Source: Moniliella sp. 'wahieum'
Lineage: Eukaryota
Assembly: GCA_003971905.1 (NCBI GenBank)
Contig: RSEE01000107.1
Span: forward strand, 1 to 64,000
Direction of reading: 5' to 3'
DNA length: 64,000 bases
Within the stretch, counting starts at the first letter, position 1; each line of letters opens with the position of its first letter. The notes below the pieces were generated by a model. That model did not search any database. It worked only from the letters and a program-made list of their open reading frames with translations, and was not told the origin of the DNA. The translations under genes and the position numbers were made by a program. This document shows positions 1 to 64,000 of this stretch, in pieces.

Positions 1-1206
1 TGATAGGAATCTTAATCACCTGTCACGTATCCCCCATAGCGGACTAGTGGGACCAAGGGTTCCGGTTACCGGCCTTACGAGAACGGCTTGAGTCTGACGC
101 CCCCCCCCCTCTTACCCCTGCGTCCTTGTCTCAGCTGACCAGGTCCTTTCGGGTGCCACGGTGGGGCTGTTTGGTAGACACTAGCATGCTGCTCTTTTTA
201 TGGCAAAAAGAAAGCATCATATGGACACCTCCCCGTGTGCCCTGTAGGCTTGTGGCTTATTTGGATGCCATTCATAGTCCAGCGTGCTCCCCCGGTAACG
301 TATTCGTGTTGTTGGTCTCAGATCTCACCATCCTCTCGCGTTCGGTAGCGCGTTCGTCCCTCCCAATTGGACAGAGGGGCAGGGTTCGTGTTCAGGACCG
401 CTGCCTGCCATCATATATTACGCGTTACGCGTTACGCCCGAGAAGCACAAAGAGGGTCCGAGAGAGAGGAGAGTGCTTGAGGAAGGTTCATGTGGAAGAG
501 GAGGATTCAATAGTCAATAGTCAATGTTTTCGTGTCCTTCGAAACCAGTGCGCCGTGTACTTCGTATCCTCGTACTGGCATACCATGTAGCCGCGCGACC
601 AACGCCGCTCCTCTATTATCTCCCCTCGAGTCCCCCGTGCATAGGTATTGACAAACCCGAGAAACGAGAGGATCGATGGAGCAACACGCGGAGCAGGAGG
701 GCTCGAATAGGTGTACCACATACCCTGGATTGGAGTCGAGCCGAGTGAGAGGGTTCAAGATAGAGGGGAGGAACGGAAACGGGAACAGAAACAGGAACAG
801 GAACACTGTACATGCGTACCGCCAACGCATCGAAGGGAAAAAATCAATGTCAATGTGAGCGTGCAGAGATTCGGACAAACGGGTGTGCAGGTGGATTAAA
901 CAGGATGAGATTGAGATTGATGAAGCCACACCAACACGAGAGAGAGAGGGTTCAAGTGTACACAAACTCATTCACCAGCTCACCAGCTCACCAGCTCACC
1001 AATGCAGCTCACCCGCAGAAAACGCACCCCAGCAACAAAAGAGGAAGAGAACTGACGCTTGCACATAACCAAAACAAGAGTCGCCTTCTCTCTATCCTCC
1101 GCTGTGCTCCGCTGTGCTCTCCGGTACTCTCCGGTACACTGCTGTCCCTTTTGAGTGTCGGTCCTCGTCCCTGCCTGCAATTGCGTTCTGGTCTTACGCC
1201 GACCTT

Positions 1207-3476
1207 TCACCCAAGCCCAAGCCCACGCCCACGCGACGCGACCACCCCCCGCCCCCACCGACGTGGTAAGGACCACAACGGTGTATCGGACGAGGCTCGC
1301 TCCACACGCCCCGCACCAGCACCAGCACCAGCATCCGCATCCGCATCCGCTCCCGCACTCGCTTCCCCAGCGCAGATCCCCACCGGGTCCGAAAACGACG
1401 ACGACAGCGTCGAAACCGATGACGAACCTACACGCACAGTCCGCGCCCCCCTCGACCTGGACCTAAAGCCGATGGCCCATCGGTCCCAGGTGGATCAGTT
1501 AGGTTGCTCGGGTGCGAACGTGAGGTGGGCGAGGGACTGGTCGTGTCGTGCACAAGTGCATTGGCCGTGGGTGTACCCGCTCCCAGACTGGGACTTTGGT
1601 CCTGGTGGTTGTGGTTGTGTGGCAGGAAGCGGTAGCCATCGGCCGGAAGAGTGGGCCAAGAAGAACGACTAACGTTGGTGGCTGTGATAGCTGTGGCGGC
1701 GGCACTCTTGCTCCCAAGAAGAGACAGCGGACTTAGCGAGGGAAAGGCGGTAAGCGTAGTGTCCGACGGGAGTGGAGGGGCAGCGGGACACGTCATCGGA
1801 CCAGAGTACCGGTCCCCTAACAACAACCTTCCCGTAGTACCGGCGGGACCAACGACGAATAAGGCATCCTCCACGCCCCCCCGGACGAGGCACGATCGTC
1901 TTCCGTACTCAACTCGAGCACCTCTTGCTCCGACGTACACTCCCCTCGCTTTGGCCGGGGTGGGACGAGGCCTAGTGCTGTGGTTTAGTTGAGGCCCCGT
2001 GGACGTCGTAGGATCGCACTCGCTGCCAGTCGCCTCGGAGGCTGATGGTACGGGTACTGGTGTCGGTGCTGGTACGGATGCTGGTGCGGGTGCTGGTGCG
2101 TTAGAATCCGTCGAGAGAAACGGGGCGAGAGAGCCAGTGGCGATCGAAGAACGCATTGTCGAGGGTCGATGCGATCCATCCGAAAGACCGCGCGGGCGCC
2201 AGGTACCCACCGAGGTACGCGATCGCGTCAGCCGACGCAGCTGGTACAACGACCCTGAGAGAAGACGCGCCGTGTCCGAGGCCCCATTCGCCTCCTCCCT
2301 CGACTGCCGTGGTGGCGTGGCCGATGGTGGCGTAGCCGGTGGTGGCGGGAGGGCTGGGAGGCGGACACGCTTTGGGTGTGCAAGGCGTTCCTGGGTTGGC
2401 CATGTTGGTCCCAGCCGGAGGCGAAGTGGACAGGTCAGCACCGGATGAACTTTCTGCACCGCGTGGACGTACGCCCAGGCGTACAGAGAGCGTGCGGGAC
2501 ACAGAGCGGAACCGGTTCAGGGAGGTGAGGGGCATGCGGATGGGCGTGCTACGAGCCGGCTCGGTCGAGGGAGAGAGACCCGGAGAAGGGGTACTTGGTA
2601 CCGGCAGACCGGAAGCCATTACAGGTTCAGGCACAGGATTCGTAGTGAGAGAAAGGTGCGTTTCGGCACCGAAAAGCCGACGCCGACGGAACGGAGTGGT
2701 CCTCCCGTGTCCATGGGACAGGTGTTGGGTGAGACTATGTTTGAGTTTGAGCGGGGCAACGGGTCTTCTTCGACCTGGTCGAGGAACGGCATGGGAGGCA
2801 TGAGAAGATGAACGGACCAAGAACGATCCGGTTCCCGTTACAAAAGGAACTTTACTTGACGACGACGACGCCCTCTCTCCTAACCGCGCAATAAAAGGCG
2901 CAGAATGGTGAGAGGACGGATTCCAGTTCCAGCCGCGCTCGACAAAGTAGGCCACTGCCTGAGCATGGGCAATCTCAGCCGCTAAAGCATCTTCACTGTT
3001 CCCATCGGGGACGCTATGGGACCCACCCAAATCATTGGTACCCTCCTGCTCCTCCCATTCTTCCGGCCCAGCGGCCCACGACGACGACCGGTTCCCCTCT
3101 TCGTCCTCCCCAGCCCAGGGGGGGTCGGATGCGTGCATCAGGTCCGATTCGAGCCTCGGCTCATCGTCCTCGCCACCCGACACCAACGTTGAGGAGGGCC
3201 TGTCAAACAAAGACGAAGACTCTCCTGAGAACGTCCGTGGGTGCTCCTCGAGGGGTGTGGTGTTACTTTGCCCACAATCGTCGGGGCTGCTGGTCCTACT
3301 CAGGGGAAGAGGGAGCGAGGTAATCAAGTGTTCGGGGTGGGTGGTACTGCTGGGGGGGACAGAGTAGCGACACAATGAGCGTGATGATGGTGCTCCTCAC
3401 CAAGAGAGCAGGTGTGTGATCCGGATTCGCTTTTTCTTGCAAGGGTGGGGGTGGGCGTAAGACGAGCGAGACTCAT
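1207..3476 (-). CDS. Hypothetical low-complexity (S/P/T/A/R-rich) protein, frameshifted
   Basis: Overlapping long minus-strand ORFs (3324-4166, 2101-3375, 1428-2459, 1207-1437) chain by frame changes into one disordered-looking protein. No domain recognised; the start is uncertain. Confidence 0.4.
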
Positions 3477-5088
3477 GCTGGAGAGGGCGCGTTCAGACGG
3501 ACGTTCGTCAAAGGAGACGAATTGCCAGTTGATGGGAGACTCGTGCTCCGCTACTGCTGTGCTGGGTGCCGGCTGGCTTTGGTGGGTGTCCGGGCGACGA
3601 GGAGGGTCGCTGTGCTGCTGCAACGAGGCTGCATGCTGAGATGAAGCAAGGACAGCGGGTGGAGAGGCAGAAGGAGAGGGCAGCGAATGCAGGGAGCGGA
3701 GACGCGGGGTGTGGGTGGGGTGTGCTTGTACTGCGGTCTGAAGGGGAGGGAGGGAGGGTGCGGCTGGGGGGCCGTTTGGTGGGTACGGGCTTGCGGACGG
3801 GGGCGGGGATGGGCATGGTGTGGTGTGGTGGTGGGGGTGACGTTGCGGGTGAGGTGGTGGGAGGGCGCGCCGATGGGGGGGTGACGCTGGGCGACGCATC
3901 CAACGGCTGTCTGCTGGTGTCGGACATGTGGGGCGGCGGGCATCGGACATGGGTGGCAGCCTGAGGCCATCGCGCCGCGGTCTGTCGGCTGTGCGATCAG
4001 AGAAGCGCAAGGAGGGCGCGTATATATTCGCAGGCTGCGACTGCCTAATCCGACCTAGCACCGCCGCACACCCGGAACCCCGCCGCACAACCGAACCCTC
4101 GCCCTCGCCCACCCACGCAGGCAGAGGCGCCGTGCCGCGTTGGCTGCCCAGACAGGTGCGCAGCAATTATAATACAACGTTGGCCCCCAAGTGCCATCGC
4201 ACCGGCTCTCACATCTCACCTATAGTAAGCTATTCTAGCACTACTCCCCGTCTCTGGCTTCGTCATCTTTCGCCCTCTTTCCCCTCTCTCTCTAAGGCCC
4301 AATCACGGCTGGGACGACAAGGGCACCGCGCCACTCCTTTTTGAGCCCCCGACCTTCACATGTCACATGTCACACTGCAACCTACCACACCAGAATAGGG
4401 CACCACAACCGCAACTGTCCTTCGAGAGGATAAATGAGAGGGAACGAAATGTTACAATGCGAGCGCGCGTACCGAATCTTCGCTTACGTGACAGGGCGAG
4501 ATGGAAACGGTTGTCGCTACACCCCCAAAACGCATCCACATGTGGGGATCAAAAAAGGGGAGAGATGATACATTACCCGCTGCATGCGTTCACAGTCAGT
4601 ACAAATGGCTGAGGACCGCTGAATCCTGTTGCAGGCAGCGAGGTTGGATCGCACACATGGCATCCCGGGCGCTGTTAACGGTCGCTGGACCTTGTGCCAC
4701 GTTCCAAACGATGGTGGTGAGCAAGGGCGAATGGAGAACAGGAAACGGAGCTTCTAACCCCGCATGCGTTGAAATCGAAACAATTCTAAATGTAAGCAGC
4801 AGCGTCATACGTCACAGATCACCCATCGTCATAAAGCTGATGCACTGATGGCACTGTTGGCTGCTGCCTGCTGATGGCATGCATGATGCATGATGCATGA
4901 TGCATGATGGCCTATCGCATCGATGTTCCCAGGGGTTACCGGTTAGGCCGCTTAGGCTGGTCTATCGTGCATCTTGCATCTAGTATCCCCATCCCCCATC
5001 TCCCGCTTCCATCGGCTGCGCCTCCTCCTTCTCTTCCTCTTCTTTTTCCTCCTCCTCCCCCTCTCCCGTCCCCTCCCCCCCCCCCAGC

Positions 5089-7069
5089 ATGGTACCCAGT
5101 GGGATCCCCCCCGCGGACCAGGAGCCGTTCAGCCCGCTCCCCCCCCCCGCTGGGCACGCGTCCGGTGCCCAGCAACCCACTTGCTGACTCACCCGCCTCA
5201 GCAAGCCAGTACGACACGCCTCGTCTCTCCTCCTCGCCCTCGGCCAGCGGCTTTGCCACGGCGGCTGCCTCCCGACACCACTCGAACAAGCCCTCGCTCT
5301 TGGGCTTCACCCAGGCCGACTTGGAGAACGACGTGCACGTCTCTACCTCGCAGCAATGGCCCGGCCATGACCCCGACCCTGACGCTGCCCTGCGTTCAGG
5401 ACACGTCCGCTTCCGCCCCTGGTCCGGCCCCTGCCGCCGCGACGCAGTCCCGCCTCTTGGTCGTGTCCAACCGTCTGCCAGTGACCATCAAGCGCGATCC
5501 TACCTCGGAGGGCGGATACACATTTTCTGCTTCTTCCGGAGGCTTGGTATCTGCCCTGGCTGGCGTTAAGAAGACCACTCCCTTCATCTGGTTTGGCTGG
5601 CCGGGATTGTCGGTCCCCCCTTCCGATCGGGCCTATGTGGAAGAAAAGTTACGGTCCGAGTACAGTTGCGAACCGGTCTGGTTGCCAGACGATGTGGCAG
5701 ATGGCCATTACAATGGGTTTTCCAACTCGGTCTTGTGGCCTCTGTGCCACTACCGCCCCGGTGAAATGAACTTTACCGAGGCGTCTTGGTTGGCTTACCG
5801 ACTGGCCAACTTGATGTTTGCCCAGCGTGTTCGGTCGGTCGCTCGGCCGGGCGATATGGTGTGGGTACAGGATTACCATCTGATGCTGCTCCCGCTCTTG
5901 CTGCGCGTACTGGTCGAGGGCAGCGGACAACAAGGACGTACCTCCCACCTCGGCTTGGAACATATTCGTCGTGGTCTCAACACCAACCTGTGCGTCGCCA
6001 CTGCTCTCGAAGAAGGGGTCGTGCCGCGCGTAGCGGACGATCCGTTGGAACAGGACGATCACCACCCTTTTTTCCCCCGTGGTGCGATCAAGATTGGGTT
6101 TTTCCTCCACACCCCGTTCCCGTCCAGCGAGATTTATCGGATTCTTCCGGTGCGGCGTGAGATTTTGGTGGGCATTCTGCATGCCGACTTGATTGGCTTT
6201 CACACCTACGACTATGCCCGCCACTTTCTCGCCTCTTGCACGCGCATTTTGAACAAAAAGGTCAGCCCCAATGGGTTGGCGTTCGAAGGACGTTATGTGC
6301 ATGTGGGCGCGTACCCGATTGGGATTGAACCCCAGTCGTTTTACCAAGCTTTGAAACGCGATCGTGTGCAACGACGCATCGCAGAGCTCAAAGCCCATTT
6401 CCACCAGAAAAAAATCATCATTGGTGTGGACCGGTTGGACTACATCAAGGGCGTACCCCAAAAAATGTTGGGCTTCGAGACGTTTTGCAACAGCACCGGG
6501 AATGGGAGGAAGCTTGTGTGCTCATCCAGGTCGCTGTGCCGTCGCGGCAAGATGTGGAGGAGTACCAGTCGTTGCGCTGCTTGGTCAATGAGATGGTAGG
6601 CAGGATCAATTCCGAGTATGGCTCGGCACTGCACATGCCCATCCACTTTCTCCATCGATCCGTGGACTTTGATGAACTGGTGGCTCTCTATGCTGCGTCA
6701 GACGCTTGCTTGGTCACCTCGACCCGGGACGGAATGAACCTCGTGTCGTACGAGTACATTGCATGCCAAGCCGAACACAAGGGCGTGATGATCCTCTCGG
6801 AATTTGCTGGCGCAGCCCAGTCGCTCAATGGAAGCTTGATCATCAACCCGTGGGACAAACAAGCAGTGGCCGATGCTATTGTCGAGGCACTCACCATGCC
6901 GCTCGAAACTCGCACGAAGAATGTAGACCAGCTACGCGCGTTTGTCGATAAACACACCGCCGCTTGGTGGGGCAATTCCTTTGTGCGCGACTTGCAGCGC
7001 ATCCGGGTAAGCAAGCTCCGCGCCTCCTCGCCCTTTGTCGGACGGCGGTCGAGCATAGCGCCACCATAG
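5089..7069 (+). CDS. TPS1: Alpha,alpha-trehalose-phosphate synthase (glycosyltransferase family 20)
   Basis: Motifs LLVVSNRLP, SSGGLVSAL, HYNGFSNSVLWPLCHY, VWVQDYHLMLLP, IGFFLHTPFPSSEIYRILP, GVDRLDYIKG, STRDGMNLVSYEY and LSEFAGAAQSLNG lie across ORFs 4974-6599 and 6485-7069, with a frameshift near 6485. The ATG at 5089 is inferred. Confidence 0.96.
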
Positions 7070-7075
7070 TAACAA

Positions 7076-7175
7076 CAAGTACCAAGTACCAAGGACCAAG
7101 GACCAAGGACCAAGGACCAAGGACCAAGGACCAAGGACCAAGGACCAAGGACCAAGGACCAAGGACCAAGGACCA
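7076..7175. repeat. Heptamer microsatellite (CAAGTAC)2(CAAGGAC)12
   Basis: Read directly from the sequence; begins 7 nt after the TPS1 stop codon. Confidence 0.98.
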
Positions 7176-8114
7176 GATGGAACACGAACTCGTTCCCCCG
7201 CTCCGAAGGCGGGGAGGAGGGGACGCGTGAGCAGTTACTTTACTTCCGTATGCAATCCCCCATTGTCGATGCACTCTACGATGGAAGCCGGCTCCGACAG
7301 AGATGGCAGTTGCTGGGGGCGGGTAAGAGAGTTGGATGAGCGCGAGCAGCAGTCACTGTGACATGTGCATGTGACATGTGACTTGCCATCAGTACTCAGT
7401 TTCACCTGCCGCGGTGGACGTGGGCCGTGGATAGAAGACATCACCCGTACTAACCGAAACTAAGCCCCACCTGCAGAGGGGCAGTGATCCAGGCGTGTGG
7501 ATAACTTGCTGGGAGTGGATACTGTCCCCGTGGCACCACATCGATCATCACCTATCGCCCATCACTAGCATGCATGCATCACTTGCACCACTGCTCACCG
7601 GTCACCGGTCACCGGTCACCCCTGCTCTTCATACTCTCTTGCTCCGTCACCGGGTCACCGCGTCAGTCCCCAATCATCAATCACCGGCCGCCGCCACTCG
7701 TCTCCACCCTTGTCCACCTCTGCCGCCACCGTCCCAGCGTTCTCTGCCGTCGTCCATCGTCCACCCGTGGAGACTTTGGGATGGAGCCATGGTGCGATGG
7801 CACGCACGCGGCAGCAGCAGCCGCACGAGGACGTTATGCGCGGAGAGTGTTCTCCTTGTTTCCACACGGCCCCTCCCTTGTCTAGCCTCGCAAAGAGCGA
7901 CGCCACCCGCTTCTACGACGACAGTTTTGTCTTATAGACTCTCGACGGCAGCTCTCCCCTCTTTGGGCACCGGGCTTCGTCGGCCTTCCTTCGTGCTTTT
8001 TTTGGCTCTTCTGGTCTGCTGCCACTCCTCCTACTACTACTGCTACCACTACCCTCCCCGCCCTCCGCATCCTTTCTTGCACGCGCTCGGCTCTCCCCAC
8101 CGTGGAACAACATC

Positions 8115-10738
8115 ATGAGCCCCCCCGGCCGGGGAGCCATGATCCGGTCCAGGGTGTGGCCACCCACAAGGCGCCACTCAGACACTCTGCGCCTTCCCCG
8201 TGGACCAAAAGGTACCCCTGCCACCACCAGACTGCAGGTGCGTTGTCCATCGTACGCGTTCATGCGTCCATACTATGGGCATCTCCTAGTTGGTGGCATT
8301 TTCCCCCCTCGCTCTTCCTTTTACGGCCTTCCCCTGACCCCTACCCCGCCCTCTTCCCAGGAAAAGGCACAGAGTTGGATCATGATCTCATCAAGCCAAA
8401 CTCCCCGCTTGGCTCTTCCTCTGCTTCTTGTGGCGACACACCAGGACCACTGCAAAGTGTAGGAGGAGGAGGAAGAGTGCTTCATCCCCACCCGGCCCGT
8501 CCCATCACGAACTGGACTTGGGGCCCGCCCCGCCGCCGCTGTTCTTCCTCCTTCTCAACGATCAGACTGGCCGGCTGTCCCTGGGCCCCAACACTTTCAG
8601 CGTCAATGCCCGAACCAGCGCCCGAACCAGCACCAGAACCAGCAGCAGAACCAACACCAGAACCAGCACCCGAACCGGAGTCGCGTCCGGAACCGGAACC
8701 AGAATGTGCCTGTGCACATGCGCAGTCCGGGTGGGAGGTTGGCCCGTCAAGCACTGGCAGGGCAGCCACTGCCCCCGGTTGGAGAAGCGTTGGGTAATAC
8801 CCCTCCCCCTCCTTCCCCCTTGAACCGGGCCCGTTCGACCAGCCATTCGACCAGCCAGCTATTCGAATAGCCCTTCAACCAGACCTGATCGCGCTCTTGA
8901 CTATTCCCTTCCCAACTGGGAGGAGGCGGGACAGTTGCCATCCGGATCTGGACCGCTGGTCCATCCGCCCACTTCCGTTTCGGTGAAGGGAGGGCAACGG
9001 ACTGAGGAACATGTACTGTGGGTGGGCAACTTGCCCAAGAACGTCCCGACTCGGGCCGGCGGGTCTGCCCCGTCGGATTGGGACCCGTGGCGGAACCAAC
9101 CCGGTGCGGGAGGGCAGGAGGGGGGTAGCATCACCGCGCTCCAGCTGTGGCATTTCCTCGAAGAAGGCGTCGTACCGCCGTTGCTGGTGCCGGTCGATGC
9201 GGGTCGTGGTGGTGGTGCAAGTGGTGGAGGTGGTAGACCAGGTCAAAATAAGTGCTCGGTGCCAGGTACGGACCATGTGCTGGTCCAAGAGGGCACCCAG
9301 CCGTCTCGCTGGGTTCCCAAGCCGGGGGGAGGGCGAGCGAGATTGTTCGCATCTCTGTTATCAAGGGTACGAATTGTGCGTTTGTCAATGTACGCACGCA
9401 TGAGGCGTTGCAGCGCATGGTTACGCGGTTGGATGGCGTTCGCCTACTCCCTCCGGTCGAGAAAGACCAGGCGCCGTTGGTGGTGCGCGTGCGCTCGAGG
9501 GAAGAGGAGGTGGATGCTTCGGTGCTGGATCAACGCAATAAGGGCCTCCACCAAGCGTTTGTGCGGGATTACGATCGTCGTCTTTGTATGGACGAGTGCG
9601 AGACGGCGTACCCTCCCCTTGGCCAGATGGAGACGGACACCGGAGGAGTGGGGGGGGATGACGCCGGCTTGGTCTCCGCAGAGGGGCAAGGAGGAGCAGG
9701 AGGGGGAGGAAAAGGGTTGCACTCAGACCAAATCGAAGGGACCGTTCGGGACCCCATCTTGGCCCATCCTGCGTTGTACCAACGGTTTTTCATTCTCAAA
9801 TCCCGTACCGTCGCTGATCTGCACCGCTCGGTCCAGTCGGGCCTCTGGACTACCCAGCGCCACAACGAGCACGTGCTGGACCAAGCGTTTCGTCACTCGA
9901 AACAGGTGTATCTGTTCTTCTCGGCCAACCAAGTGGGAGAATGGTTTGGCGACGCTCGTCTTGCTTTCTCCCTTGTCCCACTAGAGAGGAGGAGCAGGCC
10001 GAGCAGCAGGCGAATGACAGTCCCCTTGATCATATTGCCCCTTCCCCCACTCTCACTGCCACCTTGGCGACACCGACCACAGCCCCCAGTCCCGAAGGGA
10101 AAGTGACCTCTCCGCCGCTGGCCGCGCACCTTGGAGATGAGCGCCCCAAGGGCCGACGGTGCAAAGTTCCTCGGACGACGTATGCCTCGACGGCGTGCAG
10201 CGAAGAAGGAACCCAGATGAGTTGGCGTGGCGCTCCGCCCGTGCAGATGGGACAGCCGTTCCGAGTGGAATGGGTCCAGGTCGGTAGCATGCCATTTTAT
10301 GAGGCGCGCCAGCTGCGCAACCCTTGGCGTGACAACAAGCCAATCAAAGTGTCGCGCGATGGGACCGAGCTGGAACCAACGGTAGGTCGACGGTTGAAAA
10401 TGGTCATGGACACGTATGCTACCTCACCATCCTCCTCCTCCTCCGTCTCACCACCTTCTCCACCTTCTCCACCACCGCCCCTTGGTACTCCCCCAAACGC
10501 CCATTTGCACGTGCTGCCGACCCAACCCTCGCGACCTCTGTTGCGCCCTATCGTGTCTGCCACTCTTACTTCCTGCCCCAGCTCCACTTCGATGTCCACT
10601 TCGACTTTCACATCGGCTTCGACATCGGCTTCGACTTCGACTTCGACTTCAGTTTCAGCTTTATCGTCGCCTTCGCCTTGTCTCCCGTCCATGTGTCGCA
10701 CAAGTTCCTCTTCCACCCCTGCCTGCCTCTCGCGGTAG
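8115..10738 (+). CDS. Fungal RRM + YTH (YT521-B-like) RNA-binding protein, frameshifted
   Basis: RRM pieces HVLWVGNLP and ISVIKGTNCAFVNV. YTH pieces RFFILKS...SVQSGLWTTQRHNEHVLDQAF...VYLFFSANQVGEWFG and GQPFRVEW...LRNPWRDNKPIKVSRDGTELEP. These lie in ORFs 8935-9984, 9252-10106 and 9941-10738. The 5' end is uncertain. Confidence 0.88.
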
Positions 10739-11157
10739 CTTTCCACGGGGATGCCAAGCTGCGTGGCCAGTACGAGCTGGACCCAGCCCGCATATGAGAC
10801 TGCCAACAATGTTGCGGTCAAGATTGAGGGGGACCGCTGAGGCAAATACTGAGCCCCGTTTTCCGCGCCTCGTCATCGTCGTCGTCTTTTATCAGCGAAA
10901 ACCGAACCTCGCCCCTCACTCTCGTAGCCCGACAAATTTGCTTTGTTTTGCTTTCGAGGAACTTGGCTGTGCCAGGACAACGGGAACGGTATCCACACCC
11001 CGGCACTGAAGAGCGCGGGCGCGGACAGGTGAATTTATCGATTTCTATATCCATCTACTATATCTCGGGATGGGGCCGTATTAGCCAGGTCGTCCACTAC
11101 TTGTGCACTTGTATGCATGGAGACGGGTCCAGCGCGGTTGGATTCAGCCTTCCCACC

Positions 11158-11250
11158 TCGTTGGTCCTTTGTCCTTCGTCGTTGGTCCTTTGTCCTTCGT
11201 CGTTGGTCCTTTGTCCTTCGTCGTTGGTCCTTTGTCCTTCGTCGTTGGTC
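11158..11250. repeat. 21-bp minisatellite (TCGTTGGTCCTTTGTCCTTCG), about 4.4 copies
   Basis: Read directly from the sequence: four perfect units plus a partial unit. Confidence 0.97.
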
Positions 11251-11479
11251 TGTCATCCAGTTCGATTATTAGCACCGAGCCTGGCTCGGCATTCAAGTGA
11301 AAGAACGGATGGATAAAAAACAGCTACAACATAACTCGAAAAAAGAGGGAGCTAAGTGCAAACAACCCCTTACAGTCTGAAAAACAAGGAACGGAGACCA
11401 ACCCCCTGAAACGGCAGGGAAAACAAGGACACCCAAGAAGGAGGACAAGGGCGGATTGGATTGGTGCAGAATGCTGTTC

Positions 11480-11740
11480 GAAGAGGGAGGGAGAAGGTGA
11501 AGGATGAGGAGCGGGATGAGTAGGATGAAATGAGCAGGAGTTGGAGTATAGGAGTAGGAATAGGAGTAGGGACGCGGGAACCAGAACAGGAGAAGGACCG
11601 TAGCCAGAACAGGACCGTAACCGGAGCAGGACCGTAACAGAAACGAGAACAGGAGAGGGGGGAGAGGAGGGAGGCAGAAACATAAGTAGAGACAGAATCA
11701 GAATCAGAATCAGAATCAAGATCAAGATCAAGATCAAAGC
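11480..11740. repeat. Purine-rich low-complexity tract of degenerate hexamers (AGGAGT, AGAATC, AGATCA)
   Basis: Read directly from the sequence, downstream of the chitin deacetylase stop. Confidence 0.8.
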
Positions 11741-11851
11741 AGAAGCTCGACAATAAAAAGGAGGGACAACAGGGACAAGAGACGACAAGGGAGTTGTTGA
11801 GCTCAACTCAGGTCCACAAGGTACCACCCACCCAAGGCGAGGTTGATTGGA

Positions 11852-13316
11852 TTAGATCAACAAGGCAGCTGCACCGCCTACCGCCGCGAGCGCCGCCGAG
11901 CCCGCTGCAGCAAGCGGGAAGGTCCCCGCGGCAGCCCCCTTTTTGTCATGGGCGCTGCTGCTCGACCTCGACGCAGCGGCCGAGGAAGAAGCAGCGGCCG
12001 AGGAAATAGAAGAACTGGCCGAGGAAGCAGGCGACGACGAAGCAGGCACCGAAGAAGAGGAACCGATGCTAGCGCTCAACGTGGCTTGCGAACTGGCGGA
12101 GACAATGCCGACTTGGACCGAAGCGACCGGGGAGGCGGTAATGTTAGTGGCAGAGGGCAGACCACTGGGCATGGTGTTGCCAGCGATGTACTGGTCAAAG
12201 GTAGGGTACACGTAATTGGCTTCGTGGTAGGGCTGAGTCTTGTTACGGCACACGTCGACGGGTACAAGGTACTTAAAGGCCTCTACGATCGTCGGGTACT
12301 CGCTCTGGAACATGGCCATCGTGTTCCCGTTGATCTCGTGGGTGAGCACCACCACACCCCTCGTAGCACCGGCACCATTGCTGCCCTTGCTGATGATCGA
12401 CGCGTAGTTGGCTTGGATGGCCGAAGTGGCGGCAGTGCCTTGGGGCTGAATGTTCCAGTCGTTCGTGTCGTCGGTCCAGATGACCGTGTCAAGACCGAGA
12501 CCGTAGGCAATTGCACGCACACGGTCGTCCACATCGCCATAGGGAGGACGCCAGGCAGTGACCGTGACGCCAGTCACCCACTTGATGGCCTTGACCGTGT
12601 GTAAAACAGCTCGGCAAAGACTTGGGTGTTGGTCAGCGCGGTCATGTAGCGGTGGGACCAGGTGTGGGCGCCGATCTGGTGACCGTCCGTCAAGCCACGC
12701 TGGGCCTGCAGCGGCCAGTCCATCACGTTGGACCCAATGTAAAACAGGGTGGCCTTTTGGTTCTTGGACTTGAGGAAATCATAAAACGCATTGTGCGTGC
12801 AGTTAGGGCCATCGTCAAACGTCAGGCCCCAGGTCTCGGGCTCGTTACAGGTGTACACGTCGGGCGGGATGCCGGCGGCCTTGGGATGGACACACTTGGT
12901 CTCGGTCCACCAACAGTCAGGGTCCTGGGCGATGTTGTAGGTGGTGCCCTGTTGGGAGCTAAAGGGCTGGCCCTTGGGAGCAATGTTGGGGATGGAGACC
13001 TGTTTCTGCAGGTTGGCCCAGACGGCGTTGGCCTCCTGGTCAGTGTGGATGATGTCGGCGATCTGCCAGATAGGGGGGAAGGCATTGAAGAAGCCCGAGG
13101 AGGGGGCGTAGTTGTAGGGGGTGCACTCCTGGGAGGGCACGGTGACCGACTGCCAGGTCTGGTCGTTGTAGGCGGCCTGGCGGCGCTGCATGCCGCGTTG
13201 GCGGCGCGTGCTTGGAGGGCGGAGGGAAGGCGGCCAGGGAAGCCGGCGCCGAGATGGGCGGCGGTGTGGCCAGCGAGCAGGCCGCCAACAAGCACAAGCG
13301 AAGCCAGATGGGGCAT
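11852..13316 (-). CDS. Secreted, probably GPI-anchored chitin deacetylase (carbohydrate esterase family 4)
   Basis: Signal-like N-terminus MPHLASLVLVGGLLAG. CE4 motifs TFDDGP, HTWSH, RPPYG and VLTHE. Ser-rich stalk and hydrophobic C-terminus AALAAVGGAAALLI. Frameshifts near 13190 and 12595. Confidence 0.95.
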
Positions 13317-15315
13317 GGTGACAAGAGGCAGGCCGAAGCGAGGGTGGGCGTGGGGGGTAGGGGGGGGGGGGGGGTGGACGAGGAGAGGCAGGCGAGGGTG
13401 CTGTCTGGGGCCAAGCGCTAATCCAAGAAGAGACCGGCGGCCGTCTCAGCGGGCCGAACGCCGCTGGCCACACTGGCGCCGCGCCGTGGGGGGACGATCG
13501 GCCGGCGGGGGCCCGCACAGCCGCAATGCAGGTACCGGCCGTTGCTGGCCCCGTGCGTGCCTGTCCGCCATTGACATATTGACATGTGACAGGTGCTGCG
13601 GCGTGCTGCGGTGTGGTGCTGCGCGGTGCCGTACGACATGGCGTGCGGGCGGGGGTGGGGCGACAGACTGGGCACAGCGAACCAGTGCGTGTGCCTGCGT
13701 GAGCTCGCCCTCGAGGCACTCAACGGCTCAACGTCAACTTCAACGTGCGTCAACGTTCAACAAAGACGAACGGCCGAGCCACGCCAGGCTCCCGCCGTGT
13801 GCTGAGCTCTGGATGCGAAGGCACTAGGCAGCGCGCTGCAGTGCCCCGCCAGCGCCAGGACCACCCACTGGCCTTCCACGACGCAGCTTCGTTCCTGCCC
13901 CCAGCTGTTGCCCTGCCCCGCTGGCCCCACGCCTTACGGAGGCACGAGGGTGGCAGGCAGCCTGCCCAGTGCCGGCCCCCGGGCTTCCGCCCTGGGGCCT
14001 GGTGCGCCCTGGTGGGGCTGCCAGCGGCTGCTGGCCCCTGCCTGCCCATCCACAACCTCCATCCTCAAACCGCGATCATCGATCACCCACCTCTCACCCA
14101 TGCTCTACTCCGCACACAGCGATCCACTGCATTGCGGGCGGCTGGGCCCGTCCCCACAGGCCTGTGTCTGTCTCAGTCCCAGCAGATCCCGGCCGCGGCA
14201 CCGCCCCCCCGCCTGCACCCGCGCGCTCCTCAGCCGGAGCGCTCACCTCGCGTCTCAGATGCTTCGCATGCCGCACTAGCCCGCACCCGCGCTCACCTTT
14301 GGAACCGACCGTTTGACGTTTAACGTTTGACGTGCTTTAACGTTGTGCAAACTCGAATCTTCTCCTGCGCCCTATCACGCGTCACGGTGTCGTATGCCTG
14401 TCGTTAACACGTTCGGATCAGCGCAAGGAGCATCTCGAGTGGCTGCTCCAACCGCAAGATGGACTTGAAAGTTGTTTGCAGTCGGTCGTCGATGACGGTG
14501 AGCTGGAGGGGCAGCTTGAGTGTCCCTTCAAGAAAACAGAAGCAACACAGTTGCTAAGTATACACCCCAATAGTTCTTCCGTGCGTGTGATGGAGCCGCA
14601 ACGCGAGCGCGTGAGCGCGTTAGCAGGGATGAACGCGAACGAGATGATCTCTCGAAAGAACGATAATTCCGATAATTCTACGCCCACTGAGTATGAGTGT
14701 ACTGAGTACTGTAGTCTCAGTTCAGAGTCCACCTCACAACCTCATCACTGCGCCTCATCGCGTGGAGTGGGACAGGATCGATGTCAGCGATCTCATTAGC
14801 GTCGTGTTATGCGGTCAGATATGCACCTGAGTACACCGAGTGGTACACTGAAGAACGAACTGGGTGATGCGCGAGGATCCTTTGAACGTTTTGAACCAAC
14901 ACACCGGCACCTTCTAATTTCAATCCTACAAAAAGGAAGGGGGGGCAGGACTGAAATTAGTCAAACCTGAGGCCAGAGGTTGTATAGCTCAACCACAACT
15001 ACTTTGTCACAGGGCGCGCGGAGAGAAGAGGAGAGACGGATGCGCAGGTGGAATCGCGGGGTGGCACGTGACCTGCCGGGCGACATGCGATAGTCGATAG
15101 GCGACGCCGCCTGCCAGCGTGGCACGCAGACGCAATGAAATGTTGCATTTCCACCTGGTCCGGCCTGGGAGGGGGCAGTGTGACGTGGTGGCGGCGAGAT
15201 GCGGCGCACAGATCAAGGCCGCACCAGGGCAGTGTGGCTCCACCGTGGTTGCCGGGCCGGGCGCAGGCGCAAGAAGAACGGGCCAACGGGAGACGAACGC
15301 CTTCTTCTCACCACC

Positions 15316-17100
15316 ATGTCGACTCTGCCCACTGGTGCTGCTGGTGCTGCTGGTGCTGCTGGTGCCGATGGTGCGTCGGCCCCTGTGCCCCGCTCCCGGC
15401 CGCCCTGCCCACTTGCCCAGATCCTCGCGCAGGCCAACCCGTCGCTCAAGTTTGCGCCCGGAGGCAAAGTGCGCCTGACGGACTATGTACGTCCTCCTCC
15501 TCCTCCGCTGGTGCATCGGAGCTGCTGTAGCTGCCCGTGCCTGGTACACAACCTGACCACAGGGATGCTGACCACCTGGCCTATCCAGCCGACCATTGCC
15601 AATGCTCTTCTCCCGGCCGAGGGCAACGGCTACTTCTCCAACTACCAGTTGGCAGCCGTCATCCTCCTCGTCCCGGCTGTGCTGTTGCGTCTGCTGCCGT
15701 TTGTCAGTTTCTCCTCCGTCTCGTGGACTGGGTACTTCTTCCTTGTGGCCCTGACTGGGTGCCGTCCGCGATCGCTTACTGGACCATCATGAGCATCTAT
15801 GGCCCGCGAAGAACACCAAGGTTGATATGCTGGCCGTACGTGTAGTTCTCTGGTGACGATCGGGCGGCTGCCGTTGGAATTGTTTTCCCTCGTTTTCTGT
15901 TCTGACCATCTCCCAGGCCCGATTGAGGACTACATCACCATCCACGACCCTGCCCTCAAGGCCAAATACCATGGCCACAAGAAGATCCCGATGCAGACGT
16001 TCCACGATGCCTACTTTGAGGGCAAGATTGATGTCAACGGAGATATGCTCGAGGTATTGGAGTACCGGTGGGACTGGGCCGACATGCGGTTCACCTGGAC
16101 CATTTAAAGATGTGTTGTTCCGCTTTATCCCCGATGTGATTATGCATACCGAGAAGCAAGATGAGGAACAGGTGCGCGACCACTACGACCGAGGCGATGA
16201 CTTTTACTCCTGGTTCCTCGGCCCGCAGATGATCTACACCTCGGGCGTGTCTCGGACCCGACTAAGAAGGAGACGCTGGAAGAACTGCAGGACAACAAGT
16301 TGGCTCTCGTGTGCTCCAAGTTGGGCTTGACCAAGGACGACCGTGTGTTGGACATTGGCTGTGGCTGGGGCACCTTGTCGGCGTACGCGGCCAAGAACTT
16401 TGGGTGCGACGTGACGGGCGTGACGCTTTCCCGCAACCAGACTGCCTTTGGAAAACGAACGAATTGCGCTCAATGGGGTGGACCCGGCGCGCGCGCGCAT
16501 CTTGACCAAGGATTACCGTGAGATTGGCGTGGTCCCGGGCCATTACACCAAAATTGTGTCGTTGGAGATGGCGGAAACATGTGGGCATCCGTCACTACTC
16601 CAAGTTCCTTCGCAACGTTTACAACTTGTTGGACGACGATGGCACGCTTGTCTTCCAGGTCGCTGGGCTGCGGCCGCAGTGGCAGTACTGGGATTGATCT
16701 GGGGCATGTTTATGAACCGCTACATCTTCTGGTGCCGATGCCAGTTGCAACTTGGGCTGGGTGATCAACAGCTCGAAGACCTGGGTTCGAAGTGCGTTCG
16801 GCCGATGTGCGGGCGTGCACTACTGGCCACCATCTTGCGCTGGAGAGAACTGGAAGTCGAACGAGAGCAAGGTCAGGCCAAGTACGGTGAGAAGTGGTAC
16901 CGCATCTGGATCTTCTTCCTTGCCTCGGCCGTCATCATTGCTCGCGAAGGCGGTTCGTCCGTCTTCCAGATCACTTGCACTAAGAACAGAACCTCAATCC
17001 CCACCGCATCGAGGGCGTCTTTTCCCATGGCAACCTCCACCCCACCCCGCCGCGCACGTTTGAGAGCGTGTACGCCAATGGTCCCGCTGTCAAGGCGTAA
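15316..17100 (+). CDS. Sphingolipid C9-methyltransferase (cyclopropane-fatty-acyl-phospholipid synthase family), 2 introns
   Basis: Splicing intron 15487-15588 gives DYPTIANALLPAEGNG. Then a TM segment, KKIPMQTFHDAYFEGKID, QDEEQVRDHYDRGDDFYSWFLGP, SAM motif VLDIGCGWG, KIVSLEMAE and KYGEKWYRIW. Second intron at about 15836-15917; several frameshifts. Confidence 0.93.
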
Positions 17101-17459
17101 AATACGAATCTTGTCACTCTCGCCCTTGCTCCCCCCCTCCCCCTCCCCTCTCCTGCCCATCCTCTCTCCTTCCCCATTTTCAGTGTGCAGCGGCTATGAC
17201 CTAAAGGATACTCTCAAGAAAGTCAAGCTGGGTACCTTTGCTATGCTGCGCTCAACCTCGTCCAATGCATGCCGTTTGCGCTTGCGATCGCTGCTGGGTC
17301 CTCGCCCACTGTTAGATGTCCCAGCCCAGACACTGCAAGGTACAAAACACCATGACGTTAGCGTTTGAGAATCGTATGCAGTTGGTATATGTGGGGATGG
17401 AGTTGGATACAATTGGGGGAGGGGTGCGTTCCTTCTCCCAAGAGGTACTTGTGTACGCG

Positions 17460-19595
17460 TTACGCCTCTCCCCCCGGGTAATGGTGTTCCATGAAGAAGT
17501 TGCAGTACAGAGACAAGGTCCGTAGCTGCGTATCTTTCGCCACTTCGACCTGAAACGGGAGCATAGGGAACTCGTTCCCCATCATCGAGATAATCCACCC
17601 TTTTTTAGCGACCTGTGCCCGGCAGGAAGAGTGGGCGTGATACGGAGTGCTTCGATTTGCAGTAGGCCATGCTCTCGTCGTACACTTCTTCCCCCCTCTC
17701 TGCCCCTGGATGATCCGAAGCTTGCTCATTCGCCCCGCCTCATGCAACATCACTGCCACATCCAGCCAACTTGTCCCCAGCCACAGCAAACGGAAACTGC
17801 AGTAGATCCGTCCCACGTACGGCAACTTGCCCGCATACAAACTCGAGATGGGCTTGCCGCAACCGCGCCCAGCCGCCGCGGCGCCCTCTGCCGCAGCTTG
17901 AGGCGGACCTTGCAAGTACTTCTGCGACGGTGGCCAAGACGGATCAACCAGGTCGAGCGAAGGCAGGGCCTCGTCCCCAAGCCAATCCAGTACGGTGCCA
18001 TGAGCGAGCGTGAGCATGCTCTGTTTCGTAGACGGCATTGGGTCGGACGTACCCCTCCGTCGTTCCTTCTCGTTCTCCTCCTCCAACTCGGGCCAAGAGT
18101 GGTGCTGATGCACCGTGTCACGTTGGTGCGCCTCCACCCGTTTCCGCATCTCCGCCCGATTCACCGTCCCTTTCGGGCCGAGCTTCACGTCGACCGTGAC
18201 TGGAGTACGGACGTTGAAGAGCGTACCGTGCAGGTACCCATACACGAACCGCGTATCCCCCAGCAAACGAAGATGTTCCGTACCAATATCCAGGTCGGCC
18301 ATTAACCCAACGCTTGAGACAGAAAGGAATAGTACCGTACAAACCCCTTTTCTCATCCACCTCCACCCGCCTCGCTCCATTCACTCCTTGGGTTGACCGG
18401 ACCAGATCCAGCATCGACGTCAGATGCGGCGAGCTTGGGCGGCCAAAGCGGGTTGGGTAACGATGCAAATGTCCAAATCGAGCCAATGCCCTTGATTGCA
18501 TTGAGCGCCGCTTGGGCCAAGTTGAACCCTTGGGCCGGACCGAGCAGACTGACACTGCTCGCGTTCCCACTGCCCGTTGGAATAGCCACCACAGCAATAT
18601 CGTCCAACACTTGTGCCGCATCTTCCCGCGCTGCCAACCCATTCAAGATCTCGTGCATCATCCCGTCCCCCGACACACTCAAGATCGCATCGTACTTGCC
18701 CCAACCCAGGCTCAGACATGACAATTTCCATCCCGTCGTTCCGATGCGACGTGACCGTCGTGGTCAATTCGCACCCGGCCGCCTCAAGGATCGGACGCAC
18801 AGTTTGGTTCCATTCTTGCTCGCCTTGGCCCGTCCCCCTGCGGATTGACCAGCACACGCAAGCTCCGGTACGGCTGAATCGCTTAGCTCGTCACGGGCGA
18901 GACGTACGCGCGGGCAAACATGTAGCGGCAAACGTACGCGCTGCTTCGACCTCAGCCTCAACCTCGGCCTCGGACGTACCCACAGCCACGCGCGCTTCGA
19001 TCGTGTGCAAGTGCAGCTCAGCAAATGGACCCGTGAGCAGCTGGCGTACCCGCTCGTCTCCTGTCCAGAGCACGTGGGACGAATTGGAAGAGGGCAAAGA
19101 TACACCGGAAGGGGGATGAGAACCTAGTGTCTTGGTTTGCAACCAACTGAGGAACGCACTACTTTTGACGGGCGGAACCAACGTCCGAATCCTCAGTTTC
19201 CCCATCCGTCTTGTCCGTCTTGTCCACATTGTCCACATCCGTCTCCACCGACGCGTTGAGCACCAAAAAGTGCGGCACCGCGATCGTTACCTGGTCCAGC
19301 AACGATTCTACCAAGGCGAAATTAGGCTTGTACATGATCTTGGTAGCAATCGGGGAAGGAGGGGGGAGGGGGAGGGCGTACCGTTCCAGGTGAGCTCGGG
19401 AAGTAACGTTGACAGTGCCGGCAAAGAGGTAGAGCAGCTCGTCATCCAGCACCAGCTGAGCCGGCTTGCCATCTACCTGCACCTGGACCGAGCAAAGCGC
19501 TCTCAGTGGGTCCGCTGAGGCAGAGGAGGTGCATCTGGAGCTCCAGTGCCGCTCGCTTGGTTGAGAGAAGCTGGAGAGATAGCGTCGGCGGCCAT
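17460..19595 (-). CDS. Sphingoid long-chain-base (sphingosine) kinase, DAGK catalytic family, Lcb4/Lcb5-like
   Basis: Motifs SVSGDGMMHEILNGL, AIPTGSGNA, SVGLMADLDIGTEHLRLLGDTRF, LYAGKLPYV, DGERVPYAP and FQVEV, spread over frameshifted minus-strand ORFs. Confidence 0.92.
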
Positions 19596-21697
19596 ACGGG
19601 GCGGAGAGTCAGCGGTGAGGTGGAGGTACGGGAGGTACCTGGGGGATCTGCGGGGGCCGCAGGGTCGCAACCTACAGGACAGCCAGCCGACGACGGCTAA
19701 ACGTTCGTTGAACGTTGAACGTTGAACTGAACGTTGACGCAGACGATCGATCTCGATCATTATGCGTTAATGTCATGATGCATGAACATGGATGAACATG
19801 GATTACTGAACGATTGGTTGGACGTTGGTTGCGTTGAAGAGGGCAGATGACAGGGTCATTATATGTCACCGTGCCGGGGACACGTGACACGTGACATGTG
19901 ACATGTGACAGGCGAGGGAAAGAGTTGCGAAGAGGCGGCAGGCGCTGCGCATTTCGAGAATTTCCAACCGGTGTGGTCGATGATCGATGACTTTCATGAC
20001 GAGACTCTACTAGTGACTGCGCTGCCATGGCGAAGGCTTCGCGCTTAGCCTAAGCGCCTAAGCTTACAAGTCAAGCCTGATATTCGCTTGACAAGAGGGA
20101 CGAGGAGCTCAGCTGAGCTCAGCGCGGCTGAGGCTGAGCTCAGGCTGAGGCCCAGGCACGGCACGCTCAGGCGGGGCGGTGGAACCTCGCTTGTATATTC
20201 AGCTTGAGAACTTGTTGAGCACTTTTGAGCACGAGGGCTGGCCTCAGCGCCTCATCCGCGCTTCAGCGCCTCAGCAGAACCCGTGTAGTGTGGCGCGCCA
20301 TGCGCGTGATTCACGCTATGGTGGATGATATGGATGAGATCGCTAATCGATAATCGATAATCGATAACCCCGATTGAGCACTGGGCAGAAGCGAAGACGA
20401 GGTTCAACTTGAACGTTCAACGTTCAACGTTCAACTTGAACCGTTCAACGTTCGTAGTCGCACGAGGTCATCAGCCATCAGCCGCTGATGGCTCGCTGAT
20501 GGCTCAGCGAGGCCATCGAGTCCAGCCTTGTCCAGCGAGCCCAGAGGGCAGAGCGCCTGAGCGCTGAATATACGCCGCTCGCACCCTTCCGCACCCCTCA
20601 GGCCCCACGAAGCTTGAAGGGCATGTGGCACATGGGGCACTCGCACCAACGGCATACCATGCTCCTCCTGACTCCTCCGCCTTCGGCCGGCCTCATGACA
20701 AAGATGTTCATAACGTTTTCATATGGTCAAAGGCGAAAAAGGAACGAACGCAATGGTGCCACCACGTAAGGTCGGAGCTCAGCCAGGTTCTGCGTTTACG
20801 CGACAGCAACCAACGGTCCCCTGTTGCACGTTTTCTTTTGCGCAGCGCCCTCAGCCTTCAGCGCTTCAGCATCCCCTGGTTGACGGGCGCCATCAGCGAA
20901 AAAGAGCATCATACCACTGTTTTGAATCCCAGAATCAGTGTTGGAATAGCCCTTTGACCACTAAGTACTAATCATTAATCATCCTACCCTTGACCACACG
21001 ACTGTGAAAAAGGGATCTCGTTTGTGTTCGCACTAATATGCACTGCTTACTGGGCCGACTACAAGCAATCGCTTCCACAAAAGAATTTGTCAGGTTTGCG
21101 TTTTCACCGTTCATCCACAACAACCTTTCCATATTAGGTACGGCATTGAAAAGGGAGGTAACAAAGAGCCAAATCGGGATTCCATAGGGCGTACTATTGG
21201 CTATCTGAAAAGAGGTGGGGGCTGCATGTGAGCCTGTTTTAAGAGGTTTGATGTTCTAAGGCGTTGAGAATTGATGACATTGATAGGTTCATTGACATCG
21301 TTCATCGTTCATCGTTCATCGTTCTTGACGCTCGTCAGGTGGGCTTTTGGCAATTAAAAGGGCCACTAGGGCGGAGCTTACAGGATGCCTCATGAGATGT
21401 GTGGGTGTGGGCTCAGCGGAATCAGCGCTCAGAACGGAACAGAACATTCAAATGGTGGATGAATATTGAGTAGCACGGTGCAAAGGCCGACGGATATTGA
21501 AGCTTGAAGGGCTAAGAAAGTTAGAAGGAGGCCCAAGACACGGGATGGGGGATAATCGGAGCAATAAAAGAAAGTGGGGGCATCAGGAAAACATCGATCG
21601 TAAAGGATCGTAAAAGGTAGTGTCGAAGGAATAAATGCGAACGAAGGGCACAAGGGTCCCCTTATTTGGTGGAGGGAGAGAGTCACGAAAACACGTC

Positions 21698-23432
21698 TTA
21701 AGGGTTCTCTGTCGCGACCGACGAAGGCGCTTGGACCCTTTGGCTGGTGTGGGTCATGTCTTCCAGGGGGTAGGTCTGGACTGAGGGAGGTAGCGGTTTG
21801 CCATGGTCCTCTTCTGAACCTTCCAGTGCTGCTGTTTTTTCCACATCCACCGCCGGACGCGAATCGATCCGGCTAAGGCGATGTGAAGAATTAGCATTCT
21901 CCAGCGCCTCTTCAAAGTCGTACGCGGCTTCGCCACATTGGTCCACGTCCATGCCCACAATCTCGCCCAGCTCTGAAGGGCGGAAGGGGCCAATGAAGGG
22001 TGTGTGGTCAATCACAAAGAGCAGGAGGAAGGTAACGGCGCGTTCCAGCACACCGTCACTGCACACCAGGCCATCTGAAGCGGAAGCTGAACAAAGTGCC
22101 CGTCGAGCCAACCACCCTTGATCTCGAGGTAGCCATCGTTGTTGGCCACGCTCTTTTGGGCAAAAATCCAGTAAGAAGGAGACCAATGATGCCAGCCAAC
22201 GCATGCACGGCAAACACATCCATCGCATCGTCCACGCGTACCAGGTTCTTAAGCCCCGTGCACAAGTTGCAGCAAAACGCAGCCACAACTCCAATCAACA
22301 GCGCGGCTGGCATGCCCACAAAGCCCGCCGCAGGCGTGATGGCCACCAACCCAGCAATCGCACCTGTGCAAAATCCAACCACAGACCATTTGCGTTCCAA
22401 TCGGTAGTCCATCACCATCCACGTCAACCCAGCTACCGAGCCGGCCAGGTTGGTCGTCGCAATTGCCATCCCGGCACGCAAGTTGGCAGCAAACGTCGAA
22501 CCACCATTGAATCCCAGCCAGCCAACCCAGAGCAGAACAGTGCCAAGAATCACGTTGGAGACATTGTGTGGTTTGAACAGCAGCTTTTCCGTTCCGTAGC
22601 CGTACCGACGACCGAGGTAGATCGAGATGACTGTACCCGTGATACCACTGCTGATCTCAACCGGTCCACCTCCGGCGTAGTCGAGGATGCCCCACTTGAC
22701 CGCCCACCCGTTCGGATTCCAGATCCACACGGCGATGGGGTCGTAGACAAATGTAGTCCAAAAGAATGTGAAGATGAAGAACGGCCAGAGACGGGCGCGG
22801 TCGCATGCGGCCCCCAGCGCGATTGCTGGTACGAGACAGGCAAACATGAGCTGCAACATCACGTTAGCGCCATCCATGGAGAAGAAAAGGAGAGGCGCCG
22901 GCAGCGGCGGCGGTGGTGGAGAGAGGGGGAATGCGTACCTCGTACATGGAAAAGACAATATTGGGCAACTTGTTATTGGCTGCCGCGACTGGTTCTCCCA
23001 ACACATGCATAAACCCAAAGTTGGTCAACGTTCCCCAAAAGTTGGACGATTTGGAGGCAAAGACAAGAGAGTAACCCCCGAGGAACCACTGCAAACGACA
23101 CGATCGCCAGTGCCACAAATGTGATCATGAGAAGATGGAGCGCATTTTTGCGCCGGGCTAGACCCGAGTACAGGTAACCCAGCCCTGGGATCATGAGCCA
23201 CACCAGCGCGGTGCACGTCAGGATCCACGCAATGTCGCCGGGATTGTAGGCAGCAATCTGACCATCGCCGTAGGTGACAATCATGTCGGTTCCTTGAGCC
23301 GAGAGAAGACGGGATGTGTTGACCGTGCCATCGGGGGCATACAGCAGTCCGTAGCTGGAAACAAGCGGCCCAGTGTCAGTCCAGGGCTGGATGGGGTAAG
23401 AGGCAGTAGCAGACGTACGTGATGTTAACCAT
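21698..23432 (-). CDS. Ammonium transporter (Amt/Mep family), Glu-His (Mep1/Mep3-like) type, with introns
   Basis: Motifs YNPGDIAWILTCTALVWLMIPGLGYLYSGLARRKNAL, DYAGGGPVEISSG, FKPHNVSNVILGTVLLWVGWLGFNGGS, GAIAGLVAITPAAG, DDAMDVFAVHALAG and GMDVDQCGEAAYD. Start MVNIT at 23432 is followed by a GTACGT donor. Confidence 0.96.
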
Positions 23433-25897
23433 TTTGGTAGTGAGGAAGAGTAAGAGGGGTAGAGTTTAAGGGTCGACGAGGTAGCGAAAGCGAAAGCGAA
23501 ACGAACTGCGGCGGCAGCAACGACAGCGACGGCGGTAGCGGCAGCGTCAACGTGTTCTGCAGAGGTCGCTTGATGACGAAAAAAAGTGGTGCAGCAAGGG
23601 CGGGATGAAGGAGAGTGGGGGCGAGATGGGCGATGGCTTATGAGGCCGGAGGCCTGAGGAATGCTTAATGAGAAATGTTGAACGCGCGCCAATGGTTTCG
23701 CAGACAGGAGAGGAGTGGGTCTGGTGGCAAGCCTTTTGCGCCTACCAGAAGCCATCAACGTTTAACTAACCATGCGCTCCACTGGTCTCCAGCCAGAGAG
23801 GGAGGACAGGACCCTGCTCCGGGAGACGCCTTGAGGCGCAAAGCTTGAAGCTTGAACCTTAGTTTGACGCTGACGTGTGAATGTGACGCCGCCCGCCGCT
23901 GCCCTGGATGGTGTCCAGCCCACCGGATTTTTCTCTGCAGCTGTGGCCCCGTGGCGCGTGGCTGGCCCCTGGGCACCAGTGTGCGGGACACAGGGCTAGT
24001 GCTAATCCCTCGAGCTTTTTTCCGGTGGCTTCCTTAGGAATTCCCCGTGACTGCTCCGTGCGCAATGGAGGGCTTATCAGTTGGACAATCGGGACAATGC
24101 GCTGACGCCCAGATAGGAATCGGCCACTGGCGCACTGGCGCTGCTTTCGGAACCCGTTGGGCCCGCCGCTCTTCTCCACTTTTCACGTCAGTCGTACATA
24201 CTGGCGGCCGTTTCTAGGTACCACCCAGTACGCCCAAACGTAAGATCTAACAGCCCCTCAGGCTCCACCCACCACAAACGTTGCCTTGGCCGGAGAACTG
24301 ACACGTGACGCGTGACGTGAAATTGGAATACGTTCTTGTACTGCCCTGCCCCCTCTTTCCCCTCGACCTTCGCCTCACGCTAGCTTCACCCACATTCCCT
24401 CTTCTTCCCTCTCGTGTTCATCATGGCGCGCCCATGTTACCAAAGAGCCGCTGCAGGGTGTTGAACGTTGACACTTCGACAACGCCCGCCCGTGCCCAGC
24501 CAATCGGGGGCTATGCCAAGCTACGTCCCATGTCCACGCGTCGCGCCAACGGTCAACCAACTTAACCACTGTCCAGTTGAGGATGAGAGCTTGTTCTGCG
24601 CCGCCACTCTATTCTGGACAACTCGAGCTGGCGCGACCACATCTTTTTTTGGATAAGTCTTGGCGCAAGGGACCAGCGCCCTATCGCCACAGCAGCGCAC
24701 CAATCCTCTAGCGTACTAGCAAAACGCGACTAGCAACGCCGTGACCGCTCCTATTATCGGGTTACCGTTGGCAGGCGTCGGCGCGTATCTGAGATCTCCG
24801 CTCTCCACATCTCTCAGCCACGCCATCGATCAAAAGACTATTGATCGACTATGGACTATCGGGGATCCTGGTAAAGCTTGATAAGAAAAGGCTGGCGTGA
24901 TTATGGTTGCTACTCTGGCACTCGTACTCCGTACTGGTGTTACATGTTACTCCACTTGGCGGGCTTGAGCTGTGGGGATTCAATTAATACTCAGTACTCC
25001 AGTACTCACGTACTCACGGTTGATGATTCGCTGCAACGAGAGACATGATAGTATGGGCGGCTTACCAGGGCATACCGCCCCCTCCCCACACCTCTATCGC
25101 GTTCAACGTTCACCGGTTCACCGTAGAGCAGATGCCCCTGAGCGGGTTTGGCAGCCCCTGTAACACGTAACACAACGTAACATACATACCATGTCGCAAC
25201 ACGCCACGCCTAATCCAGTACAAAGCTAATAGCCAACCCGATGGATCGAGCGGACAATGCAGCATTATGCATTACGTGCATTACGAGGACGCGGAGATGC
25301 TGCAGATAGATAATAGTTGCTACTTCGGCCCCACACGGAACTAAAACTATAGTCATCTCGCTCTCGCAGAAGAAGCAAGCGTTATGCAGTCTACTGGTGT
25401 GAGACCTGAGATCCAGTACTCAATTGTTGTAGTCTGTTTCCCCCCGTAACATCTAACAGATCGGGGCAGAGAGGCACACCTGCTGAGACCTAGGGCGCAG
25501 TACACTGCAACGGAGGCACAGATACAAGGAAATCCGGACCTGTAGAGAGCTCTCGGTACAGTTCTACAATAGGGCCGAGGAGAAATCTCAGATTGAATAC
25601 TTGAGAGCTGCACATACACCAGTTGTCAAGTTGTCAGTTGATTCGGGTTTGGCTATATTATGCCTAAGGCTAAGTTCATGCAGGTTATGGGAAGACCATC
25701 TCAGCCACCCCCTATCTATATACTCCGCTACAGACAATGTGCCAACGACTCGTAGAATAGATGCATAGATCAATGAGAAGGCGAAACGGATGAGAGCAAA
25801 AGACTTAACTGGGCACGGCGAGAGAGACGAAGAGAATCAATGTCATAGAAGCCATAGGTGCGAGGGGGCGGGAACTCGTTTCGTTCGCTAGCGCAAC

Positions 25898-28425
25898 TCA
25901 CACCACCGATTCCGACTCGTGGTCCGTCAACAGGTCCGGCACAGGGTCTCCCTGCACAGGCTCTTTCGGCACACGTTCTTCCGGCACAGGCTCTTCAGCT
26001 TCAGCGCGCGGGGGCACGGGCGGGGCTGGGACAGCACGCGATTCCAAGTCCGCGTACGGCCGGTAGTTGATCAACTGGGCACTGGGCATATGGGCATTCA
26101 TCGCTTTCTCCTGCAGTTCCCGTGCAACAATGTCCGAGATGCCCGGCCCATTCTCTGCCTTGTTCATCTGCTTGATCGTCACGGCCGACGCTTGGGATGC
26201 ACCGGACGCCAGGGACGCCCTTTCGTCTCCCCGCGCCGCCTTGTTGATCAGCGCCAGCTGCTCCTCGTCCAGCTCAAAGTACTTGCGCCCTGTCTGCTTG
26301 CGCTTCCACTTGACTGTCATGGGCTGCTGTTTGGTCTTGAGAGCTCCATCGAGCGCAAGTTGCGACGCCATCCGCATCTCCTTGCACGAGTCTTCAGGGA
26401 GGTACCAGAACCGGACCGTACAGTCCACCTCTTCGTACTTCTTGACCAGGTGGTCCAGCAGCAACCACAAGTCTTGGTCCGGTACATCCTCTTGTGCCTC
26501 CCCTAGCACATTGAACACCTCCGGCTCTACCCCCGTCAACTTGAACCCATTCGACTTCCACGCAAACACCTGCTCCGACGCACCGCGTACCAACCAGCGC
26601 TGCGATACCGCGATGACAATCTGGTTGAACCCTTCGCTCTCCCACTTGTTGAATTCGAGCGCAGCACAGACTGCACGCAGCTGCGCACGTTGCAGTGTAG
26701 TACGCGAGTACTCACTGGCCTTCTCTAGGCGAGGGATAGGTTCGGCTCCACCCGCCCGGGCGTACCCTGTGCGGCAAACACCGATTTCGACCCGGACGTA
26801 CCCGTCGTCCACAGCGAATCGGTATCGGATTCTAGGGCCATGTCAAGCCACGGGTCTTTCGGCGGACAAAACACCATGCCAATCCCGCTTTCGCATCGGC
26901 ATCGGCATAGCCCATCTTGATCTGCTGAATGGTGGTTTGCATTGCGCTCTGCAGCTCGGGCGTGAGCTCGTCAACACCCGCATCGTGCGCTGCTTTGGCA
27001 GCTTGCATACTAGCTGCCTGGGTCGCGCTTAGACACGCCCCGGCACACAGGAGCAAGACTTGGCGCGGGTCCGTGCGACGAACGTAGCGTAGCGGCCGGA
27101 ACGGACGAGGGTCGGGCATGAACAGGTCCTTGGGCCGCAACTGGGCCAATGACAACTTGTCACTCACCACCGTACTTGGCGCGAAACTTTTGCGATCAAA
27201 GTCGGGATCTTGGCTGATACCTACGCTACGGAGCGTATCCGTATCGGCATATACTTTGCCCGTTAGCTCGCCCAACGACGGCACAGCGCCCTTGCCGCTC
27301 TGCTCCTCGAACCTAGTGTACCCGCGATTGAGCTCGAGCAGGGTCGGACGCTCAAATTTGGGATGCGTCGAATACTCAATCTTGTTTTTCCACGGCACCT
27401 TCCCCATTGAAGGATCCGAGTTGGACGGTACCTGTTTCTGCGGCACAATCCCCGGTGTGATCGAACCGCGCTTCAATTCGCTCTTGAGCGCCGCGCGCAT
27501 CAAGTTCCCATCTTCATCTTTCAGCCCAGCCGATTGACGCTCCGACACACTCATCACTGACATCATTGAGCCGGTGGAGCGGGCTGTGGCAGTGGAAGGT
27601 GCCATCGAAGAAGGTGCAAGCGAAGAAGAGGCAAAGGAAGATCCACCGATCGAGCGGGTATCCACACCTTTGCCTTCCTCCGAACTCTCTGGCTCGTACT
27701 CACGCACCTCAGGGGTAGGGGCAAACCGCGCCGTCGGGCGCTGCGGCGCACCCGCGCCGTTCCATCTGTCTGGCCCGCGTCCGACGCAGCATCGTCCAGC
27801 GAAATCAGGTCGGGGACATTAGCCTCCTCCCCTTCCTCCGCTTCCTTCTTTTCGTGGGTCTCTGTCTGCGGCTGCGCCGACTCGTCGGGGATAGCCGGGA
27901 GCGAAAGCGATTCGTGGCCTGCGCACTGTCATTGTCCGTTGCCACGGCAGCTTTTTGCGCTGCGATCGTCGCCGCATACTTCTGGGCCTCTGTCGGTTCG
28001 TCCGGGTCAACCGAGATGGGGCAGAGACGAGGCCACGAATGCTGCCTCATCTTCTTGTTCTTCATCATCGTCGAGGGTAAAGGGGGAGTGCTTGCGTGCC
28101 TCGCGCTTCTCCTTCAGCCGCTGGGCACGCACCGTACGGATCTCGCGTCGTAGTCGTAGTCCCGTGCCTTGGCCTTGTACTCGCGGTTAGGGAGGAAAAG
28201 ACGTTTCTCCATATTGTGCACCGCGAGCGAATCGGGCGCATGCGAGTAGCCGCCGGGTGTGTCGAGACGGACATTGTACTTGTGCGAGCCGTCGCGGGCG
28301 ACGTGGTTGGCATGCTGGTCGCCGCGCAGGGGGCCGCCGTAGAGCTCCACCTTGGGCGGGCGGGGGGCAGTGGTGTTCTTCTTCCAGGCCTCGATGAAGC
28401 CGTACTCAGCGTGGGTGGTGCCCAT
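25898..28425 (-). CDS. Protein with long disordered N-terminus and C-terminal fungal RNase H1-like domain, apparently catalytically inactive
   Basis: RYVRRTDPRQVLLLCAGACLS, TTLQRAQLRAVCAALEF..WESEGFNQIVIA, WKSNGFK, VPDQDLWLLL, VRFWYLP and ASQLA match the Dikarya RNase H-like pattern. ORFs 28114-28593, 27805-28068, 26832-27707 and 25898-26812 chain by frameshifts. Confidence 0.8.
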
Positions 28426-28931
28426 GGTGGCCGAGGGGAAGGGAGGGGTGGCTGGTGGTGGTGGTGGTGGTGGGCGAGAACAGATGGCGGTCGCGCTGCG
28501 CGCCGCCGAAGCATTTAGCCCGACGCCACACACTGGCGGGGTGCGTGGGCTGCGCCGGCGGCGCCGGGCTGAGCTCAGCGTTCGCCCAACCAACGCTCAG
28601 CGTGTCAGCACATCCACGTTGCGCACCGGTCTTACCTAACGCGCCCTTGGCCCACGCAAGGCGCGTGCGCAGGATTACGTCACCCGTCACACGCCCTGGG
28701 CAGCGGGCACGCACACGCCCAAGCTGTCTGGCCGCCTGACAGACAAGTCGCTTCTCTCGCCGCCAGCCGCATCAGATCAGCACGCCGCCGTGTTGCATCC
28801 CATCTGGCCAGCGTCGCCCTCGCTTATGCATCGTCTCCATCCTACTAGCTAGTTCTGGCCACACACAGCCCGCATGGCCACCGGCAGCGCACAATAGCCA
28901 TTGCCCCTCGGTGGTCGTCATCGCGTCAGCG

Positions 28932-30387
<1,456 letters not shown>

Positions 30388-30553
30388 TCACCCAAAGGGG
30401 GAACGAACCCGAGTGAGGCGTTTCGGTCGGCTCTACGGACATGTGGCAAACGTGCAAATTGCGTCCTCCCCAAACCTCCTCCAAACTAAGTCTAGCGCAA
30501 CTCTCCATTCGATTCAGCGGCGGCATTTCGGGCTACAGCGGACGCACAGCCGC

Positions 30554-31766
30554 TCACGGACGCGGCGGCGGCATGTCGTCGTATCCGCGGGGGGCGGTGG
30601 CGGGCGCGCATAGTCATCGTACCGGCGCGGGGGCGGGCTGTAATCACGGTAGCCGCCGCGCGGCGGCAAGTAGTCCCGCGGCGGCGGCGGCGCGGGCCAT
30701 AGCCGTACCGGTCGTACCCGCGGCGCGGCCATAGCCGTACCGGTCGTACCCACGCGGCGGCGGGCCATAGCGGTCCATGGGAGGCGGACCCCAACCATCG
30801 TAGTCCCGCGGAGGGGGTAGTACCCGCGCGGGCGGGCCCATCGTCGTAGCCTCCTCCACGACCACCGTAGCTTCCTCCTCCGGGCGGTCCCCGGGCTAAA
30901 AACAAGCATGCATCAGTCGTGGTCACGTCAGTTGCTCGGTTACCTACGCAATGGCGCACCCGCGGGAGAAACCCAAAAAAGACGTACACTTCGGAGGCCC
31001 CCCGGTACCGTCCCGGCGTGGGCGTGCGGGCACGCGCCCGGCGCGCCCTCTGTACCACAAGGTCCGGCCCGACAGTTCCACCCCATTCATCCCTTCGATC
31101 GCTGCATCGCCTTTCGGACGTCTCAAAGGTCACAAAGCAAAACCGCGCGACTCACGCGTGTGCGGATCATACATCACCTGCGTCTTGGTCACCTAAAAAC
31201 AGGCAAGAAGCATGAGGTCAGATGGTCAGACTGCCGTGCGGAGTGTTCAGTCAACAGGAAGGAAAACCAAACAGTACCTTGCCAAACTTGAGGAACGCTT
31301 CTTCCAACTGCCCATCATCAAGCAACTTGGACACGCCAGACACATGCAAGTTGTTGCCTGGGTTCGAAACTGCTTTTTCCGCCTCATCGGACCGCGGCGG
31401 GGGGGGACGACGCTCGTCCCGCTCGTCCCGCCGGTCGTCATATTCACGACGGGTGTCACGGTCCTCATACTCACGGCGGCTGTAGCGCTGTCCTCCTGGC
31501 GCGGGAGAGGGCTCAAGCTGCGGCGCGGCGGCGAGGCGGTAGGTCCACCAGGACTCCAGGCTTCTGCAGCAGAGGCGGGCGCAGAGGCAGCGGCGGCTTG
31601 GCGGTCAGTACGGGTGAATGAGAGGGCGGGGGCGAAGGTGAGGGTGGGGGGTGGGGACGAGGTGGTGGTGCGGAGCGGAGGGCTGGGCACGGTGGGGCGC
31701 CTATCTCCCTGTGCGGGCGCTGGGGCGGGGAGGGGGGTGAACGCTGAACGTACCGTTGTCACCCAT
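30554..31766 (-). CDS. Transformer-2-like single-RRM splicing-type protein with Arg/Asp/Tyr/Gly/Pro-rich tail, about 3 introns
   Basis: My minus-strand translation gives NPGNNLHVSGVS...FGK, an intron, VTKTQVMYDPHTRESRGF..VTFE..AIEGMNG, then ARRARARTPTPGRY and GYDRYGYG repeats. Confidence 0.85.
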
Positions 31767-33161
31767 GGCGGCAAGGTGAGGAGGAGATGGAAGCAGGAAG
31801 CGGGAAGCGGAAGCAGGAAGCGGCACGGAAGCCTGGCTGCCCATGCGCCCATTGCTGCGCTGCCACGCTGCCACTGCCCCAGCGTTCTTGGCTGCATTAC
31901 GTCACCCACGTGCCCCTTCGACCTGGTTCGACGCGGGTCCTACGTCATTACAACGTTCAACAATGCCCGCTGTCCAATTCTTCAATTCTTCACAGCAACT
32001 CTTCACCTCAAAGAACCAGCACAGGCCTGGAAGAGCAGAAGGATGGCGATTTCGCTGGCGCTCTTGTTGTCGGCCTACCATCTGCCGGGCGTGGCTATAA
32101 GCAGATGGATACCTCACATCTGTTGTGCACCTGTCTCTCGGTCCAAAGAGATGGATGCCATGGACCAAAAATCCAAATGCCACTCGCACTTTGTCTCATA
32201 TCTGTCCCTTTCGCTCTTCCCCGCTTCATGCCTTTCAACAAATCCCGCTTTTTGCCTCCACACTGCGCCCTAGACTTCTATTTTCTGGCCTTGACGCTCA
32301 TCGATTATAATCCCTTCGCCTCACAGCTTGATATCACGTCTTTCTCTGGGCCAGTCCCTCTCTGTATCTTTTGTGTTTAGCTCGAAATGCAAACTGGGAT
32401 GAACTCTGAGCAGGGAGTGCCCAAGCACACATAATAGGTTTGATATGCTACGGGTGGACAGATTGCGTAGTGGTGTCACGATGCTGTAAAGCTCTCGCCG
32501 ACGGGGATGAGCTCGTCGCTCCTCTGTCTTTTTGTTTTCTCTCAACTCGATTCTGGGCGCGTAGTTTACCCGCATTCTTTGCAAATAGGGGTAGTGTCTG
32601 CATGTTTCTGTTGTCGCCGCCTTTCGTCTCCACTGCTCTGGTAGGCTCGGGTACGGGGCTTGGCCCCAGCGATGAGAGCCGCTGTTGGGTATCATCATCT
32701 GATGGGCTGGCCTGCTGTGGCTAGTATGTTATCACCGCTATCACCATGCAATCACGCTCGGGGGCAGGATGGTGGAGGATGGATGATGGATGATGCATGG
32801 ATAGGCATCATCAAGATGCGATCGTTTAGTCTCTCTTGTCCTTTCCTTGCCGCCACACTTCTTCTCCGCCATGGGCCATCCCGCCCCAACAACGTCACCG
32901 CCGCCACCACGCCGCGCCAGCTGGAACATCTGGCGTCGCTTCTCCTCTGCCGCTGCACCCGCCGCACCCGCCGCACCCACCGCCATCCTGCCCACTGCCT
33001 CTCCTCCCGCCAGCGACGCGGGGGAGACCCCCCCCCCAATCCCCGCCCGAGTACCTGGCCGGCATTCCACATCCCAGCAGGCCATATGGCTCTCGGTTCG
33101 GCACCAGGCCCCAGTGCATCAATACACGGTTCGCTCCCAGCCGACCATCCTCCCGGCTACC

Positions 33162-34110
33162 ATGACTATGACCTCTTCCTTCCCTTCCCAGCAAGAGTAC
33201 TCCGCAGGCGGCCGCCCGTCTACCTCCTCGCCGTTACGCCGCCTATCTGAACCTAACCCTGCGCCTCTCGATCCCCCCAATTATCTCTCCGACTTGGCTG
33301 CCATTGTGGATGAGGCTGGTCACGAGGAGGAGTTGCCTGCGTACGACCAGGACCGATTCGTACACCATGCCGTGGTCAAGCTGCAATCACCACCCAGGGT
33401 CGTCTTCGGCCCGAGGTGGTCGTCTTGGTACGTAGCTCCCTATCTGCCATGCCCACCATTCTGACCCATCTCCCAGGACAAAGAAGGAAAGCTCGTGTTC
33501 AAACCAGAAATACAGTATGACCCTTCACAAAGTACCCATCGATGGTCATTCCAAGCCCTTCCGATCACAACGTTGATCAAAGATGAGGGGCGTGCCCGCA
33601 CTATGTCTCATCCAAGGGCCCCGGGCCATGGATTTTACCGCCCGCTCTCCCTCAGCAACAGCCTCATATTTCGCCTCGCACCCAACGATATCTTCAACCC
33701 GGGTGCTCACGTTCGCTTCTCACAGCATCAGCCCTATGCGTGCCTTGACGTACAACGCACCATTCATGGCCGCTGGTCCATCCGGGCACACCCTTCGGGA
33801 CGCCTTGTGGGACTGGTGGATAAGGATGTAGGATTCGGCGCAACATGCGCGTCACGGGTACGCTCTCAAACCCCCACCCCCTCTCCCTCTCACTCTCCCA
33901 TTCTCCAAACGTCCAATAGATGCATCCGCTGACCACCACCAGTTGCGCCGGGTGAATCCTTTCTTCTTGCTACTGCCATAGCATTGGCCATGCGAGAGCC
34001 TTGTTACTACGACATTCGACTCCCGGGACCGCTCATGCCGCACTACTAAGCCTTCTTTGGCCTCTAAGGCATCCATGGCCACCATTTCTACCTACATTTT
34101 GCTGCGATAA
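33162..34110 (+). CDS. Hypothetical protein with N-terminal PY motifs (PPNY, LPAY), probably 2 introns
   Basis: ORFs 32847-33464 and 33495-33932 are joined by a GTACGT...CTGAC...CAG intron at about 33429-33476; a second candidate intron lies at about 33828-33942. Confidence 0.55.
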
Positions 34111-34609
34111 CGTTTACCGTGTTATACTGCCCCGTTCCCCTTTCCTCGTTTGCTTTTCATTGGAGACCCCCCTTCACCTCTGTTGTTATCAGTTACCGTC
34201 TGCTTCGTTCTGTTGTATCGACACCGCACTCCAATACATTTGTGTGCCCCGGCCACCTCTATGCTTGCGGTTCTGTATATGCAATCATGTCGAGCTATGT
34301 GCGAACGTGGCTCGGGGATCTATCTCAAATGGAGGAGCTCCGGCAACTGCGGTAGAAGGGCCCAGGATGAATACGAGTTTGCATCCTGGGCTCTTATGGA
34401 CATTTTCTCTTCACTGTCGGGGCGGCAATGATTCGCATGGCTGCGGCCTACTCTCATTATTGAGGAGTAGATGTACACTGTTGTCCAACTTGTGCGCAGC
34501 ATCGATGCCACAGAGTCAAAGAAAAGAACCTGCCAACATCGCTGCTGCTACTCACAGCTATCATTAACCACATTGCAAGCGAACGTGTGCCTTATTCGGA
34601 TTATTCACA

Positions 34610-36604
34610 TCATCTCGTGTTGTCGTCGAGGCTTGGCGTTATGAGTATGGCACATTCCTCCGCAGGAAATGAAGGCATCGAGTCGATTGGATCCACCATA
34701 CGGCTCGTTGGTGGATTGGGTGGAGGGTGAGCATCGACCTGCTCTAGGGGCATATATATGTCAAGTGTCCGTTCGGTGTCTGGCAGTAGGTCTTCAGGAA
34801 TAAAAGGATTTGGGTTCGGGGATGGGTGGCAAAGGGCAAGAGGAGGGAGGACCCGGGCATTTGGGGACGCTCCGCCTTCCAAACGTGGATGATCGTAAAA
34901 TGCTAACAGGGGGGTGAGGAACGAGAGTGGGGCGGTGTTGGGGCCCAGTGTAAGACGCGGACTGATGGGGGGCAGATTGGTAGGACAATCACGGTTTCGT
35001 TCTGGAACAGAAAAAGATGCTCGGGATGTAGGTGTAGGGAACATTTGCAGGTCGAAATCAAGAAGTAGAGAAGTGGAGGATCTTGGTGATCCTCCATCCA
35101 AGGTGGGCGGGGAAGAAAAACAGGTATCCGCTGATGGTGCGTTCGCGGTAACGGAAGGAGCAACTTGCTATTCTCCTGTTGGCTGGTCCCACTTTGTTTC
35201 CCATGCCTTTGAAAGAAGTGTCGGTCACAGTCGTGCTGCAATGAAGTCTCTTTCCGCCCTCTACCTCTGCGGGAGTTCCACGCGGAGGCTTGCTTGGTAT
35301 CTTGTCGTCCCAATGGACGCCAATCCTCGCTCGGAAAACTTCCACTGAATCGTGCATGGAACTCGAACCCCCATCATCAGGGACAAGCGCGAATAGCTCT
35401 GTCCTTGGAGAAGAGCGCGTATCACTGGATACTGTGGATATTTCGGATTCGAGGTCCTGCGGTGGAAGAACAGCGGCAATATCGAGGTGGGTGACTCGTG
35501 AAAGGGCCATTGATGCCGCGCTTCTTCCGGCCCGTGTTTTGATGGACTTGAATTGGAGCAAGCGGGTGGGGAGAAGGGCAATGCGCTTTTTCTTTTCCCT
35601 TTGGGCGGGGCAGGGATCAAATAGACCTCCTCCATCGTTTTAGAAAGGTTCGTGGCCGCCGACGGAGCCCAAGCGGTTTGATGGGAGCGGTTTGACTCGC
35701 CAGTAAGTGTCGTTTCCGCTTCAACAACCGGTGGTGCTGTTGTAGACTCTGCCTCATTGGACATGCTTACACGAGAGCGAAAGGGCAAGTTGCGTTTGAA
35801 TCCGAACGAATGCCTAGGCCCTTGAGCTACGCCCAATGTGGTACCAGCATCCATCGACAGGGATCTCGTTTCGCTCCGGTGTTGTGACATAGACATGCGA
35901 GAGAATATATTCGGTCTGGACGAAAAGAGAGGAGTCGAGGAGGAGGTAGACATGATCTTGCGCTCTCCCGGCCGTTTCTTCTCACACTCCTTCTCCGAAA
36001 ATGTCACTGCATCCAGTGAATGAGCACGATGAAAAGAGGACTTTGAACGCTGTTCACCAGCAGGGGTCCACGCATTGCTCAGATTGGTCGGGGACGTCGG
36101 TCCCGAATCAGGACCAGAGACGATAATTGCCGGTTTCCACCATCGCCGAGAAGACCAGGGCTTTGCCTTTATGGGGGAATCAGGAGCGTTTTCCGATGTC
36201 GCAACGCCCTCTCTTTCCCCGGCCGAGTCCATCGAGGTCCGAGGCACTTCCCGACCTTTTCTGCTGGACATTCTCGATCGTAACTCATCCATCCAGCCCC
36301 CGCCGTGTGCAGATGAAGTGGTGGGTGATTGATCGGTGGCATTGGCACTCATTGATGTTTTAGATGTGGTTGGGAACCTCAGGTCGCTGATGGACTTGCG
36401 AGATCGAGAATGGTCTCGACTCGCTTGCCAATGAGACTTATTCGCAAGCGTAGGGGTTCGTTGGCCATTTTGGGATTCTTCTCCACATAGCTGTGCCGAC
36501 CGTTTCTTCATTATTGAAGGCCTCCATCCCGATATCGACTTCCTTCTTCCCCTTGTGTTTTCGAACTGGGTCTCAACACTCTGCTGTACTACAGGTTCGT
36601 CCAT
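34610..36604 (-). CDS. Hypothetical Ser/Arg/Pro-rich protein, frameshifted
   Basis: Chained ORFs 35261-36604 (447 aa), 35058-35561 and 34610-35101. No domain recognised; a possible upstream exon lies near 36690-36800. Confidence 0.6.
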
Positions 36605-39600
36605 AGTGCTTCAGCAGAGGCCATCAATGCTTGAACCTGAGAGAAATATGTTAATGGCGGCCGAAAAGCAGCAATGATGGGGCTTTCTCACTCAATATTC
36701 GTCGTAATCCCGATTGACAACTTCGATTGATCAGGCTGCCTTTCTTCGCGGAAGTGGAAACGAAGTCAGGAGCTTTCGCCGATGGCAAAGGTGTAATCCG
36801 TCGTGTAGCTTTGTTCCAGTTCGCTTGTGGTTAAAGGAGTGGTGGTGGTCGGATAACAAGAGGGGGAAAAGAGGGGATGGTGCCACGTAATTCCTAAGCA
36901 AAGGAGTGAACGACGACCGACCAATGAGATGCCTTGCTATAGTTACTCCTCATATACCCACATTGATTGATGACCATCATCGATGATGATTGATGAAATT
37001 GACGGAACAAAAACCGGCCGGCCCCAATATCACATTGCATCTCAGGGATCTCAGGGCCATCACAAGTCCTAATCATCGGCCATCTCACATGTCACATCCG
37101 ATCGATATCGCCCGATACCGGTCACCGAGGTCATCGAGGTCATCAGTGCTCAGTACCAGTGCGCTGCTCAGTACTCAGTATTACTCAGTGCCAGACCATC
37201 TGTCCCACACACTCATGCTGCATCTTTCTTTGTGCCTTGAAGCTTAGAGCTTGACAGCCTTGGCTTGCTTGCAGTGAAGCTGGGGAAGCTGGAAGCGAAG
37301 AGACTCCCAGCTCTTCCCGTCCGCTCCCCCGTGTATGTGGCCACAGCAGGCTCCCCACAAAAATTCCCCAACAAAGTGTATATATATGGTAATGGGGACA
37401 TGCTTTTTGGGGTACCAAAAGTGGTTCTCTCTCTGATGTTCATGTTTTTATTGGCGTACAGCGGCTATACAACACGTGAAGTAACAAAACGTTGAACCCG
37501 CTGCCATCACTAGGATTGTCTGTGCCCTTGGGCAAAGGAGATACCTGAGCGCATCAGCATTTCCGTATTTGTGCCTGGCGCTTCGCCATCTTGGAGACCC
37601 TTAGGCTTGAAGCTTGAAGCTTCAGCGCTGAGGCTCAGCGCTACGACCCATGTGTGATGTACATGAGGCACAGGATGCCGGTAAGCACTTGAGGCCATTT
37701 CAGGGAAGCCTCAGTACCTCAGGGCCCGTTTGAGTGCCTGGAGCCATCATCCATTACGTGCTTCCGTCTGTCTCTGTACGGTGTGGTATACAGATAGATA
37801 CCATGACTTGTCGAAATGGGACCAAGGGGGGGCAGACACATAGTATGCTGGTCACACAATCATTAGCCACTGTCAAGTGGGAAGGGGATATGATATGTGT
37901 AGGACGTCGTATATAGCAATTAGAGCACATTCTACACAGGGGCCTCTCCCTGAACGTTGAACTCTGAGAGCTTAACCTTCTTCTTCCAGCTTCAAGCTTC
38001 GAGAGCTTATAACCTTCTGCTTCCTACAGCTTTTCAAGTTTCCTAACTTCAGCTTCAAGTCCGCCCCAATAGAAACGTATCCTACACGATAGTACTATAC
38101 AGACGTCAATATGCCACCCGTCACACTCACAAGTCACCTACTGCACCACTCGTTTTGATGTGAGATGTGAGATCTGAGAGAGTGCTCGCGCTCCAGGCGA
38201 CTGAGTACACCGAGTACACTGAGTACACTGAGTACACTGAGTACTGAGTTTCAGTATTGTGAGTACCTGAGTATAATACACTGAGTACTGACCGGTGACC
38301 GGTGACCGACGAATCTCTGCAGGCACTACTTTCTCACATTGTGTATTGCTGGTTCCACATGTCACACCGTGCATCACCGGTCACCATTTGTATCGTTCTT
38401 AATTGTTCGGCATCCCACTGTCATAGTTTGGCTGATCTCGCTCCCATTTCCAATTTCTTCGTCTTGAGCGTCTCGCTCCTTCCCTGTTCCTTCCACTTCG
38501 CACCATGTCCTCTGTTCTTGCTTCTTCCCCACGAACGATTGCTACACCCCTTGGCCTAGTCCGATCCTGGTCTCCCTCGCCTTAGCCCCGACTGTGACAC
38601 CCACGGCGCCTGTTTACGTCGAGCACAGAGTAGCGAGTATCTGAGGACTGACTAGTGACTGACAAGGCGCACGCTTCTCTGTGCGCATTCTGAGGCGTGT
38701 TGGACCTGATCACCCTTTGGCGTCTCCCATATATTCGTATCACTCCATGAAGACTCTGTGCTCCGTGCTCTCCGCCGCTTTAGAGCGCCCAACGTACTCG
38801 ACGCCACAGCCTTTTCAGTATACTCATCGGCATGTAAGGACATATCTTGCACGGAAACGTCAGTGAGGCCGAGGCCTGACGGCGAGATCCTATGCACTAT
38901 GCCTGATTCCTTCGGCCGGACATTCGAGGACTTGATAATGTGTTGCCAAACTGTGCCTTCGTGTGTATCACGGCGCGGACCCCTGCTCGATGGGGCCGCT
39001 GCTGTGGCAAACCCTCGACAAACGAACCCATGCTGAGCGCTCAACTGGGCATACCCTAAAAAAGCCCAACGTCACGCGTCATTAATCATTATGGATGGTG
39101 TCTGCAACGTGCCTCTATCACGTGCGCGCCCTTCCTGCTATTCCGTGGCGTTACTCATCCTACGTTTCCCCCATTCTTCTCATTCCGTCCTTAAACAACA
39201 CGATTGAGTAATGGCATGTACACTCCGTTGCGTGCAAATGGATCATTTTCCCTTTCCATTACAGCCCCTTGGGAATTGAGCTTCCGGATCTGGGGTCTTA
39301 CGCCCCCGGTCCATGCGCTATACGCGTTACATGTTGCAGGCTCAATGAACCGTGACGCGTGACTAGTGACTTTCGGTATTGAATGTGGTCTATCCTTTTC
39401 CAAAACGGAGAGAACCCCTAAGGCCTAAGGCCTAAACCGTGGGTCGGACTCCGGAAACAGTCTGGTCAACAGGTCTGGCCCCACTCCGAGATCAGATCGA
39501 TCATCGATCACTAGTCACTAGTCCTAGTCACCATACACCAAGTGTGCGTCACATGCCACAGGACGAAGATGCGCAGCAGCCCCTGGAAAGATTTCCGTTG

Positions 39601-41637
39601 GTGCCGCTGTGCTGTGCTTACTAGCCTTACTACTCTCGGCTTTTGAGATCAGCCAGTGCTCCGTCGCGTGCACGGGAGCTACCTTCAGCTGAGTGGTATT
39701 GCAACCGACCACAGCCTGGCCGCTTGCCTATATTGTTGCATGGCTCGCGGGCCTTTGCCTCTGTTTATATAAAGACCCGCCTCTGTCCTAAGAGTACATT
39801 GGAGGCAAAAGCGACCAATCGGCTTGTTCTAAGTCCTCATCGATCATCCCTAACAAAAAACTGTTCGACGTCCTCCCTCAGCACCGCCTTCGCTAGGGAT
39901 AGCACAAGGAGAACTACCTCAATTGTGCAAGGCAGAGGGAGCAGGGACAGCGACTCTTTGGTACGACAAGCTCGCGCTTCGTGCCTACGCCAGGTCCCCT
40001 TTGCTGAAGGAGGAGTGGAATGGAGGATGTGGTTCTGAGGAGAGGTACAGGAGGCTATGAGAAGGGTAGGGCCTTATATAGACGAGAGTACCGCGGAGCT
40101 GAGGAAGCTTCCGGGCGGATAAGAGGGGTGATGACTATCACGCAGGATGGCGTGATTGGGGCATCGCCCCAACACCCTTGACCGACGAGCCAGAGTGTTC
40201 GATTCCTCTCGGCCTCCGTCAGGTGAGGTTGTCATCGCCAGGGAGGCCACACCATTACACCGTTACACATATGTGGCCAAGGGCGACAGGTAGCAATGCC
40301 TTATCGGCATATTGGGCACCACAGCTCTCGCCTTAGATACTCAGAACATCGCTATATAGCAGTCGTATCATTTACAGAGGTTTTAGCTTACAACTAGTAA
40401 CTACACAATATCGGGTTGATATTACCGAAGATGCGCATAGCAGCTTGTCGAACTGCATTGGGATGTGGCATGTGATATGTGGCACAAGTGTCATGCATGT
40501 CACATCAGGAAAAGAGCCGTTCCCTTCATGCATCGTGCGTCAAAAGCGTGCCACCGCGTCATCAATGATTCAGAACCGTCAGAGATTTCAGACACGTCAG
40601 ATCGTTAGACGTCAGCGCGTCAGTGCGTCAGATCTCCAATCCATTAACAGATTTCTGAAGTACGCAACAGCAATATTCAGGCCTCAGGGGCCTCAGGGGC
40701 CTCTCAGGGGCCTCAGGCTTCAATTAATTTAAGCACCAGTTAGGCCACTTGGTAAGGACACCATGCATCAGACATCATGCATCATGGAGATCCGAGTTCC
40801 CTCTGTGGAGCAGTGCTCAGTTACTTAACCCTACAGTATGAACCAAAAATGACTGACGGGCCAATGAATAATGGCTAAGCGCTAAGCGCCAACTTAGATG
40901 TGAGGTCCGAGGCTCCCTGAGGCAGAATAATCATATCGATGATCGAGCTATATGATTGAGGCTTAATGTAACTTGATTCAATCGTCTCTCTGCTTCTTCG
41001 GCTTCGTTTGGGTCATTAATCATTGGTCAGTTACCCTCACAGAGGTCTCGAATGTTGCTCCGCCTTGTTACTCCTGATTTCGAATCGTCTAAAGGGAAAA
41101 GGATACGGGAGGCAGAGAGGGGGTGCAGAGTTGATAGCGAGCAAGGGGCGCAGCCAGCCAGTGGAACTCTTCCCCCGATAAGCGAGCGTTACCGATCAAT
41201 TTGAGGACCATGTGGGGGAACCCTATACTCACTATACCATCTTCTCACACACTGGTGAGACCGAAGACCTCGAAAAAAATTTTGTACATCAGCCAAAAAG
41301 AACTGCAATTGGTACTAAGCCACAATACCGCTTTGGTCACTAGTACTTTGTACTATCTTCGAAGTCAAACATGATACATGCATGGTGCATGACATATAGG
41401 CTTATAGCAGAGTATATACATTGAGCGTAGCCTTCGCCCCACTCTACACCCACAAACTTATTTCTTGATTGCCCGTCAGCGCGTCAGCGCGTCAGTCGAC
41501 ACTACTCAGTGGTGAAGGAATCACATTTTTGTGGGGGCGTCTCCAGGAGGGCTTGTTCAGTTGGTCCAACCCTTTACGCGTTTTTTGAATATGCAGTGGA
41601 AAAGCGCGTGGAACGATGGTGGAACGTGATCAAAATG

Positions 41638-41850
41638 TGTTGAGCTATCGTCAGTTCCTCCTCAGGCCTGGGAGTTCCGCTGTTTTCTCTCTCTGTTTTT
41701 TCTCCTTGTTCCGCAGCTTAAGCCCCTGGTGGCGGACTCTGCTGCTTGATGTTTCTCTGTAGGCGTTGATGGTTACAGTAGTAGTTAGATCACCACTATC
41801 ACCAGTGACTTGCATCACCTCGAGGACCATCAGGACTCCAGGTCTCATCA
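41638..41850. mobile_element. Solo LTR, family A, copy 1
   Basis: TGTTGAG...CTCATCA termini, similar to 46968-47203 and 59041-59271. Flanked by (A)AATG on both sides. Confidence 0.85.
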
Positions 41851-42133
41851 AATGCATCGTCAAAAGCTTCCTCACGCGACGACGGCTTGTTTTTCGATAA
41901 GGTTATGTTCGTCAGCAGGGACACCAATGGCCTGTAACATGTAACAAAGCGATGCTCGATGATGCAGATGATGGGCATGGTCAAACAGGACACTTCTTCC
42001 CCCAAAATTAACCCTGCAGGAAGATTGGGGAGTGATCTGAACATCAAATGTGAACATCAAGCGTACTAACGCGTAAACTATCATGCACACACAAAACATG
42101 AAAAATTGTGATTGACTGACACAGGGGAAACGA

Positions 42134-42905
42134 TGCCATGGGGTTGGCCCTGGTTGGCCCGCCCGGGGGCTCGCCTGGGTTTATGTGGGGTACAATACCT
42201 TCGGAGGCGGTAGGTCGACTCACGGTAGTTTCGGTCTTGGGCTAGTTGGTGGATATGAGCGGAGCTAGGGACGAGGAGAGGCCTTTCGTGGGGCGGCTGA
42301 ACGTGTGGCAAGGCCGAGTATGCACCGGCTTGGGCTGTAGTATCTGAAGGCTGCGTGGCTTAGGGACGGGTAGAGGCAGTGGCGGAAAAACACTGCCAGA
42401 GCTGAGACTGGACAGGGACGGCTATCGAGGTGGCTGGAATGGAGCCCATGCGAGGAGCTGGCACCGGAATCGACGCGGTTGAAGGAAGGCTCGCGCGACT
42501 GGATGGATGGAGAGCTGGAGGACGAGGTCGGAAGAGGAGGTGTGGAAGCTAAGTGGAGAGGAGGCTGCCGGTACTGAATCAATTGGCTGGAAAATGGGCA
42601 GGAGCTGGACAGGATAGACGGGAAGGGACGAGAAAGGACGGGGTAAAGACGAGAGAGGACGAGAAAGGTAGATAGACGAGAGACGAGAATGGAAGATGGG
42701 GAAAATGATTCCCATCAATCAGGGGTACAGGCTGGATCAAAGGGAAAACGGATACAATAATGGGGTGTAGAAAGAAACACACGTCAAAAAAGGGGTTGGT
42801 CGTTGCAGGCGCACCGAGAAAGGAAAAGGAAGCGGTGACGGAGGCGACAGTCGCCGCAAAGATACCGAAAGTCCGATGGCCCTATTTAGGTCATCCGACT
42901 TGGAC
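42134..42905. mobile_element. LTR-like repeat, family B, copy 1 (right boundary uncertain, may extend to about 43172)
   Basis: Colinear similarity to 47612-48340. Shared blocks include GGAGCTAGGGACGAGGAGAGGCCTTT, GTACTGAATCAATTGGCTGGAAA and AAGGGAAAACGGA. Confidence 0.75.
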
Positions 42906-44190
42906 TTGGGCGGGGGGCGACTATGCCGCACGGATGCATCCCCTCGGGCCGCACCGTACCTGATTTAACCAACCATCATCGGTCATCACTCACACTTGGT
43001 TGCACTTCGGAGCGGGCCCTACTGGGTATGTGCATAGCACAGGCAGGATCGGACCATCTCGAATCCAACACGGCCCGTAACACGGGGTGGGGCAGGGGCG
43101 GGGGAAGGAGAAGTTGACAGCATTCCCCGCGAGTGGCACTCACTTCATAACCGTCCATCTCGGGTACTACCACCCCCCACTATGGAACCGGACAGGAGTT
43201 GTATCGACAACATCGCCCGCCTTCCTCTCTTAACCTCTTAAGGCCAACAACAATGAAAGCTCACTTCTTCTCCTTACCGCCTTTTACGTCCTCCCCCCCT
43301 CTCCCTCCCCGTGAAGGCAACATGCTTGCCTTGACGAGCATTAAATAGTAAGTCCTACTTAGTCACACAAATGGCCAAAGGGCAGTCTCGTCCCTGTTCT
43401 AGATCTTCCTCGACCCCTTCGTGTCTCTCTCCCTCTTATCACGCGCACGTCTCGTTTACCGTGTGATTGCTTCTCCTTTTCCTTTGGTATATATTACAGG
43501 CACCATTCCATGGAGCCTGAATGAATACCATCGGCATGATTCAAAGCAATCTCTTTCCTACATCAGCACATATTTTCCAGACTCTCTACGGTCGATGAAC
43601 TTGTACCAAATCTACAGCGCTGGCACTGGGTAGAGTGCCTGCTGTATGTTATTGCCCGCTCAGCTGAACCTCCGATGCTATCTCATGGTTGCGCCCCTAT
43701 CTGCATGATGAGAGGGACATAGAGGAAGTAGTGCCAGAATCCGCCAATGCTCTGAGTCAATCCTGCCATGTTTGGGTATATCAGGGCTTGTTACCGCTAT
43801 AATCCCTTCAAACTTGCTCTTCCCTTCCCCCATTGGCCTTTCCCTTGAGTTTGGCCATCGATGAGCCCAACGTGTCCATTTCGATGTGGCCTTTAGCCAA
43901 CACATAGAGGGTCCAGCAACTGCGCCAGCCCGGTGGACAACCCACACAAACGGGAGACCAAGAGCAGAAGGAAAGGCACTACACATGAGTGCATACGGCG
44001 TACACAACGATGATGGTCCACATGACGTGGTGTGGTGTGGCGCGGTCAGGCAGGCGATAGAGAGAACGACGGCTCAAAGGGGCACACAAGAGGAAAATAC
44101 GTGGGGTACAGGGACGAGCAAATGGAGATGCCGCAAGCGGCAGAAACAACAACAACAAAACATGCCTAACACGCATTGCCAAGGGCAGTG

Positions 44191-45734
44191 CTAGGCTTCC
44201 GCAGAAACAAAGGCGGTGGGGTACTTGTTCGCGTCTTCGTCCATCCGACTGACCGGATCCTCCTCGCCCCGTGGCGTGGCCATGGCGGAATCAGATGCAG
44301 GAACAGGATTGGAGGCACTCTCTTCTGCTTGCTCATAGTTCTCTACCCAACCTAGGTAGGACTCAGGCACCAAACCGCGCAGAAGCGCACCCTCCTCACC
44401 AGGCGCGAACTTCTCGACAATCGCCCATCCGCCTTCGAGGGAACCGACCACCAGGATGCGCTCGCCAACGAGGCAACTAAGTTCGTGCCCGCTTTCTGCC
44501 TCGAAGGGGTACATCACTTCGTATTCCCCCAGCGCGAGGGGGCAGTTGGCAGCCTCCTCGGCTGCGGCAATTGCCGCAGCCGCTTCGTTCATGGAGGTGT
44601 GCGGATCGGCGTCGTAATCTTGGTAGGATAACCTCTCGTTTTCGAGCAGTTCCAGCCGCTCGGCTTCAGCTTGCCTAGCCAGCGCTGCGACAAGATCCGG
44701 GTGGGGCTCTCCCACATGCCGCGGATCTTGCGCCGCAAACGCGAAATCACGCACGACCAATTTTTCGTCCTCCTCTTCATTTTCTTCTTCATTCTCTTCT
44801 TCCTTCTCTTCTTCATCGTCCGATTCGGGGGATGGCTGAGCGACGACCGGCACAGGGGCGGCTAAGTTGCTCGCCTGTCGTTCTGTTTTCTCGGGAGGGA
44901 GAGCATCTTCCGCGTCCAAGACAGAAAAGGTGGCAGAGTTGGTAAGGGCGCCTAGGGGATGGGGGGAGGCAGGCGAGGAAACCAAGCGGTGCACCAGCGG
45001 GGGGAAGTGGGTTTGGTGCACACTGTAATGCCGCACCAACTTCTGCGGCGCGACGCGGGGCGGTAGTGCACACACCTCCCACTTCTCCCCAGTGCCCCGC
45101 TTCGCCTCCCTGGTGGACTTGGACCGACCCAACTGCGGGGGCGGGGGGGGAGCCAAGGACGGTTCTTCCTCGGATGAGGACGGAGACCGCTCCCCCTTCT
45201 CGCCGGGGTGGGATGGGGTTAAGGGGGGAACGGCTTCCTTCTTCTGGGCAGCCTGATGTTCGTGTTCGTGTTGGCGTTCATGCACCTGCTTAAGCACCTG
45301 TCCTCGTTCTTTCTCCCGCTCCTTCTGATGGCCATGCTCCAGCTCGGGTACGGGGTTGTGTGCATGGTCAGATGCCTGCGTCTGGGCCTGTTCCTTCTGC
45401 GCCTGTTGTGCCACACGACGTGGCGGGGGGGCGGGAAGAAGGGCCCACGGGGAAGCCTGGTCGGGAGGGGGATGAATCCACCGGAGGGGCTGGGATAGGC
45501 GCGAGCAGCAGCGGCCAAGGCGGCATCGGCATCGGTTAGTGGGACATTGGGTTCGGGTTCAGGTTCGGGTGCGGGTTCGGGCTGATGCTCGGTCTCCGAG
45601 TGGGGTTGGGGTTGGGGTTGGAGGGGGGATTGAGAGCGGGGGTGGGATTGCGGATGGGGATGGCGGGGTGGAGGCGCGGGATCTGAATCCGAATGCCGGG
45701 AAGAAGAAGGGCGGGGATTGGGTGGGGGGGGCAT
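44191..45734 (-). CDS. NBP2: Nbp2/Skb5-like SH3-domain adaptor protein with long disordered N-terminus
   Basis: VVRDFAFAAQDPRHVG (Nbp2-type pre-SH3 motif) is followed by the SH3 YEVMYPFEAESGHELS...GGWAIV...GLVPESYL. Frameshift near 45425; the start is uncertain. Confidence 0.8.
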
Positions 45735-46399
45735 GGCGCGAGACGAAGTGGGGGGGGGGGCGAGGGCGGTGGGGATGGTGGGGATGGTGGGGATGGTAGG
45801 GTTGGTGGGGATGGTAGGGTTGGTGGGGGCGGTGATGGGGGCGATGGCGATGACGGTGACGGTGGCGATGGCGGTGGCGATGGCGGGGGCCAAGGTCGGG
45901 CGGGGCTGCTAGCCGCGGGAAGCAGCTTCGCCGGCGCATGGCCGGCACCCGCTCGCGTGCGTTGGCGCGGCTTACCTCAGCCGCATCGAGGGGGAGCGCG
46001 GACTGCAGGCGGCTGCGGTGCTGAGCCAACCCTAGCGGGCGCGCTGCGGGCAGCACGGGGGCGCTGGCGGGCGGTGGGCGCCCCCTGGCATGGTGCATGG
46101 GTGCATGCGCCGCCGCCACTCGGGCGTGGCTGGCGCCACGGCGGCGGCGTCAGGCGGCGGGGCGAGTGCGGCGCAGAGCGAGCAGACGCAGGCGGCTCGG
46201 CGCCCCAGCGTGAACATTTCACCGCCCCCATTCCTCTCGCGTCACACGTCGCGCCGCCCCCGCACCCGCCTGTCACGGTCCCTGTAGCTAATTAGGTAAA
46301 TCTTCGCACCGCCCTTCGCCGATCCTGCTCTCCTTGCTGCTACCAGTGCATCCGTTGCTTCCCTTGGTGCTTGGCCTCAGACTCGTATCGCCCGACTCT

Positions 46400-46930
46400 T
46401 ACACCGCCTGAGCCACTAAAGCAGATCGGAAATGGCCTTTCCGTACATGGTACAGCTGGCTTGCCAGGTGCAAAAGGACCCAACGGGAGACCCAGCAAAA
46501 CCAACAAACGGGTCGCAAACACACCAAGAGAGGCGCCAGAGGCAAGAGAGCCAACTACAACGCCAAGCGCCGTCTCGCTTGTCCTATTGCATAACCTTCT
46601 TTTCATGCCCAGCGGCAAAACTCAAAGCACGAGGTTCTGTTGATACTGTGTCAGGGAGCTCCGGCCCAATATGCACCTACCGATAGGGATCTACAGCTGA
46701 CGGGCGTCGCTAAGCGCAAATAGGACATGCCAATACGGACACCCCGACCAGTGAGTGACAGCGACAGTCTTCCCTATAAACTAATGTGTCACATCCGGCT
46801 TCAACGTTTGGCTCACAACCTCCACCACAATGCGGTAGGACGCTCCCTCAAGGCTCGAGACGCGTGGGGTCCGGTGCCCCTCGGATCATCATGTGAGTCC
46901 TGTCAAGTAGCAAGCAGAAATTTATTGTGA
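46400..46930 (+). pseudogene. Possible highly decayed non-LTR (LINE) reverse transcriptase fragment
   Basis: PGAKGPNG resembles the KAPGPDG motif. RPVSDSDSLPYKLMCHIRLQRL resembles the RPISL...YK...RL motif. They are in the expected order but degenerate. Confidence 0.4.
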
Positions 46931-46967
46931 GGCCTGAGGGTTGGACTCATGCTTCAGGTAAGGCCTG

Positions 46968-47203
46968 TGTTGAGCCATCACGTGGCTCGTGCTTTGGCCG
47001 TCACTTCAGTTCTTCCCAAGGCCTTGGAGTCCCGTTGTTTTCTCTCTCCTGATTTTCCTTCTCCCGCAGCTTAGCCCCTGGTGACGACTCGCTGCTTGAT
47101 GTCTTCACTCTATACTAAGGCGTTGCTGGTTGGATTAGACCACAACCACCGCCAGTGCGATTGCATCACCCTCGAGGACCATCAGGGCTTCAGCTTCTCA
47201 TCA
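46968..47203. mobile_element. Solo LTR, family A, copy 2
   Basis: TGTTGAG...CTCATCA termini with a perfect 5-bp target-site duplication GCCTG (46963-46967 and 47204-47208). Confidence 0.92.
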
Positions 47204-47611
47204 GCCTGAGGCCTCACCTGAGGGCCATGCCATGGGCCCCATCCCCACAGATGCGGTCACGCCTTTCGCATCCTGACCCCTAAACTGCACCCCGTTACAT
47301 TGAGGTCCTATCCTAGGGCCCGGGGTGCTAACGCTAAATAGACAGAACATAGAGAGCCTAGTTGATCGTTCTAGAATTGAGCTCTTGAGCTATGTAGCCA
47401 GTTAAATCTCTCTGTACGGCGAGGATGGCGTACTTCCCGAACCCACATGCCACTCAAACAATATAGGCAGCCTTGCGCTCTTACGCAAGCCAGGTTGCGG
47501 TCTACACAAACAGTGACAACGAGAGAGAGAAACGTACCAATTCAAGGGCCTTACCTATGTTGTAATATCGGGTTCTATACAGCGCAACGAGACACCCACC
47601 ACACTATAATA

Positions 47612-48340
47612 TGTCACGGGCGGGCCCCGCCAGGGGGCTCACCCAGGTTTGTGGGGTACAATCCCTTAGGAGACGGAAGGCGGAGTTTCAGGCTTCGGCT
47701 ATAGTTGATGGATCCGGAGCTAGGGACGAGGAGAGGCCTTTTGGGGGGTGAAAAGCGGAGACGGATGCACATGTGGCAAGGCTGTGCACGCATCGAAACA
47801 GGCCATAATAGTAAGACGTGTCTAAAGCCTCCTGGCCTTGGGGACGGGCAGAGGCAGCGGAGGACAAGCACTGCTGGAGCAGGGACTAAACAGGCGCGGC
47901 TGTCGACGTGGTTGGTGGAAGGAACCCGCGCGATAAGCTGGTATGGGTATTAATCGACGCGGCTGAAGGAAGGCTCGCGCGCGACTGGGCGAATGGAAAG
48001 CTGGGAGAAGAGGCTGGAAGAGGATGAGGCAGCTAAGTGGATACGAAGTTGTCTGTACTGAATCAATTGGCTGGAAACGGGCAGGAGTTGGACAGGAAAG
48101 GGGGGAAGGGACGAGAATGGAAGGTGGGGAAAAGGATCCCCACCAACCAGGGGAACAGATGCTAGATCAAAAGGGAAAACGGACGCAATAGGGGTGCAGA
48201 GAGGAAGACATGTAAAAAGAGGGTTGATGGTTGCCACAGGCGCAACGGAGAAGGATCATAAAGTGGTGACCGGTGACACGGAGCGAAAGTCGTCGCAAAG
48301 GTACGGGAAATTTGGTGGCCTCAGTTAGGCCAGCCGACTT
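47612..48340 (-). mobile_element. LTR-like repeat, family B, copy 2; probable 3' LTR of the adjacent Gypsy remnant
   Basis: Begins TGTCACG, which is a ...CGTGACA end on the minus strand. Similar to 42134-42905 and abuts a minus-strand integrase fragment. Confidence 0.75.
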
Positions 48341-48361
48341 AGTTGGTGTTGTATTCGTTCA

Positions 48362-50130
48362 TTACCCATTCCAGACCTTTTGGCAGAGGAATATTGAGTC
48401 CCGCTCGTCACACACAGTGCTTTTTCCAGACCCGATTCTAAGCGCTTGACCTCCGCTTCGGCCGGAGCTTTGCCCTGTGGGTGGGTGGTACGGCAAGGAA
48501 TGCTCTAGCTGAACCCCCCGTTGGGCCAAGTATTCTTCGCTGAAGCCATGTGAGTGGAAGACGGCGTCATTGTCCCCAGTCAACACTTCCGGAGGACCGT
48601 GACTTCGGAACCAGCGCGAGTTGAGAAGTCCTATGGTTTGGGGTTGATTTGGTCACGCAGGCGCCCGCTTGAAGGTACCCGGCCGGTGGCCTGGTCCACA
48701 ACGACAAGAGACATCTTTTCGTTGCTTTGGAAGTAGAGCGGTGACGACCCCGTTATCGCTCTGCAGGGTGAGGTTCGGCTCGTTGGCAATCCAGGGCTGC
48801 ATTTGAGGACAGCGTGCGCGAGCACCGTGGCCTCGCGATGAGTCGATGCTGGTAATTTCCCTTCGGCACCCTTCCATGTGCGCGACACCATCATGGCTGG
48901 CCACAGTTTTCCCTCTCTTAAAACAAAGAGAACAGCACCCCATCCTAATTCTGAGGCATCGGATCGGATCCACAGGCGTACACCCGGACGGAGCGTTGTA
49001 AGAGCCACAACTTGTGAGACTGCGTAGCGTATACTTCTTCTCACATCTTCTCCCACTCGCCATTCCACGCTGGTTTTCGTGGGAGTCTTATCTGCCGATG
49101 GCGCATGGCAAGACGCGGCATAGAAGGGATGACTCCAGGCGACAAGGTGGCCTGCCATCCGTGCGATGATAGCAGTGAATTGTATTTAAGGGCGAGTCCA
49201 GCTCATCATATCCCACCTGATTCATTTGAGGAAACCCAAACAATCTTTCAAGGGGGAGCACGGCACCATCTCACGCAGGCTCGTCTTCCCTGTAATGCTC
49301 GTCCATCTCGAAATTCTGATATCCAGCCCCCTCCTGGCGATGAGGGAGCCATAGCCGCAGAACCTTGAGATGCATCTCCAAAATGCAACGGGAACAGTTC
49401 GTGAGCTCATCAAGGAGGTGTTTTTGATACTGATATAGTTCCTCAATGAGAAAACACTGAAGGCTGTGACATATGTGAGCACCCGGCGACGCCGATGTCA
49501 TTCGTGATCTCCATTATATCTATGTACGCACCCCGGCCCTTTTCAATGAGCCCCAGGACATCTTTGGAATTTGTGGTGCCGCTGGTCTCGCTATTGGAAT
49601 CATTGATCCCCCTCCGTATCATGGTCTCCACAGAAATGTTGATGTCCTCCCCGTCCATGATCTTCTCGAACTTCCTGATGTTTTCCCAACCATGATCTCG
49701 CCGAAATCATGGATGTGTTTAACCCATCATTGATCTCCACGAAATCCTTTTTGGATTATTCAGTGTCCAGGCCATGATTTCGCTGAAATGCCTGGTAACC
49801 TCTCGGGCAGTCTGGATATCGCCGAACATGCTGATATCGCTGATACCCCAGGTCCCCTCTGGTTCCCGAGGGAGGGTCGCGGTGAGGGACGTCGTCGGAC
49901 ACCCTGGAATCACTGATATCAGAATGTGGGTCAGTAGTGTTGACATGCGCAGGACCAGGAACGGCCTCTGCAAGGAAGTCGGCCACCATGGACTGGGTGG
50001 GACAATCCTCTTACTGAATTGTTCCGGCCTGCACCCATTCGCGTATTGCCTTGAGCTCAACGTCTCAGTGCTCGCTGCAACCATGCAGTTCTCAGTTGCC
50101 GCCAAGTAAGCCAGAGCAGGCTGATCGTCC
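48362..50130 (-). mobile_element. Decayed Ty3/Gypsy pol remnant (RNase H followed by integrase)
   Basis: RNase H: LWIRSDASELGWGAVL...VSRTWKGAE...LQSDN. Integrase core: LTGDNDAVF...LAQRGVQLEHSLPYHP..GQ. The RNase H then integrase order is Gypsy-type. Many stops and deletions. Confidence 0.85.
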
Positions 50131-52080
50131 ACTTCCAATCGTTATGCTCTTTTTGACTCATCCCAAAGTCCTTTGCGATCCTGAGCAGATGCATTTTGCC
50201 TCACGAAACCCTTCGAGGGCAGCATTGAGCTCAGCCTCGGTAATAGTAGACAGGGTCAGCTTGGTCTGTTTGCAATTTGTCCATGACACAGCAGCATCAG
50301 ACACCTTGAATACGCAGCCTCCGATGCACTTCCGATCCAACTCTTCAGGCGAGGTCTCAGTGTCCGTCCGTCATTGGATCAACTCAATCGGTTGGTGGGT
50401 GTACCCTAGCTTGAGTTGGTGACTGACCAGGTAACGAATAATCCCGTTCACGACTTTCCCATGACCGCTTGGCCTTTGTGACATTAGACTGCCCCACAAA
50501 TCCAGCAGCAAACGGTGTGTTCCTTGGGCCGCATAGTGGATTTCGAACCCACCAGTGACTGGTACTCCACCACAGAGCGCTTGGGATTGGTCCCTTCCTT
50601 TTGCTCCTCGGTCCGCTGCGCACGCAATGCACTGGCCACCAATTTGGTCACAGACAGAAACCGCGGAATCGCCCCAGTCATGCCCTTCTCCACAAGGAGC
50701 GGAGCCCACTGGCAGATTGGTCCCGATCAGCAACACACGATCTTATTCAACATCGAGTCCCGCAATTTGCTCAAACGGACCGAGATCCTCAACCACACAA
50801 AGATGTTGACATCCGTCCTAGGACCGCGCGGACCCTGAGTCACGTTTCATTCCTTCCGAGCTCGCACCAGTCTTCTGGACGAGTCAGTCGCAGAAGCTCC
50901 TTAGTCCAAGACGACGTTCAGTGCTCACATTCTGTGGTAGTAGCGAGGCCGACAAAAGAAATTATACAGTGCACAATGAACACGATGCAACGCGCGTCTT
51001 CACCCCTAACGGCAGCAGCAAAGTTTCTTCAACCCAGCACAACAGGCACACACTGGCTCCGGACCGTCCTTGATGTAGAGGCACTCATCGGCAAGCGAGG
51101 CATGAATAAAGGCCAGCGTGTGCAGCGCTGCCGCCAAGGTTTGTACCAGGCTTGCGCAGAAAAGAACAACCCACACCGAGCCTTCTTCAACTTGGCCACC
51201 TGGCCCGACCCATTGCAGACCCACTGGCAGCCGCACACACAGCTTGCCCAATTTCCCAATGAGAAAGGTACCTTCCACATCTCATCCCGAACGTGGTATG
51301 CTCTCGCTGAGACACAACACAGCCAGCAAGAACCGCAGAGACACACCTGTAGCTAACTAGTCGGATCCACCAACCAGCCCAAACAAGTAAATGTATTGTG
51401 TGGATCCCCCTTTGGACCCCTAAGGGACTCATTGTAACCCTTGAGCGCCCCCATGGGGCCTTCTGGTGTGCCATTACATATAGGGTAGAATCCACATTTG
51501 GACGCTAAACACGCACAAGGCTGAATGTGGCAGGGGGTTTGACAGTTTAAGTCACACAGTCGTATGATAGGACCTATATGGGAGTGATTTTCATGGCAAG
51601 GGCGATACTTTCGCATGCAGCCATGAATGTGACTGTACCAAGCCTTCACAGGCGTAATAACAAAACAACAACAACAAAAGGCAGCGGTGGCAATGGGAAC
51701 GAGCCATGCACTGGTTGCTGTTGCCAAAGACAGAACAATCGTAAGGGAGACTCAAGGGGGGGAACCACGAACTCGACACGGCCCTTGATAACAATGCTCG
51801 ACAAATGACCCCCAATAGTAAAAGATGGGATAATGGGAAGGGGATAACACCTGGCGGATAGAAACACACCATGAACACCACTACGGCATCAGTGGAGATG
51901 GTACACGTCGCGATAATTCGTCGCCGGCTTAACAGTAAGGTCTTTGTGTTACCCCGTCCTGTCAACACGTCGTTGTCCAACCAACGAATTTCCTTGTGAA
52001 GCAGTCGTTGTGGCGACATATTCTTGGGCACATTAGTATTTTGGTCCCCAATGATAATCATGAGAGACACTGGTCTTCAA
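50130..52080 (-). mobile_element. Decayed Ty1/Copia pol remnant (RT followed by terminal RNase H)
   Basis: RT: VAKLKKARCGL..SAQAWY, EYQSLVGS and IIRYL. Copia RNase H: DRKCIGGCVF...AVSW...QTKLTLSTITEAELNAA. The upstream boundary is approximate. Confidence 0.85.
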
Positions 52081-52489
52081 TCGGCTTATCGCCATCCACT
52101 ACCGCACAGTGTACTACTGCGAAATAGAGACAATTTTATCTCCCGAGCATACTCTTGACTATCTCCCGAGCGTACTATTGGCTCTTGGTGCTGACGATAT
52201 ATGGGTAATTGACCGCCTATTTGACTTTGGAGCTACATTAACAATAATGTTCTAGTATCAATTTTCTGTCATTGATAGAAACGGCTTGTGATTCAAGAAA
52301 CTGTCCCCGATTGAAAAAAGCCATGACACCGGCCACATGTTTGCGTTGCCCCCAAAGCACAATGCCTCGTAAGGTGGTCTACGATGAAAGGTAAGTAATG
52401 AGCGTGACACGGATGACATAGCGCCTGTCGCAAAAAAATGCAAACAATACAACAGGATTATTTGCGATCCATTTTCGCCTTGCTTTTAA

Positions 52490-52798
52490 CAACGCGAGGA
52501 TACTACGGAAACAAGACAGCCGGCAAGATAATTGTGCAGTGGACGGATTTGACATGGACTCTCAATGGAGCTGGTTCACCACGTGGATGTCTACTGCGTT
52601 CATCCGTGGCCACACAGCCTTCCTGGGGTACGGGAACGGATGGCGGGCACCAGAATGTCCTGATCACCGGGCGATCACCTTGGTTTCTGAAGCGGGGTTG
52701 GCACTCCCTAAGCAGCACATGCAAGATGGACGGGTCTGTTAAGATTGTGTTTCCTTTGTGCCAGCCTTAAGCTCTGTCAAAGATATCAATGCGGTATA
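52490..52798 (+). pseudogene. 3' part of an unidentified degenerate gene, paralog copy A
   Basis: YYGNKTAGK..W...SQWSWF...MST...RGHTAFLGYGNGWRAPECPD...VPALSSVKDINAV*, aligning with 57004-57306. Confidence 0.7.
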
Positions 52799-55700
52799 GT
52801 TGTGAGTGGAAAGTGTTATAACCAGGGTGGTTGAATGATTGCATCTGAATCCCGTCTTTTCGCCAGTACCCATAAGTCCTTCAAGCAAGCTCAAGGAAAA
52901 GAAACAAAGAGTAAGGGAAGCGATGCAAAGAAAGCAAGGGGGTTGAGGGACTGGCGCAATCAAGAGCGCAAGCGAGGGTTCACACAACCATTGCGACAAG
53001 CGCAGGAGAACACTAGCACCGTGAAACAATCCCAGTCAAATTCAGTCAAATTCTCTATTGTTTGGATCTCTAAAAGCTCACGACCCAACAAGTCAATGAG
53101 ATTGTTTGTTTCAAGGGATTCGTTCAGGGCAACTGGTGTAGTATCTTCAGCTCTGTATGGCAATAACGCCAACGAGATATCAGAATCGTTTTAAGCAGGA
53201 CGATGGTATGCTGGTTGCAGTTTATGTTCATTGTAACACTTCCTTGTGCGTGAATGAAGCAATGTAAGAATCAACGAGAGCGACCAGAATCATTATCTGG
53301 AATTTGCTTCTGCTGGAAATTGGGTAGCAATTATGTTAACCCCATGTGTTGCTTGACTTGCGTCGCTTGCGTAACGCATAGTCGGGGTGTATGTATGCCG
53401 GAGAGACTGAAAAGACACTACATTACCATCGCGTTGCACGTAAATATGAAATAATGGTAGCCCTGCGAAGATCAGGAATATGGAGCATTTTCGATGTCTC
53501 CTCACCTTGCTTACACAGGTTAGGACATGGGTGTATCTTCAATGAGATCCATGGTTTGAGTTCAGGCTGCAGCCAATACTAAACGAGTGTGAGGTTTTAG
53601 TGAAAGGAATACTTCACCCAGATAACACTATTCTACCCAAACAACACTATTCTCTTCATCGAATGTGACTGAAAGCTTTTGGTTAGTTGAAAACAGCCGA
53701 CAGGAGCGGGCCTTAATTTGACATGCGAGCAAAATTCGTCGATTGCACATTGGGCGGGAGCACGAAGCTATATACAGAATTGTGATCAGTGAAAAACGTA
53801 TCGAGGAAAGAATATTTAGCAAAAATGTTTGGTTCCTACCAAGGGAAACTATCCTGAAAGCCATCAAACCCCCCCAATTATGCTCGGTTTGGCCAGGCTA
53901 TAATAAGGCTGTCATTCGAACCCTGATGGCCAATTGATATGACAGTTCTGTCGGCCTCGCTACTGCCACAGGATGTAAGGTATTGGACTAAGCAGCTTTT
54001 GCGACTGCCTCGTTCAGAAGACTGGTGCGAGCTCGGAAGGAATGAAACTGACACAGGTGCGTCAAGGTGCGCGCGGTACTAGGAGGGATGTCAATAAGTT
54101 CGAATCGACTTGAGTACCAGAGACGCCTGAAGAAACGGGAGGCATACAACAAGAACCGCTTCGGGGCACACCTTATAACCGAAAAGAAAGGCAAGGCGTG
54201 AAAGCATATTGATATGAGCTCTGTTTTGGTCGGCGCAGTTGGATGGAATCGCCTGTGATATGTTGTGTCATCTTATCCCCTCCTGACTCTAGTACCAGGT
54301 GGTGGTTTTTTATGTAACTACCTGGGGATAGAGACGGCGAAGTAATTCTCTCGGCTCCTGCGAGTGAGAAGAAGAACTTAAATTAGAATACGCACTGGTT
54401 ACATGTCACCCAGTCACGCAGATCATTGGCACGTCACCTTAATAATTCTGCCGAACAACAACAAAATAATGAACATGGATCGATAGTCAATGTCCCGTGT
54501 TGCCACCGACCCTGCATATCCTTGGTGACGAGAGTCGCCTCTTGATGCTTGCTGCTGCCCTCTACTTCGGGACCCAACTCATTTTTGCCCCTTTGTCTCC
54601 TTGCGTAGTCTCACATTTCGGTGGCCGCTCCTCAATCTCTTGCCTTTCAGGTATGATCCACTCTGTTGAACAGTTTCCCTATAGTCAAAGGTTTGTATAT
54701 ACAGTGTGTTTTCATTCCCTGGCGGTCCATTAGTGCCTTCTGTCTCCATGTCGATTGAACATTCCAGGCAGCTTCTGCTCATGATATCGTTGTAACCCCC
54801 AGGAACCCTGCAAACTGTCTGGCGTTGTTGTAACCCTGTAAATCCTCTGACCTCATTAGCTACACTTTCAGAAAGGCACGATTTACCGTAGTCGTTTAAA
54901 CCACTCACTGGACATCATTGATTTCCCAAGGGGGTCCGTGTCGTCCCCCCATCTAGTCACTATCTAGTCACTCACACAGCTCCTATTTTCACCTCCAATA
55001 GAGTAGATGCAATTAGCGCCAGTGAAGGACGATTCACTCCGTGTCTGATGGGCTGTGGCCCCCAGACTGTGGTAGTCCACCTGGCGGTTTTCAAGGAATT
55101 CAATCGGTAGGAGAGGTCGGAAAGGTTTAGCGTTAAAAGCATTTTGGTGAATCTGAGTGGGGATAGGGTCAAGAAGAGGCCGCTTTGCATATAGCAGAAG
55201 TGTAACGGCGTAGTGGCCTCCCAGCCGAAGACTACCTTGCCTGACGGAGGTTCAAGGGGGAGCCAGCCCTCTGACTCATCGGGCAACGGGGGACCAGAGG
55301 TATAAGCCCGAAGCGCGAGCTTCGCACCAAAGAGTCATCGTCCCTCTGCCTTGCTAGCGGTAGCCTTCCTTCGCTGAGCCTTAGCGAGTCCGGTGTTGAG
55401 GGAGGACGCAAGATAAGTCCATTGGTCGCTTGTGCCTCCCATGCATTCGTACGGCGCGGGGGCGTTATATAGACAGCGAAGGCCCGTGAGCTATGCAATA
55501 GACAAACGGCATGCTGTGCAGTGGTCTGTTGCGAGGCCGGATGGTGATGCTGAAAGTAGACTGGCACGATCTGCGTGCAGATTATCGGCTGTTAGAAGGC
55601 GAAAGCGTGCGACAAACACCCACGGTGGCAACGGAAATGTTCAGGTTACTCCTGCGCATCGCCCTATGACATTACCTCCATACTACGTTCTTGGTCGCAG

Positions 55701-55918
55701 AGCGCAGAACCACCTTCTCCTCACACGTCGAGGGAGGGCATACTGTTGTCCAAAGTTGATCAAGTAGTGGTATTCCGATGACTGCTCACCGTGGACGTCA
55801 TTCCCCACTCCGGGCCAGGGTGGAAGACGGGTGCCCAGCTGAACCATACGAGTCGGGTGCAGTTCCAAGACTCGATGAGAGACCTTTTTTTTCCCCTTAT
55901 TCCCCACCAAATCCTTCG

Positions 55919-56413
55919 TCACCTTGACGATGCAGCAGTACTGTGGTAAAAGAAAACACTGTGTCTTGCTGACCTGCCGAGCTGGGTGTACGCGGTCCAC
56001 CAGTTTGATCCTTGATGCGTCCACGCGATGAACAGTAACCCCGACATGACATTTGCCTGATGGTTGGCACTGTTCCTCAGGGTCATCGAGAACAAAGAAT
56101 GAAAATCTTTTGTCGTGGCCGGAGAATACATCCCATCATGACATGGCATGGAAGATTGGTCCAGTTGGGGGCCGTGGAAGCGACCAATCGTCGTAATGTA
56201 ATTGTATGGCAAGGCTGCGGAGGCACCGGGTCGGGAAATAGCGAGGATAGAGTGGTTGATAACAATATGGAATTGAGAGATGGAAAGCTGAGATGCGAAA
56301 TGGCCCAAATCAGAGTAGGCAACTAAAGGAGGAGTTGCCGTTGACCCAGGTAGAAATGCCATTGGTCTGAAGACGCCATTGAATGCATTTTGTATGTGAA
56401 ACCCATGAACCAT
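55919..56413 (-). CDS. Hypothetical ORF inside the repeat-derived region
   Basis: About 165 codons from MVHGFHIQ, following a pyrimidine-rich leader. No domain recognised. Confidence 0.3.
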   Translation of the reverse strand: MVHGFHIQNAFNGVFRPMAFLPGSTATPPLVAYSDLGHFASQLSISQFHIVINHSILAISRPGASAALPYNYITTIGRFHGPQLDQSSMPCHDGMYSPATTKDFHSLFSMTLRNSANHQANVMSGLLFIAWTHQGSNWWTAYTQLGRSARHSVFFYHSTAASSR

Positions 56414-56798
56414 CGTTGCTAAAGGCAGGGGGCTAAAGGGAAACAACACAGTAGAGGGAAAACGGGGGGGGAACGGGGAGAGATACAAGGAACAGGGAGC
56501 AGTCGCCACAAGGAGAGAATCTGGGCGGGGAACAAGAAGGAAATAAAAAGACCTGCTGCGCTCCGTATACCCACCAGGGATGAAACGTGCCAGGTATAAG
56601 AACCGTACAAATAATTAGTAAAACAGACTACACGGCTGCGCGGGTTGGTATGGGATAAACCCAAGTTCCCGGAACAAATAGCTTTAAAGCTCGGCCATAA
56701 ACTTAAATGCGCTTGGCCATTATCCATATCTCTCTACGAGGAGGACCACCGGGCCTACGGCCCGGTCGGCTGGGGCTTCGCCCCAGCTTGGTGCTGCG

Positions 56799-56870
56799 TC
56801 GCCACCTTAGCCACCGTTCCCCCTTCGCCACCTAGCCACCGGTCCCCTTCGCCACCTTAGCCACCGTTCC
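56799..56870. repeat. About 26-bp tandem repeat x3 (TCGCCACCTTAGCCACCGTTCCCCCT-like)
   Basis: Read directly from the sequence. Confidence 0.9.
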
Positions 56871-57003
56871 ACCGTCGCTACCATTCCACGCTGGAACCCT
56901 TCCACGCTGGAGAGGCAAATAATATCACCGATACCCTGGCTGCGGGTGGCTGGGAACGTGTCCCGGGCAGCTGATGTAAAAAGTGCAGGGCAACCATCCG
57001 ATT

Positions 57004-57306
57004 TTATTATTACGGCACCAAGACGGCGGGCAAGTTGTTCGCGCATTGGAAGGAGTTGGCTACTAAGTCTCAGTGGAAATGGTTCCTCGCTCGGATGTCA
57101 ACCACGTCCCTCCGTGTCCACACGCGCTTCCTAGGGTACGGGACCGGATGGCGTGAGCCGGAGGGTCCTGATATCCTGGCGATCCCCTGGTCCCTTGACC
57201 CTGGTGGCGCCCCCAAGTAACCCCCGCAAGATGAACGGTTAGGTTTAGACGTAGCGTTCCCCCTGTCCCAGCCTTAAGCTCTGTCAATGAAATGGACGTG
57301 ACTTAG
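57004..57306 (+). pseudogene. 3' part of an unidentified degenerate gene, paralog copy B
   Basis: YYGTKTAGK..W...SQWKWF...MST...RVHTRFLGYGTGWREPEGPD...VPALSSVNEMDVT*. Many synonymous third-position differences relative to copy A. Confidence 0.7.
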
Positions 57307-57319
57307 AGATAATAGAAGT

Positions 57320-58600
57320 ACTTAGCTTAACCTCATGTTTGCGCCAGGGTTATATATCCGAGAAATTTGTACCTGTTTCATCCTAAGTTCGATCAAATGC
57401 ATTTTTTGGGTGGGTTAGGGTGTCCATTCTGGCCTGCGGCCACATCAACTTTCGCCATCGCGGCCTTAAACGTAGCGCTTCAAACTTGATGCCCCTTCCG
57501 CACCCAGGACTACACATCCACCATCTCTCCTGTGGCCACCTTCTGCCAAAGCAATGGGTTAGGTTAGGGGGTAGGAAGGTCATGACCAGTGTAAGCATAA
57601 AAACATACTGCCAAATCGAAAATGCGACAACGCATGGTCGACCAAGTCGGCTTCAGGAACACCGTCAACATAACTTTTGGACAAACTTTTTGTCACACGA
57701 CCGATATGGGCCAGGAGTTGTCCGGGTCAAAAGTGAACTCTTCCAGACCTCGGGGAACAAGCCGCTTGCGGACGGAAAACTAAGCCTAAATCCTTAATTG
57801 TTGCCGATCCTGCTCAAACCCATACCGCGAGCCATTTGTACCATTTCTGTCAGTGGCGATCCGTTCAAGGAAAGAGAAAGTGTCAGTATAGTTCAAAGTA
57901 ATCCTGGGGTGTGCGGCGAGAGCTGATGGCCCTGACCTTTTTGTGCTCCAGCAAGCGTTCGAAATACTGGCGTGGGTTGGACATGGCAAAGCCCTTGGCC
58001 AACGACTCCTGCTTCCCATTGATTGACAAAAAAGAGAACCCGAAGAGTCTTGATCTCGCATAGGCTTTCATCAATGTTGCCCTTGTAACGAGGGGATCGA
58101 TGAAATATGGATCCAATTCTCCGGCGAAAGGGCCAGAGCAGAGGGGGAATGCCAGCAAATTCGTCCTGATTAACGGAGCTCTCTTCGTCAGCGTCCATTG
58201 TACGGGGGAACAAGGTGTCAGCGTCAAGATCCAGCGCAACTTCTTCGTTGTTCATCGTCGTCGTCTGCTGGTTCAATTGACCCCGCATAATCATTTCACG
58301 AACCAACACGGGAACCAGGAGGGGGGGACTACAACGTAACTCTCGGTTCGTACTCCTCTTTTCCCTCTCCGCCTCGGAGTCGATGTCGGAATCGCTGTTG
58401 ACCCCACTGGTGCCACCAGGTGGTTCTTCAGGGGACGGTTCGTCACCTTCGAAATCAGTCTCCACCACGGGCTCCGGCTCGGGGTTGATACGTCGTGTGT
58501 TCCTCGGGCGGCGAGCGGCGTTGCTGGTTACTGGGGCGTCCTGACGGTGCGGGAGGGAGGCATTGTAGAGTGGCAGTACTGGCTCAAGAGAAAGATGATG
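57320..58600 (-). pseudogene. Degenerate hypothetical gene convergent with paralog copy B
   Basis: Chained ORFs 57893-58468 (acidic) and 57883-58239, continuing through frameshifts. No family recognised. Confidence 0.45.
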
Positions 58601-59040
58601 GCGGGAAAGGTGGTGGGCGGGGGCATGCAGTTCGCCAGCTGCATTGTGGTCGCTTCCCCACCAGGGGTTGGATTCCCAGGGGTCGATCGAGCTGAGATTT
58701 GCGGAGCGTGATGAATGGACTGTACCACCTCAAATTGAGGCCTGGGGCCGCTGTTTCAGCGATCATCCTGCATCACCCCCAAAACAGAAGCATGGTGCTG
58801 GAGAGCATGCTGTGCTGCCCTGCGACGTGAGGGGCTGAAGCCCGTGCGGGGCAGGTCGCTCGCACGAAGCATGTTAAAGTACGTTGAACGTTAACTGCTC
58901 ACCGACGGTCACTGGTAGCCGTACAGTAACCTCAGCCTTCGGGCTCTGGCTGGCGCTCAGCGAGCGCAGCAGCCCTGCAAAATAAGACCCGCATATACTG
59001 CCTGCCATGGGGAGAAATAGGTAAACGGACAGACAGTTCA

Positions 59041-59271
59041 TGTTGAGCCATCGAGTGGCTCGTGCTTTGGCCAATGTCCCTTCGCTCCTCCTCAGGCCTG
59101 GGAGTTCTGTTGTTTCTCTCTCCTGTTTTCCTTGTTCCGCAGCTTAGCCCACGGTGGCTACTCGCTGCTCGCTGTTCCTCTGTAGGTGTTGCTGGTTGGC
59201 TTAGGCCACCACCACCACCACCAGCGCGATTGCATCACCCTCAAGGACCATCTGGAGTCCAGGTCTCATCA
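59041..59271. mobile_element. Solo LTR, family A, copy 3
   Basis: 231 bp, TGTTGAG...CTCATCA termini, perfect 5-bp target-site duplication GTTCA (59036-59040 and 59272-59276). Confidence 0.93.
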
Positions 59272-60142
59272 GTTCAAGCCTACTTCCGGACAGAGACACC
59301 TGTTCACCTAGCTGAACTCTCTACAGCGACACCATCACCATCTCCCCAGAGAAACAAAATCTGCCAGCCGCATGCGATATCGCCAGAACCTTCCTTCAAT
59401 GGCAAGGAAACAAGAGGGTGCAATTCCTTCGCCCCCCGGTGCGCCGAATCTGATCGCTCAATGCTTGGCTGATATCAGTGCCAAAAGAACGCCTGGTACG
59501 CCCCCTCCGCAAAACATTTGGCGATTCAATAGTTGCTCGAGGCTAACCGCGCATGCATTGCCTGACAGGATATGCTACCTTCAAAGCCATCGGCATCAAC
59601 CAAATCTTGGTTTGAATCGGTACTATTCGGCATATTGCGCATCTCAAGCATGTCCTGGTGGAGTACGCATTGAAAAGCCCTCCAAAGGGCCAGAGTAACC
59701 TCAATTTGCGCCTGGGACAAGCGAGCACAGAGCAGCGCGAAGCCTACATACTGGCCCAAGTGATAGCTCAACGCCGCCAAGCTGCTGTGGGTGCGGCTCC
59801 TTCGCATACCGCCAGGAGGGCGCGAGACGGCGTAGGCCCATTACACGGACCATTCGCCGGTCCCACGCATCTGCTTTGGACGCTACCAACGAAGATGAAG
59901 AGTCTGAATAGTAATGCCTCATCAACTATGAAGCAGGTGTATGAACCACCAGCGACGAAGACAAAACTCTCACTGTTGGGTATATAGTCGAGCACTGGAA
60001 CACCAGTGGCGTTGATATTTAGTAGCTAGCATGCAAGCTATAATAACAGTGGAGATGATGTCTGCCTTGTTCGGCTTCTACCCTTTGGTTTGTGCTTTCG
60101 CAGCGGAGGCTCTGTGATCCTACAGCTGCTCCTATCGCAGCT

Positions 60143-60215
60143 ACATTGACTAGCGTAGTGGTAACGCGTCACTGACCAATCGGCGATGCCATGGGTTCGA
60201 TTCCCATTCGAGCCT
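60143..60215 (+). pseudogene. tRNA-like sequence (tRNA pseudogene or SINE head); isotype not assignable
   Basis: A box TAGCGTAGTGG, D stem GCGT/ACGC, perfect T arm ATGGG-TTCGATT-CCCAT and a downstream TTTT. The acceptor and anticodon stems are mispaired. Confidence 0.7.
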
Positions 60216-61742
60216 CTCTTTTCCTCACTATTTCCCCCGGGCTGTGCCTTCCCACGATGGATATTTCCAAAGCGGAGGCACTATACCGGCAAATAGATGA
60301 ATGCTACGGCGCTGATTCTGGGAAAACACTAAGGAAGTTTATATATGCCCCATAGGAAAACAACGTGCTTTAAACCCTAAGAGCCAGAACATGGAAATTT
60401 CATATACAAAGTCCGCAGCCGTGTACTCAAGTTCTCTACCTTTTGCTATCGTAACACGGATTTCGGTTTATCTACCAAACCCACAACAATCGTCTCTTCT
60501 CCGCTTGCACTCGTCTAAAATTCCAAAATACTACACATGGTTTTGACTTGGTTTCTCGCATCGTTTCTCATCTCGGGTCCGCTTTGCCCTTGACCCTCAC
60601 CTCGTCTCTCACCTCGTGCCTCGTGCTTGGTCCTCACTTCTCCCCCTCGACTCGTTCCCCTTTTCGCTGTAGACCTGTTGGCCTTTCCTTTGTTCCCTTT
60701 CTCTTCTACAAAACCTGCCTGTCCTTAGATCCAATTGTGATGGCCCAAGCGGCACACCAATCTCTTTTCCCCTCACCCTATTCTATGTGAACTCCACTCT
60801 AAAAGAACCACCTTTCTGATCAGCTCACTTACCCTCCCTCGCTCATCGGAGCTCCCCACTTTCTCATCCGGCCCCTAACGTGCAACGTCCTTGCGGACGC
60901 TGCCTGTCTCTGCCTGAAGAACAGCAAGCACTACTCGCGACCCTCCTACGTTCATGCCAGTGTTCCTTGGACTCTGGATCTGAAACGCGCTCAGTCCTCC
61001 GCGAGCCTTGTCTTCGATGGGTAGGGAAGGTCTCCGCGGCTGGGAAGCCAACAAGCCGGTTACACTCAGCTTGGGTCAGATCAGACAAGATCTGACCCTC
61101 ACGCCTTATTGGGCACATTTTCCTCGTTCCCATTCCAAAAAAGGGGAGACGCCATTGCCGTTGCGGCCATTCGACTAACCTGGAGTCGGCGTGAGGAAGA
61201 CGAAGAGAGCATGTAGGTCCAGCCGGGCCCGCCAGCCCGCTTTCGCCCGTGACACCTTCTGGTACTGGTTATGATTATGTTGCTAGGGTATTATGCCACC
61301 AACTTTTAAAGTATCGTTTTGGACACTTCTGGCCGGTGATGTGGGTAACTGAGAAGTCTGTTTTGAAGAAGGGGCTTCTCTCTTCATCAGTTCGTCCATC
61401 GTCTATCATCATTCATCGTTCACATATGTCCACACTATGCTCATCTGTAATAATTGCCAGAAAGACCCGACCTGGTGGCGACTCCAGTTCCTGCTCCATG
61501 GACGGCACACGCTGCGAGCAAGCACTGGGCGGGCGAATCTGGTGGGCGAATCTACTATTGAATAGGAACAGCGCTTCTCTGTCTTCTAATAAAGAGTTTT
61601 ACTAATACACAAGCGGAGTCAGAATGTGGGGCAAACCAAATTCGCGTTCCGCCATAAATTCCGCCCGGATGCTTCGCTTTGGGTTTTGGGGCGGATGGGG
61701 GGCGTGCGACTTGGGCGAGTTTGGTTTTACACCATCGGCCTC

Positions 61743-62274
61743 ATGTCCAACGTCCAGCAAGTGCACGTCCAGCAACAGCCGCTCCAGCCCACCTTCTGGC
61801 AGAAGCTCGGGATGGGCGCTATGATGGGGGCGGGGTCGGGCTGACGATTGGGTTCATTGGTGGGTTCCTTCAGATCATGCGGTACGTCCCCTCCTCTCTC
61901 CTTCTGTCCCTGCTTGTGGCGTAGATGGCGCAGAGCTGACGTTACTTTGGGGCAGTGCTGCCCTGGGCCACGCGGGGCGATGGCCACGCTAACTCAGTTC
62001 ATGGAACGTCGGCGGCTACATTTGGGTACGTGTCTCGTTCGTGCGCAAGGGGGTGAGCAAGGGGGTGGGAGCAAGGTCAAAGTGGATGACCTGGAAGCTG
62101 ACAGTGTCATGTGGCTCGGCAGGTTTTTCATGTCGATTGGAAGTGTGATTCGGAACGAATCGGGGCTTCCTGCTGGGGCAGAGGCACAGTGGGCCACGGC
62201 AGGCAGATCGCGCCGATTGTTATGGCTCGTCGAATGCAGGCCCCGCAGGCTCACCAGGCCCTTCGCGACTATAG
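61743..62274 (+). CDS. MGR2: Mgr2/Romo1 family mitochondrial TIM23-associated small membrane protein, 2 introns
   Basis: WQKLGMGAMMG..G.TIGFIGG..QIMR, GPRGAMATLTQFM..SAATFG and FFMSIGSVIR, with GTACGT-donor introns at about 61882-61935 and 62026-62123. The 3' end is uncertain because of frameshifts. Confidence 0.9.
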
Positions 62275-63487
62275 TTTGGTCGTGCCTCCCGCATCGTGTA
62301 TCCCTGCGTTTTCGCATTTTCCCCCGTGCCAGAGGTTCTTACGTGCGGGCAACGGCCTGCTTCCCCTTGTACAGCCCAATCATATTTGCTCTCGTTTCGT
62401 TGAGAGTACAAACATGGGTGTGCTGACACCTTGAGTTCTGCGCACTCAAGTTTAGTTGACCGAAGTGTGGTTGGGCGAGGCAGTAGCTGCTGAAGCGGAG
62501 GCATGCGTTGATCGAGGAGCATGGAGAGGCGGAATCTGCGAGAATGTGACCAATTCGATCTTTCTTTCATCGCTGGGATCAATGAGGTCGATGAGATCAT
62601 GAGACTGATCTCCTGGGTGAGAGGTGAGAGATTTTGAGAGATGAAACGAAGCACTTTCACGTCCGAAACTTACTTGTACCTCCAAGCTTTTGTCTTGGAA
62701 GACAGGTGCGTACTCCAAATTTGGCGTGGTGAGGATGGAACAAGAGGCCACAAGGAAGGTACATCGCCAGAGGAGGCTTTGGGTAGTCCAAGAGGTAGAT
62801 GTCGGTTGGCTATGGGTGGCCATCCTTCGATAGCCTTTACACCTTGCTCCTAGTATCCACTTTACCACATCCTCGATGCAGGTTCGGCCCCCGCCTGGAA
62901 AATGGTTAACCATCCCTGTCCCATTAAAAGCAACTAGTAGCTACTTATTACTGTAGCAAGTCATCCACCACTACAAGCATGTCCACGTCATTATTTGAGC
63001 CGAGCTTGGACATGTTCCGGACCGTCGCTTGGCCCATGAACACGGACGTGGAAGACACGAGCGCGAGGAGAAAATGTGTAAGATAAAGTGTACATGATTA
63101 ATAGTGTTCGTAGTAGTGTACCGCGTTGTATAGAGACCCAGCCAGAAAAAAAACGACCCCAGATGAGGAGAAAGCAGAGCGCCTGTCCCTGTTGGATGGC
63201 ACGATCGGAGTATGGGTACGACGGAAAAGGAAGAAGACTTGAGCTGATTGAGCAGCGGATGCCAGAGTGGTGGAAACATGTGCAGAACGAAAGCGAAGCA
63301 GCGGATGTAGGATGTATGAAGCACGGCTGATGTGGCCAATGACGGATGCGGATGCGGTCGATGAGGATGGAAGAGAGAGAGAGCGAGAGCCACGGGAGGG
63401 GGGGGGGGGAAGGGGAAGGTGTTGAGGTAGGAAATGCAGAAATGACCCGCTCCCAAAAAGTCATAATTCGAAAAGACGATGAAAACG

Positions 63488-64000
63488 TTAGAGGACCGCA
63501 ACTTCATGACTCGTGTCGTCCAAGATGGACGTTTCGCCCAACTCGTCAGCCAACTGATCCAGCGCAGCAGCCCGTTCGCGTTCCCTCCGCTCTCTGCGCA
63601 GTTCGGCCTCCTCGTCTTCCGACAGGCTCATTGTATCACTTTGCAGAGGCAGGTGAAGCGGGGGGATTGCGTGACCGGGGACATGAGCATGAGACTTGTC
63701 CGAGGAATGACTGTGAGCCGGGTGAGGGCAAGCAAATGACCGCCCATTCGGGGACTCGGGAGCGTTCCCATGCTGCTGAGCTGCGAGGGCCGAGAAGAGG
63801 AGAGGCGGTGGTGCTGCGGGCGAGAGGGGGCGCGGGAATGGGCGCGGGACGCGGAAGCGGCGCGTTGTTCTCTGATCCACGCTTGGTCCCGCTGTCGCCG
63901 GCGCAGGATCGGGTCCCAAAAGTGATGTGCTTTGGTCTGCATCCCGTACGCTTGCGGGGTGATCTCCAGCACGTCGCCTTCGGGCACGTCAATGTGCGGG
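63488..64000 (-). CDS. C-terminal part of an unidentified gene that starts beyond the window
   Basis: An open minus-strand frame runs from the window edge (PEGDVLEITPQAYG...FWDPILRRR) and shifts into ...EDEEAELRRERRERERAAALDQLADELGE...VAVL*. Confidence 0.55.

Follow-up and report, generated by a model that had tools for sequence, protein, structure and literature searches.

Knowledge of transposon excision footprints usually comes from some hundreds of events in the laboratory, and the P nucleotides made by RAG are even-centred. PIF/Harbinger elements produce a 3-bp TNA/TWA duplication and encode a DDE_Tnp_4 transposase; MULEs have 8-10 bp duplications, TIRs of more than 100 bp and the PF10551 domain. 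Scars of SPO11 or Top2 breaks are 2-nt or 4-nt overhang duplications with a dyad-symmetric bias, and microsatellite slippage changes the unit number in existing arrays. Excision footprints with P nucleotides have been described for Ac/Ds (hAT) in plants, S. cerevisiae and C. albicans (PMC5873905), and hairpins on flanking DNA for Transib, RAG1/2 and the MULE Muta1 (PMC5499845). The hairpin-opening cut of Pso2 and Artemis lies 2 nt 3' of the apex (PMC3299998). The CMCT clade has 2-5 bp duplications and CA..TG ends, and 7-bp duplications in basidiomycetes are recorded for hAT7 and for Kyakuja, the latter without TIRs and with CA..TG ends (PMC12730594). The '10-bp repeats' of Ustilago maydis have been suggested to be transposon footprints (PMC4081816). 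The SPO11 bias is G at -3 in mouse, and A at -4/-5 and C at -2 in yeast, with a 2-nt overhang (PMC11922745).

[quoted passage not shown] An initial annotation had pointed to arrays of a palindromic hexamer beginning with A and ending with T plus one base, and every array it listed was recovered in place or a few bases off. The window contains 44 exact period-7 runs that are 14 bp or longer, and 23 of them have the unit A-(4-nt palindrome)-T-N; one further unit was a C-started palindrome, none was G- or T-started and 20 held no palindrome. Twelve different cores were counted, where at least 11 sharing one architecture had been claimed. In a non-random 603-kb sample, made of pieces of more than 40 contigs, the period-7 units by palindrome start were A 203, G 6, C 4, T 3 and none 218. 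The motif TNA-xy-y'x'-TNA-xy occurred 86 times in the window against 0.4 in local dinucleotide shuffles, and 467 times against 2.0 in 424 kb, a count that takes in overlapping units and both strands; the proposed enrichment of A...T units over other starts and over shuffled sequence holds. Versions with the control triplets ANT, CNG and GNC gave 8, 12 and 13 motifs (3.0, 7.6 and 8.1 when shuffled), and each of 10 shuffles of the window contained 0-1 scar clusters. All 16 palindrome cores are represented, unevenly, from AGCT (64) down to TATA (2). Stems of 1 nt (period 5) are not enriched (35 vs 33.7 shuffled; 79 vs 79 in a second count), which removes the AGCT-N runs once proposed as a variant, and longer stems are scarce (3-nt, 5 vs 0.3 shuffled; 4-nt, 0). 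The other proposed variant, the period-9 AGTACACT-G array, does belong to the same process as its 9-nt class. Conserved coding blocks (12 kb) hold 0 of 135 scars, with 9.9 expected. Extrapolated from the non-random 603 kb, a density of 0.83 per kb corresponds to roughly 58,000 scars genome-wide.

Scar clusters concentrate in gene-free stretches of the window (2.8-4.8 per kb at 19.5-21.6, 23.4-25.9 and 36.6-42.1 kb), and the retroelement-rich part at 47.2-64 kb has only 0.12 per kb. The sites, with strand given as. throughout, are:

316..62604 (.), 59 scar clusters of the 7-, 8- and 9-nt classes, 937 bp in total
418..436 (.), TTA-CGCG array with three TNA copies
4356..4374 (.), TCA-CATG array, one unit less on the allelic contig
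4882..4909 (.), TGA-TGCA array, one unit less on the allelic contig
4934..4945 (.), lone 7-nt scar in the window only, allele without it, a birth caught
7389..7400 (.), TCA-GTAC scar
7595..7620 (.), TCA-CCGG array, allele without the array (30-nt gap)
13570..13591 (.), 8-nt class scar adjoining a 7-nt class scar
13750..13761 (.), lone 7-nt scar, allele without it, a birth caught
14883..14896 (.), 9-nt class scar, entire 7-bp target duplicated plus 2 palindromic bases
19707..19727 (.), TGA-ACGT array, allele identical
19892..19910 (.), TGA-CATG array, the ACACGT units upstream being a one-base variant
20064..20068 (.), empty target TNA-xy, with a 7-nt scar in the allele
~7448, 24964, 25227, 40962, 46976 (.), further empty targets with a scarred allele
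20105..20123 (.), AGCT-N period-5 run, of an unenriched class and probably outside the system
20344..20367 (.), TAA-TCGA array, allele two units shorter
20415..20435 (.), TCA-ACGT array within a longer degenerate run
20960..20981 (.), adjacent scar pair, allele without the first
23844..23855 (.), TGA-AGCT scar
25101..25122 (.), 7-nt and 8-nt scars with one TCA common to both
37606..37619 (.), TGA-AGCT scar or array
38220..38249 (.), period-9 AGTACACT-G array, an expanded 9-nt class scar, then a 7-nt scar
38280..38307 (.), compound TGA-GTAC-TGA-CCGG-TGA, left-flank and right-flank palindromes, same TNA hit twice
38374..38385 (.), lone 7-nt scar, allele without it, a birth caught
39070..39090 (.), compound TCA-CGCG-TCA-TTAA-TCA, allele without the second unit
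39351..39371 (.), compound TGA-CGCG-TGA-CTAG-TGA
39417..39435 (.), TAA-GGCC array, allele longer
39499..39519 (.), compound TCA-TCGA-TCA-CTAG-TCA
40874..40887 (.), TAA-GCGC scar
41474..41494 (.), period-8 array, an expanded 8-nt class scar
46443..46454 (.), 7-nt scar at a one-off target, GTA for TNA, allele without it
47207..47223 (.), period-12 scar, a single case that may be read as a longer (5-nt) palindromic addition

The duplicated stretch reaches up to exactly 7 bp (uv-TNA-xy). Scars of periods 7, 8 and 9 numbered 378, 68 and 60 against 3.5, 2.5 and 0.5, and those of periods 10, 11 and 12 numbered 3, 3 and 1. The 3-bp TNA target duplication suggested by the initial annotation is replaced by one of 7 bp, NN-TNA-NN. 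The palindromes are even-centred (xy-y'x') and lack an apex base. In six scars both flanks have contributed a 2-nt palindromic addition (6 of 22 eligible 18-mers vs 0 of 77 at control triplets); one of the six is polymorphic. Among 14 compound arrays both flanks were as predicted in 10 and one flank in 4, with 0 in shuffles. Paired TNA copies are mostly direct (same N, 406 vs 16.8) and seldom inverted (40 vs 13.6); the unit is not a product of fold-back synthesis along alternating dyads, as earlier envisaged, which would invert N. The double-palindrome scars together with the 7-bp limit, read from sequence, indicate that both ends were sealed as hairpins and that each hairpin was opened at 2 nt from its tip, and for this reason the pattern is read as an excision footprint.

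The assembly contains allelic contigs, so that scar presence and absence could be compared between haplotypes. Where an independently assembled allelic contig covers the window, 39 of 58 scar clusters have a scar in the allele (28 identical) and 19, about a third, are without a counterpart. In 389 kb, 60 birth-type indels (TNA-xy to TNA-xy-y'x'-(uv)-TNA-xy) were found; with the orientation set to favour TNA wherever both orientations parsed, T stood at -5 in 56, A at -3 in 55 and the complete TNA in 51, and nine events lay at one-off triplets. Clean allelic indels peak at 7 nt (126 vs 74, 82, 47 and 47 for 5, 6, 8 and 9 nt), and of the 43 non-tandem 7-nt indels that overlap by 5-6 nt, 36 have the reverse-complement dinucleotide (p ~4e-26 against 1/8). 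Outcomes obeying the rule were seen in 23 of 10,780 TNA site-views vs 0 of 66,035 for ANT/CNG/GNC. Plain 7-bp duplications at TNA amounted to 1 in 10,780 site-views, inside an existing array; +2 palindromic insertions at TNA were not in excess (4 vs 7, 11 and 16 at controls), and the allelic comparison gave no TNA-linked 2- or 4-nt duplications. SPO11/Top2 break scars were rejected on the lack of such duplications and +2 P insertions and on the differing SPO11 bias. Births make up 46 of 434 clean 5-12 nt allelic indels, there is one birth per ~230 substitutions between haplotypes, and four of six nine-nt events overlap by 8, not 7 nt. All three polarisable events were insertions, the long allele being present in 1 of 33 repeat copies, 1 of 11 repeat copies and 1 of 3, and some scars arose inside LTR copies. 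Palindrome-perfecting double substitutions numbered 52 vs about 55 expected. Slippage was rejected as the birth route, as whole tandem units, representing growth, account for only 28 of the 126 seven-nt indels and the 36 births do not fit; the earlier view that plain slippage is inadequate stands for births and fails for growth, since slippage does lengthen existing arrays (20 of the 28 tandem 7-nt indels). Those large insertions between alleles whose ends could be recognised were LTR elements, a DNA transposon flanked by a 7-bp TNA duplication was absent from the ~1 Mb examined, and no site was observed both element-filled and scarred.

A low-copy TIR family of 4.9 kb (4.97 kb), CTCACTG-ended and with about 7 copies, is most likely a surviving, recently moved member of the scar-making lineage. 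Five full copies are 99-100% identical, vs 3.4-3.9% divergence between haplotypes. The TIR is at least 40 bp (read to 40 bp only), its terminus opens with an imperfect palindrome, the ends are CT..AG and CACTG begins at base 3. Matched 7-bp duplications surround copies on C23, C29, C34 and C35 and a 378-bp derivative on C20. The flanks are NN-TNA-NN in 14/14 cases, and in 5/5 independent sites located by TIR alone. The half-sites CA/TG occur in 6/16 for the family vs 11/102 for scars (p 0.012), or in 4/12 when a repeated target is counted once (p 0.05); one 7-mer target is common to three unrelated loci of the family. This target spectrum is narrower than that of the scars, a point against the excision reading, and the about 7 element copies stand in huge mismatch to the roughly 58,000 scars. 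The 1 kb sampled from the 4.97-kb element has broken reading frames, what we take to be EnSpm-like words and one C-x2-C motif, and gave no Pfam, homologue or Atlas support for a Tnp2-type transposase; because of these broken frames, the family probably moved in trans.

Searches of the genome for hAT, Harbinger, MULE, KDZ, Plavaka and DUF4218 gave 0 matches. PF05699 (hAT transposase) and PF18758 (KDZ) also matched no control genome, PF13359 (DDE_Tnp_4, Harbinger) matched a control in 1/14 and PF10551 (MULE) in 3/14. PF02992 (Tnp2) gave two matches, both outside copies of the TIR family; an open Tnp2-domain frame, 351 codons long, occurs at a single locus, which lacks the family's ends, and its allele is broken. 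A DRMBL-domain gene is present in the genome. Among candidate sources, hAT (Ac/Ds, hAT7) does not match in its odd-centred palindrome around the base adjoining the element, EnSpm/CACTA (CMCT clade) in the expected 2-5 bp duplication (7 bp in five matched pairs) and CA..TG termini, and Kyakuja (KDZ), although its 7-bp duplication fits, in its lack of the long TIRs present here. PIF/Harbinger (3 bp expected) and MULE (8-10 bp expected) do not match in the 7 bp found and in the domain searches. With its 7-bp duplication and even-centred scars, the TIR family appears to fit no described superfamily rule.

We propose that the element would insert at uv-TNA-xy (N mostly C/G) and duplicate 7 bp, as is seen around the surviving copies. 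Excision would seal both flanks as hairpins with zero base loss, and these would be opened 2 nt 3' of the tip, a position that matches Pso2/Artemis biochemistry, so that palindromic 3' overhangs of 4 nt (xy-y'x' and v'u'-uv) would remain, each adjoining a TNA. To judge from the product classes, end joining would overlay both overhangs on one gap of 4 nt and so produce TNA-(one palindrome)-TNA, net +7, and more rarely +6, +8, +9 or, with the overhangs end to end, +11. As the scar would be a target again, repeat visits would yield the compound arrays, and slippage would lengthen arrays, both of which appear as patterns here. The data support the recurring transposase-driven process at TNA with hairpin opening that the initial annotation had suggested. 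The scars are most likely neutral by-products retained where insertions are tolerated. More tentatively, the writer may be an undescribed DDE lineage with an EnSpm-like protein, a 7-bp TNA-centred target and RAG-like blunt flank hairpins, long resident, a main source of mid-size promoter-DNA insertions and possibly run by a fixed host transposase copy.

The scar-to-element ratio and the difference between the scar and TIR-family target spectra would also suit a host enzyme (a domesticated transposase or topoisomerase-like nuclease) that cuts TNA with a 7-nt stagger, followed by fill-in, hairpin formation and rejoining with no insertion, the TIR family only sharing the enzyme or site preference; the 351-codon Tnp2-domain frame, open without the family's ends, would be in keeping with this. 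We consider it unlikely, as a 7-bp duplication with hairpins requires strand transfer or an equivalent protein-linked end, plain 7-bp duplications and an excess of +2 palindromic insertions were lacking at TNA, the allele of the Tnp2 gene is broken and SPO11 biases do not match (PMC11922745). Very little probability attaches to a one-strand replication or repair error, in which a nicked strand is displaced, folds back or switches template at a TNA mini-loop and is religated, so that a 7-nt mini-hairpin is inserted. Taken by itself, the 7-nt class could be described as a y'x'-TNA-xy insertion, and yeast is known to undergo short template switches from one inverted repeat to the other (PMC8604942), but such an error does not predict the sharp 7-bp limit, the lack of 1-, 3- and 4-nt stems, the absence at ANT/CNG/GNC or an element with the same 7-bp site; it is already strained by single scars to which both flanks have added palindromic bases, and palindrome-perfecting double substitutions were not in excess.

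That the arrays are promoter or chromatin elements (binding sites or structural DNA) kept by selection and multiplied by slippage would accord with the high scar density in long intergenic regions upstream of genes, with the lack of scars in coding blocks and with the uneven core usage. However, the local flank dictates the core, all 16 palindromes occur, 19 of 58 window scars lack an allelic counterpart and scars are also born inside LTR copies, so that this account is highly improbable; selection, also raised by the initial annotation, is not needed for the pattern, and single scars may have been secondarily co-opted. The assembly is rich in 1-nt indels (2,498 of 4,273 clean allelic indels), yet a base-calling or assembly artefact seems almost inconceivable with scars common to separately assembled alleles (39 of 58), avoidance of coding blocks and a flank-templated rule with several classes.

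If the arrays are excision footprints, a natural genome has apparently fixed about 0.8 of them per kb; they still segregate between haplotypes, and their regularity lets target length, hairpin geometry and opening position be read off. An entire tandem-repeat class would have a transposon-driven origin, and the scars would map past positions of a nearly vanished element. Caution is needed, as such palindromes are easily mistaken for regulatory motifs. A concrete, testable element is on offer, whose 7-bp duplication and even-centred scars lie outside described superfamily rules. Should the DDE lineage be real, the genome would hold tens of thousands of natural excision products, a library that defines the clade's cleavage chemistry, and a new birth route for microsatellites and palindromic binding sites would follow.

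We found no description of such heptamer scar arrays in the literature, and PMC12730594 lacks the terms footprint, hairpin and Ustilaginomycotina. The earlier opinion that the mechanism is undescribed is correct for this form and scale, but not for the general mechanism, P-nucleotide excision footprints being known. The U. maydis repeats are likewise small, intergenic, from a related fungal group and read as past transposon traces; the passages describing them give no sequence rule, palindromic additions or source element. Template-switch mutations produce similar inverted micro-copies (PMC8604942), but neither these nor slippage explains a fixed 7-bp TNA-centred birth. The family resembles EnSpm in the CACTG within its terminus and the C-x2-C motif in the sampled frame, and differs from CMCT in its 7 bp and CT..AG ends. 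It shares the 7-bp duplication with hAT7 and Kyakuja and has long TIRs, which Kyakuja lacks; no hAT or KDZ domain was matched, controls being silent too. A flanking-DNA hairpin, here postulated, opened by a host Artemis-like nuclease is common to Transib, RAG and Muta1; Muta1 shares the imperfect palindrome opening the element end, but duplicates 8-9 bp and excises mostly precisely, and no MULE domain was detected here. As with Ac/Ds, there are target duplications on both sides, flank-templated short palindromes, hairpin opening with end joining and few dominant products. The Ac palindrome is odd-centred (complement of one base), whereas the scars described here are even-centred, with a 7-bp duplication, a strong TNA centre and a single dominant +7 product, and tens of thousands of natural scars seed tandem arrays.

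Every array listed in the initial annotation was found in the window, and the units it had picked out, A-palindrome-T plus one base, were indeed favoured: they made up 23 of the 44 exact period-7 runs in the window, against 1 started by C and none by G or T. Written as TNA-xy-y'x'-TNA-xy (hereafter a scar, with 7-, 8- and 9-nt classes; primes denote complements, and uv and xy the 2-nt flanks of TNA), the motif occurred 86 times in the window and 467 times in 424 kb, where locally shuffled sequence with dinucleotides preserved gave 0.4 and 2.0, respectively; versions with ANT, CNG or GNC in place of TNA were near chance level in these comparisons. The period-5 variant, which had been counted as part of the pattern, was not enriched over shuffles. 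The spread was genome-wide: 57 scattered loci totalling 179 kb contained 224 sites, and 34 of these loci had at least one. Scars avoided conserved coding blocks (0/135, 9.9 expected) and also the retroelement-rich end of the window. A 14-unit period-7 array at 7076-7175 of the window is non-palindromic, and its allele is shorter by 70 nt.

Features of the window
4956-45558: genes for trehalose-6-phosphate synthase, a YTH-domain protein, a polysaccharide (chitin) deacetylase, an ammonium transporter and an SH3 protein
25901-26842: RNase H-like frame
38419-38599: 181-bp solo LTR, 5-bp duplication, absent from the allele
40002-40174: second solo LTR, a 173-bp TG..CA insertion, 5-bp duplication, missing in the allele
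47200-60500: retroelement-rich block, almost scar-free
48634-49185: RT-RNase H remnant
57309-60046: inversion relative to the allele

The assembly (69.5 Mb, 223 contigs) holds the window region four times, on contigs C107, C63, C58 and C60. C63 was colinear with and allelic to the window (3.9% substitutions), C58 and C60 formed a second allelic pair (3.4% substitutions), and the two pairs were alignable with each other in coding DNA only, at about 70-83%; the four copies represent four separately assembled haplotypes of a genome that is either hybrid or doubled. The allelic contigs made feasible the comparison of intergenic regions that the initial annotation had wanted, and the homeologous contigs yielded no polarity for intergenic events. 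The window is eukaryotic, and the best matches of its trehalose-phosphate synthase were 56-65% identical, in Jaminaea, Parajaminaea, Violaceomyces, Microstroma, Exobasidium and Ceraceosorus, which places the source with basidiomycetes related to the smuts. A long inverted duplication of coding-looking DNA was present in both alleles of the second pair (C58 about 178400-180960, and C60).

Allele alignments covering 389 kb contained 6,574 indels, 4,273 of them with clean flanks. Single-nucleotide indels accounted for 2,498 of the clean ones, and several genes look frameshifted, which together suggest uncorrected long-read errors. Clean indels of 5, 6, 7, 8 and 9 nt numbered 74, 82, 126, 47 and 47, respectively. 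The 126 seven-nt indels comprised 28 tandem unit changes (20 in arrays following the rule), 36 births, that is, non-tandem changes from TNA-xy in one allele to TNA-xy-y'x'-TNA-xy in the other, and 62 that were neither; among non-tandem 7-nt indels with a 5-6 nt overlap, the rule was obeyed in 36/43. Addition of less clean flanks and of the 8- and 9-nt classes brought the total to 60 events, 51 at TNA, of which 37 had C or G as N, plus 9 at triplets in which the T or the A was mostly kept, the TNA-favouring orientation having been chosen in this set where both could be parsed. An anchor-based count without orientation choice gave rule outcomes at 23 of 10,780 TNA site-views versus 0 of 66,035 at the control triplets. 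Three events sit in dispersed repeats, where the long form was found in one copy only (1/33, 1/11 and 1/3 aligned copies), and thus all three were insertions.

The extent of the duplicated unit was read from period counts over 603 kb, in which bases upstream of TNA were allowed to be duplicated as well. Periods 6, 7, 8 and 9 were enriched (46 versus 11.2, 378 versus 3.5, 68 versus 2.5 and 60 versus 0.5), and counts fell to 3, 3 and 1 at periods 10, 11 and 12, a drop indicating a 7-bp unit, uv-TNA-xy. At six sites, of the form uv-TNA-xy-y'x'-v'u'-uv-TNA-xy, both flanks had contributed palindromic additions (6/22 eligible 18-mers versus 0/77 at control triplets; one polymorphic), and these double palindromes point to two ends, each with the whole 7-mer and each lengthened by an inverted copy of 2 nt. 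Such extensions would result from two flank hairpins if each was opened at a point 2 nt 3' from its tip, and two 4-nt overhangs over one gap would give the dominant +7 product, carrying one palindrome or the other. Hairpin opening at this position is reported for Pso2 and Artemis in passages of PMC3299998, and a DRMBL-domain gene is present in the genome. Fourteen compound arrays carried two different palindromes, with the predicted flanks at both in 10 and at one in 4 and none in shuffles, which fits repeat visits to one TNA. No excess of plain 7-bp duplications, +2 additions or palindrome-perfecting double substitutions was seen.

A transposon family targeting TNA, which the initial annotation had suggested looking for, was found, and its sites are NN-TNA-NN; its duplication is 7 bp rather than the 3-bp TNA expected. 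Copies of these 4.9-kb, CTCACTG-ended elements were located by pattern and their ends read, after which a search with the terminal inverted repeat (TIR) alone gave 11 matches (control 0).

Copies of the TIR family
C11:228241-233089: full copy, two different NN-TNA-NN flanks (stretches L151-L152)
C23:154552-159519: full copy, matched 7-bp duplication
C29:72158-77127: full copy, matched 7-bp duplication
C34:500340-505284: full copy, matched 7-bp duplication
C35:43991-48846: full copy, matched 7-bp duplication
C20: 378-bp derivative, matched 7-bp duplication
C149: lone TIR end
C16: diverged TIR end

All 14 flanks read NN-TNA-NN with N = C or G. Since patterns that include the target site had picked up C29, C34, C35, the C20 left end and C16, the unbiased sites are only five (C23, both C11 flanks, C149 and C20 right), and these matched in 5/5, at a chance of about 0.05 each by our own arithmetic. 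The five full copies, 99-100% identical across the central kilobase, are much more recent than the divergence of the haplotypes. Within this kilobase lie short, shifted frames and a C-x2-C motif; words in the frames resemble EnSpm transposases, a putative likeness that searches with frame fragments did not confirm, as these returned nothing usable. Three LRR-type matches to such fragments were judged spurious. The unequal flanks of the C11 copy are what aberrant transposition, or recombination of one copy with another, would leave, and on its left (L153) the C23 copy directly adjoins an apparent older scar of the 9-nt class. The copies on C35, C29 and C34 lie at unrelated loci with an identical 7-bp target (L145-L150), a sharing not expected from a loose preference for NN-TNA-NN.

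Other candidate sources were weighed as well.

Other candidates
L093:2238-2731 (one inspected stretch) and C60 about 113514-113631: 117-bp MITE, 15-bp TIR, 2-bp duplications (CA, CA, CG), polymorphic between alleles
C17:557080-557560 (L143): Tnp2-domain frame, 351 codons open, outside TIR copies
C34:514890-515210 (L144): Tnp2-domain frame, 251 codons open, outside TIR copies

The MITE is ruled out by its 2-bp duplications. The Tnp2 gene on C17 was rejected, its allele (C62) being broken and TIR-family ends lacking; a search for homologues of both Tnp2 frames returned none. Sampled large allelic insertions with recognisable ends were LTR elements with 5-bp duplications, and the 181-bp solo LTR is very young, given the 98-100% identity of its 40 scored copies. 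When ~1 Mb was searched for TIR elements flanked by 7-bp TNA duplications, none of the 9 raw matches was credible, and genome searches for hAT, Harbinger, MULE, KDZ, Plavaka and DUF4218 gave 0 throughout, weak negatives in that introns and frameshifts were not handled.

The arrays are real and depart strongly from randomness; the best interpretation, which we consider probable, is that they are stereotyped scars left on excision by a cut-and-paste lineage with a 7-bp, TNA-centred target, of which young copies remain. Against excision stands that no excision event was seen; an 8-nt overlap in 4/6 of the 9-nt events and the richness of the assembly in 1-nt indels also count against this reading. 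By extrapolation there are some 58,000 scars to about 7 TIR-family copies, an imbalance that could fit an element of low copy number which kept moving over a long period of descent. CA/TG half-sites were commoner in TIR-element targets (6/16) than in scars (11/102), and this, with the three loci sharing one 7-mer, suggests that most scars may stem from other members of the family or from a host-borne copy of the enzyme. Cleavage with dyad symmetry at the fold point, as by SPO11 or Top2, was dropped; SPO11 biases differ, according to parts of PMC11922745.

In 313 kb from 80 of the at least 121 metagenome loci picked out by a single array unit, 16 further scars were counted versus 6.8 in shuffles, or 0.05 per kb versus 0.83 per kb here, so that no second genome with the scar grammar was found in these prokaryote-heavy data, a weak test. 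The AAGCTT-G/C heptamer array also occurred in further contigs that look fungal and in gaps separating genes of bacteria (L163, L165, L169, L199, L209, L226), and in L165/L171 two look-alikes of the 8-nt class adjoin it. No description of the scar pattern was found in the open-access literature outside Repbase Reports; 10-bp repeats of Ustilago maydis have been put forward as footprints, with no rule stated in the passages of PMC4081816 concerned.

As far as the relevant passages of the cited papers go, the TIR family, with 7-bp duplications, differs from CMCT elements (2-5 bp, CA..TG ends; PMC12730594) and from CACTA (3 bp; PMC12730594, PMC4158355). It shares the 7-bp length with hAT7 and Kyakuja, neither of whose domains turned up in the above, weakly negative searches of this genome, and Kyakuja, unlike this family, is without TIRs (PMC12730594, PMC4158355). 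Footprints of Ac are odd-centred, whereas the scars are even-centred (PMC5873905). As tested, the proposed lineage breaks rules that define hAT, CACTA, MULE, Harbinger or Kyakuja membership, yet its excision works in a hAT/RAG-like way. Parts of PMC5499845 and PMC5873905 describe flank hairpins with P additions, as proposed here, in hAT, Transib, RAG and Muta1.
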